From positions 69,316,001 to 69,380,000 of the forward strand of contig OZ024741.1 in assembly GCA_964016885.1 (NCBI GenBank): a DNA stretch of 64,000 nucleotides, written 5' to 3'. The notes under the pieces are model-generated. The model ran no database searches and had not been told where the DNA came from. It was given only the letters and a program-made list of their open reading frames with translations. Each line of letters starts with the position of its first letter. Position 1 is the first letter of the stretch. Positions 1 through 64,000 of this stretch are shown here, one piece after another. Made by a program: the position numbers and the translations under genes. Source of the stretch: Eledone cirrhosa. Taxonomy: Eukaryota.

Positions 1-370
1 GAGAGAGAGGGTGGTGTAGGGAACCAGGGAGAGTGAGGAATAGAGAGAGGGGAAAGAGAAACAGGGAATGAGTGAGAGGTAGGTAGGGAGATAGAAATAG
101 AGGGAGAGTGGGGAATAGAGAGGGGGAGAGAGAAATAGAGGGAGGGAGAAAGGGAAAGAGAAATAGAGAGCATTATGTAGAGAGTTGATTGAGAAGAGTT
201 GAAAACATATGTAGGTCTATTCCCTATAGTTCCTAATTTTCTAGCTAAATATTCGATTTTTTCCCTCTTACTCAGTGTGTGTGCACGGCATATATATATA
301 TGTGTGTGCCATATGTGTTATATATATATGTGTGTCATATGTGTGTTATATATATATATATGTGTGTGTG

Positions 371-3300
371 TCATCATCATCATTATCAACGTTTAACGTC
401 CGTGTTCCACGCTTGCATGGGTTTGGACGGGGGAATTCCCACTTGAGGCAAGAGTGATTGTCTTGCTCGCATAGGACTGTCTGGCAGGTTTTCTACAGTT
501 GGATGCCCTTCCTAACACCAACCACATTTACAGTGTGGGACTGGGAGGTTTTTACCGTGTTGCCTACACGGCCACATTACAGCGTGGACTGTGTGTTTTT
601 TTGTCGTGACACCTACACGATCTCATTTTTTTCGGCCTGGATGTTGTGGCACCAACATAACTTTACATAGGAGGGGGTGGTGTTGATGGGGCGTGGGTGG
701 TGGGACGGGGGTGTATTTTGTTAGAGATGCCTACTGGCTGTAGTAGGTTTTACTATTTATTTAGGTAAGGCGGGTCTTCTCTATTACTGAGTACCGCCAA
801 AGGTCTCGGTCCAGTGACATTGTCTTGGAGGGGTGTAAGTGTGTGAGGTCGGAGTTTATCAGCTCGTCCCAGATTTTCTAGATCTGCCTATTCCGTGGCT
901 ACCGTCTATCTTTATTGCCCTGCACTTTGTTATACAGCTATCGACTTTCATGCGCATCACGTGTCCGTACCAACGTAGCCTTCTCTCGAGTAAACAACAT
1001 CTGATCCCTCTTATTTCTAATTTTTTCCTTAGTTCGTTTATGCTTTGCCGTTCACGTATATTACTATTACACATCCAGCGGAGCATGCAAGCTTCGTCCC
1101 TCTCTAGTCTGCGTATATCCTCTGCGCACAATGCCCAGGTCTCACTGCCATGCAACATTGCTGTTCGTATGCAGGCATCATACAACCTGCCTTTCATTAG
1201 GGAGAACCCTTTAGCGGCTAATAGTGGTATAAGCTCTCTGAACTTTTTCCATCCAGTTCTGACTCTAGCTACTGTACTTTCGGAGCACCCTCCCCCACTG
1301 CTGATTTTGTCACCCAGGTAACGGAAGCTGTCCACTATTTCTATAGAGCCCTCTGCGCAATTGAAAGAGTTAGTATTTTGTGGGCACTCGCTGCTACTTA
1401 TTGCACCAGAGCACCGCCCACATGTAAAATCTAAGTTCTTAGTTAGCTTACCTGTGATCCCACTACATCTTTTATGCACCCATACTTTGCATTTGGGACA
1501 TAAAATGGAGTTTCTACCTACGCCTTTCCTACACACTGAGCATGGCCATTTCCCGGAAGCGACCACCGCCTTATTTTCTTTCTTACAAACTAGAACTTTA
1601 GTCTTAGCCAGGTTAATTTTAAGGCCTTTTGATTCTAGGCCGTGCTTCCATGTTTGGAATTTCTTCTCTAGCTCAGCCATTGATTCAGCTATGAGTGTCA
1701 GGTCGTCTGCGTATAGGAGTTCCCATGGGCAGCCGGTCTTGAACTCCTCTGTTATAGCCTGAAGGGCAATAATAAATAGTAGGGGGCTGAGAACAGAGCC
1801 CTGATGGACGCCAACTTTTACGCTAAACTCTTCACTATATTCGTTGTTAATTCTAACCTTGCTGACTGTTTCATTATACATGGCTTGTATAGCTCTCACA
1901 AGCCATTCGTCGACACCTAGTTTTCTAAAGGCCCACCAGATAATGGAACGGGGGACTCTGTCGAAGGCTTTCTCCAAGTCGACAAAAGCTAAGTAGAGGG
2001 GTTTACCTTTAGCTAGGTACTTCTCCTGTAGTTGACGTACAATGAAAAGAGCGTCTGTGGTACTTTTGCCTGACACAGACCCGAACTGCATTTCATCTAG
2101 GTCAATTCTCTCTCTGATTAGTTGCGCTATTACTTTTTCCGTGACCTTCATGACCTGGTCGATTAGTTTAATGCCTCTATAGTTACTCCTATCTAGGGCA
2201 TCTCCTTTACCCTTATAACAGTTAACGATGATACTGCTATGCCAGTCCTTCGGAACAACCCCATTCTGTACGACTTGGTTAACTATCCGGGTGACCAAGG
2301 TGTGTCCCACCGAGCCAGATGCCTTCAGCATCTCAGCAACTATTTCCGAAGGCCCAGCCGCCTTACCCGTCTTCATATCCTTGATTGCCTTGCTTATTAT
2401 ACTACCCTCGACTAACACTGCTGGTCCCTCTATTGGGTCGATGTGGGGGAGACTGTCTTTGTCCCATTTATTCTCCTCATTTAGTAGCCTTTCATAGTGG
2501 CACTTCCAAGCTACCTTCTTATCAGCGTCGGTGATGGCAAGTACGCCGTCATCATTAAGTACACACTTCTCCCCGACAATATCACGGTTTTCCTTGACAC
2601 ATTGCCTAGCAATCCTGAACACCTCACGTTTTTGGTCCTCGCGTTGTAGAACATGCTTGAACTTTCTTTCCTCTGCTTCCCTTCTTGCGAAGTACACTTG
2701 TCTCCTAGCCTCCCTCCTGGCCACTTGATAGTCTTCTCTACTTCCCCCATCCCGCCATACTTTCCAAGCCTGCTTTTTGGCCTTAATTGACCCCTCCACC
2801 CTACTGTTCCACCACCATGTTACTCTCCTCCTGCCTACAGGCCTGCTCCAGCCACAGACTTCGTCTGTCGCCATCAGCAGGTTTGCTTTCAGAAATTCCC
2901 ACTGTCCCTCTATATTGTCCGACTCTAAATGCTCTTCCTTACTGTCGAAAGCATCAAGTAATATGCTTTGAAATTTATTTCTGGCTGTGGGGTCCTTTAG
3001 CTTCCATATTTTTCTCCTGAGGATAGTCCTCTTCTGCTGTCGAGTACGTCTCGTCCTGACTATGAGGTCGCTAATTATCAGTCTATGTTGGGAGGTGCAT
3101 TCTTCATGGGGGAGGGATTTAGTGTTTACAACAGACACTCTGTCACGTCTTCTGGTAAGGATATAATCTACCTGGCTTCTGTGTTCCCCGGATCTATAGG
3201 TGATCAGGTGATTGTCACGTTTTTTGAAGTTAGTGTTACAGATAGTTAGGTTATTTGCGTCACAGAATTCCAGGATTCTGGAGCCTTCCTCATTTCTAGT

Positions 3301-3480
3301 ACCAAACCCATAGCCTCCATGGATTTCGTCGTAGCCGTCACAATGTTGTCCAACGTGACCATTTAGGTCGCCTGCGATAATTATATAGTCACTGTCGGTT
3401 ATTTGGGAGGTAGTGAGCATCAGTGTCTCGTAGAATCTGTCTTTTATAGTGCCGGGCAGTCCGGATTGGGGTGCGTACGC
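371..3480 (-). mobile_element. RTE-clade LINE, 5'-truncated copy (partial APE endonuclease, RT, 3' UTR, (GAT)n tail)
   Basis: ORF 859..3420 has APE motifs (IIAGDLNGHVG, SQVDYIL, SQHRLI) and RT motifs (AFVDLEKAFDRV, GVHQGSVLSPLLF, LLYADDL). Near-identical to 31226..34201 apart from a frameshift near 870. The 5' end breaks into (AT)n at 3481; (ATC)n tail at 371-388. Confidence 0.97.
859..3420 (-). pseudogene. Truncated, frameshifted RTE EN-RT ORF
   Basis: 853 aa; lacks the EN N-terminus, and the C-terminus diverges from the intact copy after HGIGR. Confidence 0.9.
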
Positions 3481-3540
3481 ATATATATATATATATCATC
3501 ATTTAATGTCCATCTTCCATGCTAACATATATGTATTATA

Positions 3541-4682
3541 TACTAGCAGCAGGACCCGGCGTTGCACAGAGTAGGAAACGTGAAATAACAACACGCATAT
3601 GCAAAGATTGAGGAATGTGCTGTGTACTTTTTGAATTCCCTTATTCTCAGGGAATGATTGTCTACTGGAAACATAGAACACCAGCAGGCCGAATCCAGTA
3701 GCAGCAGTGTCAGTGGGCTGATTGTGGAAATCCTGTATGCAAAAGGAGTAAGTAAGTGTTGTGGGCCCGATGTATGTCGTAAATCTGTTCGCGAATTACG
3801 TCACAGATAGGGAACACACGTCAGTCTGAAGGAGTGACGTAGTCAATTGTGTGAAAACCAAGTAGGGATGTATGTTTAAGTAAGGATATTGAGATGACAA
3901 AATCAGCGTGGCAACGCAGCTGCAGCTGAAGGGGGTCATAGTGCAATTACCACAAATGCTAGGTGGCACTGGTTGCACTGCGTTTACACAGCAACAAAGG
4001 TGCGACAAAAGGGGTCACCGCTGAATTAGCACAACTGATGTTTGGTGTACTTGCGCAGGGCGTTCATGCTATAGTGTAGGTGCAACAAAAGGGGTCTTAG
4101 TAGAAGTAGCACAGACGTGAGTTTTACAGTGTCAATAACACGGCAACCTACACAGGGCCTGGATTTGCACATGATGAAAGCATGAAGCGTGAACAGGGCG
4201 GCGACAAAAATTTTAAGGTCCTCCTCATTTCCTCAATCCCCCGAAAATGGTCCTGCTTAAAAGTAAGTGTTGTGTCCTCTGTTAAATAAACCAAATTTTT
4301 AACAAAATATTATACACTACTTATGATGTTTAAGTAGCGTTTATATTGAAAATGAAAATGGCATCTAATGCCCAATGCTAATTCGTAAATTTCCCTAGAA
4401 ACCATTAATGGAATGCGAGGGGACTAACTAATGCGTGCTGCAAATTTCGAGGAAATCGACTGGATTATCTTTAAGTTACGCTTCAAAAAAGCCTAAAAAT
4501 GACTTTAAAATGCGCTTTTTCACCTAATGCAGGTCCTAGGGCAGAAAATGTAAAATTCTTTTTAGCCCATTGCACTTCAGGAGATATAAGTAATGCATGT
4601 GTAAAGTTTGAAAAATTTGGTCGGGTATTTCTCGAGTTTTAGGGATTTACACAGACATCCTCTGTTTTATATATAGAGAGAT
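3541..4682 (+). mobile_element. Non-autonomous Helentron/Helitron-type element (HINE-like)
   Basis: Starts TACTAGC..GACCCGGCGTTGC and ends CACAGAC..TTTTATATATAGAGAGAT; same terminal signature as 25824, 49914 and 55352. Confidence 0.65.
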
Positions 4683-4708
4683 ATGTGTGTGTGTGTATAA
4701 ATCTCTGT

Positions 4709-5290
4709 ATCATCATCATCATCATCATCAGGTTTAGCGTCCGTGTTCCACGCTTGCATGGGTTTGGACGGGGGTTTTCCCACTTGAGGCAAGAGTGGTT
4801 GTCTTGCTCGCATAGGACTGTCTGGCGGGTTTTCTACAGTTGGATGCCCTTCCTAACACCAACCACATTTACAGTGTGGGGCTGGGAGGTTTTTACCGTG
4901 TTGCCTACACGGCCACATTGCAGCGTGGACTGTCTGGCGGGTTTTCTACAGCTGGATGCCCTTCCTAACACCAACCACATTTACAGTGTGGGGCTGGGAG
5001 GTTTTTACCGTGTTGCCTACACGGCCACATTTACAGCGTGGACTGTGTGTTTTTTTGTCGTGACACCTACACGATCTCATTTGTTTCGGCCTGGATGTTG
5101 TGGGACCAACATAACTGTACATTGAAAGGGGCGGTGTGGATGGGGTGGAGGTGGTGGGACGGGGGGGTGTTTTGAAAGAGATGCCTACTGACTGTAGTAG
5201 GTTTTTACTTTGGATTTAGGTAAGGCGGATCTTCTCTATTACTGAGTACCGCCAAAGGTCTCGGTCCAGTGACATTGTCTTGGAGAGGTA
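4709..5290 (-). mobile_element. RTE 3' fragment with ~119-bp tandem duplication in the 3' UTR
   Basis: Matches 371-830; the block ggactgtctggcgggt..cagcgt occurs twice; the same variant is at 61239-61920. Confidence 0.92.
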
Positions 5291-5521
5291 ATATACTCAT
5301 GTATGTATGTACTGGTTTTATTTTATATATTTCTCAGCAACAGAGGAAGAGCCGGTTTCTAACCTATTAATTGTTCAGACTGAGCAACCTATGATCAAAG
5401 GCATTCCAGCCCAAATGTCCCTTTTTTAAGAGACAACGTCTTTCCCTCCTTATTTAAGAAGGTAGTATCTGGTTTGAGGAAGTCTGGTTGTTATTTCTAA
5501 TAGGTTCAGTAATCATATAAA

Positions 5522-5645
5522 GCAGTCATGGGCAAACTGCGGCCTCCAAGCCACATGCGGCCCCCAAGCCACATGCGGCCCCCAAGCCACATGCGGCCCC
5601 CAAGCCACATGCGGCCCCCAAGCCACATGCGGCCCGTTTGGCTAT
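5522..5645 (+). repeat. hAT-like transposon end containing a 19-bp tandem repeat (x5)
   Basis: CAGTCATGGGCAAACTGCGGCC resembles hAT termini and is followed by (CCCAAGCCACATGCGGCCC)n. Confidence 0.55.
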
Positions 5646-6639
5646 CTGAATGCTTACTTACAAAGAGAGAGAGATAGAAAGAGAGAAAGAGATTGAACCC
5701 AGAACCAACTCCTTGCCCACACAGCCTTGCTTACAAAGAGAGAGACATGTCTATCTGTGTGTGTGTTGACACACACACTCACACATAAATTTCATGTTTT
5801 TGTTTTTGTCATCTTTTCTCTTAACCCTTCCTTCTATAGATTTTGGTCTTTTTTTCTTTCTCTCTCTTTATAACATTAACTCCCCCTCCTCCCTATTGAT
5901 TTTCTCCCTTCTTGTCTTCCTCTCTTTCTATATCTTTACTTTATTAGCTTTGTTAATTTATCCACAAGGTTTCACCCCTCCTTTTTTTTCTCCTTCCTTT
6001 TCTTTGCAAATGGCAAAATGACAATGAATGCCAGCTTGACCACACCAAACAGAACCTAACCATGTAGTTTTGTCTGGTTTAATTCTCTGATATATTCTTT
6101 TAATGTTGAAGTCAAAGACTGTACAATATATTCAATATAGAAAATCTCACAATGTCATGAAACGGCCATTGACATTATATAAAAATAATTGAGCAGTATC
6201 TGATAAAAATGAAACTCACTATTAAAGGAAACAGAAAAGGAAGAAGTGAAAAGGAGAAAATAAAAAAGAAGGATCAAATAGATAAAGAAAGGAAGAGGGG
6301 GAGGGACAGTCACTACATTCCAGCCTGAGCAGTGCCTTAGCTGCATCCCGCGGGCAAAATATTAAAAGCGCTACTGTACAGAATGGCCAAAGACACCCGC
6401 TGTAAAAGACACCCCACTTCATGGGTCTTTCTCCACAAATGAGTTGCCGCCTTTCCGATTTTAAGGAGAAAATTAGCAGTGTGGAGAACAAGGACAACAG
6501 AAGCCTCGAGGGAGGTCGGTGCAAAGTGGAAACGGAGCCTGGATTTGTGGTCGAGGTGACAAGGTTAGAGGTGGAGGACAAGTCACTTCACATCATATCT
6601 CAAATTAAGGATAAAGGCAATAACAATAATACAAATAGT

Positions 6640-7020
6640 TCTTTCTAATATTGGCACAGGGGAAAGTCAATTATATTGACCCTAGAAGGATGAAAGGCAA
6701 ATTTGATCTCACCGAGATTTGAACTCTGAATGTAAAGGTCCGTAACTAAATGCTGCAAAGAATTTTGTCTGAAGCTTTAATGATTCTGCCAATCCACCAC
6801 CCACAATATTTGTTTCTGATTTAGGCACAAGGCCAACAATTTGGGGGGAGGGGAAAGTTGATTAAATTGACCCTGGTGTGTTAATAGTACTTTATTTTAT
6901 TGACCCTGAAAGGACAAAAAGTAAAGCTAACCTGGCGGGATTTGAACTCAGAACATAAAGGGACGTAACTCTATGCCAGCCACAAAGCATGTTGTCCAAT
7001 GCTCTACATCTACTGCCTGC
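6640..7020 (-). mobile_element. Two tRNA-derived Meta-type SINEs
   Basis: Reverse complement of GAGTTCAAATC (B box) plus TTTGCCTTTCATCC..GTCAATAAAATAAAGTAC domain. Confidence 0.75.
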
Positions 7021-7552
7021 AATAATACAAACAATACATATAAAACTAAGAATATTATACTGACACCTACCCTCACTACCTCAATGATATATCCCTGGAC
7101 AGTGATGGAGAACGCTCTCTAGTACATGCTGCCTCGGGGTCATAAAAGACAGAATAAAGTGTTGCTTTGGATTATCAATTGCATTCTTCCATTGCAGTAC
7201 TTTTCTCTTTTGCACCACATTCTCTCTCTCTGATATTTGGTGGAATTAACCCTTTAGTATTTATTTCACATGAGTATCTCATGAGATTTTGATGGTATTT
7301 ATTTTGAGAACAATACCTTGACATAAGTATGAATGGCCAGTTATGGCTGGTTTGAACAGTAAGAGGTGAGAGAATTCTGGAAAACCTGTCTACACTAACT
7401 CTATTACAGGTAAAATTCATTTTTGACAGTGGAGTGAACTGGAGCAAAGTGAAATAAAGTGTCTTGCTCAAGAACAATCACCACCAGGAATTGAACTCAT
7501 GAATTTATGATTCTGCGCTGAACAGCCTAACAACTAGGCCATACATCTTCCT

Positions 7553-7948
7553 CACTACCACTACCAGTACTATCACCACCACTACCAGTACTATCACCAC
7601 CACTACCATTACCAATTCTGTCTTCTCTGTCAGGACCAGCAGTAGTATAAATACTAAAAATACCACTACAGCTACCTTTGTCAACATCTCAAACCCCTCA
7701 ATCATCACCACTACCACCACAACCATCCTCACCACCACTACTGCTATCACCAGCACTATCTCTATCACCACCACCACTATTGCTATGACCAACACTACCC
7801 CTATCACCACCAACACCACCGCTGCTTCAACCTACCCCTATCACCACCATCACCACTACTGCTTCGACCAGCACTACCACCACCACCACCACCTCCACTA
7901 TCACCACCACCATCACCACCACCATCACAACCACCACCACCATCATCA
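7553..7948. repeat. Degenerate (CAC/CAT)n low-complexity tract
   Basis: Direct reading. Confidence 0.9.
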
Positions 7949-8230
7949 CTGATCTCTTGTCAAATTTTGCGCTATTTCCTATTTCTCCTGAGAGCCTTCA
8001 GCTTTAAAGATTTGCAGGTTTTTGTGTTTACTGTAAATGAGTGAGAATTGTAGGAGAATGTTTGCATGTTTCTATGTATGTGTTTAGGTGAGGTGTGCTT
8101 AGAGATTGATATATGGTTTAGGTATGTGGCTGTGTGGGGGAAGGGGGAGAGAATGTGGAAAGCAAAAGAAAGAAAAAATGAGAATGGGAAGGGAGAGAGA
8201 GAGAGTGGGGTGTCAAAAGTTTCTCTCTCT

Positions 8231-8601
8231 GTATATGTGTGTATATATATATATGTGTGTGTATATATGTATATACATGTGTGTATATATATATACATGT
8301 ATATGTGTATATATATATGTTTGTGTGTGTGTGTGTATATGTATATATAATGTGTGTATATATATGTATATGTGTGTATATATATATGTGATGTGTGTGT
8401 GTATATATGTGTATATGTTTGTATATATATATATGTATATATATATTTATTTATATATTTATTTATATATGTATATATTTATTTATATATGTATATATTT
8501 ATTTATATATGTATATATATATTTATTTATATATGTATATATATATTTATATATATGTATATATATATTTATTTATGTATATATATATTTATTTATGTAT
8601 A

Positions 8602-8640
<39 letters not shown>
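8231..8640. repeat. (TA)n/(TG)n compound microsatellite
   Basis: Direct reading. Confidence 0.95.
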
Positions 8641-8644
<4 letters not shown>

Positions 8645-8721
8645 ACCCACTCTACTACCCTAAGTATTGAGTACTCTGGTGCGTTATTGTCCATCTAGTT
8701 CCTTACCCCAATTCCTTCGTT
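8641..8721 (+). mobile_element. Solo tail of the 21.1/36.9/56.1 kb fold-back family
   Basis: TATTACCCACTCTACTACCC..CCTTCGTT matches 56186-56266; (TA)n on both sides. Confidence 0.85.
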
Positions 8722-8905
8722 ATATATATATAGATGATGATGATTATATATATATATATATATACAGGGGAAAGGATGGTAGTGCATGTGTATGTGAGAG
8801 TGGGGTAGCTGTGTGAATAAGGAGAGAAAAAGAAATTGTGTATGATGGAGGGAAATTCCAGCATTAGCGAAATAGGTGAGAAAAGTGTGTGTATGAGATA
8901 GATAG

Positions 8906-8938
<33 letters not shown>

Positions 8939-9439
8939 AAAACAAGAAGCATAATATTGTGCATCTGGGAATACATCTGTTTGAGTGTGTGTCAGATAAT
9001 TATTCTGTATGAGTGAGTGTTTGTGTAGCCTAGATACATATATATGTGTGTGTGTGTATACACATGAGTGTATGTGTATTACTGCTTGGAGGTGGGCAAT
9101 CAGACAGTCAGGCAGGCTGACAGGTAGACAGACAGGCAGACAGGATTGCCAACCACCTTAAGTTCATTTACAACAGATGACTAACAAATCTGATATAAAG
9201 CATCTGGCAAATGTTTGGAAATGACTCATCAATATAGGGTTCTGATATCTGTGTGATTGCTGTCTAAGGCACAGGTGTGTGTTTGTGTGTACTTGGAATT
9301 TAATGTTTCATGTAGGAACACTGCCATGCATTCTTCTAACTTGTGGAATTGGAAATATTTGTTTTGAAGAATCTCATTAATTTGATCACGTTGAGAATTG
9401 GCATTAAATTGGGGGGGGGGGGGGGGATTCTGGTTAGAA

Positions 9440-9870
9440 TTAGTTTCCAGTGGATGCTTTCCAGTATTGCTGGAGCATCGGGCAACGTGATTTGTGGCGT
9501 TCAGTTACATCCCTTTCCGGTCTGAGTTCAAATCCTGCCGAGTTTAGCTTTGCCTTTCATCCTTACAGAGTCGATAAAATAAAGTACCAGTAATGCACTG
9601 GGGTCAAAATTGTTGGCCTTCCTTGTGCCTAAATCAGAAACCAATATTTAGTGTCAGGAGGAGGGATGGATTAGCAGAATTGGTAGAGCATCTAATAAAA
9701 TGCCATTATGGTATTTGTTCTGGTTCTTTACATTCTAGGTTCAAATACAACTGAGGTCATATTTGCCTTTCATCCATCCAGGATTGATAAAATAAAATAC
9801 CAGTCAAGTACTGGGGTTGATTTAATCAACTTTGCCCTTCCACCAAAATTTGGTGCCTAAATTAGACATT
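9440..9870 (+). mobile_element. Two Meta-type SINEs
   Basis: GAGTTCAAATCC..TTTGCCTTTCATCC..GATAAAATAAAGTACCAG motif, twice. Confidence 0.8.
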
Positions 9871-9871
9871 A

Positions 9872-10217
9872 ATCATCATCATCATCATCATCATTTTACG
9901 TCCGCTTTTCCCTGCTTGCAAGGGTGGGACGGGAACTGATTCTGGCTTGATTTCTACAGCTGGATGCCCTTCCTAACACCAACCTCATTACAGTGAGTGC
10001 TGGGTGCTTTTTTTTCCGTGGCACCTCCATGACCACTTTGCAGTGGAACGATAGGAACCCCAGTCCCTATCATCTCATTTCTACAGCTGAGTAAACTGGA
10101 GCAATGTGAAATAAAGTGTCTTGCTCAAGGAAACAACACATCACCCGGTGTGAGAATTGAACTCACAACCTTTCGATTGCAAGGCTAATGCTCTAAACCA
10201 CTAAGCCATGTGCCTCC
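9872..10217 (-). mobile_element. tRNA-derived CORE-type SINE with RTE-like 3' tail
   Basis: A box TGGCTTAGTGG, B box GAGTTCAATTC, CORE-like CCTTGAGCAAGACACTT..CTCAGCTGTAGAAATG, tail GCGGACGTAAAA(TGA)n. Confidence 0.9.
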
Positions 10218-11149
10218 ATAAATATTAATATTTAGTGGTAATAGAATAATAAAGAAAATGACTTAAAATGACTTGTGTTTTAAGTTCAAATCCTACCACT
10301 ATCAACTTTGCTTTGTACCTATCAAGGTCAATAAAATAAGTACCAGTAATACGAGTGGTGGCTGAAAAGTTCATTGGCTGACTATGAAGGATTAATGCTA
10401 GAGCTGTGAGATCTTGCATGCATTAATTTCAACTCTTCTTATTAATAACTGCATTGTTTCTTTCCAGGGATTGTTGAAAAATAATCCTCATTTGGTCATT
10501 CAATGAGAGTATCTTGGTCAGCCTATAAACTTTACAACTGACCCTCATACATCAGTATTGAGATATTTAACTTGATTCTCCGGTGTATCAAATGTAGTAT
10601 AGGGTGGGGTGGACTGTCAGCATTAATAGCATTTGTATCCTTCCAAAGTTGACTCTGTGTTTCATTTAATGCAGGGTTGATATAATCTGCAGGCCTGGTC
10701 CTGTAACTCCCGAGGGAGTCATAGGGTCACCATATTAACGTACAACGTTTCTAGGGCATTTTTAAACCTGGCGGAGCCCAATGCTCTCCAGGTCTGATTA
10801 CAGCAGATTTCTTTCAGAGAAGGGTAGGGAGTGAGGGAATGGAAGCAAGAAAGAGATATAGAGGAAGAATTGACCCCAGTACTTGACTGGTATGTTTTTT
10901 ATCGACCTCGAATGGATGAAAAGAAAGTTAACCTCAGCAAGATTTGAACTCAGATAGCCAAAACGAATACCACAAAGCATTCTCTACATAACATTCTATC
11001 ACTGTCACAACTCTGCCAATTTGCTTCCATAAAATTAAAACCATCAATCATAATTTCAGTTTATAAATATTTGTTAATTAATTTCCTAAATATTAGCTTA
11101 CTAATGAAAGACTTAGCTATATTTGATAAAATTCCTCCTAATTTTTAGT

Positions 11150-12940
11150 TCTTCTTCATCCACTTATTCCTGAGAGTGCTGTTGGAGCAGAATCCTCAAA
11201 CACTCCTTCCAGCTGATCCTGTCAAGAGCAACCATCTCCAGTTGATCTGGCTGGAACCCTAAGCAAGACCAGCCAAGTTCATGGATGTTATCCAACCATC
11301 TTGCTTGGGATCTACTCCTGGGTCTCTTGCTGGTTGGTTTTACCCATAAAATCTGTCCAGCAATTCTTTCCTAAGACATTCTAACCACATGCTCAGAATA
11401 TCAGAGCTGTGATCTCTCAATTCAGAGAAGTAGCTGCTCTACCCGGAGTGACTCTCTGATCTCCAAGCTACAAATCTGTTCAGTGATTCTTTCCTAAGAC
11501 ATTCTAACCACATGCTCAGAGTATCGGAGCTGTGATCTCTCAATTCAGAGAAGTAGCTGCTCTACCCGGAGTGACTCTCTGATCTCCAAGCTACAAATCT
11601 GTTCAGTGATTCTTTCCTAAGACATTCTAACCACATGCTCAGAGTATCGGAGCTGTGATCTCTCAATTCAGAAAAGTAGCTGCTCTACCCGGAGTGACTC
11701 TCTGATCTCCAAGCTACAAATCTGTTCAGTGATTCTTTCCTAAGACATTCTAACCACATGCTCAGAGTATCAGAGCTGTGATCTCTCAATTCAGAGAAGT
11801 AGCTGCTCTACCCGGAGTGACTCTCTGATCTCCAAGCTACAAATCTGTTCAGTGATTCTTTCCTAAGACATTCTAACCACATGCTCAGAGTATCAGAGCT
11901 GTGATCTCTCAATTCAGAGAAGTAGCTGCTCTACCCGGAGTGACTCTCTGATCTCCAAGCTACAAATCTGTTCAGTGATTCTTTCCTAAGACATTCTAAC
12001 CACATGCTCAGAGTATCAGAGCTGTGATCTCTCAATTCAGAGAAGTAGCTGCTCTACCCGGAGTGACTCTCTGATCTCCAAGCTACAAATCTGTTCAGTG
12101 ATTCTTTCCTAAGACATTCTAACCACATGCTCAGAGTATCAGAGCTGTGATCTCTCAATTCAGAGAAGTAGCTGCTCTACCCGGAGTGACTCTCTGATCT
12201 CCAAGCTACAAATCTGTTCAGTGATTCTTTCCTAAGACATTCTAACCACATGCTCAGAGTATCAGAGCTGTGATCTCTCAATTCAGAGAAGTAGCTGCTC
12301 TACCCGGAGTGACTCTCTGATCTCCAAGCTACAAATCTGTTCAGTGATTCTTTCCTAAGACATTCTAACCACATGCTCAGAGTATCAGAGCTGTGATCTC
12401 TCAATTCAGAGAAGTAGCTGCTCTACCCGGAGTGACTCTCTGATCTCCAAGCTACAAATCTGTTCAGTGATTCTTTCCTAAGACATTCTAACCACATGCT
12501 CAGAGTATCAGAGCTGTGATCTCTCAATTCAGAGAAGTAGCTGCTCTACCCGGAGTGACTCTCTGATCTCCAAGCTACAAATCTGTTCAGTGATTCTTTC
12601 CTAAGACATTCTAACCACATGCTCAGAGTATCAGAGCTGTGATCTCTCAATTCAGAGAAGTAGCTGCTCTACCCGGAGTGACTCTCTGATCTCCAAGCTA
12701 CAAATCTGTTCAGTGATTCTTTCCTAAGACATTCTAACCACATGCTCAGAGTATCAGAGCTGTGATCTCTCAATTCAGAGAAGTAGCTGCTCTATCCGGA
12801 GTGACTCTCTGATCTCCAAGCTACAAATCTGTTCAGTGATTCTTTCCTAAGACATTCTAACCACATGCTCAGAGTATTGGAACTGTGATCTCTTAATTCG
12901 GAGAAGTAACAGCTCTTTGATCTCCGAGTTACGCACTTTA
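11150..12940 (-). mobile_element. Degenerate 3' fragment of a second RTE lineage, hosting the 123-bp array
   Basis: Minus strand translates ..EQLLL*IERSQL*YSEHVVRMS*ERIAGQILWVKPTSKRPRSRSQARWLDNI.., an RTE C-terminal LRWxGHVxRM / RPRxRW region; a homologous piece lies at 44066-44210. Confidence 0.75.
11364..12910. repeat. 123-bp tandem array, ~12.5 near-identical units
   Basis: CTAAGAC recurs at 11371, 11494, 11617 ... 12847 (period 123). Confidence 0.97.
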
Positions 12941-13192
12941 AATTAATTGAAACCCATAGGCAGAGTGTTTCATTAGAAATAAGGTAATGGAAGGGTTAAG
13001 TCTATGAAACTGCTCTGCATTATGTCTGTTTGATATATTTCTCAATGTTAACATGTAGCTATAGAGGGATTCTTCAGATACTTTAGACACACACACTTGT
13101 CAGAGTTTTGCTCATAAATCTTGTAGTGTTGCAACAGAGTATGACTGTTGCTTATTAATAGCAACAAGTGAAGTGGAAACTTATATAGCTTT

Positions 13193-13645
13193 ACCACCAC
13201 CACCACGACCACCTCCTCCTCCTCCACATCATCATCATCATCATCGTCATCATCATCGTCATCGTCATCGTCATCGTCATCATCGTCATCATCACCACCA
13301 CCACCATTCCTCACTCCCCACTCAACATCATCACCACCACCATTATCATTCCTCACTCCCCCCTCATCACCATCACCATCATTATCATCCTCCCTCCTTC
13401 CTCAACATCATCATCATCATTATCATCCTCCCTCCTTCCTCAACATCATCATCATCATCATCATCACCATTGTCATCATCATCACCATCATTATCACTCC
13501 CCTCTCCCTCCTCAACATCAGTGTTTACATCTTCATCACTCACCACCACCACCACCATCATTCCTCACTCCCTCCTCAATACCGCCGCCACCACCACCAC
13601 CATCATTCCTCACTCCCTCCTCAATACCACCACCACCATCATTCC
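13193..13645. repeat. (CAT/CAC/CGT)n trinucleotide tract
   Basis: Direct reading. Confidence 0.9.
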
Positions 13646-13830
13646 TCCCTCTCTCCTCAATATCAGTGTCTTCATTGTTGTGTTGTTGTGGACATTTTCT
13701 TATAACAAGATCTTTATACACACTGAAATATCATTCATCATCAGGATATATATATAAACAGACAATTTTAATGTTATTTAAACTAAACTGTGTTTCTATG
13801 TGACAGTCTACCTATATAACTATCTATGTT

Positions 13831-13884
<54 letters not shown>

Positions 13885-13944
13885 GTGAAGCATGTGACTC
13901 TGGTTAGGTTGTTCATCACTGGCATGCTTTGAGCAAGACATTAT

Positions 13945-14760
13945 ACCATTAGCAGAATTGGTAGAGTGCTGCACAACAGCTGTGTGACAGCCCTTTACAT
14001 TCTGTGTTCAAATCCCGCTGAGGTTAGCTTTGCCTTTCATCCTTACAGGGTTGATAAAATAAAGTACCAGTATTACACTGAGGTCGATTTAATTAACTTT
14101 TCCACTTCCCTAAAATTGCTGGCCTTGTGCCTGTAGTAGAAATTATTATTTCATATCACTCCAGCCCACTTAGCTGTCAAAAAGGAGTTGTAGCTGTAAT
14201 TTAAAGGGCCAGCCTTATCATACACTATATCAGGCTGAGACCTCCAGCAAAGTACATTACGAGTGTATAGAGTACTCAGCCACTTGCATGTTAATTTAAT
14301 GAACTGACTGTTCCAATTCTCTAAAGATTCTGACAACCAGCCACTCTGTTCACCTGTAATAATTGTTTCTGATTTAGGCTCAAGGCCAACAATTTTGGGG
14401 GGAGGAGGAACATTGATTAAATTGACTGCAGTACATTACTGGTACTTTATTTTATCGACCCCGTAAGGATGAAAGGCAAAGTTAACCTCGGCAAGATTTG
14501 AATTCGGAACGCAAAGAGCTATAACTCTATGCTGTGAACCGCTACTATTTCTGCTAATTCACCTGTAATAATTGGTTCTACTTTTGGTACAAGACAAGCA
14601 ATTACTCCAGCGCATTACTGGTGTTTTATTTTATTGACCTCGTAAGGATGAAAGGCAAAGTTAAACTCGGCAGGATTTGAACTCAGACCGTAAAGAGCCA
14701 TAACTCTATGCTGCAAAGCATGGTGTCCGATGCTCTACCGATACTGCCAATCCACCGCCC
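13945..14760. mobile_element. Cluster of three Meta-type SINEs (one +, two -) plus a fragment of another short repeat family (14160-14345)
   Basis: Repeated Meta-type motif; 14160-14345 resembles 15545-15726 and 29875-30030. Confidence 0.7.
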
Positions 14761-15035
14761 TTCACCAATAATTAGTAATGATATAACAAAAGCATTAATA
14801 CAAAGGATTACATATCACTTCATACATAATAAGACTAGAAGAAAGAAAGACACTCTCTGCTACACACTCAACAATCACCTGGAATATCCTGGTGATTAAA
14901 CAGATAAAACAAGAAAAGGAACTACAATGAAAGAGATATAGGTAGATTGCAATATTTCTGTTGTTGCTGTATAAGTGGTATATAATAATGAAATAGACTA
15001 TTGTAGTTCTCTTGTTATTTTCCCTTATCTTTTAC

Positions 15036-15103
15036 CATATGGGCAGATGATGGATCTTAGAGAAACATTCTCTCTCTTTCTCCTCTCAAGACTTCTGTTT
15101 TAT
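15036..15103 (-). other. Candidate host exon
   Basis: Acceptor tttctttccag| and donor ATG|gtaaaa; stops in all three frames, so terminal-coding or non-coding. Confidence 0.3.
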
Positions 15104-15165
15104 CTGGAAAGAAATGTATAGATAATGTTAATAATCAGTTAGAAGAAAGAGGAGGGAAAGAAGGG

Positions 15166-15392
15166 TTAACCCTTTAAAATTTACATTACTCTATATTTAC
15201 TATTGTATTTTCAGATAAAAGGTTTTAACTCATAATTATCTCATATAATATCGAATCTAGGACATTTTGATATTATTTATTTTAAGAACAATACCTTAAC
15301 ATCAATATAAACGGCTGATTACAACCAGTTTGAACAGAAAGAGGTGAGAGAATTCTGGCCGGATATGGTCGGTTTAAATACTAAAGGGTTAA
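15166..15392. mobile_element. piggyBac-type MITE (~225 bp)
   Basis: TTAA-CCCTTTA ... TAAAGGG-TTAA termini; copies at 17623-17837, 18457-18654, 18651-18876, 22831-23056, 25450-25651. Confidence 0.85.
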
Positions 15393-15723
15393 GGAGTTAA
15401 GTTTTCTATCATTAGGCTTTAGGTTTGACTCCAGTGCATAACATCTTGAGAAAATGTCATTTATCATAACCTTGAGTCAACCCATGCCATATGAGTGAAA
15501 CTGGGTGGAAGGAAACAGTTTGGAAACCTGTCAAATGGACTGTACCTGTAATTCAAAGGACTAACGTTGTTGTATACCGAGTTGTACACTGAATCTTCCT
15601 GAAAATTACATTAATAGTACATGTATCTACGGAATGCTCAGCCGCTATCATATTAATTCCGCTAGCAGGCTGTTCCATTAATAAAACAACCAGAATACCT
15701 ATTAAAACTAACAGAGGTCCAAT

Positions 15724-15778
<55 letters not shown>

Positions 15779-15793
15779 TACACATATATATAT

Positions 15794-15968
15794 ATAAATG
15801 TAATCTGAGTTTTTCGAATATTAATAATAACATTCTCATTCGTTTGCAATTATGCAAACAAGCCTCAATTTTATAGCCATTGCAAACGAATAGAATGTTA
15901 TTATTAATATTCGAAAAACTCAGATTACATTTATTGTATTCAGCCATGTAGAGCGAAATTTTCTTTTT

Positions 15969-15972
<4 letters not shown>
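15794..15972. mobile_element. Fold-back element in (TA)n: arms 15794-15850 / 15879-15934 plus ~40-nt tail
   Basis: Near-perfect 56-bp inverted repeat read directly. Confidence 0.85.
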
Positions 15973-15999
<27 letters not shown>

Positions 16000-16002
<3 letters not shown>

Positions 16003-16199
16003 GTAGAAAACTGGAAGGTAATATCTGTAGTGGTAGAGCACTCAGTCCATGGGACAAGTTAAGTAGAAGTGGTTACACAACAGTTAGTTCACCATACCGA
16101 GAACAATTGTTTCACCTTAGCGAATCCTCTGCTGAGGATCCTCTAAGGTGAAACAATTGTTCTCGGTATGGTGAACTAACTGTTGTGTAACCACTTCTA
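16000..16199. mobile_element. Fold-back element in (TA)n with hammerhead-like centre; arms 16064-16120 / 16143-16199 plus ~64-nt tail
   Basis: Perfect inverted repeat; + strand reads CTGAGGA-TCCT-CTA-AGGT-GAAA-CAATTG-TT. Confidence 0.8.
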
Positions 16200-17160
16200 T
16201 ATATATATATATATATATATGAGATAGAGAGATGTGTAAATTCCCGACTAACAAGAATATGTCTGCTGTTTTTACCATTTGTCTTTAACTCTTCTGTGAC
16301 CATATTTCTAACAAGAGTATGCTATCTTTCTATTTTAATCATCAAAATAATCAACACTAATGAGAGGTTTAGTGAAATAACTAACTTTCAACATAACAAA
16401 AGACAATGTATTTAACTACTGAAATCTAATATTATTTGGTATGTAATAATTGTTTCTACTTTTGGCACAAGGCCAGCAATTTAAAAAGAAGGGGAAAGAT
16501 GATTAAATCAACCTCAGCACATTACTAGTACATTATTTTATCAAGCCCATAAGGATGAAAGGTAAAGTTAACCTTAATGTCATTTGAACTCAGAACATAA
16601 AGACCATAACTATCTATATGTCACAAAGCATGTTGTTGATGCTCCACCACCTTAATTTGGTATGTAATAAGATTTCAGTTCAAAGTTTAAATTTAAATAT
16701 GAACACTTTACTTTAACAGAGTAGTTTTGTGTGGGTTGGTGTTCTAAAGGATTAAAAAAAAGCAGATCTGCTCTAACCTGCACTGTGTATATTGTCCAAA
16801 GATTTCAATCAACTGATCTTACAGGAGTTATTGACCCTATTTGTTTATAAAATTTAAACACCCACAAAGTGTTGTATAATTTCAGCTGATCAATATTTTT
16901 CAACTTGCTATTTTACCGTTGTCAGAATTTACAGAACTGTTACTGATCATATTCAATGAAGAACACAAAACCATTATTATTGTTGTGTTTGTTGTTCTTC
17001 AGAGAAGCCAGTTAAGGTTTTATGGTTATGTAAATGTTCAAATTAGCATTTCTAACTGTACATGCATAAAAACATGAAGGTGTATATCTTAAGGTTTTCT
17101 TTTTCTTTTTTTTTTTCTTGTCATAATGTTACCTTTGGTTTGTTATTATTTGATGTGTTC

Positions 17161-17215
<55 letters not shown>

Positions 17216-18154
17216 TGTCTGTCTGTCTGTCTGTTTATTTCATTTCATTTGTAATCTGATATGGATGATTCTTCAAAGTTTGATATTTGCATATTTTATT
17301 TATCTATTTATATATTTCTATATTTATTTATGCTAATGAGGAGCTACAAGAAGTGTCTGTTTCTATTACAGTCATCGTAGTGTAGTTTATAGAAAACAGA
17401 AGTAGTCAGTGATATCAGGGTGGTTAATGTAGTGATGTTGGTAGTATTAGTGGTAGTAGCTGTGGTTATATTGATGGTAGTGATGTTAGCAGTAGCAGTT
17501 GTAGTAGCTGTGGTTATGTTGCTGATGGTGACATATTGGCAGAATCATTAATGCATTGGAAGAAATGTTTTGTTGCATACAGGGCCAATAAAATAAAGTA
17601 CCAGTCAAGTACTGTGGTTCATTTAATCCTTTAGCAGTTAAACCGGCCGTATCTGGCCAGAATTCTCTCACTCTTTCTGTTCAAACCAGCCATAACCGGC
17701 TGCTCATACTGATGTTAAAATATAGTTTTCAAGAATATATAACATCAAAATCTCAAAGCTTCGATTTTTGTGAGATAAAGCCTTTACCATGAAAATACAA
17801 TAGTAAATATGGAGTAATGTAAATGCTAAAGGGTTAATATATTTTCCCTTCTTCCTCAGAAATTTCTGGCTTATACTAGAAACAGTTATTAGTATTGACA
17901 GTGGAAGTATTGGTGTTAGCAGTGTTACTGGTACTGATATTGGTGATGATAGCTGGGTTGTTTTAGTTAGTGGAGATCTTGGTGTAGTATTGGTGACATA
18001 TTGCTGGAAGTGGTAGTGGTGTTTGTAGAAGAACTTTCCTTACTATATTTCTAATAAGAGACACTGTCTATGATTTTCAAATAATTTTGAAAATAATCAA
18101 CAATTTGAAAGGATTTAATAATATAATTAACATTCTCATTATTTATGTTGTGCT

Positions 18155-18375
18155 AGGGCAGTGGATTGGCAGAATCGGTAGAGCGTTGGACAACATGCTT
18201 TGTGGCATAGTTACGTCCCTTTACATTCTGAGTTCAAATCCTGCTGAAGTTAGCTTTGTCTTTCATCCTTTCAGGGCTGATAAAATAAAGTGCCAGTAAC
18301 ACACTAGGGTTGATTTAATCGACTTTCCCTTTCCTTTTAAATTGCTGGCCTTGTACCAAAAAGTAGAAACAATTA
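18155..18375 (+). mobile_element. Meta-type SINE, full length
   Basis: TGGCAGAATCGG A box, GAGTTCAAATCC B box, Meta-type body. Confidence 0.85.
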
Positions 18376-18456
18376 CTTTTCTAGTGTTTGGATCATAATT
18401 TCACAAAGATTCTTACATAAAATTTTGATGGGAATATTTTTGATAAATATAAATGC

Positions 18457-18876
18457 TTTACCCTTATAGCATTTAAACCAGCCACATCACCTCTTTCTGT
18501 TTAAAACGGCTGTGACTCGCTGCTCATACTGATGTTAAGGTATTGCCCTCAAAATAAATATCAAAATCTCATAGATTCGCTATTATGAGAGATAAAGCCT
18601 TTACCATGAAAATATAATAGTAGATATAGAGTAATGTAAATGCTAAAGGGTTAACCCTTTAATGTTCAAACCGGCAAAAACCGGCCAGAATTCTCTACCT
18701 TTTTCTGTTGAAACTGGCTGTAACTGGCCACACAAACTGATGTTAAGGTATTGTTCTCAAAATAAATACTTTCAAAATCTCAGATTCGATATTATGTGAG
18801 ATAATTATGTGAGGTAAAGCCTTTACCATGAAAATATAATAGTATATATAAATAAATGTGAATGCTAAAGGGTTAA
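18457..18876. mobile_element. Head-to-tail pair of piggyBac-type MITEs sharing one TTAA
   Basis: Junction TAAAGGG-TTAA-CCCTTT at 18644-18660. Confidence 0.85.
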
Positions 18877-19060
18877 AATATACATTTTTTTAAATCTTAG
18901 AAACGTGGCAGGTTTCAGGCATTTTGGTATGAAAACGGGTACAAAATAGTGGAATTAGCCATGGAGATGATAGCCAGGAAGCAGTTCAAATAATATTAGT
19001 ATTAATAGTGCTAATGATGATGATCTTAACTCAAGCAATATTGTAAAAGGCATTACTTAC

Positions 19061-19205
19061 CATTGACTGCCACTTTCTTGGAGGACATTGAAACCAAAGG
19101 ATTGAAACTGAGAAGATATGTACTAAGAAACCTCTGAGGTGTATGATGTTTGCTTATTGTTTTTTCTTGTTTTTCTTTTGTGCTGGGTGTGGTGAGAGAG
19201 AGAGT
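19061..19205 (-). other. Candidate host exon (145 bp)
   Basis: Branch-like CTAAT, acceptor cttttccgacacag|, strong donor ATG|gtaagt; one open frame ending MSSKKVAVN. Confidence 0.5.
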
Positions 19206-19284
19206 CTGTGTCGGAAAAGATTAGTTTCATTCCACATACGATTTTATATATATATATATAAATACACATACACATGAGTATATA

Positions 19285-19316
<32 letters not shown>

Positions 19317-19454
19317 CACACACATATATATACTCACACACACATACGTGTATATATACATATACACATATACACACGTATGTATAAATATATTCATTCA
19401 GACATATATGTTTATACATATATAAATATTTACAAATGTATATTTTTGTGTGTG

Positions 19455-19491
<37 letters not shown>

Positions 19492-19569
19492 CCTTTTATT
19501 TTTATCTAAAGACATTTTTTTCCAATTCCATCTTGCCCGTCCCCTCAATCTATTTTATTTCTCATTGTT

Positions 19570-19605
19570 TCTTCTGATGAAGGACTAGCGTCCGAAACAT
19601 TAAGA
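19570..19605 (+). ncRNA. Minimal type I hammerhead ribozyme motif in a dispersed short repeat
   Basis: TCTT-CTGATGA-A-GGAC-TAGC-GTCC-GAAA-CA-TT-AAGA; decayed homologues at 21889-21925(-), 39247-39282(+), 49326-49361(+). Confidence 0.75.
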
Positions 19606-19706
19606 CCCTCTTCCTGCTATATCGAACGCTAACCTAATATATACCTTCCATATACTGTACCGATTGTGTTGTTATTTCTGTTTACCTTGTACTAACTTGC
19701 ACGCAC

Positions 19707-19796
<90 letters not shown>

Positions 19797-19800
<4 letters not shown>

Positions 19801-20160
19801 GTTATATCTGTATAAATACAGAGAGTAACCGAGACTGCACCAATGTGTATAAATAATACTAATTTCCCTGAAAATTAAAATAATAAACATCTTTAGTTGA
19901 TTTTTGGTCCTAATTGGACCCTCATCAGAAGATTTGTATATCATCGATTCAACCACAAAACGTATTTGATGGGTATATATACCCATTCACCTTGATAATA
20001 TTCTAAAATAGATGTACTAATTTGTATATAATTAACACTCGTGTTGGTAATTTATTAAGATATATATTAAGAAATGCACTAGCTAACAAAGTTAATGATT
20101 AAGTTATATCTGTATAAATAGAAAGTGTATAACTGAGATAGCACCAATGTGTATAAATAT
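19797..20160 (-). mobile_element. Retrozyme-like unit: ~302-nt monomer with terminal direct repeat and decayed hammerhead (19889-19933)
   Basis: AAGTTATATCTGTATAAATA..GCACCAATGTGTATAAATA at 19799 and 20101; minus strand ATCTT-CTGATGA-G-GGTCC-AATTA-GGACC-aAAA-ATCAAC-TA-AAGAT. Confidence 0.65.
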
Positions 20161-20723
20161 ATACATATATCTAATATGTAGGCAAATAAAGATACCAGAA
20201 AATACGAATTTTCCTATAAATTGAAAACATTATAAATATATATATCCCACACTGTAAATGTGGTTGGTGTTAGAATGGGCATCGTCCCGTAAAAATCCTG
20301 GCCAAATTTACAGTTCCGTCTCAGCAAGGCATGGCGCAGCCAATCTGACCAGACTTGTGGATGACCCATCTAACCCATGCATCCATGGAAAATGGACGTG
20401 AAACGATGATGATGATTGTCCACACTACCTTTACACTGTAAAGTAATGTTGGTATAAAAAAAAAACATCCTCCTCACATTATAAAGTGAATGTGTCACAA
20501 CTAAAAACATCCAGCTCACAATGTAAATGTGGTTGGTGCTTGGAAGGGCATTCAGCCATAGAAATCTAGCCAGAAACTGTCCTATGAGCAAGACACAGTC
20601 AGCTGACCCAACTTGTCTCAAATGGGACAGCCCGTCTAACCCATGCTAGCGTGGAAAATGGATGTTAAACGATGATGAGGATATAATAATTAATAAAAAA
20701 ACAAACAAACAGGAGGCAATTTG

Positions 20724-20762
<39 letters not shown>

Positions 20763-20769
20763 TATGTAT

Positions 20770-20771
20770 GT

Positions 20772-20803
<32 letters not shown>

Positions 20804-20942
20804 TTTACGTCCGCTTTTCCCTGCTTGCAAGGGTGGGACGGGTCTTATTCAGCACAGCATCTCTCCACTCGTCACGGTCCTTCGTCATCTCCACCATGAG
20901 CTTCAATGATCTGAGGTCTGTTCTCACCACCTCCGCCCATGT
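20770..20942 (-). mobile_element. 3' end of a short-tailed RTE lineage
   Basis: Translates [45 protein letters not shown] then (TGA)n; tail identical to the CORE-SINE tail. Confidence 0.85.
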
Positions 20943-21033
20943 ATGTATATATATATATATATATATATATGGGGAGGGTCATATTTGTGTAATAATATTG
21001 CCAGAATTAATATATATATATATATATATATAT

Positions 21034-21223
21034 AAAACGGAGTTGTAGTAAGAAACCAGATGGACCATAACGCACCAGAGTACTCAATACTTAGAGTAGT
21101 AGAGTGGGTAATAGGAGAAAGTATGACCCCGACAGCAGAGCTCAACCCGTTTCGACGGCTATTTCTGGACTGAAATAGCCGTCGAAACGGCTTGAGTTCT
21201 TCCGTCGGGGTCATACTTTCTCC

Positions 21224-21226
<3 letters not shown>
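21034..21226. mobile_element. Fold-back half-hammerhead element, copy 1 (arms 21111-21165 / 21172-21226)
   Basis: Inverted repeat; GAAA-CGGC..CCG-TC follows the central helix; (TA)n flanks. Confidence 0.88.
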
Positions 21227-21258
<32 letters not shown>

Positions 21259-21637
21259 ATGAAGAGAAAAACATATCAAGTGGTTATTTGTTTGCAAACA
21301 TCCACAAAAAATACTAATGATAAAAACCAAACTAAAAGTAAATTGAAATGTTAAAGAAAAAAAGATGGAAAACCATTGAAAATTCTATACTTTCCAGGCT
21401 CCCTTGGGTTTCTTTCATGGTTGGTGGAAATGTTGATGGATATATAGTGTGTTGGTTTCTATGTGAATGTATATGTCAGGAGAGATGGATGAGAATGTTG
21501 AAGGATATAAATATTACTCTAGGTGTAAATGAAAAATGTGTGTATGCATTTGTATATGCATATGTGCATAAGTATGAATATAACACACATACACACACAT
21601 GCAGGTGTGTGTAGCTCATTTAGGCTGATCCAGTAGC

Positions 21638-21689
21638 CTGATGATACTCTAGAGTTTCTCCAACATGTGGTTGGTTCATCAGGCAACAA
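21638..21689 (-). ncRNA. Hammerhead ribozyme motif (core intact, helix I degenerate)
   Basis: CTGATGA-A-CCAAC-CACAT-GTTGG-A-GAAA-CTCTAGAG-TA; palindromic helix III ACTCTAGAGT. Confidence 0.65.
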
Positions 21690-22045
21690 AATCTGGATAA
21701 GCTTGTGCCTACCTGCTATGGTATTGAGTACTTTATCTTTCATTTATTAAAAATAACACTCACACGCACACACATGTACAAACACACATATATATGCATA
21801 CAAAAAGTAAAAAGATAAACAGCACCACAAAATGATATAGTACAATGAAGATGTATGTTTGTTTAACACTTGATATAGTAGGAAAAGAGACTTAACGTTT
21901 CAGATATTAGTCCTTCATCAAATGATAAAATGAGAAATAAAAGAAATAGAAAGGTAGACGAGAGTGAGAAGATAAAGAAATTGGGAAAAAAGGTTTTTTG
22001 AAAAAAAACCACGTGTGTGTCCAACGTTCATATGTATGTATTATC

Positions 22046-22105
<60 letters not shown>

Positions 22106-22109
<4 letters not shown>

Positions 22110-22471
22110 GATAATAAAATATTGTTATAGGTAATCCAGTTAGAGGTTGTGAAAACTTATTATGGATAGTTTTAGTGTACAGCGTTGTATAACTAAACAA
22201 GAGGTTTACGTAGGTGGCGAGTTTATGAGTTCTCTTGCATTCCTATGTAAGTATATCTTGGAGTAATAATATTGAAAAAGTGAAGAATAACATGGTCAAC
22301 AGTACAAAAAAGGGGAATTTATAATAGTCTCTGATGTTCTGATTGAGCTAACATCGTATTTAAAATTGAGTCAGCAATTTTTAGACAACTTAATCAGAGA
22401 AACAATTGTTAGACTGTAAATAAATTCCCCTTTTTTGTTCTGTTGACCATGTTATTCTTTACTTTTTCAAT
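22106..22471. mobile_element. Fold-back element enclosing a hammerhead (22326-22415, +)
   Basis: Arms 22271-22321 / 22421-22471; AGTCT-CTGATGt-TCTGATTGAG..CTTAATCAGA-GAAA-CAATTG-TT-AGACT. Confidence 0.8.
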
Positions 22472-22535
22472 TATATATATATATATATATATACAATATA
22501 TTAATAAATGGAAACTATATTTATAAAACCATAAT

Positions 22536-22601
22536 TATTTTATTATATATATTTCAAGGGCAACCAAGGTAAATTATGGTGCGCTTTCATCAGATAAAAT
22601 A
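22536..22601 (-). ncRNA. Type I hammerhead ribozyme with complete core
   Basis: TATTTTAT-CTGATGA-AAGCGCACCA..TGGTTGCCCTT-GAAA-TATATA-TA-ATAAAATA; 8-bp helix I. Confidence 0.8.
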
Positions 22602-22728
22602 CAGATTTGTTTTATAAATAAATATTGACAAACCCGGAAAAAAGACAACCTCAACGGTTGAAATTCGCTTTATATCAGTTATAAACATTTTTAAGCTTGT
22701 TGAATCCCAACAAATTAAATATAACCTC

Positions 22729-22796
<68 letters not shown>

Positions 22797-23327
22797 TATA
22801 TGTGCATAGATTATTTTCCTATATCAAGCATTAACCCTTTAGCATTTACATTACTCTATATTTACTATTGTATTTTTACAGAAAAGGCTTCACAATTATC
22901 TCACATAATATTGAATCTACGAGATTTTGATATTATTTATTTTGATGACAATACCTTAACATTGATATGAATGAGTTGCCGGTTATGGCCAGTTTGAACA
23001 GAAAAAGGTGGGAGAACTCTGGCTGGGTATGGCCAGTTTAAATGCTAAAGGGTTAAACTCATATATGTCTTCATTGTACTGTATTGTTTGCATTGTTGTT
23101 TTCCATTTACCTTTCTCATATATATATGATCAAGGATAGTCACCCGAAGGGGATCAGGAAATAACTACAGTTAAATATAGTACTCAATGCATTAGTACAG
23201 AATAAGCATATTTATTTTATACAGGACTTAAACTGTTTCATTTGAATGAAATCATCCAAATGAAACAGTTCTAGTCCTTCAGAAGCCATTCCTATATAAT
23301 ATATATATATATAATATATATATATAT

Positions 23328-23624
23328 GGAGGCACATGGCTTAGTGGTTAGAGCATTGGCCTTGCAATCGAAAGGTTGTGAGTTCAATTCTCAGACCGGG
23401 TGATGTGTTGTTTCCTTGAGCAAGACACTTTATTTCACATTGCTCCAGTTTACTCAGCTGTAGAAATGAGGTTGTGGAGGTGCCATGGCAAAAAAGCACC
23501 CAGCACTCAATGTAAAAGGTTGGTGTTAGGAAGGGCATCCAGCTGTAGAAATCCCGCCAGAATCAGTTCCCGCCCACCCTTGCAAGCAGGGAAAAAGCGG
23601 ACGTAAAATGAAATGATGATGATG
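23328..23624 (+). mobile_element. CORE-type SINE
   Basis: As 9872-10217; inserted in (TA)n. Confidence 0.9.
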
Positions 23625-24107
23625 ATATATAGATATATATAATTGAAATCGTTTCTCTCACTATTTAACATATTATTGTGCACTCTGCTTTCCTTCATGG
23701 TTGGCATCTTAATGATGCTGGCTTAACACATTGAGTGAGTGGGAAAACAGTTGGAGATACATCACTTCTTCCAATAACTTCATTTCAATATTATTATTAA
23801 TGCACTGGGTAATTGCTGGCCTTGTGCCAAAAGTAGAAACAATTATTATTATAACTTCATTTCAATATTATTATTATTATATACATATATGTATATATAT
23901 TACACACACATCTGATAGATTAATTTTAATATTATATGAACCAATGAAACATTATAGGACTCAGTATGAGGAAGTATAATCTTAGCGACTTTCTGTGAAT
24001 ATAAGTTAGTATATATTTGAAATAAAAGTATGTCTATAAAGCATCTCTCTCTCTCTCTCTCTAATTATGTATACATATATATAATACACACAAACACAGG
24101 GACATAG

Positions 24108-24203
<96 letters not shown>

Positions 24204-24404
24204 AAATAGATAGATAGATAGACCATCATCATTTAGTGTGCGTGTATGTATAAAATATGTATGTATGTGTGTGTTTATATATAAATTGTAGCTGGTTATC
24301 CCTTGGGATTGTGGATTTGTCCACCAGATTTAGCACACACACACACACACACACACATATGTATATAGTGAGAGAGGGGGGGGGGGGGGGGCAGAGAGAG
24401 AGTT

Positions 24405-24625
24405 TGTATATACATAGAAGTAGCATATGATGTATAATATATGTAGAGCCTGAGTGCATGTGTGTATATACATAGAAGTAGCATATGATGTATAATATAT
24501 GTAGAGCCTGAGTGCATGTGTGTATATACATAGAAGTAGCATATGATGTATAATATATGTAGAGCCTGAGTGCATGTGTGTATATACATAGAAGTAGCAT
24601 ATGATGTATAATATATGTAGAGCCA
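24405..24625. repeat. 58-bp tandem repeat, ~3.8 units
   Basis: CATAGAAG at 24413, 24471, 24529, 24587. Confidence 0.95.
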
Positions 24626-25823
24626 CATGTGTGCATGTGTGTATATACATATACACACATGCACACATGTGGCTCTACAGGGATATTTGTAAAGATCTGA
24701 GTGGAGTGTTTCCTAATGTGATGGTGGCTGGTAATATGTTGGATGTGTCTGTGTATGTATATATGTGTGTGTACTGTGTGTGTGTATATATGTGTATGTA
24801 TTGTGTATGTGTGTGTGTGTATGTATATATGTGTATGTATGTGTGTGTGTGTATGTATATATGTGTATGTATGTATATGTGTATGTATTGTATATGTGTG
24901 TGTGTGTATGTATATATGTGTATGTATTGTGTGTGTGTATGTATAGTGTATGTGTGTGGTCATGCATATTTGAGTGTGTGTAAAAGATATGCTGGAATCT
25001 GAAGGGATCAAATAAGTAAAGAAGAAGATAATGAGAGGTTGGTGTTGTGGTAGAGGAGTGAGAAACAAGATGGATGCTATCTAAATGAAACCAGCTGTGG
25101 ATCATACAGAAATGAATCAGCATTCCTTTTATTCAGGTGAATTTATGTATATAGCTGTATGAGGAATGGGATGCTGGCCCTTAAGTGTGGTTAATGTGTT
25201 TGGCCTAATTCTGTTACATATTGATTTCTGATATATGCAAAAGGCTTCATTTTTTGGAGGAGAGAGAGAGAGTGGTAATTCATGTTTTTGATAGCAAACC
25301 ACCTGAAACTCTCTGGTTCTACCATATAAAACTGTTTATTTTGAAGCATTTACATTTCCTTCCTTCTTAGACACTCACTCTGCCTGTTACAGACTGCACA
25401 TCAACATGAGATATTCTTCTCCACAAAGTTTGATCACCAACAGCAGAGTTTAGCCCTTTAGCATTTAAATCAGCTGTATCCGGCCAGATGTCTCCCACCT
25501 CATCTTGTTCAAACTGGCTGTAACCGGCTGCTCATACTTATGTTAAGGAATTGTTCTCAAAATAAATATCAAAATCTTGTAAATTTGATGTTATGTGAGA
25601 TAAAGTATTTGCTGTGAAAATACAATAGTAATGTAAATGCTAAAGTGTTAAAGAGCAAAGGTCAAGTCTAGTCCAAGTCCATAAGTTGAAATTATCAAGC
25701 CAGTGATTTGACTGTTGACATTTGCTTCTCTTACCGGCTAACTTTCCTTCTAGGCATAACTTACACCACGAGTTGATCTTTTGTTATATTCACCTAAAAA
25801 CCTTTCATTATAATTTTATGATA

Positions 25824-26814
25824 TACTAGCAGTAAAGCCCGGCGTTGCTCGGGGTCGCTCAGAAGCTGTGTTAAAGTTACAATGTTAAGTTTCTTTCTTG
25901 GCTTAAAAACTGTAGTGTCTACTGTGCAGACTTGCATGTGGTGTTTTTGATTAATATTCCCTCAACCAACAATATGCCTTATGAAGTTAAGAAAACATAA
26001 CGATAACCCGAATGTTATAACAAAAGAGGATGCTGGGGATAAAAACTGCACTGGTTATTTATTAACAAAGATCGAAAATGTAAACACTGCAACGCAGAGA
26101 AAAACATTAGCGTAACCAAATTATCAGTTATGTCTGTCTGCACGCCTATATCACCTCTCTGCACGACTGTCTGTCTGCACGCCTATATCACCTCTCTGCA
26201 CGACTGTCTGTCTGCACGCCTATATCACCTCTCTGCACGACTGTCTGTCTGCACGCCTATATCACCTCTCTGCACGACTGTCTGTCTGCACGCGTATATC
26301 ACCTCTCTGCACGACTGTCTGTCTGCACGACTGTCTGTCTGCACGCCTAACGACGAAATATTTGCTTGTTTTACGTAGTCTTTAAATAGACTTGTTTTCA
26401 AGTAAAAATATTGTTTTAAAATGCTTTTAAATGGAAATGAAGCAAAACGGAAGCTTAGTGTTCGAACTGATGAATTTTGCAGGTCAATATTTTGCTGGCT
26501 CGACGACAACTGTTCGTGTATTGTGTTAATGTCATTTTAAACGCTGAGAAAGCCAGCGTAATTTTTTACGTAAGACGCTCAATGTAAACAGAACAAAGGG
26601 AAATAACTGATAACTTACGCTCAAAAATCGATACATTATATTCGATTTCGTCACATAGGGTGGGTCAATTTGAAATATTTTTTTCCCGATGTCTTCGCTA
26701 GGGCTCAATGTACAAGTATAGCAATTTCGGTGCAATTCCGTGAGAGATTCTAAGAGGAGATGTGTGCCAAAAATCGATAGACAGACAGACAACCACAGTT
26801 TTATATATATAGAT
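25824..26814 (+). mobile_element. Non-autonomous Helentron-type element with internal 37-bp minisatellite (26131-26348)
   Basis: TACTAGCAGTAAAGCCCGGCGTTGCTCGGG ... GACAGACAGAC..TTTTATATATATAGAT; internal tandem repeats are typical of such elements. Confidence 0.72.
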
Positions 26815-27717
26815 TATGTTCGAAACACCAACTAAACAACGAGAATGTCAATTATATTACTCATCATTTGATCGAGCAATTGCCCAGGCTAAAACCATGT
26901 GTCCCTTTGACAAGGCCTAGTCCCTGGAAGCCACCTTTGCCAAGGTTACGGCAAAGCCATGGGAAGTAGCATCGTGGATGTGTCATTCAACAGAGGAACT
27001 TTTAGAAGTCAATGGTGGGTGATAAACATGATGTTGAGTGGAAGAACTATAACAATACTCAACGATCAAGATCACTAAGTTCAGTTAGCGAAATTCTTCA
27101 TTAATTAATTAAAATGCAGTGTATGTCTATAAAAATATGCTCACGAAAGGGTTAAAGATGAGGGTAGAGAAATAGGTGCACTGCAATATATTTGTTGAAA
27201 TTTGGGTTAGAGTAGCAAGTATGTTCAGATGAATACATCCATCAGTAAGCTAGAGAATACAGCTGGGAGAGGAGAATTGCCTTTCATTAGCATATTTCTA
27301 ATGAATGATACTGCCTATGATTTTCAAATAATGTTGAAAATTATCAAGAATTTGGAGAAATTTTGTAATTTCATTGTTAAGCTAGTGTCTGGAACATAAC
27401 TTAAATTTACATTGAATTATGATAAACGTTTTTTTAAAATATATATGGACGCATTAAGATCTGTATAGAAAAAACAGACAGTTTCAGACAAGTTTTGAAA
27501 GGATTGACAGTAAAGGTAATCTTGGGTTAATGATGTTACCTGATAGGCCACCAGATGGCTATTACTCTGGATATTTCATGTTTCCTTTTATATTGATGAT
27601 TTTCCTGCATGTTTTACTCGATTCCATGTAAATCTCCACAGGTTTTGTATTTTATCCTTGTAATGTTCCTTTATCGGTTGCCCTTGCAGCAAATTATTAT
27701 TATTATTATTAAAACAT

Positions 27718-28830
27718 GAGGTAGATTGGCAGTATCGGTAGAGGGTCGGACGCCATGCTTTGAAGCATAGAGTTACATCCCTGTATGATCTGAGTTCAAA
27801 TCCTGCCGAGGTTAACTTTGCCTTTCATCCTTCCAGGGTCGATAAAATAAAGTACCAGTAATGCACTGGGTAATTGCTGGCCTTGTGCCAAAAGTAGAAA
27901 CAATTATCATTAAAACATGAGGTAGTGTGTTTGACAACATGCTTTGCAGCATATAATTACATCCTTTTACATTCTGAGTTCAAATCCCACTGGGTCAACT
28001 TTGCCTTTCATCTTTATGAAGTCAATAAAATAAAGCACCAGTAACACACTGGGGTTGATTTAGTCAACTTTCCCCTCCCTCATAAATTGTTGACCATCAG
28101 AAACCGGCCGAAATGGTTTGTGATGTTTCTTCCAGCTTGCTAAAGCCAACTTTGCCTTTCATCATTCTGGGGTCAATTACTGGGGTTGATTTAATCAACT
28201 GTACACCCCTCCCCCTAATTTGCTAGCCTTTGCCTCAATTAGAAATCAATATTTAAGTAACAGTAGAACATTGGACAAAGTGGTTTGTGGTATTTAGTTA
28301 CAACTTTCTATGTTCTGAGTTCAAATCCTACCGAGATCAACTTTGACTTTCATCCTTCTGCGGTCGATAAGATAAAGCACCAGTAATGCACTGGGGGCTC
28401 GATTTAATTGACTTTCCCCTCCCCAAAATTGTTGGCCTTGTGCCTAAATCAGAAATCATTGTGCCTATAGTAGAAATCATCATCATTATTATTATTATTT
28501 AGGGCGGTGGAATGGCAGTATCAGTAGAGGGTCGGATGCCATGCTTTGCAGCATAGAGTTACGTCCCTTTATAGTCTGAATTCAAATCCCACTGAGGTTA
28601 ACTTTGTATTTCATCCTTACAGGGGGTCAATAAAATAAAGAACCAGTATCGCACTAGGATCGATTTAATCAACTTTCCGCTCCCCTAAAATTGTTGTCCT
28701 TCTGCCTAAATCAGAAACCATTCCCGGCGAGGTTAACTTTGCCTTTCATCTTTACTCGGTCGATAAAATAAAGCACCAGTAATGCACTGGGGTAATTGCT
28801 GGCCTTGTGCCAAAAGTAGAAACAATTATT
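27718..28830 (+). mobile_element. Run of ~6 co-oriented Meta-type SINEs
   Basis: CTTTGCCTTTCATC..ATAAAATAAAG(T/C)ACCAG motif recurs about every 200 bp. Confidence 0.85.
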
Positions 28831-29129
28831 ATTTAATATTATTATTATCATTCAATATTGTATCTAATATTTCTATAATATCTGTTGTGATTTTTATTAT
28901 TTTAAAAAATTTTTTTTTTAATAAAAATAACTTAGATCAAAAATATGATTAGAAGAATACAAGAAAAAACTAATAGAAAGAATCAGTATAAAGTGACATC
29001 ATAAAAGTATTTGTCTGTTTCCTGTGAAGAAGAATGATTTCTTTCTTTCCTCTCTATCAATTTTTCTTTATTTCCAACCACTTTTGTCAGAAAACATTAC
29101 ATATATATTTCTTCTGACTATTTTCTTTT

Positions 29130-29180
<51 letters not shown>

Positions 29181-29512
29181 CTCTCTATATACACACACAT
29201 TTTTTTTTTAAATTGAATTCTTGTGAGTCTCCAGCTTGAAGAGGTTGGAACAAATGTTAGCTTATATTTATCAATTTTTGGTTTCAAGGGTTTTTTTAGT
29301 TTTTTTATTTAATACATTGATATCAATTTTATGTTTGTGAAATTCCTGTAGCAGAAATTTCAACTCTTCAGATTCTATAACTTGGCATTTGATGTTGAAA
29401 GAGAAGGAGTGGCTGGGTGGGAAATGTATATAACCAAGAAAGTTTAGTTTTTCTTCTTTCTCCTATTTCAAGGGTTTATTGGTGTGTCTTTATATAACAC
29501 ATGTATACACAC

Positions 29513-29563
<51 letters not shown>

Positions 29564-30829
29564 GGTGTGTGTGTGTATATATTTATATACACATATTTGG
29601 TATATATGTCTATAAGCTATATATATTTTTATACACTTGCACATACATTGTATTTGTGTGTATGTATAATATTTTGTATGCCTAACATATTTTTCTATAC
29701 AAGTGTGCCCATGAGTGTGTGTGGCCGTGTATGTATGTGTGTGTAGTGTGTAAATGTATTTGCATAGTGTGTGTATGTAAAGAAAAATGTAAGCCATCTG
29801 TCTGTTTCTCCCTTTCTCCTTTTTCTTTCTCTCATTTGTACGCACGACACATTCACACGCACGCACGGACGTACGGACGGAATGGATTTCTCCATAGGTT
29901 TCAACATCGAGTATTCCAATTGTTCAGTCAATGGAACAGCCTGCTTGTGAAATTAATGTGTAAGTGGCTGAACATTCCACATATTCATGAAATCTTAACA
30001 TACTTTCCAGTGAGATTTAACCTGACTGTGTCTGACATCTGCTGGGCTTCCAAACAGTCTTCAGAATTTCACTCCCAACACGTGCTAGATGAAACTTACC
30101 CAAGACATCACACAGTGAATCGAACCTAGGGCTCAACGTTTATGAAGTTAACTTATTAACCATTCGGCCATGCTGTTTCCATATAAAAAAACCAGTATAT
30201 ATATATATACCTTCTATCTCTCCTCCTTCTTATAAATTCCTTAATTCTTAATCTAGCGTATTTTCAAACCTTAATTCCTAGCGTATTTTCAAACCTCAAT
30301 CCCTAATTCTGGCGTATTTTCAAAACAAAAAAACAAAATCCTTTCCTTCTTCCTTCTTTCGAAACCCCCGCTTACTCGACCCCCCCCCCCCCCCCCACCC
30401 GCTACTTCGATGGCATGTGGCGGTCAAACGCCTAACACACACAACCATCATGCGCCCCCACCCCCCTCTCTCTCTCTCTATATATATATATATATGATAG
30501 GAATTCACTTCGCCAAATTTCATTGCTTTGCTGCTGTCTACTCCACGATATTCATGTAACGTAATGTACATATTTTCCTTCATCTCTACCTCCACAAATC
30601 CTAGCGTATTTTCAAAACAATCCATATTTCGTATCAAGTCCAAATAGCCAATCTATCGCTAAAACAATCTACATTTTTTGTATTTATTAATTGTTAAATA
30701 CGAAAGTTTTTGGTCGTATTGAACAGAACAAATTTTGTATTTTTGTTAATCGCTTGTTAAATGCAAGGACCCCATTCAATCATTACCTTCTATCTAGCTA
30801 CCCAACACCCACCCCTCCCTCCCGCCCCC

Positions 30830-30925
30830 ACGCACCACCATTGCTATTACGTGGACCAATCATAAGCCAGAGCCCCCACGCATCACCAGTATTATTACGC
30901 GGACCAATCAGAAGCCAGAGGCCTA
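30830..30925 (+). promoter_or_regulatory. Duplicated CCAAT-box module, putative internal promoter of the RTE
   Basis: TATTACG(T/C)GGACCAATCA(T/G)AAGCCAGAG occurs twice ~47 bp apart upstream of the ORF. Confidence 0.45.
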
Positions 30926-31225
30926 TACTATCGCTTGCCTGGTTGCCTTTCGATATATGATGGATGGATGGACTGCGGAATCCTGGAGAGTGGAGGAGAG
31001 AGAGAGAGAAAAATCTGGATGCTCAGCGACAATGCCAAAGATAAAGACAAATTCACCGCTTGGACGAGAATGCGAGCACTCCTCATTGTTTCGACCGCGG
31101 ACGGCTAACATAACCCCATCGGCCCCCGCCCCCACCGCCCCCAACCCCCAAACGCAATCCAAAACTTCAGAGTTGGTACCATAAATGTAGGCACCCTAAA
31201 GGGTCGCGCTAACGAGGTTGTAGAA

Positions 31226-34201
31226 ATGCTTGAGCGTAAGGAGGTCGATGTTTGTTGTATTCAAGAGACCAGGTGGAGGGGTGGGTCTGCTAGGTTCATT
31301 GAGGGTAAAAAACGATGTTATAAGCTTTTCTGGGTGGGAAACGACGATGGGCTGGGTGGAGTAGGAATCATGGTAGCAGAAAAGTGGGCAGATAAGATAA
31401 TAGACGTAAATAGAGTGAACGACAGAATAATTAAAATACGACTTGTCCTCAATAGAACTACGGTGACAGTAATATCTGCGTACGCACCCCAATCCGGACT
31501 GCCCGGCACTATAAAAGACAGATTCTATGAGACACTGATGCTAACTACCTCCCAAATATCCGACAGTGACTATATAATTATCGCAGGCGACCTAAATGGT
31601 CACGTTGGACAACATTGTGACGGCTACGACGAAATCCATGGAGGCTATGGGTTTGGTACTAGAAATGAGGAAGGCTCCAGAATCCTGGAATTCTGTGATG
31701 CAAATAACCTAACTATCTGTAACACTAACTTCAAAAAACGTGACAATCACCTGATCACCTATAGATCCGGGGAACACACAAGCCAGGTAGATTATATCCT
31801 TACCAGAAGACGTGACAGAGTGTCTGTTGTAAACACTAAATCCCTCCCCCATGAAGAATGCACCTCCCAACATAGACTGATAATTAGCGACCTCATAGTC
31901 AGGACGAGACGTACTCGACAGCAGAAGAGGACTATCCTCAGGAGAAAAATATGGAAGCTAAAGGACCCCACAGCCAGGAATAAATTTCAAAGCATATTAC
32001 TTGATGCTTTCGACAGTAAGGAAGAACATTTAGAGTCGGACGATATAGAGGGAGAGTGGGAATTTCTGAAAGCAAACCTGCTGTTGGCGACAGACGAAGT
32101 CTGTGGCTGGGGCAGGCCTGTAGGCAGGAGGAGAGTAACATGGTGGTGGAACAGTAAGGTGGAGGGGTCAATTAAGGCCAAAAAGCAGGCTTGGAAAGTA
32201 TGGCGGGATGGGGGAAGTAGAGAAGACTATCAAGTGGCCAGGAGGGAAGCTAGGAGACAAGTGTACTTAGCAAGAAGGGAAGCTGAGGAAAGAAAGTTCA
32301 AGCATGTTCTACAACGCGATGACCAAAAACGTGAGGTGTTCAGGATTGCTAGGCAATGCGTCAAGGAAAACCGTGATATTGTCGGGGAGAAGTGTGTACT
32401 AAACGACGATGGCACACTTGCCATCACCGACGCTGATAAGAAGGTAGCTTGGAAGTGTCACTATGAAAGGCTACTAAATGAGGAGAATAAATGGGAGAAA
32501 GACAGTCTCCCCCATATCGACCCAATAGAGGGACCAGCAGTGTTAGTCGAGGGGAGTATAATAAGTAAGGCAATCAAGGATATGAAGACGGGTAAGGCGG
32601 CTGGGCCTTCGGAAATAGTTGCTGAGATGCTGAAGGCATCTGGCACGGTGGGACACACCATGGTCACCCGCATAGTTAACCAAGTCGTACAGAATGGGGT
32701 TGTTCCGAAGGACTGGCATAGCAGCATCATCGTTAACTGTTATAAGGGTAAAGGAGACGCCCTAGATAGGAGTAACTATAGAGGCATTAAATTAATTGAC
32801 CAGGTCATGAAGGTCACGGAAAAAGTAATAGCGCAACTAATCAGAGAGAGAATTGACCTAGATGAAATGCAGTTCGGGTTTGTGTCAGGCAAAAGTACCA
32901 CAGACGCTCTTTTCATAGTACGACAACTACAGGAGAAGTACCTAGCTAAAGGTAAACCCCTCTACTTAGCTTTTGTCGACTTGGAGAAAGCCTTCGACAG
33001 AGTCCCCCGCTCCATTATCTGGTGGGCTCTTAGAAAACTAGGCATTGACGAATGGCTTGTGAGGGCTATACAAGCCATGTATAAAGAAACAGTCAGCAAG
33101 GTTAGAATTAACAACGAATATAGTGAAGAGTTTAGCGTAAAAGTTGGCGTCCATCAGGGCTCTGTTCTCAGCCCCCTACTATTTATTATTGCCCTTCAGG
33201 CTATAACAGAGGAGTTCAAGACAGGCTGCCCATGGGAACTCCTATACGCAGACGACCTGACACTCATAGCGGAATCAATGGCCGAGCTAGAGAAGAAATT
33301 CCAAACATGGAAGCACGGCCTAGAGTCAAAAGGACTTAAAATTAACCTGGCTAAGACCAAAGTACTAGTTTGTAGGAAAGAAAACAAGGCGGCGGTCCCT
33401 TCTGGGAAATGGTCGTGCTCGGTGTGTAGGAAAGGCGTAGGTAGAAACTCCATTTTATGTCCTAAATGCAAAGTATGGGTGCATAAAAGATGTAGTGGGA
33501 TCACAGGTAAGCTAACTAAGAACATAGATTTTACATGTGGCCGGTGTTCTGGTGCAATAAGTAGCAGCAAGTGCCCACAAAATACTAGCTCTTTCAATTG
33601 CGCAGAGGGTTCTATAGAAATAGTGGACAGCTTCCGTTACCTGGGCGATAAAATCAGCAGTGGGGGAGGGTGCTCTGAAAGTACTGTAGCTAGAGTCAGA
33701 ACTGGTTGGAAAAAGTTCAGAGAGCTTATACCACTATTAGCTGCTAAAGGGTTCTCCCTAAAAATGAAAGGCAGGTTGTACGATGCCTGCATACGAACAG
33801 CAATGCTGCATGGCAGTGAGACCTGGGCATTGTGTGCAGAGGATATACGCAGACTAGAGAGGAACGAAGCTTGCATGCTCCGCTGGATGTGTAACAGTAA
33901 TATACGTGAACGGCAAAGCATAAACGAACTAAGGAAAAAATTAGAGATAAGAGGGATCAGATGTTGTTTACTCGAGAGAAGGCTACGTTGGTATGGACAC
34001 GTGATGCTCATGAAAGTCGATAGCTGTATAACAAAGTGCAGGGCAATAAAGATAGACGGTAGTCACGGAATAGGCAGACCTAGAAAAACCTGGGACGAGC
34101 TGATAAACTCCGACATCACACACTTACACCTCTCCAAGACAATGTCACTGGACCGAGACCTTTGGCGGTACTCAGTAACAGAGAAGACCCGCCTTACCTA
34201 A
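31226..34201 (+). CDS. RTE ORF: APE endonuclease + reverse transcriptase with inserted PHD-type zinc finger
   Basis: CIQETRW, ISAYAPQ, GDLNGHVG, VDYIL, QHRLI; DLEKAFDRV, QGSVLSPLLF, YADD; C4HC3 insert; LRWYGHV, GRPRKTW. EN homology (FRVGTINVGTL) starts in frame at ~31166, upstream of this ATG. Confidence 0.97.
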   Translation: MLERKEVDVCCIQETRWRGGSARFIEGKKRCYKLFWVGNDDGLGGVGIMVAEKWADKIIDVNRVNDRIIKIRLVLNRTTVTVISAYAPQSGLPGTIKDRFYETLMLTTSQISDSDYIIIAGDLNGHVGQHCDGYDEIHGGYGFGTRNEEGSRILEFCDANNLTICNTNFKKRDNHLITYRSGEHTSQVDYILTRRRDRVSVVNTKSLPHEECTSQHRLIISDLIVRTRRTRQQKRTILRRKIWKLKDPTARNKFQSILLDAFDSKEEHLESDDIEGEWEFLKANLLLATDEVCGWGRPVGRRRVTWWWNSKVEGSIKAKKQAWKVWRDGGSREDYQVARREARRQVYLARREAEERKFKHVLQRDDQKREVFRIARQCVKENRDIVGEKCVLNDDGTLAITDADKKVAWKCHYERLLNEENKWEKDSLPHIDPIEGPAVLVEGSIISKAIKDMKTGKAAGPSEIVAEMLKASGTVGHTMVTRIVNQVVQNGVVPKDWHSSIIVNCYKGKGDALDRSNYRGIKLIDQVMKVTEKVIAQLIRERIDLDEMQFGFVSGKSTTDALFIVRQLQEKYLAKGKPLYLAFVDLEKAFDRVPRSIIWWALRKLGIDEWLVRAIQAMYKETVSKVRINNEYSEEFSVKVGVHQGSVLSPLLFIIALQAITEEFKTGCPWELLYADDLTLIAESMAELEKKFQTWKHGLESKGLKINLAKTKVLVCRKENKAAVPSGKWSCSVCRKGVGRNSILCPKCKVWVHKRCSGITGKLTKNIDFTCGRCSGAISSSKCPQNTSSFNCAEGSIEIVDSFRYLGDKISSGGGCSESTVARVRTGWKKFRELIPLLAAKGFSLKMKGRLYDACIRTAMLHGSETWALCAEDIRRLERNEACMLRWMCNSNIRERQSINELRKKLEIRGIRCCLLERRLRWYGHVMLMKVDSCITKCRAIKIDGSHGIGRPRKTWDELINSDITHLHLSKTMSLDRDLWRYSVTEKTRLT

Positions 34202-34623
34202 ATATATAGTAAAACCTACTCCAGCCAGTAGGCATCTCTAACAAAATACACCCCGTCCCACCACCACCACCACCCCCACCCCATCCACACCACCCCGTTC
34301 TATGTAAAGTTATGTTGGTGCCGCGCCATCCAGGCCAAAACAAATGAGATCGTGTAGGTGTCACGACAAAAAAACACACAGTCCACGCTGTAATGTGGCC
34401 GTGTAGGCAACACGGTAAAAACCTCCCAGACCCACACTGTAAATGTGGTTGGTGTTAGGAAGGGCATCCAACTGTAGAAAACCTGCCAGACAGTCCTATG
34501 CGAGCAAGACAATCACTCTTGCCTCAAGTGGGACTACCCCCGTCCAAACCCATGCAAGCGTGGAACACGGACGTTAAACGTTGATGATGATGATGATGAT
34601 GATGATATATATATATATATATA

Positions 34624-34951
34624 TGGGTTAGACAGGTTGTCCTGTTGTGGGCAATGCCAGGTCAGGTGACCATGTCTTGGTCATACAGGACTGATTTTGG
34701 CTCAGTTTCTACAGCTGGATGCCCTTCCTAACACCAACCTCATTTACAGTGAGTACTGGGTGCTTTTTTACCGTGGCGTATACACGACCACTTTACAGTG
34801 TGGACTGGGTGCTTTTTGTCGAGACACCTACATGACCACTTTATTGTGGGAGGGGCATGGGGGCACATTGTCTATATGCTTCAGCTTCAGCCCGTGGGAA
34901 CTTGGGTCTTCTGTATTACTGCGTAACGCCAGAGGTCTTGGCCCTGTGTCA
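34624..34951 (-). mobile_element. 3' UTR fragment of sister RTE subfamily
   Basis: Similar to 61988-62313. Confidence 0.8.
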
Positions 34952-35533
34952 TATATATATATATATATATATATATATCAATAATGGTTTCTGATTTAGG
35001 CACAAGGCCATCAATTTTGAGGAAAGGGGGGAGAGTCGATTAAATTGACCCCAGTGGGTTACTGGTACTTATATTTATTGACCCTCATAAGGATGACAGA
35101 CAAAGCTAACCTTGGCGTAATTTACACTCAGAACGTAAAGTGTCATAACTATATGCCACAAAGTATGTTGTCCGATGCTCTACAGATTCTGCCAATACTC
35201 CCCCATCCCTACCTCAGTAACAATGGCCTGAAATAATCATTTTAACTGTTACTTTTACTTCATCTCTTCTGTTAGACTGACAATATATACAGTATCTTCT
35301 GACCATTGCAATTACAGTGTGCCTGTAGAGAACTATGTATTATATGTTGTACACAAATGGAAGACATATTCAGGTGACTACGTATCACTGTATATATGTT
35401 TGTTAGACAATCAAACTCTGCTTATGTAGCTGCTTTTGTATTCTGGTGTATGATGTCATCAATGTATATATATTTACAACATTGATATTCATATAGACTG
35501 AATAAGTGGCATCACCGATACTCAATCATTTGC

Positions 35534-35566
<33 letters not shown>

Positions 35567-36899
35567 TGTGTGTGTGTGTGTGTAGCGTTAGCTTTTGCAG
35601 ATCATGTTACAGTAAGCTGTTATTATACAGTTATCAACATATAACAACTCATTGATGGGGAAGTGGCTCACTTGTGTATGTGTCTTAAATCTTCCGGAGT
35701 TGTAGAAGCCACCGTCTGTTCTGTATATCAACTCGACACTGTAATGAAGTTTCTTCCATTACAGTACCCAGGTACATTACAAACACCGTTGGTGCCAATA
35801 TCCCTACTTTACACCGTTCTTGATATTTATTGCTGCGGTCATTCTGTTTCCATGCTTTATTGCACAACCGTAGACTATCAATCTGGGTAAAACCGAGGTG
35901 TCGACTCAAAATGCTCTAGTTTGCTAATTCTCCAGAACTTTGCAGCAATGAAGTTACTCTGCTAAATGTGCAACATTTCAAATGCATATGTAGCTACGTT
36001 TTCAGTGACTGCACAATTGACTGTGAAATTGAGAATTAGTTAAGGTAAGTGCCGTGGATTTCAAAGCCTGTGTCTTCAACAACAGTCACCTCACCACCAG
36101 ATTGGAGGCTAACACTGAGATATTACTGTGAAATATAGATACTACAAGGATGTCATCGACTGAAATAAGAGGCTATCTATCTAATCTCAGGTCTTGAACA
36201 GACCCCCCCCCCCCCCTCCCATTATATTTTGCTAATCTATTCCCGGCGAAATTTAATTGTAAGTAATTTTTTATTAATACAGTAGCTGGAGAATAATAAT
36301 AATTTTATTTTACATAAAAAAAACCTTATTTATGACAAAAAGAGAATATTAAAAGAAACCCACACCATATTTACAAACGTACACTATTCAATTACCCCCC
36401 CCCCCCCAATAGGAATTTAAGCAAATGGCCCCACCCCTGCTTATTCCACCTCACCTCCTATTATCTGGGATCCGAAAGTAGACATTCAAACTGAGGTACA
36501 TGTTATGCATCAAGTGACAAGATTGAATAAAAACTGCTGAAGTGCTTTTTTCAACGCAACACACGACAATTAAAGCAGTCTGAGAGGTCAATAATCTCGA
36601 TTAAGTACTGACATGGTTTGTGGTGACCTTTCTAAAATTTACTAGCAGGGAAAACACGTTAGATGATGATGACGATGATGATACACGAATCAACTAATAT
36701 AAATATAAGAGAAAGCATGTTCTACTGGCTACAACATTGGGGCTATAGTCCCCATCTCTCTCGATATTTCTGTTGTACATATTTCTATATTTGTGTGTAT
36801 AAAGTTTACGTATGTAGGTGTTGAGCATGTAAATTCATATATAGAGCACTCTCCCTTCCTTTACCCTTCCTACGGAAATACTTCATATATATAATATAT

Positions 36900-37061
36900 A
36901 ACGAAGGTACTCAATACTTAGGGTAGTAGAGTGGGTAATAGGAAAAAGTATGACCCCGACGGCAGAGCTCAAGCCGTTTCGACGGCTATTTCAATGGCTA
37001 TTTCTAGAAATAGCCGTCGAAACGGCTTGAGCTCTGCCGTCGGGGTCATACTTTTTCCTAT
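36900..37061. mobile_element. Fold-back half-hammerhead element, copy 2
   Basis: Perfect arms 36938-36992 / 37007-37061; internally deleted tail. Confidence 0.88.
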
Positions 37062-37074
37062 ATATATATATATA

Positions 37075-38926
37075 TCATCATCATCATCATCAACGTTTAA
37101 CGTCCGTGTTCCACGCTTGCATGGGTTTGGACGGGGGTAGTCCCACTTGAGGCAAGAGTGATTGTCTTGCTCGCATAGGACTGTCTGGCAGGTTTTCTAC
37201 AGTTGGATGCCCTTCCTAACACCAACCACATTTACAGTGTGGGTCTGGGAGGTTTTTACCGTGTTGCCTACACGGCCACATTACAGCGTGGACTGTGTTT
37301 TTTTGTCGTGACACCTACACGATCTCATTTGTTTTGGCCTGGATGGCGCGGCACCAACATAACTTTACATAGAACGGGGTGGTGTGGATGGGGTGGGGGT
37401 GGTGGTGGTGGGACGGGGTGTATTTTGTTAGAGATGCCTACTGGCTGGAGTAGGTTTTACTATATATTTAGGTAAGGCGGGTCTTCTCTGTTACTGAGTA
37501 CCGCCAAAGGTCTCGGTCCAGTGACATTGTCTTGGAGAGGTGTAAGTGTGTGATGTCGGAGTTTATCAGCTCGTCCCAGGTTTTTCTAGGTCTGCCTATT
37601 CCGTGACTACCGTCTATCTTTATTGCCCTGCACTTTGTTATACAGCTATCGACTTTCATGCGCATCACGTGTCCATACCAACGTAGCCTTCTCTCGAGTA
37701 AACATCTGATCCCTCTTATCTCTAATTTTTTCCTTAGTTCGTTTATGCTTTGCCGTTCACGTATATTACTGTTACACATCCAGCGGAGCATGCAAGCTTC
37801 GTTCCTCTCTAGTCTGCGTATATCCTCTGCACACAATGCCCAGGTCTCACTGCCATGCAGCATTGCTGTTCGTATGCAGGCATCGTACAACCTGCCTTTC
37901 ATTTTTAGGGAGAACCCTTTAGCAGCTAATAGTGGTATAAGCTCTGAACTTTTTCCAACCAGTTCTGACTCTAGCTACAATACTTTCAGAGCACCCTCCC
38001 CCACTGCTGATTTTATCGCCCAGGTAACGGAAGCTGTCCACTATTTCTATAGAACCCTCTGCGCAATTGAAAGAGCTAGTATTTGGTGGGCACTTGCTGC
38101 TACTTATTGCACCAGAACACCGGCCACATGTAAAATCTATGTTCTTAGTTAGCTTACCTGTGATCCCACTACATCTTTTATGCACCCATACTTTGCATTT
38201 AGGACATAAAATGGAGTTTCTACCTACGCCTTTCCTACACACCGAGCACGACCATTTCCCAGAAGGGATTGCCGCCTTGTTTTCTTTCCTACAAACTAGA
38301 ACTTTGGTCTTAGCCAGGTTAATTTTAAGTCCTTTTGACTCTAGGCCGTGCTTCCATGTTTGGAATTTCTTCTCTAGCTCGGCCATTGATTCCGCTATGA
38401 GTGTCAGGTCGTCTGCGTATAGGAGTTCCCATGGGCAGCCTGTCTTGAACTCCTCTGTTATAGCCTGAAGGGCAATAATAAATAGTAGGGGGCTGAGAAC
38501 AGAGCCCTGATGGACGCCAACTTTTACGCTAAACTCTTCACTATATTCGTTGTTAATTCTAACCTTGCTGACTGTTTCTTTATACATGGCTTGTATAGCC
38601 CTCACAAGCCATTCGTCAACGCCTAGTTTTCTAAGAGCCCACCAGATAATGGAGCGGGGGACTCTGTCGAAGGCTTTCTCCAAGTCGACAAAAGCTAAGT
38701 AGAGGGGTTTACCTTTAGCTAGGTACTTCTCCTGTAGTTGTCGTACTATGAAAAGAGCGTCTGTGGTACTTTTGCCTGACACAAACCCGAACTGCATTTC
38801 ATCTAGGTCAATTCTCTCTCTGATTAGTTGCGCTATTACTTTTTCCGTGACCTTCATGACCTGGTCGATTAATTTAATGCCTCTATAGTTACTCCTATCT
38901 AGGGCGTCTCCTTTACCCTTATAACA
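37075..38926 (-). mobile_element. RTE LINE, 5'-truncated copy (RT half + 3' UTR)
   Basis: ORFs 37919..38857 and 37468..37902 (one frameshift) are near-identical to the full-length copy. Confidence 0.97.
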
Positions 38927-39088
38927 TATCTATATATATATATAATAGAAATAGGATTTAGCTTCAAGCATAGCTGTATACAAATATGTATAGAAATTTC
39001 GTATTTCTAAAGAAACATGGAAGCCGTAACTATGGAAACACTGGGGCTAACGCCCTCTGGTGGTGTCCAGCAGAAGCAAGGAGGACAA

Positions 39089-39130
39089 CCGTCTATGCAT
39101 TTTAGACTTGACTGATCTTCATCAGGACAG
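39089..39130 (-). ncRNA. Decayed hammerhead motif
   Basis: CTGTC-CTGATGA-AGA..TCT-aAAA-TGCA-TA-GACGG; palindromic ATGCAT; G12 missing. Confidence 0.5.
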
Positions 39131-39847
39131 CCCCTCCCACATCTGCAACTGCTGGACTTGAATATGCACGTGTTTTTTTTCCCCCCCGTTCCTTCCTCTC
39201 ATCACTCTTTACTTTACTTTCTATTTATCTTCTATTTCTAACTCTATCTTCTGATGAAGGACTAGTGTTCGAGACGTTAAGACTCTCTTCCTGCTATTTC
39301 AAGCGTTAAACTAATATATTTCTCCCATGTATTGTGCTGTTTATTTTGCTATTACTTTTACATATATCATCATCATCATCATTTTATGTCCATTCTTCCA
39401 CACTAGCACACACACACACACACATATATATACACACACGCACATATTACACATATATATGTATGCATATATAATTATGTATTTGAGAGCAGACATTAAA
39501 TGAGGATGATGGTGATGGTATATATGTGTGTGTCAGTGTGTATGTATGTATGTATGTGTATGTATATGTATATGTGTGTGTGTGTGTATTAGATTTCCTT
39601 CATGTATAAATATTCTCAAATAAACATTTTCTTAAACGTATCTACAGATGATTTGTTCTGTTATATAAGGGTTTGTGAAAGATCGTGGTAGAGTATTGTT
39701 GGTGTGTTTGTTGTTCCTGTTGTCGAAACAAACCCTTTATTGCATTGCATTTCACCTGAGAAATAGATGAGTGTAATTGCATTTATCCTGTAACCTTAAA
39801 CTTAGCTTTCATCTAACATAATATATTTTGACACATGTAAACTGTTA

Positions 39848-40148
39848 CCTTTCTTCTTCTTTTTCTTCTTCTTCTTTCTTTTGTTTTTGTTTTTCTTTTC
39901 TTTTCTCTTCCTACTTTTCCTTCTTTTCTTTTGTCTTTTCTTTCTTCTTTTCCTTCTTTTCCTTCTTTTCTTCTTTTCTTCTTTTCTTCTTTTCTTCTTC
40001 TTTTCATCTTCTTTTGTTCTTCTTTTGTTCTTCTTTCTTCCTCTTCTTTCTTCTTTTTTCTTTTTCTTCTTCTTTCCTCTTCTTTCTTTTTCTTCTTTTT
40101 CCTTTCTTTCTTTTTTCTTCTTTCTTCTTTCTTTTTCTTCTTCTTCTC
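39848..40148. repeat. ~300-bp polypyrimidine (TTC/TTTC)n tract
   Basis: Direct reading. Confidence 0.95.
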
Positions 40149-40446
40149 TGTAGTTGTTCTAAGGAAAATATGACCTTCCACCAAAGGAGGGCGGTGTACC
40201 AACCAATAAACTAATTACATTAACATCTGATTGTAGTGGAGCATTAGGAGAGTTGCTTTTGGTTTGTTTTAATAAATTTTATTGAGCTCCATACATACGC
40301 GTGTGTGTATGTGTGTGTGTACATATATACGTGTGTGTATGCATTCACATGAATTCATGCTAATATCCCTTAAACTGAACATCAACCCTATTAATGTCAC
40401 TAGTGGGAGAGGGTCTGCAGGGTTAGGTTAATTTCTGCTACTATAT

Positions 40447-40915
40447 TTATGTGTGCGTGCGCACATATATATGTGTGTGTGTGTGGGCGTACATATATGC
40501 GTGTGCGCGCACACATATATACACGTGCTCACACATACACGTGTGCGGGCACACATACACATATGTGCACACACACACACACACACAAATATTGTGCGCG
40601 CATGCACACATACACGTGTGTGAACCACACATACATGTGTACGCACACACATATATGTGCGCATGCACACACATTTATGTGCACTTGCACATATATGAGT
40701 GTATGTGCGCGCGCACACATGTGTATGCGTGCACGCACATGTATGTGTGTGCGTGCACATGTATGTGTGTGCGTGCACATGTATGTGCACGCGCACGTGT
40801 ATGTGTACGCACACACACGTGTGCGCGCGCACATATATGCGTATATGTGTGTGCGCACACATGTGTATGTGTGTCCACACATACATGCGTGTGCGTGCAC
40901 ATTATATATACATAT
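40447..40915. repeat. Alternating purine-pyrimidine tract (CA/TG/CG/TA mix)
   Basis: Direct reading. Confidence 0.9.
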
Positions 40916-40916
40916 G

Positions 40917-41070
40917 TCTTAAACCAGAAGGCACATTTGGCCGGTGCTTATCCCGGTTTCACGGCGTGAAGCGACTGAGTACAAGACTTCCCCTGGACAA
41001 GACGCCAGTCCACCGCAGGGTTAAACCTCCAGCTAATGTTGGTACTCATTTTCACCCCTTACTAGGGCTC
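40917..41070 (-). mobile_element. SINE 3' fragment (V-domain-like)
   Basis: Minus strand AAAATGAGTACC..CCCTGCGGTGGACTGGCGTCTTGTCCAGGGG. Confidence 0.5.
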
Positions 41071-41118
41071 ATTTATGTATGTATGTATATATATATATGT
41101 ATGTATATATATATATAT

Positions 41119-41726
41119 GTCAGGTCACCACTTGGTGCTACTGGTAACATGTATCCAAGTACAACCTGTCTCATGGTCGGGTCGTTGGCGACTAAACTGG
41201 CAACCCCACCAAGGTTTCTTAGTGAGGAGGGTGACTTTGGACATCCTGCAGGACTAAAAACAAAACCTGTCAAAGGGCAAAGGAGCTCTTAAGAGTCAAT
41301 GGCCATCCAAAATCACTGGGAGAGATAACCCCTTAGCCTTTGTCAAGGCAGAATTCTAGGAGAAGGAAAACTCTGATATAACACCTGCAACCCTGATGGT
41401 ATCCAATGATGTTGACTTGTTCTTCTTTTTGGTAAATATCATCTTGGTTAAGCGAGTGGGACTGGCTTTGTGCAGTGCCTTTGCTCACTATAAAAGCTTC
41501 ACGGCACAGGCATTGCTTTATATCTGGAGATCTCTCTGCACTTGTCGTCACATGGTACCATGGGCCCAGCACTATGTGTCAATGATTGTCACAAGTGTAG
41601 TGTTTGCACCAGAGTTTTCAAGTCGCTGGCTGGACTAAAAAGTCACACTCGTTCAGCGCATCGGTAGGGGTTCTCCTACATGGATATAAAGTAGTGGCTG
41701 TACTCGAAGACGAGTTGGCAGCCACC
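41119..41726 (+). mobile_element. Bipartite non-autonomous RTE-derived element (5'UTR-like part + C2H2-coding 3' end)
   Basis: TAGGAGAAGGAAAACTCTGA 5'UTR-type motif; [22 protein letters not shown]; fixed 3' end GCAGCCACC(AT)n; copies at 41803-42217, 50921-51282, 53578-54156, 60861-61055(-). Confidence 0.75.
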
Positions 41727-42541
41727 ATGTATATATATATGTATGTATATATGTATGTATGTATATATATATGTATGTATGTATGTATATGTATGTATAT
41801 GTATCACCGGGAGAGATGACCCCTTAGCCTTTGTCAAGGCAGAATTCTAGGAGAAGGAAAACTCTGATATAACACCTGCAACCCTGATGGTATCCAATGA
41901 TGTTGACTTGTTCTTCTTTTTGGTAAATATCATCTTGGTTAAGAGAGTGGGACTGGCTTTGTGCAGTGCCTTTGCTCACTATAAAAGCTTCACGGCACAG
42001 GCATTGCTTTATATCTGGAGATCTCTCTGCACTTGTCGTCACATGGTACCATGGGCCCAGCACTATGTGTCAATCATTGTCACAGGTGTAGTGTTTGTAC
42101 CAGAGTTTTCAAGTCGCTGGCTGGACTGAAAAGTCACACTCGTTCAGCGCATCGGTAGGGGTTCTCCTACATGGATATAAAGTAGTGGCCGTACTCGAAA
42201 ACGAGTTGGCAGCCACCATATGTATGTATATAAATATGTATATAATCATTCTTACATGGGTTGTATGGGTGTTTACCAATGCAGCCACCTTATATGTTCG
42301 TGCAATGATTTAATTGCTTATATCTAACCCTTAAAACATTGTTTGTTACATAGCCCCTTAGTAACCAGCTCTTCAGTGAATGATCTTACTAACAGGGGTC
42401 ACCCACGTGTCTGTGAAATTTGGGTAGCTGCAGGGTTCAGGGTCAATTAGTTATGACAAAATATTTTAACTTTGCTGTTAATTTGCAACAAGAAAACTAG
42501 GTTTCAAGAAACATGCACTTTACAATCTGTTACACTCCCTT

Positions 42542-42598
<57 letters not shown>

Positions 42599-43915
42599 TA
42601 TGGAGAGGGTTAACAGAAGAAAGAGAAAGTAATAGGAAAAGTTGTGGGAGGCCATTGATTCCAAAATATGTGTTCGTGTATAATACGTGTGTATATATAT
42701 ATATATGTGTCTGTGTATGCATTTGTGTATAATACGTGTGTGTGTGTCATAGGCTTGATAAAGAAAATATATTTTTATTATAAAAGCACCATGTTCTGTT
42801 TGTATAAGGTTATATATAACACACACAATTATGATGTGTTCTATAAGTCTGTGAGGTTTTCAAGAGTAACATTAAGGCACATGTACCTTTAACGTAATTT
42901 TCAAGGAGACCCAGTGTGATACAGTTTATGATACTCGGCTGGCCCTTTGAATTACAGGTACAGTCCATCCAACAGGCTTCCAAGTAGTTTCTGTCCACCC
43001 AATTTCGCTCACAAGGCTTGGGTTGACCCTAGGCTATGGTAAACAGATGTCCAAGATACCATCCAAATGGAATGGAACTTGGGACCAAATGATAGTGAAG
43101 TGAGTCTCCTAACCATTTGGCCATACTGCATCCACATTTGTATATTAATTAGCAAACATATTGTTAATTATTTCCAGAAGTGTCCTCTCCACTTGTGTGT
43201 CTTAATTAGTAAATAACCTAATTAGTACAAATTAGAGAAATTCTTTATGCAACTTGTATGTATTTTCTTATTTGATGTAAGAGTGTTATTATACTAAATA
43301 CTTTTGTAGGCAAATATGTTTCTGACAAGATGCAAATTAAGAATTCTTGGCCTGGAGATAACTGCATAGAACAGATGTCTCAATGAACAAGATGTTATGC
43401 AGTCACTCATTCTGTTAGAAACAACAACCAAATCACGCTCAAATTGTATGCTACTATATTTAAAAAAAAAAAAAAATTATGGAAGGATGCATAGGATAAT
43501 GTACCCTAAGATATTTGTAATGTCTCAATAAAAGATGGGATGATCATACCTAGAATGTTTTTGATCAGACATGTGCTTGATCAACCCTGACTTCGTACTA
43601 ATTAAATGACATTTTCACCAGGTTTTTATCTTTTATGTTTAGACAGTGTGTAACTATTTCTTAGATAAACAAACATTTAGCTTGTGTTATTTCTATAGAG
43701 TCTTTCTTTCTCCACTACCTTAGTGTATTCATGCTTCTACTCTCTTTATATTTTGAGTTCAAATCCCACTGGTGCATCCTCTGGCTGATTAGTTCTAGTT
43801 ATATATTTACGTCAGTTCAATTGACTACATCCACCCTCTTCTATGAAATTTTGTTGTTTTGTTAACTATTTGTTACTGTATTTCTAATAAAATGTTCTGT
43901 ATTTGAATTAATTAA

Positions 43916-44480
43916 CCATATATACTTGACTATAAACTGATCCAAATATAAGCCAACCCCTTATTTTAGGTGTGAGAAATGAGCAAAAATCCAAACCCTG
44001 TTTATAATCCAAGGCAGATAATCAACACATTATATTTAGATGGTGCACTTTTGAAATTCAAATGATGTTTTCTTCTTCTTTGTCCACTTATTCCTGAGAG
44101 GGTTGTAGGGGCAGAGTCCTCAAACACACCTTTTAGCAGGTCTTATCAGAAGCAACCATCTCCAACTGATCTGACTGGATCCCCAAGCGAAACCAGCCAA
44201 GCTCATTATGTAATGATTTTTTTTACTAAATTTCCTACTATTTTGAAGGCCATATTCATTCAAAACATCAAAAACAATATGAAATATGAATTTTATGTCA
44301 AAAGTGAAACCAGTGTAATATTCACCCCACAAAGCAAAAATATTTACCACCTCATTTACATAGAATTTTAAAGTTGGTAAAAATCAGCAAAATATTGACC
44401 TCAAATATAAACCGAGACACCATTTTACCATCAATTTTTTTTTGTCACATATTTCTTGGCTTATATACAAGTATATATGT
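43916..44480. mobile_element. pogo/Tc1-mariner-type MITE with nested RTE fragment (44066-44210)
   Basis: TIRs CATATATACTTGACTATAA / TTATATACAAGTATATATG. Confidence 0.6.
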
Positions 44481-46362
44481 TGATTAATGGAGAATTTGGA
44501 GGAATCTACTAAAATCATTAATTATTTCATTATTAAGATAGTATTTGTGACTTAACAAAATATCCTTATATCTAGATATGTTGGAAGATTTTAATTGAAA
44601 TAGAAGCATTTTAAAACGGTTGGTTTTGTTTAATAGAACCAGAGGTTGTTTTGGGCAGGTTGGTATCAAAAGGGATAATTGAAAGAGTAGCTTTACTTTT
44701 CATCCATCCATACGGGTTCTATAAAATAAAATACCAGTAATGCACTGGGGTCAATTTAATCGACTTTCCCTTCTCCAAAATTGTTGGCCTTGTGCCTAAA
44801 TTAGAAACCATTATTAATATGAAAATATCTATTCTAAAATTTTAATTACATTTTTGATAATTCTTGTTTCCATTCTTGTCTCTCAGCTCAGATCATCTTC
44901 AAAATGATTGTATTTGATTCTTTAATAGTTTTTTTTATTATTTTCCAATCTATATCTTGGAAAATGTTGGAGGACAAATTTCATCTTCTGTATTTCCATT
45001 TCTGTCACACAGCTATATAATTACCAGGCTGCATAGTTGTTCTATTCCGAGCATAAATACTTCTTATATTCTTTGTATTATCTGTACTACTTTCCATATT
45101 GGCATTCTTAGTGTTATTCCAATTCTGTCCTTCTCTTTTGTATCATTCTCACATGCATATCTGTATTTAGAATCAGCAAAATATCATTCTTAACACTAGA
45201 ATAATTATATTAGATATATTGATATCATCATCGTCATCATCATCGTCAATTTAATGTCCGCTTTCCCTGCTAGCAAGGGTTGGATGAGTCTACATAGACC
45301 AAGTCAGTATTGAAGCAGAGCCACTGATCTCCCTGGCAAGCCAGGGATCTGTGCTTTGCTTTATGTACGGTTGATGTTCCACTTAGTGCACAGGAAAGGT
45401 TGCCATATCTTTGACACAACTGAGGGTCCTCCCAACCTGTTTGTTTGGCAAGATTTCTACGGCTGGATGTCCTTCCTATCACCAACCACTTTACAGTGTG
45501 TACTGGGTGTGTTTATCATGTAGATCACCAATACTAGAGAGGCTGTCATGTCCTTGACATAACTGAAGGGTCCTCCCTTGTCTGATATAGTCATGTAAAA
45601 AAAAAATCACTGAATGATGAAACTAAATAAATTGCGAGTCAACAAGGGAGACTCTACATGGTCATTTGACTAGTTAGAAATAACAGCTGAATCACCCACA
45701 ATTTATATTTTTATGAATACATCAATATATCTACATTAAAATAGATGATTAGTATTATGAATACTAAAGGGTTAAAGTATAGATTTCCAAAAGAGGAAGG
45801 GCAAATAATTAAGTAAACAAGAACAAATCCAGATTCCAGATGATGGGGAAGACGGTGAGGGGGGAATGCTCTACTTAACACAGGCATTCAGGTGTGATGG
45901 GATGCTGAGGTGGCAGCGAGAAAAGTGAAAAAGCACTCTGTCTGATGACTGTGTGTATGTGTGAGCAAGAGAGACGAGGAGTGTGAGGACAAGAGAGAAA
46001 GCAAGAAATAGCTAAGAGAGCCAAATGTGAGCAATGATTTAACAAAATTTATAACCCCCTTCCCACCTTTATTTTCCTGTTTTCCATCCATATTTCAAAA
46101 GTTGTTGGTTGAGATTTTTATGGATATTTTTTTTTGTGTGAAGTGGATGGGTTAAGCAAAATTGGATATTTTCATATTGCTTTGCTAGATTGTTTTTACA
46201 ACTGGGTAAATTTGCCTTCCCCTAATGCTAAACCTCAAATGAGAAGTAGGAGTGGAAATCATTTGTCAACCAGCCAGACTGAGGCAAAAGGAAATATGTT
46301 TGATAAAAGATACAGCATAATAATTGTTTCTAGTTTTGGCACAAGGCCAGCAATTACGCAGT

Positions 46363-46731
46363 ACATGGCTTAGTGGTTAGAGCATTGGGCTTGCAATCGA
46401 AAGGTTGTGAGTTCATTTCTCAGATCGGATGATGTGTTGTTTCCTTGAGCAAGACACTTTATTTCACATTGCTCCAGTTTACTCAGCTGTAGAAATGAGA
46501 TGATAGGACTGGGGTTCCTATCATTCCACTGCAAAGTGGTCATGGAGCTGCCACGGCAGAAAAGCACCCAACCCACACTGTAAAGTGGACGTGTAGGCGT
46601 CACGGAAAAAAAGCACCCAGTACTCACTGTAAATGAGGTTGGTGTTAGGAAGGGCATCCAACTGTAGGAATCAAGCCAGAATCAGTTCCTGTCCCACCCT
46701 TGCAAACAGGGAAAAGCAGACGTAAAATGAT
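46363..46731 (+). mobile_element. CORE-type SINE nested in a minus-strand Meta-type SINE (46318-46860)
   Basis: The host SINE sequence resumes after the tail. Confidence 0.85.
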
Positions 46732-47460
46732 TTATTACTAGTTCTTTATTTTATCAACCCTGTAAGGATGAAAGGCAAATGAACTCAGATTATAAAGGGA
46801 CGTAACTCTATGCATCAAAGCATAGTGTCCGACTCTCTACTGATACTGCCAATCCACTAAGGTTTGAACTCATGAATATGTGACCACAATATTTGTGTCT
46901 CTTAAATGTGAAGCAAGATATTCATTGAGAGCTAGTGCTTTGCGCCAGTTTCACGGGCTAGAGCGAATGTGAGACAACTTTCTCTTTGGATCAGACACTA
47001 GTGAATTGTGTATATATATTTACAGGGAATTTGATTTCTTTGAATTATTAACTTTGCATAAGTTGCCCCCTCTGTAGTTTTTTTTATAGTTATCTCCCTT
47101 TACATTATCTAAAAGATTTGTTTATTTATATTTAAATTTGAGATTACCTGCTTTTGAAGAACTCTCCAATATTTTCTAAAAAATTCAAAATAATCTGTTA
47201 AGGTAGCCATTTTTATTTTATATAACAAGCTGAATTATAATAGTTAGAGTGTATAACCCAACGAAACTTAAGTATCTGTATATGTTGTAACTAATTATAT
47301 ATATATATATATGATCTAGTAATACTCATTTATAACAGGAAGTAGTTATATTTAGGTTACCTTTTTGGCATATGAAGGCAAGGTTTTCTTCTATATATAT
47401 ATATATATGTGTATGTATGTATGTATGTATATTGTTATTTTATCATGTATTCATTTTGAT

Positions 47461-47651
47461 TATATATATATATATATATTGTATATATATATATATTATA
47501 TATATATTATATATACATATATTATATATATTATATATTATATATATTATTTATATATTATATATACATATATTATATATATTTATATATTATATATATT
47601 ATTTATATATTATATATATATTATATATATATTATATATATATATATTATT

Positions 47652-47684
<33 letters not shown>

Positions 47685-48212
47685 ATATATATTATATATA
47701 TCTTATATATATATATTATATATATTATATATATTATATATATATATTATATATATTATATATATATATTATATATATTATATATATATATTATATATAT
47801 TATATATATATATTATATATATTATATATATATTATATATATTATATATATATATTATATATTATATATATATATATTATATATTATATATATATATATT
47901 ATATATTATATATATATTATATATATATTATATATTATATATATATTATATATATTATATATATATTATATATATATATTATATATATATATATTATATA
48001 TTATATATATATTATATATATATTATATATATATTATATATTATATAATATATATTATATTATATATATATATTATATATATTATATTATATTATATATA
48101 TTATATTATATTATATATATTATATATATATTATATATATATATATTATATTATATTATATATATTATATATATATTATATATATATATATTATATATAT
48201 ATTATATATATA
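47461..48212. repeat. ~750-bp almost pure A/T (TA)n/(TTATATA)n tract
   Basis: Direct reading. Confidence 0.97.
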
Positions 48213-49875
48213 TTCATATTTATTAATTTTTTCTTCTTTTTTATATTTTTAAGGTAAGTTTTATGACTTTGAATCCTGACCCCAATGGCCTCAGTGACCT
48301 CAGCAACATTGTGAATTTGTATGTAACCTTTTATTATCATCATACAGTCCATCTTATATAAAGTTAACTTAGCACACATTTCAATGTCATTCTCAGTAAC
48401 CCCCTCCCAAATGTCATATTGTACCATGAGTTTCAAGTATCTTGCTCTTAGTATTAAAAATTCATTCAGGGTAGTGAGTTGGCAATGCATCGGATAAAAT
48501 GTTTAGTGTGTTGGGCTTATCATTGTAATGTCATGGGTTGTTTTGTGTTCTTGAGCAAAACATTTCATGTGCTCCAATAAACTCAGCTGAAGATGAGTAT
48601 TAGCCGTAGCTGCTGTGATTGTCGCAGTAATGCTACTACTTAAAATAAAATTTTGCCAGAGATAGATTAGTCAAATTTAATAAGTGGGGGTGGGGTGGGG
48701 CTTGGAATATGAGCAGGGTTGGTATTTGGGGTGGTTGTGTGGAAAATCTGAATAATTAATAAGTGGTGGGGGACGATTATTTGAGACCCAAGAATATATA
48801 TGATATATATGGTAATTAACTTTATCACACAGAATCTACTCTAGCCTTGCTTGTTATCAATATGACTTACATATATAGCAATAACTAGTTGTTAAGATCA
48901 TGGATTATGAACATGATTTATAACTAGATTAGTGGTGATGCTTGTTACATCATTTTAACATCCTACCAATGACTGCTGGTTCTTAGTTATCAGTTAAGCA
49001 TGATGTAGTTATGATGCAAACATTTTATAATTTATTACAGTAAAAATACATAATTTACTGTGAAATTCTAGAAGTGATATTAAACATTTATTTGACACAA
49101 AATGTCATATAAAGATTTATTATAGATATTATTGAAATATGTTCCTTCACTAGATAAATTATCTTTCTCTCTAGCAAAGTCCATGATTAATTAATTTTGC
49201 TGATTAACTAAACACTTGCTTTTGTCCTGTCTAAATGTTTTCCTGTTTTCTTTCTTTTCTTACTCTCATCTCTCTTCCTATTTCTTATTCCCTCTCACAA
49301 ATATCCCCTTCTGTCTCTCATTCTATCTTCTGATGAAGTACTGATGTCCAAAGCGTTAGGACTATTTTCCTACTATATCAAGCACTGAACTAATATATAT
49401 CATCATTGTATTGTTCTGTGTTGAATTTTCCTATATATATATATAATTGTTTTTACTTTTGGTACAAGGCCAGCAATTATCCCAATGCATTACTGGTACT
49501 TTATTTTATCGACCCTGTAAGGATGAAAGGCAAAGCTAACTTTGGTGGGATTTGTACTCAAACCGTAAAGGGCCGTAACTTTATGCTGCAAAGCATGGCA
49601 TCCCACCCTCTACTGATACTGTCAATCCATCTTGCCTGCTTTTATCCCAATGTTAACCTACCCATTCCGTAAACAAGGATCAATAAAAATAAGCACCAAA
49701 GTACTAGGGTTGATATAATTGACTGAAGCCCTTGAAGGACATGCTCCAGTGTGGCCACACCCAAAGGTGGAGCCACACTGAAAAACATATAAGGAAGCTC
49801 TATTTGTAAAACTTCTCTAGGGAGAAATAAATTTGAAAATGTGTCAATAGATGGTAGGAGGATCATTTGCATGTA

Positions 49876-49913
<38 letters not shown>

Positions 49914-49916
<3 letters not shown>

Positions 49917-50920
49917 TAGCAGAAGTGCTCGGGGCTGAATTGCTTGAAAGTACTGTTAATGATTGCACTGAATTATGATTATTCAGGCAAAGATTGATAT
50001 AAGTTTACGCCGAATGAATCTATTTGTAAGTGTATAGAAAGGCCTGTAAAGGGGTTCCTACCCCCTTGTAGAATGGTGTAAGAATTGACTGTGAGGTTGC
50101 CTTGAAAAGGGCCATGTTATTGTTCTCATAATTGTAAGAATTTGATAGTCGTGGAAGGGGGTGTAAAACGTTCGCAGGTGAATAGGGCCTCTTCGTTTTC
50201 CACGAATGGCAGCGGATGTGCTGTTACAAAACTTCATGGTGTGTTAAAAGAGAATTGATGCCCTATGTAGGCAAGAGGGGAATTAAGTATGGGTAAGTAA
50301 ATACGGGTAATTTATAAAATCTAGAACAATAACATCTACTCACCATATATCAGACCGGCAAGACTGTAGTGGTGCTGAATAGATGAATCACAACACGTCT
50401 GTGGTGGAGATGTTGTTTTCATTGATTGGCGAATTTGTTTACGTACATGTTGAAAATGGCAAATGTTTGTGCAGTTGTCAGAAATATAACCAGGGTACAT
50501 TTGTGGAAGTGATGTATTATAATGAATAGTCGTGTATTTGTGGTTATAAATCCTGCACGTTGTTTAATTGCTTAACATTTTTTTTAATCAATTTATGTGA
50601 GTGTGTTTGTATGCGTTTGGAAATAAATCAGTAAGTTTGAAGTATAAAAGAGAAAGTAGTAAAATGTGTGGGTTGTATATAGAGGTTACCAGATGATATG
50701 AGAGAGTAAAACGGACAGTATCACCATCAAGCTTGGAAAGAGAAAGTAGCAGAAAGTATGAAGTTGTATAGATTTTGAATGGTAATAGAAAGAGGGAAGC
50801 ACTTGAAATGAGAGAGAAAATCGTAAAATATTGAGTTTTATCGATTTTTTGGGGCGTAATTTTGGGTGAAATTGAAAAATTATATGTGCCAAGACCCAAT
50901 TGAAGCTATTTCGAATACTG
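49914..50920 (+). mobile_element. Helentron-type element interrupted by the bipartite RTE element
   Basis: TACTAGCAG start; 50710-50915 is similar to the reverse complement of 54630-54845. Confidence 0.6.
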
Positions 50921-51280
50921 AAGGAAAACTCTGATATAACATCTGCAACTCTGATGGTATCCAATGATGTTGACTTGTTCTTCTTTTTGGTAAATATCAT
51001 CTTGGTTAAGAGAGTAGGACTGTCTTTGTGCAGTGCCTTTGCTCACTATAAAAGCTTCACGGCACAGGCATTGCTTTATATCTGGAGATCTCTCTGCACT
51101 TGTCGTCACATGGTTCCATGGACCCAGCACTATGCGTCAATAATTGTCACAAGTGTAGTGTTTGTACCAGAGTTTTCAAGTCGCTGGCTGGACTAAAATG
51201 TCACTCGTTCAGCGCATCGGTAGGAGTTCTCCTACATGTATATAAAGTAGTGGCCGTACTCGAAAACGAGTTGGCAGCCA

Positions 51281-51317
<37 letters not shown>

Positions 51318-51357
51318 TGTATATATATATACATATATGTATGTATGTGTGTGCGTG

Positions 51358-51400
<43 letters not shown>

Positions 51401-51609
51401 ATTGTTGTTGTCGTTATTATTATTGTTGTTATTATTATTATTATTGTTATTAATGTGTGTGTTGGTGTGTGTGTATATGTATATATATATATATATTTCT
51501 TTTTTATTTATTAATTTTTTTTTTTTTTTCTCCTCGTGCAATGGCCATACTCGATAACGAGGGGGCAGCCATCATCATCATATATGTATATATATATATA
51601 TATATATAT

Positions 51610-53380
51610 TTATTAAAATAATAGATTAAAGTTTAAGCAAAGAATCGCTGCTTTCACCCTTAACGGGATCTTCTGAAACTAACAAAGTCAATCTGTAAAC
51701 GCAGAAGTGGATATTTCAAAAAACGTTGCAACCGGAGGAAGACAGGAAGACGATACTTTGGTTCGTGGAAACATTCGCTGGCAAAGAACGGGAAAAAACA
51801 AATATAATACGTCATTAATAGGAGCTGTGAAAAACAATTACGAGCAAAGACAGAACCACGTTTATGGTATAAAAGAGGTCGTAGACTAATGTTCTCTTAG
51901 GTGGTTCATAGAGACGTTCTCTGTCAATGAACGAAAAAAACGAAGATAATACGTCATATGTGGAGCGTGGAGAACAATAGCACGCCAAGACAAAACCACG
52001 TAAATGGTATAGCAGAAGTCGTAGACTAAAATTCTAACTAGGAGACCGAATGAATCTCCGCTACAGAGGTAAGAACAAAGTAAATAAATACAATACGGAT
52101 GTAATAGAAATAAATAAATATATACACGCAAACAAATACGTACATACACAAGTATACGCAAAACACTTACCATAGGTATACAAAACCACGCACATATAAA
52201 TATGTGCGTGTGTGTATGCGTGTATACAAATAAATAATTATATAAACGTATATAAATAAATAAATACATATATAACAAGCGCACACACATACTTACATGT
52301 AAATACACGAATGTTCGGAGACGTAAGTCAACCAAAACATGGAGTACACATATACACACTCTACATACGTACGAACCAGCATATTCACACAGACGCGAAA
52401 CTCCCCCATACACAAAGCCAAACCATATGTACCAGAATATATAAAAATTATACGCCATAACATAAACAATCAAATATACATACGAGAAGGTATACGTACC
52501 TTCACAAAACCTACGGGTAATATATACTTACCTATGCAAATAAGTAATGGTATAAACAAAACATATACTTAGCTCCCACATCAAGACGTAAAATATCCAC
52601 GTATAGATCGTACTATCCGTTTGGGTATAACGTGGGGATGTAATACAGGAAAGTTTTCTGCAATTTATGTTTACAAGCCGAAATTGCCTCAGATTTTTTG
52701 TTTAAGATGTGGTCTGTGGCGTAGAGTATTTCCAGGGCCTCAGTGGCGCAGAGCTCACATGGTCTTTTATTTCCATTATACGATCTAGCCCAAGCTAGGA
52801 TCTCCCAGTGTAACTTATATTGGGTGTGGTTGTCTTTTAGACTCCAGATATAAGCTGAAAGTGACGTCATATTCCTTTTTAGAGGGTAACGAAAAGAATG
52901 GGTTTGCATGTAAAGACGCTGCTTGATTCTATTGGCGGTTAACCCTATGTAGGCCCTACGGGACGTGGGTGTAACAACCTTACATTTGTAGACAATGTTA
53001 CTAGAGAGTCATTTCCCGGATAGGGGGCAATCAACCCGATTCCTACAATTACAGTTAGTACTAACTACTGGGTTGCACGTGTTCCTACGGCTAGGTAGTT
53101 TAGCTAAATTTGAAGCTGTGATGTTATGTGCAAGGTTAGGAGTCGTAGAGTAAGAAATTTTAATAGTATTTCTATTAGCTAATGGTGTGGCCACCTCCAT
53201 ATTATATGGTGGGTTATACCAACAAATGCGACGGGATCTATTTCTTCTAGGTTTATTTTCGTACTCTGTATATGCTACCTTATCGAGAAATCCACTTCGA
53301 GCAAGAGCTTCATTGTAATAAGTGGAATGGTTGTTGAAAATACGCTCGTTGGTGGAAAGACGGGAAAGCCTCAACGAAAC
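51610..53380 (-). mobile_element. Penelope-like element 3' fragment (RT C-terminus, Cys linker, C-terminal GIY-YIG, long 3' UTR)
   Basis: [33 protein letters not shown][TGA]LSSNIVYKC..AYIGLT..KQRLY..TSLSAYIW..CELCATEALEI..LNKKSE..CKH; clade assignment tentative. Confidence 0.88.
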
Positions 53381-53425
53381 ATATGTATATATATATATAT
53401 ACATATATGTATGTATGTATGTATG

Positions 53426-53456
<31 letters not shown>

Positions 53457-53487
53457 GTATATATATATATACATATATGTATGTATG

Positions 53488-53526
<39 letters not shown>

Positions 53527-54283
53527 GTATGTATGTATGTATGTATGTATGTATGTATGTATGTATATATATATATAACGTATCCCAGTACAACCTGTCA
53601 CATGGTTGGGTCGTTGGCGACTAAACTGGCAACCCCACCAAGGTTTCTTGGTGAGGAGGGTGACTTTGGACATCCTGCAGGACTAAAAACAAAACCTGTC
53701 AAAGGGCAAAGGAGCTCTTAAAAGTCAATGGCCATCCAAAATCACCGGGAGAGATGACCCCTTAGCCTTTGTCAAGGCAGAATTCTAGGAGAAGGAAAAC
53801 TCTGATATAACACCTGCAACCCTGATGGTATCCAATGATGTTGACTTGTTCTTCTTTTTGGTAAATATCATCTTGGTTAAGAGAGTAGGACTGGCTTTGT
53901 GCAGTGCCTTTGCTCACTATAAAAGCTTCACGGCACAGGCATTGCTTTATATCTGGAGATCTCTCTGCATTTGTCGTCACATGGATTCCATGGGCCCAGC
54001 ACTATGTGTCAATAATTGTCACAAGTGTAGTGTTTGTACCAGAGTTTTCAAGTCGCTGGCTGGACTAAAAAGTCACACTCGTTCAGCGCATCGGTAGGGG
54101 TTCTCCTACATGGATATAAAGTAGTGGCCGTACTCGAAAACGAGCTGGCAGCCACCATATATATATATATATACATATATGTATGTATATATATATATAT
54201 ATATATACATATATGTATGTATGTGTATATATATATATATATATACATATATGTATGTATGTACATATATGTATGTATGTATA

Positions 54284-54339
<56 letters not shown>

Positions 54340-54453
54340 TGTATGTATGTATATATATGTACATCTATATATATATATATATACATATATGTATGTATGT
54401 ATATATATGTATATATATATATGTATGTATATATATATATACACATATGTATG

Positions 54454-54495
<42 letters not shown>

Positions 54496-54552
54496 TGTAT
54501 GTATGTATATGTATGTATGTATATATATATATATATATGTATGTATATCATA

Positions 54553-55352
54553 ATCTATAAAGCTCAGTGTGTGGTCATGCTCCTTTGTTATAGAAATCTA
54601 CGATATATAATTTCTTCAATTGAAATTTACAATTCAGTACTCGAAATAGCTTCGATTGCATCTTGACGCAGATAATTTTTTCAATTTCACCCACAATTAC
54701 GCAAAAAATAGATAAAACTCAGTATTTTACGATTTTTCTCTCTCATTTAAACTGCTGAACTCTTTCTACTACCATTCAAAATTTATACAACTTCATACTT
54801 TCTGCTACTTTCTCTTTCCAAGCTTGATGGTGATACTGTCCGTTCACACCACTCCCTATTGTCTTAAATTTAGAAAACACATATCCTCTATGAGGTTACT
54901 AAACCTGCTAGAAACAGCAGCTAACTCTCCCCCATATCACACCCCTCCCCACTGTCTTAAATTTAGAAAACATATCTTCTATGAGGTCACTAAACCTGCT
55001 AGAAAGAGCAGCTAACTCTCCCCCATATCACACCACTCCCTACTGTCTTAAATTTAGAAAACACACAGACAACCATGCAGAACAACTCCATTGCAGCTGT
55101 GTTGTTCGGCTGGCATCGTCTGCGCGCGTGTTGCGCAAGTACTGTGAAACAATAAATTTCAACACTTTTTTGCACAGAGATAATATCCATAGGCGAAACT
55201 ACAATTGTCACTGCTGGCACAGCTCATGCTTCCAGGTCTGCAATTCATTCACCCAGTGCCTGGCAGACAAAAAAGTGCTGCCATAAAATGGGTGGTGCAA
55301 CCTAACTTTGGTAACTTAATCACCCGAGCAACGCCGGGCTTTAATGCTAGTA
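54553..55352 (-). mobile_element. Non-autonomous Helentron-type element
   Basis: Minus strand TACTAGCATTAAAGCCCGGCGTTGCTCGGG ... CTTTATAGAT. Confidence 0.7.
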
Positions 55353-55633
55353 TATATATATATATACATATATGTATGTATATATATATATATACATATA
55401 TGTATGTATGTCTATATATATATATACATATATGTATGTATATATATATATATATGTATATATATACATATATGTATGTATATATATTGTTATACTTTGG
55501 GAGGGACATGTTGCCAATAAGAAACACACGCACCAGTTGCTTTCACTTCAATTTATTATATATTTATAAATTTACAAATCTATAAATTTCTGGTTGGTTG
55601 GTTGGTTCCACAACCAGATAGTTGTTTATATAT

Positions 55634-55678
55634 AGTCATAGTCCTTTCGTCACACACTCTGTGACCTCTTCAGTGACT
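55634..55678 (-). ncRNA. Minimal type I hammerhead ribozyme (inverted-arm copy)
   Basis: Reverse complement of 55804-55848. Confidence 0.85.
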
Positions 55679-55803
55679 GGGGATTCCTTTCTTTGTTTCT
55701 GTGCCTTTCCTTTCTTCTGTCTTACGCCATTTTGTTTCTGTGTGAAACAAAATGGCGTAGGACAGAAGAAAGGAAAGGCACAGAAACAAAGAAAGGAATC
55801 CCC

Positions 55804-55848
55804 AGTCACTGAAGAGGTCACAGAGTGTGTGACGAAAGGACTATGACT
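55804..55848 (+). ncRNA. Minimal type I hammerhead ribozyme, complete core
   Basis: AGTCA-CTGAAGA-G-GTCACA-GAGTG-TGTGAC-GAAA-GGAC-TA-TGACT. Confidence 0.87.
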
Positions 55849-56068
55849 ATATATAAACAACTATCTGGTTGTGGAACCAACCAACCAACGAGAAATTTAT
55901 AGATTTGTAAATTTATAAATATATAATAAATTGAAGTGAAAGCAACTGGTGCGTGTGTTTCTTATTGGCAACATGACCCTCCCAAAGTATAACAATATCG
56001 GTTTCAACACACGATTTCAGATAAAGAATCTTGCTAAACAAATTCAGAAACGAAATATGTATATATAT

Positions 56069-56264
56069 ATAGGAACCAGTAAGACCCCGATGGCTGAGCT
56101 CAAGCCGTTTCGACGGCTAATTCTGGACGTCCAGAATTAGCCGTCGAAACGGCTTGAGCTCAGCCGTCGGGGTCTTACTGGTTCCTATTACCCACTCTAC
56201 TACCCCAAGTATTGAGTACTTTGGTGTGTTATGGTCCACCTGGTTCCTTACCACATTTCCTTCG

Positions 56265-56266
<2 letters not shown>
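56069..56266. mobile_element. Fold-back half-hammerhead element, copy 3
   Basis: 120-bp loopless palindrome 56069-56188 plus 78-nt tail. Confidence 0.88.
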
Positions 56267-56328
<62 letters not shown>

Positions 56329-56664
56329 ATATGTATGTATGTATGTATATATGTATGTATATATGTATATATGTATGTATATATGTATATATATATATAT
56401 ATAATATATATATATATATATAATATATATATATATATATAATATATGTATATATATATATATATATAATATATGTATATATATATATATATAATATATG
56501 TATGTATATATATATATATAATATATGTATGTATATATATATATATAATATATGTATGTATATATATATAATATATGTATATATATATATATATAATATA
56601 TGTATGTATATATGTATATATATATACATATATGTATGTATATATGTATATGTATGTATATATG

Positions 56665-56727
<63 letters not shown>

Positions 56728-56728
<1 letters not shown>

Positions 56729-57070
56729 GAGGCATATGGCTTAGTGGTTAGAGCATTGGCCTTGCAATCGAAAGGTTGTGAGTTCAATTCTCGAACCGGG
56801 TGATGTGTTGTTTCCTTGAGCAAGAGACTTTATTTCACATTGTTCCAGTTTACTCAGCTGTAGAATGAGATGGTAGGGACTGAGGTCCATATCATTCCAC
56901 TGCAAAGTGGTCGTGGAGGTGCCACGGCAAAAAAAAGCACCCAGCACTCACTGTAAATGAGGTTGGTGTTAGGAAGGGCATCCAGCTGTAGAAATCAAGC
57001 CAGAATCAGTTCCCGTCCCACCCTTGCAAGCAGGGAAAAGCGGACGTAAAATGATGATGATGATGATGAT
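56728..57070 (+). mobile_element. CORE-type SINE
   Basis: As above; within (TA)n. Confidence 0.9.
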
Positions 57071-57133
57071 ACATATATGTATATATATATATATACATGT
57101 ATGTATGTATTTATATATATATATGTATGTATG

Positions 57134-57164
<31 letters not shown>

Positions 57165-57199
57165 GTATGTATGTATTTATATATATATATGTATGTATG

Positions 57200-57230
<31 letters not shown>

Positions 57231-57329
57231 GTATGTATGTATTTATATATATATATATGTATATATACATGTATGTATGTATTTATATATGTATATATAT
57301 ATATATATATACATGTATGTATGTATTTA

Positions 57330-57371
<42 letters not shown>

Positions 57372-57373
57372 CA

Positions 57374-57415
<42 letters not shown>

Positions 57416-57436
57416 CATATATGTATATATATATAT

Positions 57437-57490
<54 letters not shown>

Positions 57491-57539
57491 ATGTGTATAT
57501 ATATATATGTATATATATATATGTATATATATATATACA

Positions 57540-57582
<43 letters not shown>

Positions 57583-58351
57583 ATGTGTATATGTGTATAT
57601 ATATATATGTATATATATATATGTATATATATATATACATATATGTATATATATGTATATATATATATGTATATATATATATTGTTATATTTGGGGAGGG
57701 TCATATTTGCGTAATATTGCCAGAATTAATAACAGAACACACTCACTGTTTGGTTGGTTTTCGCTTCTCGCTGTCTTTTATATATATATATCTGCGATCT
57801 AACTTACTCGGTCCTCAATGTTGCCATTGACTGACCGGCGGTCAAAAATAATACAGATACAATATAGACAAACACATATATATATAGTTTACATAATTTA
57901 CATAAATCTTTCGTTGCACATCTGCAACATCGTCAGTGGTGTTATATTCATTGTTCCTCCTGTTGTGTTGTATGTCTACGCCATTTTTTTTGTTCAGTCT
58001 GTCTATATATTTATTTATTTATTTGCTTGTTTGTTTATCTTATTTTATTTTGTCTTCTTTGCGCATGCGTTTGCGCGTGTGTATAGTGTGATGTGTGACT
58101 AGTGTGTATAGTGTTGTGTCTGCTGGGTGACTAGTGTGTGTTTATGTGCTTGTGTATGTATTTATTTATCTTATTTTATTTTATTTAATTTACTTATTTA
58201 TTTATACTTCTCTTAGGTCAGTGTTGTTTGTTTGGGTGTTGTTGTTGTTCCACTCATTCTTTCTGTTTAGCTTTGGTCTTCTAATTTCTATTTCACTGGC
58301 CTCTCTGATTTGCCTATCTGCTGGGTCATTCCTATGTTTAGAAATTATTCT

Positions 58352-60130
58352 ATAATCAAGATGTCCCCAGATGTATGTGAAAGTACAGAGGACCTCCTCA
58401 GCAGAATCAGTGAGTGCAACAAAAACAGGAGCCTATCCAACTGCATAATAGGCAGCATGGATGTGGTGTCACTGTACCCATCCATTAACATTGATTTTGC
58501 TGTGAAAAGATGTGTGGAGATGATCATTGAGAGTGAGGTGGAGTTCTGCGACGTCGACACAGACGAACTGGGCCTCCTACTTAGACTTACCTACGACACT
58601 GACTACCTAGACAGCCATGACCTTAGATGTTTCTGCCCTAGTAGACCTATAAGAGGTAGACCCCCCACCATAACCTCAATGGCTAAAAAGACTCCCATAG
58701 GAAGGTGGATTGGGTGGACCAAAGCTATACGGACCCCCCAAAACACTGATCAGGTAAGAAAAATGGTCGCACATGCAATAGGGGCTAGTATCAAAACTAC
58801 CCTAAAGGGCCACATATTTAAGTTCAATGAGAAAATCTACACCCAAAATGAGGGAGCAGCCATCGGCGTCAGCATAGCTGGTGATGTTGCCAACCTTTTC
58901 ATGGTATGGTGGGAAAGGAGACTTAAAGATCTCCTTAATGAAAGCTCCATAGACCTCATCATGTACTCTCGTTATGTAGACGATATCAATATAGTTATAA
59001 GAACACCCCCACTAGAGAGCACTAACAAGTTTGATTTAGAACGTAGCACGATGGAAAGCATCCAGCAGATAGCTAATTCCATACACCAGAGTATAACTGT
59101 AACTATAGACTTCCCTTCCAAACACCCTAACAATAGACTACCTGTATTAGACACAGAACTCTGGATTAACACTATAGACGAGAGAGCCCAAATTCTCCAC
59201 TCACACTATGCTAAACCCATGGCCTCCAAATACCTGATACTCAAAAACTCAGCAATGTCCAGTAGTGCTAAGTTTAATATTCTGATCGCAGATTTGGTAC
59301 GAGTGATGAAGAATGTGTCCAGCATGTGCGACCCAACAGAAATGGAAGGACACATCCAACACTTCATCAACCGCATGCAGTTCTCTGGCTACAACCAAAG
59401 AGACAGAGTCAGAGTATACGAAGGAGCCATGGAAAAGTATAAGACCCTCATAGAACTGGACATGAAAGGAATTTGCCCACTATACAGGAGCAAATCATGG
59501 AATAGCTTAGATAGGGCTAGACATAAGATAGGGAAGGCCACATCATGGTACGACAACCAGAGATATCAGAGTGTCATGTTTGTGGACGCCACCCCTGGAG
59601 GGAAATTAGCTAACCAGTGTAGAAAGGCCCTGAGAAAGACCCACTTAAAAATAAAGGTGGTAGAAAAGCCAGGAACCACCATAAAATCCCTGATCAGCAA
59701 AACCTACCCTTTTAAGAAAACCCACTGTACCAATAGGAAATGTATCATATGTAAGGTGAACCCCCGGATAAACTGTAAAACTAGAAACGTAGTCTATAGC
59801 ATAAGATGTACAGAGGGTACTTGCAGAAACACGACAACAACATACATAGGTGAGACAGCTCGTAGCATAGGTGAAAGGATAGACCAACACTGGGGGGAAC
59901 TAAAAGGACGAAAAAACGGGTCAGTACTATACGAACATGCTAGACAACAACATGACGGTAACATAGACAACATAGAAATTAGAATAATATCTAAACATAG
60001 GAATGACCCAGCAGATAGGCAAATCAGAGAGGCCAGTGAAATAGAAATTAGAAGACCAAAGCTAAACAGAAAGAATGAGTGGAACAACAACAACACCCAA
60101 ACAAACAACACTGACCTAAGAGAAGTATAA
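58352..60130 (+). CDS. Penelope RT + Cys-rich linker + GIY-YIG endonuclease (5'-truncated, otherwise uninterrupted; Neptune-like, tentative)
   Basis: GSMDVVSLYPSI, GAAIGVSIAGDVANLFM, RYVDDI, LPVLD; CxxxxCxxC..C linker; VVYSIRC..YIGETARS..R..H..H...H..E..PKLN. The first 14 codons of the ORF-track call come from the inverted arm. Confidence 0.95.
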   Translation: MIKMSPDVCESTEDLLSRISECNKNRSLSNCIIGSMDVVSLYPSINIDFAVKRCVEMIIESEVEFCDVDTDELGLLLRLTYDTDYLDSHDLRCFCPSRPIRGRPPTITSMAKKTPIGRWIGWTKAIRTPQNTDQVRKMVAHAIGASIKTTLKGHIFKFNEKIYTQNEGAAIGVSIAGDVANLFMVWWERRLKDLLNESSIDLIMYSRYVDDINIVIRTPPLESTNKFDLERSTMESIQQIANSIHQSITVTIDFPSKHPNNRLPVLDTELWINTIDERAQILHSHYAKPMASKYLILKNSAMSSSAKFNILIADLVRVMKNVSSMCDPTEMEGHIQHFINRMQFSGYNQRDRVRVYEGAMEKYKTLIELDMKGICPLYRSKSWNSLDRARHKIGKATSWYDNQRYQSVMFVDATPGGKLANQCRKALRKTHLKIKVVEKPGTTIKSLISKTYPFKKTHCTNRKCIICKVNPRINCKTRNVVYSIRCTEGTCRNTTTTYIGETARSIGERIDQHWGELKGRKNGSVLYEHARQQHDGNIDNIEIRIISKHRNDPADRQIREASEIEIRRPKLNRKNEWNNNNTQTNNTDLREV

Positions 60131-60402
60131 ATAAATAAGTAAATTAAATAAAATAAAATAAGATAAATAAATACATACACAAGCACATAAACACACACTA
60201 GTCACCCAGCAGACACAACACTATACACACTAGTCACACATCACACATAACACTATACACACACGCAAACGCATGCGCAAAGAAGACAAAATAAAATAAG
60301 ATAAACAAACAAGCAAATAAATAAATAAATATATAGACAGACTGAACAAAAAAAATGGCGTAGACATACAACACAACAGGAGGAACAATGAATATAACAC
60401 CA

Positions 60403-60430
60403 CTGACGATGTTGCAGATGTGCAACGAAA
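60403..60430 (+). ncRNA. Hammerhead core + helix II in the Penelope 3' UTR (mirror copy 57909-57936, -)
   Basis: CTGACGA-T-GTTGCA-GATG-TGCAAC-GAAA; helices I and III not resolved by eye. Confidence 0.55.
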
Positions 60431-60783
60431 GATTTATGTAAATTATGTAAACTATATATATATGTGTTTGTCTATATTGTATCTGTATTAGTTTTGACCG
60501 CCGGTCAGTCAATGGCAACATTGAGGACCGAGTAAGTTAGATCGCAGATATATATATATAAAAGACAGCGAGAAGCGAAAACCAACCAAACAGTGAGTGT
60601 GTTCTGTTATTAATTCTGGCAATATTACGCAAATATGACCCTCCCCAAATATAACAATATCTGTTTCGACACACGATTTCATATAAAAAACCTCGCAAAA
60701 CTAATTCATCGCCGCTATATATATATACATATATGTATATATATATATACATATATATACATATATGTATATATATATATACA

Positions 60784-60846
<63 letters not shown>

Positions 60847-61238
60847 ATATATATATATATGGTGGCTGCCAACTCGTTTTCGAGTATGGCCACTACTTTA
60901 TATCCATGTAGGAGAACCCCTACCGATGCGCTGAACGAGTGTGACTTTTTAGTCCAGCCAGCGACTTGAAAACTCTGGTACAAACACTACACTTGTGACA
61001 ATTATTGACACATAGTGCTGGGCCCATGGTACCATCTGACGACAAGTGCAGAGAGATATATATATACATATATGTATATATACATATATGCATTGTTGTG
61101 GCTTTCTAAACTACATATTTTACACATTTCACAATGCTTCAAGCAAACTTTAACACCCTTATATATATACATATATACATATATAAACCTTACAAGGATT
61201 TACACCAGTCCGGCCTCCTGTTATTTTATTTATATATA

Positions 61239-61920
61239 TAACAAAGTGCAGGGCAATAAAGATAGACGGTAGCCACGGAGTAGGCAGACCCAGAAAAACA
61301 TGGGACGAGCTGATAAATTCCGACCTCACACGCTTACACCTCTCCAAGACAATGTCACTGGACCGAGACCTTTGGCGGTACTCAGTAATAGAGAAGACCC
61401 GCCTTACCTAAATACAAAGTAAAAACCTACTACAGTCAGTAGGCATCTCTATCAAAACACACCCCCGTCCCACCACCTCCACCCCACCCACACCGCCCCT
61501 TTCAATGTAAAGTTATGTTGGTCCCACAACATCCAGGCCGAAACAAATGAGATCGTGTAGGTGTCACGACAAAAAACACACAGTCCACGCTGTAAATGTG
61601 GCCGTGTAGGCAACACGGTAAAAACCTCCCAGCCCCACACTGTAAATGTGGTTGGTGTTAGGAAGGGCATCCAGCTGTAGAAAACCCGCCAGACAGTCCA
61701 CGCTGTAATGTGGCCGTGTAGGCAACACGGTAAAAACCTCCCAGCCCCACACTGTAAATGTGGTTGGTGTTAGGAAGGGCATCCAACTGTAGAAAACCCG
61801 CCAGACAGTCCTATGCGAGCAAGACAACCACTCTTGCCTCAAGTGGGAAAACCCCCGTCCAAACCCATGCAAGCGTGGAACACGGACGCTAAACCTGATG
61901 ATGATGATGATGATGATGAT
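61239..61920 (+). mobile_element. RTE 3' fragment (duplicated-UTR variant)
   Basis: Matches the reverse complement of 4709-5290. Confidence 0.92.
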
Positions 61921-61936
61921 ATATGTATATATACAT

Positions 61937-62791
61937 ATCATCATCATCATCATCATCACCGTTTTACGTCCGTTCTTCCACGCTAGCATGGGTTAGACGG
62001 GTTGTCCTGTTGTGGGCAGTGTCTGGTCGGCTGACCATGCCTTGCTCATACAGGAACTGATCTGGCTTGATTTCTACAGCTGGATGCCCTTCCTAACACC
62101 AACCTCATTTACAGTGAGTGCTGGGTGCTTTTTCGTGGCGCCTACACGTCCACTTTACAGTGTGGGCTGGGTGCTTTTTTGCCGTGGCACCTCCACGACG
62201 ACCACCTTGCGGTGGGGGGGGGGGGCATATTGTTTATATGCTTCAGCATGTACCCATGGGAGGTCGGGTACCCTGTATTACTGCGTGACGCCAGAAGTCA
62301 CGGTCGTGTGTCATTGACTTTGAGAGGTGTAGTTGGGTAAGGTCGGCTTTTATCACCTCATCCCAAGTCATCTTGGGTCTCCCCACTCCGCGGTTTCCAT
62401 CAACTTCTAGTGCTCTGCACCTTTTTATGCAGCTGTCATCCTTCATACGCATCACATGTCCATACCAGCGTAACCGCCTCTCCTGCACGCAGCATTTGAT
62501 TCCTCTTATGCTCAGTCTCTCTCTCAATTCATTTATGCTTTGTCGTTCACGTATATTACTGTTACACATCCATCGGAGCATGCAGGCTTCGTTTCTCTCT
62601 AATCTACGTAAGTCTTCCACCTTCAGCGCCCAGGTCTCACTACCATGCAACATCGCTGTTCGGATACACGCATCATACAGTCTGCCTTTCATTCTGAGGG
62701 AGAAGCCTTTTGCAGCTAGCAGTGGTAGTAGTTCCCTAAACTTCTTCCATCCCGTTCTTACCCTAGTTATTGTACTTTCTGAGCACCCACC
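61937..62791 (-). mobile_element. Sister-subfamily RTE 3' fragment
   Basis: [39 protein letters not shown]; (TGA)n tail; 5' end in (TA)n. Confidence 0.93.
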
Positions 62792-62795
62792 TATA

Positions 62796-62877
<82 letters not shown>

Positions 62878-62901
62878 CATATATGTATATATATATATAT
62901 A

Positions 62902-63378
62902 TAAAATATGTAGTTTAGAAAGCCACAACAATGCAGATGGGAAATCTCGAGGTAAGAAGTGAGTGAGAAATAGGGGAAAAGTGAAAATGAAAACAAAACA
63001 AAGGTAGAAGGGTTACCGTAGTGGAGATTTAATCCCAATATTTCGGGCTCACGCCCATCAACGGGGGAAAGTTCCAAGAGGGGGGGAACAGGCTAAGCCG
63101 GAGAAAGTTGTAGTGTCGTTAAAACTTAGTAATGCTGAACGGCTTAGCCTGTTCCCCCCCTTTTGGAACTTTCCCCCGCTGATGGGCGTGAGCCCGAAAT
63201 ATTGGGATTAAATCTCCACTACGGTAACCCTTCTACCTTTGTTTTGTTTTCATTTTCACTTTTCCCCTATTTCTCACTCACTTCTTACCTCGAGATTTCC
63301 CATCTGCATTGTTGTGGCTTTCTAAACTACATATTTTACACATTTCACAATGCTTCAAGCAAACTTTAACACCCTCTT
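62902..63378. mobile_element. Fold-back element: ~199-bp arms, 39-nt spacer, 40-nt tail, hammerhead-like motif in each arm
   Basis: Arms 62902-63100 / 63140-63338; CTGATG-GGC-GTGA-GCC-C-GAAA-TAT-T-GGG at 63179-63206; solo 3' end at 61090-61160. Confidence 0.85.
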
Positions 63379-63481
63379 ATATATATATACATATATGTAT
63401 ATATATATATGATGATGATGATGATGATGATGATATATATATATACACATACATATATGTATATATATATATACACATACA

Positions 63482-63510
<29 letters not shown>

Positions 63511-63512
<2 letters not shown>

Positions 63513-64000
63513 GGAAGCACGGCCTAGAATCAAAAGGCCTTAAAATTAACCTGGCTAAGACTAAAGTTCTAGTTTGTAGGAAAGAAAATAAGGCGGCGGT
63601 CCCTTCCGGGAAATGGCCATGCTCAGTGTGTAGGAAAGGCGTAGGCAGAAACTCCATTTTATGTCCCAAATGCAAAGTATGGGTGCATAAAAGATGTAGT
63701 GGGATCACAGGTAAGCTAACTAAGAACATAGATTTTACATGTGGGCGGTGCTCTGGTGCAATAAGTAGCAGCAAGTGCCCACAAAATACTAGCTCTTACA
63801 ACTGCGCAGAGGGCTCTATAGAAATAGAAATAGTGGACAGCTTCCGTTACCTGGGTGACAAAATCAGCAGTGGGGGAGAGTGCTCTCAAAGTACAGTAGC
63901 TAGAGTCAGAACTGGATGGAAAAAGTTCAGAGAGCTTATACCACTATTAGCTGCTAAAGGGTTCTCCCTAAAAATGAAAGGCAGGTTGTATGATGCCTGC
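63511..64000 (+). mobile_element. RTE LINE, 5'-truncated copy running off the window
   Basis: [21 protein letters not shown] region; begins directly after (AT)n. Confidence 0.95.

Follow-up and report, generated by a model that had tools for sequence, protein, structure and literature searches.

How Penelope-like elements (PLEs) come to have inverted arms with a one-sided tail, and what their hammerhead ribozymes do, are questions already posed (PMC8557442; PMC11167929), and the locus presented here bears on both. The window, i.e., the whole stretch analysed, comprises 64,000 nt of the 3.0-Gb genome of Eledone cirrhosa (GCA_964016885.1, contig OZ024741.1, 69,316,001-69,380,000). It contains eight small inverted-repeat elements, named E1 to E8 after their initially listed positions (15794, 16000, 21034, 22106, 36900, 55484, 56069, and 62902; Table 1). 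We read them as 5′-truncated, head-to-head PLE insertions, each probably made of two cDNAs primed at two fixed sites of the RNA.

Table 1. Positions of the inverted elements, their arms and related features in the window.
Feature	Position	Strand	Arms and parts	Description
E1	15794..15971	+	tail-less 15794-15880; longer arm 15879-15971	head-to-head stub derived from tandem unit of 435 bp, non-coding and apparently retrozyme-like; hammerhead absent from this copy
E2	16000..16199	-	tailed 16000-16133; tail-less 16131-16199; tail 64 nt	stub of coding PLE with Hydra-type linker
E2 hammerhead core	16132	+		5′ strand of stem I missing
E3	21035..21226	-	tailed 21035-21174; tail-less 21172-21226	family A stub; 3′ half hammerhead
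E4	22107..22476	-	tailed 22107-22323, ending downstream of ribozyme; tail-less 22315-22476, about 120 nt further inward, decayed core; tail about 165 nt	stub of coding PLE with Hydra-type linker
E5	36901..37061	-	tailed 36901-36992, tail shortened; tail-less 37003-37061	family A stub; 3′ half hammerhead
E6	55484..56054	+	tail-less 55484-55744; tailed 55744-56054; tail 56 nt	stub of coding Neptune-like PLE, 4,083-bp tandem unit
E6 complete minimal hammerheads	cores 55673 and 55809	- and +, respectively		
E7	56069..56265	+	tail-less 56069-56128; tailed 56129-56265; tail 77 nt; zero-nt spacer	family A stub; parent Hydra-type, with unit of about 3.5 kb; 3′ half hammerhead
E8	62902..63378	+	tail-less 62902-63135; tailed 63140-63378; tail 40 nt, containing first codons of family F ORF	family F; stub of coding PLE with C-terminal EN; tandem unit of about 3.2 kb; atypical hammerhead-like motif
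Longer insertion	57679..60715	+	inverted arm 57679-58352; partial RT-GIY-YIG frame about 58352-60130; tail 60661-60715	Neptune-like PLE, 5′-truncated, head-to-head
Its hammerhead-like core	60403			weak stem I; fails type I descriptor
Solo family A tail	8641..8720	+		between TA tracts; distal end to second fixed end position

All eight elements of the initial annotation are present, and its estimate of about six sequence families agrees with our count of six, E3, E5, and E7 together forming family A. Compared with their own inverted sequence, E1 to E4 are identical at 126/137, 130/136, 100/112, and 159/188 positions and E5 to E8 at 112/122, 504/515, 118/120, and 406/437. Every element has (TA)n at both ends, as had been described, against a background in which 7% of the window lies within 3 nt of (TA)4 or longer. 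The arms also stand head-to-head with the post-cleavage side outward, as proposed, and the unpaired tail, announced as 40-165 nt, is one-sided throughout and measures 37-165 nt. The "hairpin centre" is not confirmed as a fold of one arm: the tail-less arm goes further inward than the tailed one in E1, E4, and E8 (by about 30, 120, and 35 nt, respectively). The palindromes are not an assembly artefact, because point changes differ between the arms and the joints are present in raw reads; specifically, strand-changing joints at the family A centre were found in DNA reads of three other samples, and TA-flanked ends of short arms are also present in raw DNA reads of three other samples. Concerning the insertion at 57679, the architecture ascribed to it matches that of the small elements and includes a 55-nt tail, but this copy, described as coding, is itself 5′-truncated, because similarity to a related longer ORF begins only at 58352. 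It shares 66% amino-acid identity with the E6 parent.

Seven of the eight elements are pLTR-plus-tail ends of five coding PLEs, which are present at length elsewhere in the genome: three with Hydra-clade motifs (A, E2, and E4), one Neptune-like (E6), and F. In their longer copies, five of the six families extend into their own ORF for RT/GIY-YIG. The A, F, and E6 parents carry RT (YxDD) and YIG motifs in the ORF, and E2 and E4 stub sequence is joined to GIY-YIG C-termini (the EN half). The family A parent (locus L034) has RT, GIY-YIG, and an ORF that begins downstream of the tail; Pfam gave no match on the family A frame tested. The family F parent (L187) matches RVT_1 above the cut-off (6e-11) and GIY-YIG slightly below it (2e-4). 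Partial tandems (pLTRs) measure 3,475 bp at L034, 3,246 bp at L187, and 4,083 bp at L220, the locus of the E6 parent; none were seen for the E2 and E4 parents within the loci examined. E6 family copies range from stubs to full length, with arms of 92 nt to over 4 kb. An inverted 5′-truncated copy with a one-sided tail, one mark of EN+ PLEs, is what these loci show. The E6 parent and the 57679 element have a CX2-5CxxC linker upstream of GIY-YIG and, by motif alone, are of the Neptune/Nematis type. In the A, E2, and E4 parents the linker is CxCX5C, with CxxC and CxH flanking conserved E and N; in A, where these further motifs were read, DKT is present and RWR stands in place of RWK. These parents resemble the Hydra clade (PMC8557442) in linker, C-terminal motifs, (TA)n insertion, and sequence-predicted hammerheads. 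The family A unit, at about 3.5 kb, exceeds the size of Hydra elements, generally under 3 kb (PMC8557442), and differs in a loop II of 37 nt, the likely site of its promoter, its Hydra likeness being one of motifs. The E1 parent is a non-coding tandem with a period of 435 bp (L099) and one hammerhead-like type I core per unit; this unit appears retrozyme-like, and E1 is the sole window element of such origin.

Whole or half hammerheads had been reported in seven of the eight elements. They are clear in six, doubtful in E8, where the motif is atypical and fails the type I descriptor, and absent from E1; the decayed E4 core lies in the tail-less arm only. Enrichment over shuffled controls is evident: the type I descriptor picks out four complete motifs across the window, whereas 100 block-wise dinucleotide resamples give 0.14 ± 0.42, and 0/100 reach four. 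Two of the four lie inside the listed elements, one in each arm of E6, and the other seven copies are without a complete hammerhead. As for the parents, whole type I motifs are found, by sequence, in A, E2, E4, and E6, and the F motif is atypical. Long family A copies have a U3-A8 core in 26/28 and a C3-A8 mismatch in 2/28, a variable N7 (G, U, or A), and the GUC site in 27/28; folding z-scores of the family A ribozyme are not significant (-0.12 and -1.27). The U3-A8 variant is also described for the dual minimal hammerheads of Schistosoma (PMC4209133), which lie on opposite strands 100-700 bp apart, are regarded as probable truncated PLEs, and belong to the same size and orientation class; in the available text of that paper they receive a brief mention, in which neither arms nor tails nor junctions are analysed.

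The outer ends lie at two fixed positions in every family, with one arm at each, and the tail is the interval between them. In the E6 family, 22 of 23 pairs end at 0-1 nt (one arm) and 56-57 nt (the other) from the tail end, no pair (0/23) is two-tailed, and 46/46 ends adjoin TA; the 23 consist of five pairs from the first 30 pattern loci, the window copy, and 17 regions picked for having matches on both strands. Of the 50 family A palindromes listed first, 41 have their ends at 0-1 and 75-79 nt, and the remaining nine are diverged, rearranged or, once, two-tailed. The empty-site test gave a usable answer at 1/69 sites.

The inner ends bear on whether one cDNA or two were involved. A single cDNA primed at the tail end might fold back, with a cut at a fixed site leaving the tail and deletions producing the asymmetry; antisense RNA self-priming, a variant of this, is proposed in the available text of PMC3846280. 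Across five families, 169 loci gave 86 inverted copies. In 28 of these the tail-less arm extends inward by at least 10 nt more than the tailed arm, in 18 the tailed arm has this excess, and in 40 the two lie within 10 nt of each other; for family A (n = 41) the numbers are 15, 13, and 13 ties. The tailed arm is more often longer in E6 (14 of 22 pairs), as fold-back would have it, and in 5/8 F pairs, where the query was biased to long tailed arms; however, in 6 of the 22 the excess is on the tail-less side, once amounting to 3.2 kb. Additionally, in 40 further family A loci, 6/31 head-to-head pairs have no sequence common to both arms, the tailed arm ending 24-81 nt from its own end. Independent arm lengths and non-overlapping pairs thus argue against the fold-back of one cDNA and for two cDNAs. 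Subfamily variants are common to both arms of a copy, and same-copy arms are more alike than different-copy arms in 26/27 family A and 6/7 F cases (E1 and E2 families give no such signal), a likeness that fold-back predicts equally. The centres are formed anew in each copy, not inherited; family A has 43 distinct centres among 50 copies, and identical centres turn up in different subfamilies. A small natural hairpin of 4 bp at the family A hot spot (-4 to +10) is matched by snap-back in 5/50 centres, but such a primer gives neither the 15:13 symmetry nor the 8/86 centres with a 0-1 nt spacer and no template palindrome (12 matches, of which 4 were discounted as filler or natural palindromes). 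At locus L281 (family A) both arms extend to the start and the centre consists of A7 followed by T4, as though each cDNA end had been A-tailed. Long palindromes are unstable, which would allow later deletions, and a deletion across the centre could shorten either arm; yet fold-back needs the loss of the inner part of the tailed arm only, the other arm still ending at the start site. Tail-less single arms and a solo tail exist and also speak against it. We consider fold-back quite improbable.

The two-cDNA reading would proceed as follows. A dimeric RT/GIY-YIG protein would nick both strands of a (TA)n tract, and each nick would prime one cDNA at one fixed internal RNA site. Both cDNAs, most likely templated by the same RNA or by RNAs of one source, would stop independently and be joined mid-element via microhomology, short filler, or snap-back of either cDNA followed by annealing to the other. 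Stubs would arise in cis as by-products that give no further copies, with only the E1 unit needing protein in trans. No twin-priming reading of PLE inversions was found in the literature searched. LINE-1 twin priming is an occasional variant with a variable second primer site and non-overlapping arms, whereas in Eledone each of the two sites is fixed, overlap between the arms is usual, and twin priming seems to be the rule. The two systems are alike in having two target nicks and two cDNAs whose joining gives an inversion (compare PMC2837659). In the Poseidon element of Anolis carolinensis, studied in vitro (PMC11167929), both target strands are cut and extended, RT begins at two internal sites bounding the tail, the protein is predicted to form a dimer, and insertion does not depend on ribozyme cleavage. 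The two start sites bounding the tail, the cutting and extension of both strands, the AT-rich target, and insertion without need of the ribozyme would have their counterparts in our elements. In Poseidon, however, the two strands were not seen to differ in start site and later steps are left open, whereas here each site has one arm (22/23 E6 and 41/50 A pairs), and the family A start sites are in the putative 5′ leader rather than within the ORF. The initial annotation knew of no description of the palindromic form as a class, but the head-to-head arrangement with a tail is known and already in print (PMC3846280; PMC8557442). As far as the available texts go, EN+ PLE insertion units (PMC3846280; PMC8557442; PMC2377424) share head-to-head pLTRs with promoter-like words, a palindromic junction, a one-sided tail near or over the ORF start, and microsatellite targets. 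They differ in tail length (30-40 nt, against 37-165 nt in Eledone) and in that stubs are the main product in family A; inversion is ascribed there to antisense-template self-priming or left open, whereas the arm data here likely reflect two cDNAs.

Family A arms end at 129-144 nt from the tail end in 65/82 cases and at 145-227 nt in none. The peaks, 137-138 and 142, are two pyrimidine-A steps, 26-30 nt past a TATA-like word, and the mini-palindromes, ending inside loop II, thus carry half ribozymes. The family A stubs are without the upstream TATA-like word. A non-parental G directly precedes the +1 A in 8/32 arms reaching +1, and several of these can be read as the opposite arm's last base. 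Genome-wide we counted 12,199 exact palindromic centres, and 55,036 arms with the 3′-half motif, whereas the loop II motif was present in 3,447 (controls with reversed patterns gave 0). This 16:1 ratio inflates the hot-spot stop, because variant subfamilies escape the loop II pattern; long arms with a variant motif were 7/42 of those inspected and long copies 9/30 in a tail-only search, and the share of arms stopping at the hot spot is roughly four in five. Judged from sequence, the hot spot is likely a transcription start inside loop II. The stubs would then be likely copies of the mRNA 5′ leader: the pLTR promoter would start transcription within loop II, RT would begin at sites about 60 and 138 nt further downstream, and synthesis of each cDNA would end by run-off at the capped RNA end, giving a 200-bp palindrome with a half ribozyme. 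Long copies would require read-through or circular RNA, or a jump to the RNA 3′ end. Twin priming could also be true if, at the hot spot, RT paused on the loop II hairpin or the RNA was cut, and the 4-bp stem (-4 to +10), whose edge coincides with the 142 peak, would suit a pause. We regard this as unlikely: the main peak is at +1, within the loop, RT traverses a stronger stem III immediately downstream, non-inverted copies start at the same point, some with an extra G (L013, L096), and the hammerhead cleavage site is 41 nt further downstream of +1, where the arms do not end. Going further than the start inside loop II, we suggest only tentatively that PLEs normally insert through twin priming, with two fixed sites on the RNA, tail and inverted arm both resulting from it, in combination with a strong-stop scheme for family A. 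With a promoter within its own hammerhead, the mRNA would start with a half ribozyme and end at a whole one, carrying a 41-nt terminal repeat, and retrovirus-like strong-stop cDNAs of the 5′ leader would form. Most would fail 3′-end transfer and leave the more than 12,000 mini-palindromes, and the rest would give long copies with a regenerated pLTR.

The initial annotation had rightly seen Penelope-type products rather than MITEs, made by Penelope RT/GIY-YIG and aimed at (TA)n. Its further proposal of non-coding palindromic retrozymes as a class, with transcription, self-cleavage, and copying of each unit in trans by the Penelope protein, is not supported: 5/6 families have coding parents, and the centres are not inherited. 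A single size class at very high copy number (12,199) would suit such a class, as would the E1 family with its non-coding 435-bp tandem parent and hammerhead-like core, and animal retrozymes are themselves proposed PLE derivatives (10.64898/2026.07.22.740005; PMC7229834). Nevertheless, it is very unlikely, given the coding parents, the recurrence of centres in different subfamilies, the 7/8 window copies without a complete hammerhead, and family A stubs devoid of a TATA-like word. Copying of whole palindromes is already contradicted; a weaker form is conceivable, in which stubs would transcribe their tailed arm anew, starting at the centre, and in this way give rise to further stubs. Compared with animal non-LTR retrozymes (PMC7229834; 10.64898/2026.07.22.740005), the E1 parent is alike in its non-coding tandem with one type I core per unit. 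Retrozymes are direct tandems with a whole ribozyme per unit, whereas the other seven elements are inverted, coding-derived, and mostly without a whole ribozyme. A non-LTR retrozyme identity was rejected, as only the E1 parent shows this unit structure, 0/8 window copies are tandem, and the other five families are coding. DNA-transposon MITEs or fold-back assembly artefacts would likewise be short, inverted, TA-flanked, and very numerous, but we find them hardly credible here, with RT and GIY-YIG in the parents, independent changes between the arms, and joints and TA-flanked ends in other samples' raw reads. In place of symmetric fixed TIRs there are asymmetric ends, variable centres, and RT-coding parents, and MITE identity is refuted by the 43 distinct centres in 50 copies, the absence of a fixed interior, and those same parents.

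Thousands of young insertions in the Eledone genome record insertion intermediates, and exact predictions for the existing in vitro system follow from the rule of one tail per pair, from arm lengths that vary independently, and from pairs without overlap. Twin priming, if true, would explain the inverted arm, a long-puzzling feature of PLEs, and a family A start within loop II would offer a concrete candidate role for the ribozyme, namely cutting read-through RNA only. Repeat libraries for genomes of this kind will misfile tens of thousands of such stubs as MITEs or microRNA-like hairpins; searching the window stubs against Rfam returned sub-threshold microRNA matches.

The palindromes are real and abundant, and they are part of known Penelope biology. 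All eight head-to-head palindromes of the six families (E1 to E8 in the table) were recovered with their (TA)n flanks and one-sided tails (37-165 nt), in a window with many TA microsatellites and LINE fragments from a host genome of 3.0 Gb. When a type I hammerhead descriptor was applied to the whole window, four complete motifs were matched against 0.14 ± 0.42 in 100 resamples, which bears out the expected excess over a resampled control. The initial annotation had placed whole or half hammerhead motifs in seven of the eight elements; this stands only if decayed or atypical motifs are counted. Among the eight, complete motifs are confined to E6, which holds two of the four. Hammerhead families were absent among the best 150 of 379 Rfam matches in the window, and those 150 were sub-threshold microRNA models over hairpins and TA repeats. 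Two other hammerhead-bearing families are listed in the table, and they are also represented elsewhere in the genome (locus L099 for the dispersed one, with a relative of the TA-flanked one in L141).

Palindromic elements and other repeats in the window (start positions for E1 to E8 and the 57679 element)
Position	Strand	Feature	Details
15794		E1	no ribozyme sequence
16000		E2	hammerhead core partial or decayed
21034		E3, family A	3' half of hammerhead
22106		E4	hammerhead core partial or decayed
36900		E5, family A	3' half of hammerhead
55484		E6	complete type I hammerheads
56069		E7, family A	3' half of hammerhead
62902		E8, family F	hammerhead-like, atypical motif
57679		Penelope-like element (PLE)	truncated insertion
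52616-53380	-	piece of another PLE ORF	47% identity to family A protein; broken by TA tracts
20971-21009 and 61086-61162		short TA-flanked end fragments	from the 57679 family and family F
8641-8720		solo tail	no arm
15726-16220		chain of stubs of different families	common TA tract
55351-57682		chain of stubs of different families	common TA tract
19560-19700, 21841-21953, 39220-39361, 49308-49434		further dispersed family, here non-palindromic	minimal type I hammerhead, complete at 19574, decayed in other copies
22494-22731	-	seventh TA-flanked family, adjoins E4	complete hammerhead, core at 22593
31109-34201	+	LINE copy
859-3495	-	LINE copy
37059-38929	-	LINE copy
61690-62200		two LINEs	tail to tail
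11349-12916		tandem array	123-bp period; units 94-99% identical
10150-10208	-	tRNA-like match	36 bits, inside dispersed repeat; related repeats e.g. 7417-7481

The genome was searched with each family and the loci were read (30 per search, with only the 40 best candidates scored). Long copies of family A lead upstream into an RT-GIY-YIG element whose tandem unit measures 3,475 bp (L034), and the long copy of family F is likewise an RT-GIY-YIG element, with a tandem unit of 3,246 bp (L187). The parent of the E6 family is an RT-GIY-YIG element with a 4,083-bp tandem unit (L220), and the E6 ribozyme pattern has 3,609 exact genome matches against 0 for the control; E2 and E4 sequence leads into GIY-YIG C-termini. 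The parents of A, E2 and E4 bear a CxCX5C linker with flanking CxxC/CxH motifs, traits of the Hydra clade, with which they also share the preference for (TA)n (PMC8557442). The linker of the E6 parent and of the 57679 element is CX4CxxC, and the latter is the parent family of none among the eight stubs, as the short palindromic insertions are termed here. E1 represents the sole family that closes on itself, with a 435-bp non-coding tandem unit and a hammerhead-like core, and this unit fits a non-LTR retrozyme (PMC7229834); retrozymes have been argued to derive from PLEs (10.64898/2026.07.22.740005). The proposal that the eight constitute a new class of palindromic retrozymes is not supported, except for one retrozyme-derived copy (E1); they belong to known Penelope biology. 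The inverted 5'-truncated copy, the tail and the microsatellite targets have all been published for PLEs (PMC8557442; PMC3846280), and so have pairs of minimal hammerheads that lie 100-700 bp from each other on opposite strands (PMC4209133).

Every family has two outer end points, expressed here as the distance d in nt from the distal (tail) end; the tailed arm and its inverted, tail-less partner meet at the centre. Of the first 50 family A palindromes listed, 41 have one end at d 0-1 and the other at d 75-79. Among 23 head-to-head pairs of the E6 family, mostly picked for pattern matches on both strands, 22 combine an arm that ends at d 0-1 with one that ends at d 56-57, a single pair has both arms tail-less and none is two-tailed; the shortest arm is 92 nt long and the longest exceeds 4 kb. 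Short-arm ends are also grouped in the remaining families, at d 64 (E2), 40 (F), 162-173 (E4) and 32-47 (E1). TA is present at the distal ends of 45/49 A, 26/30 E2, 27/30 E4 and 23/30 F loci and in only 9/30 E1 loci, many E1 copies continuing into the next tandem unit. An empty-site test for pre-existing TA gave one usable site of 69, where seven paralogues have a TA tract without the element. The centres differ from copy to copy (43 distinct ones among 50 family A copies), and the repeated ones fall in different subfamilies; therefore, the palindrome is made anew at each insertion and not inherited. Because stubs of different families are chained in common TA tracts, in the window and at L008, L011, L016, L128 and L147, older insertions seem to serve as landing sites for later ones. 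At L005 and L024, the family A copy is flanked, outside its TA tracts, by stretches of some 30 nt that are mutually inverted, as would be expected had the element landed in the middle of an older palindrome.

An assembly artefact is an unlikely source of the palindromes, because the two arms of those in the window carry independent changes and three other samples have strand-changing joints in their raw DNA reads (L018 positions 1496-1513). About 2,800-3,200 reads per run in these samples, which may come from a sister species, where a depth drop may reflect library and subfamily bias and which were used only against an artefact, contain a short arm ending in TA. Raw reads over the E6 region confirm the short-arm end flanked by TA, most of them beginning at one spot, probably a restriction site. 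Two cDNAs, one per site, are the simplest joint reading of the arm data and of in vitro results, in which both strands of the target were cut and extended by a purified Penelope protein and the tail was bounded by two internal start sites (PMC11167929). Each cDNA would originate from one start site and the two would be joined by their 3' ends, while the bridge between them may come from snap-back of either one. Centres include microhomology, short local duplications, A/T runs (L029, L281) and 0-1 nt spacers, the last without a template palindrome in 8 of 86.

A single cDNA folding back on itself is quite improbable, as it never lets the tail-less arm hold sequence absent from the tailed arm, and such arms are frequent. 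The longer arm is tail-less in 28 and tailed in 18 of 86 inverted copies from five families, and the figures are 15 and 13 of 41 in a position-ordered family A set; in E6 it is tailed in 14 of 22, as fold-back allows, but tail-less in six, in one copy by 3.2 kb. Moreover, another 40 family A loci yielded 31 pairs, six of which have no sequence common to both arms; in non-overlapping pairs the tailed arm ends inside the tail or at its edge, and the partner spans d 77-89 to near the start. On the other hand, subfamily variants common to both arms of a copy count against two cDNAs, and the asymmetry could be mimicked by later deletions; self-priming on an antisense template has been offered for such junctions (PMC3846280). 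Arm-versus-copy identity gave no separation of one RNA from two. At L255 the arms differ at a subfamily-diagnostic stretch beside the short-arm end, which may indicate two templates or conversion. For the two-cDNA reading, searches of the openly accessible literature, main texts only, brought up no Penelope model based on twin priming or strong-stop cDNA; supplementary material to PMC8557442 (family lists, half-core hammerheads) and to PMC11167929 (Fig. S1, S2) could affect how new the reading is.

Long family A copies contain a whole type I motif with a 5-bp stem I, a stem II with a 37-nt loop, a hairpin stem III and a GUC site. Their core has U3-A8 in 26/28 and a variable N7; the U3-A8 variant was already described (PMC4209133). 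Family A stubs end within loop II: the interval d 129-144 takes in 65 of 82 arm ends, d 145-227 none, and with variant subfamilies counted in about four in five arms stop there. Across the genome, exact palindromic centres of the family number 12,199; the 3'-half motif occurs in 55,036 arms, but the loop II motif in 3,447. The arm-end peaks at d 137-138 and 142 are two initiator-like pyrimidine-A steps, 26-30 nt past a TATA-like word; an additional G precedes the presumed start position in 8/32 arms, several of them ambiguous. From these sequence features we infer that the stop marks the transcription start of the terminal repeat (pLTR), and pLTR promoters have been shown in Drosophila Penelope (PMC2377424). 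A weak hairpin at the stop position could instead account for it, though we regard this as unlikely. With a pLTR start inside loop II, family A stubs would be copies of the mRNA 5' leader and the ribozyme could cleave read-through RNA only. Centres at the ribozyme cleavage site were rejected for family A, where the GUC site is 41 nt downstream of the presumed start. A start inside loop II in all families was also rejected, as E2 and E6 ends group upstream of the ribozyme (10/46 E6 ends at 300-330 nt), and the split ribozyme is therefore special to family A. Both clusters lie 35-50 nt past a GC-rich palindromic word similar to an NRF1 site; a 5' end cluster in E4 was discarded because reference divergence can give one. 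With the arm statistics and the proposed start site of family A, two open questions, on Penelope insertion and on its ribozyme, become specifically testable.

Among the other repeats of the window, the LINE copies encode an AP endonuclease, an RT and an internal PHD finger, with one frame open over 1,030 aa, and their 3' ends bear GAT/CAT and TA repeats. The tRNA-like match is probably a SINE head.

What the first reader, a model, noticed from the sequence alone, without database searches (positions are those of the whole stretch)
21034..56266. Half-hammerhead palindromes folded exactly on helix II (three independent copies)
Seen: copies at 21111-21226, 36938-37061 and 56069-56188 read, on both strands, central helix - GAAA - C-GGC-(TTGAGCTCT/A)-GCC-G - TC - GGGGTC. 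That is hammerhead helix II, GAAA, a 5-bp helix III and a canonical GUC triplet, but the CUGANGA strand is replaced by the reverse complement of this 3' half. The three centres differ (6-nt loop, 14-nt loop, loopless). Copy-specific sequence is mirrored in both arms (AAAGTATGACCCC vs CCAGTAAGACCCC), and all short arms stop at CCTAT. Inference: the palindrome is regenerated at each insertion. Either the cDNA snaps back on helix II and self-primes the second strand, or two cDNAs primed from opposite sides of the break anneal through helix II. The ribozyme helix would then double as a priming or joining device.
Basis: partly seen in the sequence, partly recalled or inferred. Interest (0 to 1): 0.85.

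Follow-up and report, generated by a model that had tools for sequence, protein, structure and literature searches.

The report
Head-to-head Penelope stubs, promoter-split ribozyme
These palindromes are real and very abundant stubs of a Penelope-type jumping gene, each likely made by copying the front end of its RNA twice, from both sides of a DNA break, and joining the two copies head to head; they carry only half a hammerhead ribozyme most likely because transcription starts in the middle of it, not because the ribozyme helix primes the copying.

Summary
The three palindromes are real. Each is a ~200-bp stub of a 3,531-bp Hydra-type Penelope-like element (PLE; RT plus GIY-YIG) inserted in (TA)n. 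There are 16,890 exact-anchor palindromes genome-wide and roughly 9x10^4 copies in all. The parent carries the complete type I hammerhead, mostly with a U3-A8 core, not CUGANGA. Two separate cDNAs fit; snap-back does not. Either arm can be the longer one by kilobases, and some palindromes join two different PLE families. Helix II as priming device is not supported: its loop is rarely kept, long arms run through it (0 of 16 stop), and two other families fold 70-95 nt upstream of their ribozymes. The arms stop at initiator-like purines, often with an untemplated cap-like G, so the centre is most likely the capped RNA start, which lies at the helix II apex. The inverted-copy-plus-tail layout is published; the scan noted half-hammerhead stubs and twin priming earlier elsewhere in this genome.

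The parts
21035..21171 (-). Copy 1, tailed arm: parent positions about +1 to +141 (+1 = A of TTT|AGTCC, the inferred RNA start)
21172..21226 (+). Copy 1, tail-less arm: parent +7 to +61 (GAAA at 21184-21187, GTC at 21204-21206), followed by (AT)n
36900..37005 (-). Copy 2, tailed arm with an internal deletion in the tail and a 12-nt duplication next to the centre
37006..37061 (+). Copy 2, tail-less arm: parent about +6 to +61, followed by (AT)n
56069..56128 (-). Copy 3, tail-less arm: parent +2 to +61, preceded by (TA)n at the end of a family B stub
56129..56188 (+). Copy 3, tailed arm, first part: helix II 3' strand, GAAA, helix III, GUC site (+41), stem I 3' strand, to CCTAT (+61, inferred second RT start)
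56189..56268 (+). Copy 3, one-sided 80-nt tail (+62 to +141, inferred first RT start), followed by a long (TA)n
8641..8723 (+). Fourth copy, tail only, between (TA)n runs

Best explanation
The palindromes are short insertions of a 3,531-bp Hydra-type Penelope-like retroelement, each likely built from two separate cDNAs that the element's reverse transcriptase would prime from both sides of a break in (TA)n, start at two fixed sites (+141 and +61) and run to the likely capped 5' end of the RNA, where they would be end-joined head to head. Shown: the parent, its complete hammerhead-shaped motif, the two fixed ends, the variable joints, arm asymmetry in both directions and cross-family palindromes. 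Inferred: twin priming (from published PLE biochemistry), a transcription start at +1/-4/-5 (from initiator-like context and untemplated G), and end-joining by microhomology. Because that start lies at the apex of helix II, the RNA's front end holds only the ribozyme's 3' half and cannot cut itself; that is why the stubs look folded on helix II. Long and tandem copies would come from another template class (circular or multimeric RNA).
For: Parent: tandem arrays of a 3,531-bp unit with an RT + GIY-YIG ORF bearing Hydra-clade motifs; young stubs carry the young parent's variants. Hammerhead: MFE fold of the young parent is a three-way junction; 5,060 arms carry the full core, and 77 of the first 100 listed are U3-A8, 23 C3-A8 mismatched, 0 C3-G8 (hand count). 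Fixed ends: 62 of 64 stubs have exactly one tailed arm. Remade each time: 54 distinct centres in 62 stubs. Two cDNAs: tail-less arm longer in 7 and tailed arm longer in 8 of 15 long two-armed insertions, up to 16 kb versus 0.3 kb; four palindromes join a family A arm to an arm of another PLE family (L031, L056, L065, L073). RNA start: none of 24 copies in 784 kb of unselected DNA reaches past -4; both arms flanking C-[A/T]-G in 32 of the first 50 of 294 loci at +1 and 8 of 9 loci at -5; G before AATTT where the template has T in 10 of 21 loci of one subfamily (hand count). Family B folds 12-18 nt upstream of a YY1-like motif (label recalled) and ~70 nt upstream of its hammerhead core; family E arms end at an initiator-like TCAGTT/CCAGTT ~95 nt upstream of its core. 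Literature: the Anolis PLE protein cuts and extends both strands, starts at two internal sites that define the tail, and inserts with a dead ribozyme (PMC11167929); Penelope has an internal promoter (PMC2377424).
Against: No RNA data: no RNA run was listed, so the start site and cap are inferred from DNA alone. The inferred start and the helix II apex coincide within a few bases, so this family alone cannot separate them. The C-A-G centre can also be read as one cap-derived C plus a templated copy of AG(A); outside that class the excess of C is small (8 C, 7 T, 4 G, 17 templated A in 36 arm readings). 70 of 100 arms run on into the templated T run (-1 to -4). The patterns select on arm length. 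Both arms nearly always share a subfamily (24 of 24 long inverted pairs), which snap-back also predicts. 0 of 16 long arms end at an upstream +1, so a second template class has to be assumed. One of the first 50 loci does look joined through the helix II apex. That reverse transcriptases copy the cap as an extra C is recalled knowledge; searches gave no passage that I read.
Confidence: 0.75

Rival explanations
1. One reading: the cDNA snaps back on helix II and primes its own second strand, or two cDNAs anneal through helix II, so the ribozyme helix doubles as a priming or joining device.
For: The centres cluster at the helix II apex. Arms nearly always share a subfamily. Small fold-back copies occur at some joints. 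One locus of 50 (C1:440805066) is joined through the apical complementarity. Self-priming was proposed for PLE palindromes in PMC3846280 (Discussion passage).
Against: A snap-back arm cannot hold sequence that its template arm lacks, yet either arm can be longer by kilobases. Cross-family palindromes exist. The helix II loop and 5' strand are absent from all 62 centres (a set partly selected on centre length) and from all 24 unselected copies. Long arms cross the apex freely (0 of 16 stop). Families B and E fold far from their hammerheads.
Confidence: 0.07
2. Two cDNAs, as in the best explanation, but the RNA 5' end at the apex is made by a nuclease cutting the helix II loop (hairpin processing), not by transcription initiation.
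For: The limit of the arms (-4/-5) is also the 3' edge of the predicted apical loop. Most arms run into -1 to -4 without an extra G.
Against: An untemplated C/G appears after three different end points (+1, -4, -5), all purines after a pyrimidine. Other families show fixed 5' ends at promoter-like motifs outside any hammerhead helix.
Confidence: 0.1
3. The stubs are a self-propagating palindromic element (MITE- or SINE-like) copied whole from palindromic masters; centres are reshaped later by hairpin instability and arms are evened out by gene conversion.
For: The 30 best genome matches to copy 3 share its loopless centre, and diagnostic changes are mirrored in both arms.
Against: Those 30 were picked for likeness to that centre and span several subfamilies. 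In unselected order the centres differ within one subfamily and recur across subfamilies. The stub haplotypes that I compared have long, ORF-linked counterparts. The predicted hairpin behind the +141 start is missing from stubs.
Confidence: 0.05

Closest known systems
Insertions of endonuclease-bearing PLEs with an inverted 5'-truncated copy and a one-sided tail (Craig et al. 2021, PMC8557442; Arkhipova et al. 2013, PMC3846280)
   Same: Head-to-head inverted copy, tail on one end only, tandem arrays, hammerhead in the pLTR, (TA)n targets.
   Different: The tail is 80 nt, not 30-40. The stubs are minimal (~200 bp), outnumber long copies roughly tenfold or more, and share one sharp 5' limit. The data favour two cDNAs over the self-priming proposed in PMC3846280.
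Hydra clade of PLEs (PMC8557442, section 11)
   Same: C-terminal GIY-YIG-like domain, DKT, CxCx5C linker, CxxC and CxH motifs, RWR at the RWK place, (TA)n insertion.
   Different: Unit is 3.5 kb (described as generally under 3 kb); hammerhead core is mostly U3-A8. No tree was built.
Anolis Poseidon PAc in vitro (Frangieh et al. 2024, PMC11167929)
   Same: Both target strands cut and extended; two internal RT start sites define the tail; ribozyme cleavage not needed.
   Different: Another clade; starts there are 30-40 nt apart and inside the ORF. The parts that I read do not derive the inverted layout or a fixed 5' limit from these results.
PLE hammerheads, including the U3-A8 variant of Cercyon and pairs on opposite strands 100-700 bp apart (Cervera and de la Pena 2014, PMC4209133)
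   Same: Type I topology, short helix I, long helix II with a bulge at its base, palindromic loop III, U3-A8 covariation.
   Different: Helix II is much longer here (~57-59 nt from 10.1 to 11.1), helix III has 5 bp, and the stubs hold only the 3' half.
LINE-1 twin priming (passages in PMC11702581)
   Same: Two cDNAs primed from the two ends of the break and joined by end-joining with microhomology.
   Different: In L1 the second primer anneals at variable internal sites and the arms cover different RNA parts; here both starts are fixed and both arms cover the same 60 nt.

Membership tests
Hydra-clade PLE (parent) | Single ORF with RT and C-terminal GIY-YIG endonuclease | tested here: met
   716-aa frame with RT motifs (FDIESYY, YRDD) and a C-terminal VIY...YIG read from the translation; Pfam gave no family at E <= 0.1; 2,214 unnamed relatives at E <= 1e-30 among 8,000 scored
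Hydra-clade PLE (parent) | DKT, RWK, CxCx5C linker, CxxC and CxH motifs | tested here: met
   HSDKTGN, RLRWRT (R for K), CNCPDRSIC, CNLC, CKH against the text
Hydra-clade PLE (parent) | Insertion into (TA)n | tested here: met
   30 of 30 loci; most of 64 stubs
Hydra-clade PLE (parent) | Length generally under 3 kb | tested here: not met
   Unit 3,531 bp; a tendency in the paper, not a strict rule
Hydra-clade PLE (parent) | Placement in the Hydra clade on an RT tree; CCHH motif absent | not tested
   No named reference PLE sequences were held
EN+ PLE insertion layout | Inverted 5'-truncated copy with a tail at one end only | tested here: met
   62 of 64 stubs; long copies likewise
Type I hammerhead (parent) | Three helices around C3/U3-UGA-N-G8/A8-A and GAAA, with NUH | tested here: met
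   MFE three-way junction for the young parent, though z = -0.59 and three older copies fold otherwise; position 3-8 is C-G in 4, U-A in 4, mismatched in 2 of 10 hand-picked rows
Type I hammerhead (parent) | Self-cleavage at GUC (+41) | not testable with these tools
   No RNA run listed; 0 of 50 unselected tailed arms begin at +39 to +45
Type I hammerhead (stubs in the window) | Complete catalytic core in cis | tested here: not met
   Stubs begin at -4 or later; the core lies about 40 nt further upstream
Animal non-LTR retrozyme | Tandem units each with a complete hammerhead, no ORF | tested here: not met
   Stubs are single head-to-head pairs with half motifs; the tandem form carries an ORF (definition)
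MITE / non-autonomous DNA transposon | Fixed structure with terminal inverted repeats inherited from a master copy | tested here: not met
   One-sided tail, variable centres, RT-encoding parent

The most novel reading that the evidence does not exclude
This PLE places its transcription start inside its own ribozyme, so that one sequence acts in two ways: the capped front copy is a half-hammerhead that cannot cut, the rear copy is whole. Capped linear RNA then yields only twin-primed ~200-bp palindromes (two 'strong-stop' cDNAs joined cap end to cap end), while cleaved and circularised RNA yields the long and tandem copies. The head-to-head layout of all endonuclease-bearing PLEs would be explained by one dimeric enzyme starting at two hairpins on one RNA, and stub centres would map PLE start sites genome-wide from DNA alone.
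Probability: 0.35. Interest if true: 0.68.

Novelty: new variant of a known kind. Interest (0 to 1): 0.42.

Why it matters
How Penelope-like elements, the closest mobile relatives of telomerase, make their head-to-head insertions is still open: self-priming on an antisense template was proposed in 2013, and the 2024 biochemistry left the later steps unvalidated. This family offers tens of thousands of natural products with a young, intact parent. Arm asymmetry in both directions, cross-family joins and cap-like bases at the joint make twin priming on a capped sense RNA directly testable. The family also shows a hammerhead core passing between C3-G8, C3-A8 and U3-A8 in a lineage that kept amplifying. 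The layout itself is ordinary, and the 'ribozyme helix as primer' idea that made the finding look new does not hold.

Tried and rejected
1. My first reading, that the palindrome is inherited from a master copy, was an artefact of ranking by likeness and was dropped. 2. Search for the core within 33 nt of GAAA (64 matches) and for ACCCCCTGANGA with a short helix II (2 matches): no parent; the parent's helix II is longer and its core is mostly U3-A8. The few C3-G8 copies found were picked by the pattern and may be single-copy mutations. 3. Rfam at gathering threshold: only one tRNA match. 4. Pfam: nothing for the parent protein; homologue search gave no clade names. 5. No RNA holder listed; no evidence either way. 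Contigs of run X4 show a depth step at +1 and at the tail end, but the run may be the assembly's own sample and contig depth is no copy number; X5 and X6 hold only a few pieces. 6. A second breakpoint at the ribozyme cut site: 0 of 50 arms (82 of 132 arms were set aside as lying in stretches chosen by a search). 7. Repeated strand transfer on a linear RNA as the source of long copies: it predicts long arms ending at an upstream +1, seen in 0 of 16. 8. Eleven further long inverted pairs listed were not mapped, so the arm-asymmetry count rests on 28 stretches. 9. Paper searches (PLE with palindrome/non-autonomous/octopus; PLE with two cDNA/template switching/dimer; octopus with Penelope and hairpin) returned no listing that describes this family or a cap signature at PLE inversion joints; the library lacks most subscription papers, and I read no supplements (files S1 and S2 of PMC8557442 may list related mollusc families).
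Full report
Observation. The three palindromes are in the sequence as described: 52, 58 and 59 paired positions, each between (TA)n runs, each with an ~80-nt unique extension on one side only. The arm's likeness to a hammerhead 3' half is more than chance: 1.7% of 5,000 dinucleotide shuffles give GAAA, a 5-bp stem and UH. The same layout (palindrome or long inverted repeat, one-sided tail, TA flanks) is seen in the window for an RT-encoding PLE at 57668-60712 and for two other short families.

Abundance. A DNA search with copy 3 gave 2,453 first-look candidates, 40 scored. A pattern with exact 11-mers on both arms counts 16,890 palindromes. In 784 kb of DNA not chosen for the element (window, 200 kb beside it, 52 spaced stretches) there are 24 copies or fragments, about 9x10^4 genome-wide if scaled; this is rough.

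The parent. Allowing 34-64 nt between core and GAAA gave 135 matches, among them copies with a whole hammerhead, a 1.2-kb upstream region and a PLE reading frame. A protein search led to near-identical tandem arrays of a 3,531-bp unit. Its protein has the motifs that Craig et al. list for the Hydra clade; no tree was built. In the arrays the tail runs straight into the next unit's leader, so the tail end is an internal site, not an RNA end. I number from +1 = the A of TTT|AGTCC. GAAA is +19 to +22, the cut site +41, the short arm ends at +61 and the tail at +141 (BLAST extends this to +144 through a chance TA match).

The ribozyme. The young parent folds as a hammerhead three-way junction, though no more stably than shuffles (z = -0.59), and three older copies fold otherwise. 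5,060 arms carry the full core; of the first 100 listed, 77 have U3-A8, 23 C3-A8 and none C3-G8 (counted by hand). Distant relatives in the genome have the canonical CTGATGA or CTGACGA (L075, L089, L090). U3-A8 is a described PLE variant (PMC4209133, parts 1-2 of 4 read). Activity was not testable.

Is the palindrome remade each time? Yes. My first reading was the opposite, because the 30 best matches to copy 3 share its centre, but they were chosen for that. Among 62 stubs (69 rows, less 3 duplicates and 4 of old subfamilies; most taken in genome order) there are 54 distinct centres; one subfamily shows many centres and one centre recurs in several subfamilies. Arms of one copy differ by 2.5 letters in 48 on average, arms of different copies by 6.2 (65 elements).

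One cDNA or two? A snap-back arm cannot hold sequence that its template arm lacks. Of 28 stretches mapped on the unit, 15 held a two-armed insertion with clearly unequal arms: the tail-less arm is longer in 7 (up to 16 kb against 0.3 kb) and the tailed arm in 8. In stubs the split is 24 to 27, with 11 equal (the script's end points are loose by a few bases). Four palindromes join a tailed arm of this family head to head to an arm of another PLE family (L031, L056, L065, L073); they were found by a pattern that favours them and are rare. One stub has arms from two subfamilies at three diagnostic sites (L278), and one has two tails and two haplotypes (L294). Against: 24 of 24 long inverted pairs share their core variant, and 62 of 64 stubs have exactly one tail. 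So both cDNAs usually come from one RNA or one source. This fits the Anolis PLE, which cuts and extends both strands, starts at two internal sites that define the tail, is predicted to be a dimer, and inserts with a dead ribozyme (PMC11167929, parts 1-2 of 4 read). Short hairpins fold just behind +61 and +141, as earlier scan notes had suggested for this clade.

Why the centre sits on helix II. None of 24 unselected copies reaches past -4. Of 50 tailed arms not picked by a search, 19 begin at -5 to +9, none at -11 to -6, one between -60 and -12, 13 run past -60, and none begins at the cut site. Helix II is no intrinsic stop: 16 long arms cross an upstream +1 and none ends there. The stop positions are purines after pyrimidines in initiator-like context (TTAGTC, TCATTT, and TCAGT in one subfamily; consensus recalled). 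An untemplated base follows them. Where both arms reach +1 with three bases between, 32 of the first 50 of 294 loci read C-[A/T]-G, one reads CGG, and 72 of 100 arm readings begin with C. Where both reach -5, 8 of 9 loci read C-[A/T]-G. In one subfamily 10 of 21 loci have G before AATTT where the template has T. That is what copying a cap would leave (recalled knowledge; searches gave no passage that I read). Caveats: C-A-G may be one cap base plus a templated AG(A); outside that class the excess of C is small; 70 of 100 arms run on into the templated T run; and these patterns select on arm length. Two other families separate start from helix: family B folds ~70 nt upstream of its hammerhead core, just before a YY1-like motif (window copy, L043, L054, L303, and single arms in L130 and L231), and family E arms end at TCAGTT or CCAGTT ~95 nt upstream of its core. 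Penelope itself has an internal promoter (PMC2377424, passages), and an initiator-like motif was noted in rotifer pLTRs (PMC3846280, passages).

Mechanism. Shown: parent, fixed ends, variable joints, two-way asymmetry, cross-family joins. Inferred: a capped RNA begins at the helix II apex and so carries only the ribozyme's 3' half; the element's enzyme cuts both strands of (TA)n and starts two cDNAs at +141 and +61; both run to the cap; their ends are trimmed by 0-8 nt and joined with about 1 nt of overlap or a short insertion. Long and tandem copies need a template without that end, such as the circular RNA proposed in PMC4209133; this step is assumed, not shown.

Comparison and verdict. The inverted copy with a one-sided tail is the published signature of endonuclease-bearing PLEs (PMC8557442, passages and section 11; PMC3846280, passages). 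The stubs are not retrozymes as defined in bioRxiv 10.64898/2026.07.22.740005 (part 1 of 5 read). The process resembles L1 twin priming (PMC11702581, passages) but with two fixed starts. The scan had already noted half-hammerhead stubs, twin priming and start hairpins elsewhere in this genome; a look-up by sequence showed nothing. What remains is a known kind of insertion with unusually clear evidence on how it is made. Interest 0.42.

Noticed in passing
window 55484-56052: Family B stub: 515-bp palindrome with a complete hammerhead (CTGAAGA...GAAA) on each arm and a one-sided tail; its centre lies just upstream of AAAATGGCG. Copy 3 sits in the (TA)n at its end.
   Followed up: partly
window 57668-60712: Another PLE: 447-nt inverted repeats with a CTGACGA hammerhead, a 619-codon RT/GIY-YIG frame (58271-60130) and a ~55-nt one-sided tail.
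   Followed up: partly
window 16000-16199: Family C stub: 136-bp palindrome plus 64-nt tail in (TA)n, with a GAAA-bearing arm and a degenerate core-like centre; only one other copy in the DNA held.
   Followed up: partly
L031, L056, L065, L073 (about position 1500 of each): Head-to-head joins between this family and another PLE family (E); L043 and L036 join it to family B-type hammerhead sequence.
   Followed up: partly
L227-L228 (G000:C1:91.47-91.49 Mb): A four-unit array of the parent ends in at least 15 tandem copies of a 55-bp piece of the ORF (unit positions 1755-1812), suggesting repeated slippage by the RT or later expansion.
   Followed up: no
L133-L162, L168, L259: A mid-age subfamily with a mismatched C3-A8 hammerhead core amplified widely (23 of 100 listed cores), between canonical C3-G8 relatives and the young U3-A8 form; the order of events was not tested.
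   Followed up: partly
window 31109-34201, 859-3495, 37468-38929: Near-identical copies of a LINE with AP endonuclease, RT and a PHD finger (Pfam); one frame of 1,030 codons is open.
   Followed up: no
window 11226-13001: Tandem array of a 123-bp unit, about 98% identical.
   Followed up: no
window 10150-10208: tRNA-like match (Rfam), probably the head of a SINE; a similar sequence lies near 56730-56790.
   Followed up: no
L061, L249 and listed loci: Some joints hold long untemplated A/T runs facing each other, as if one or both cDNA ends were tailed before joining.
   Followed up: no
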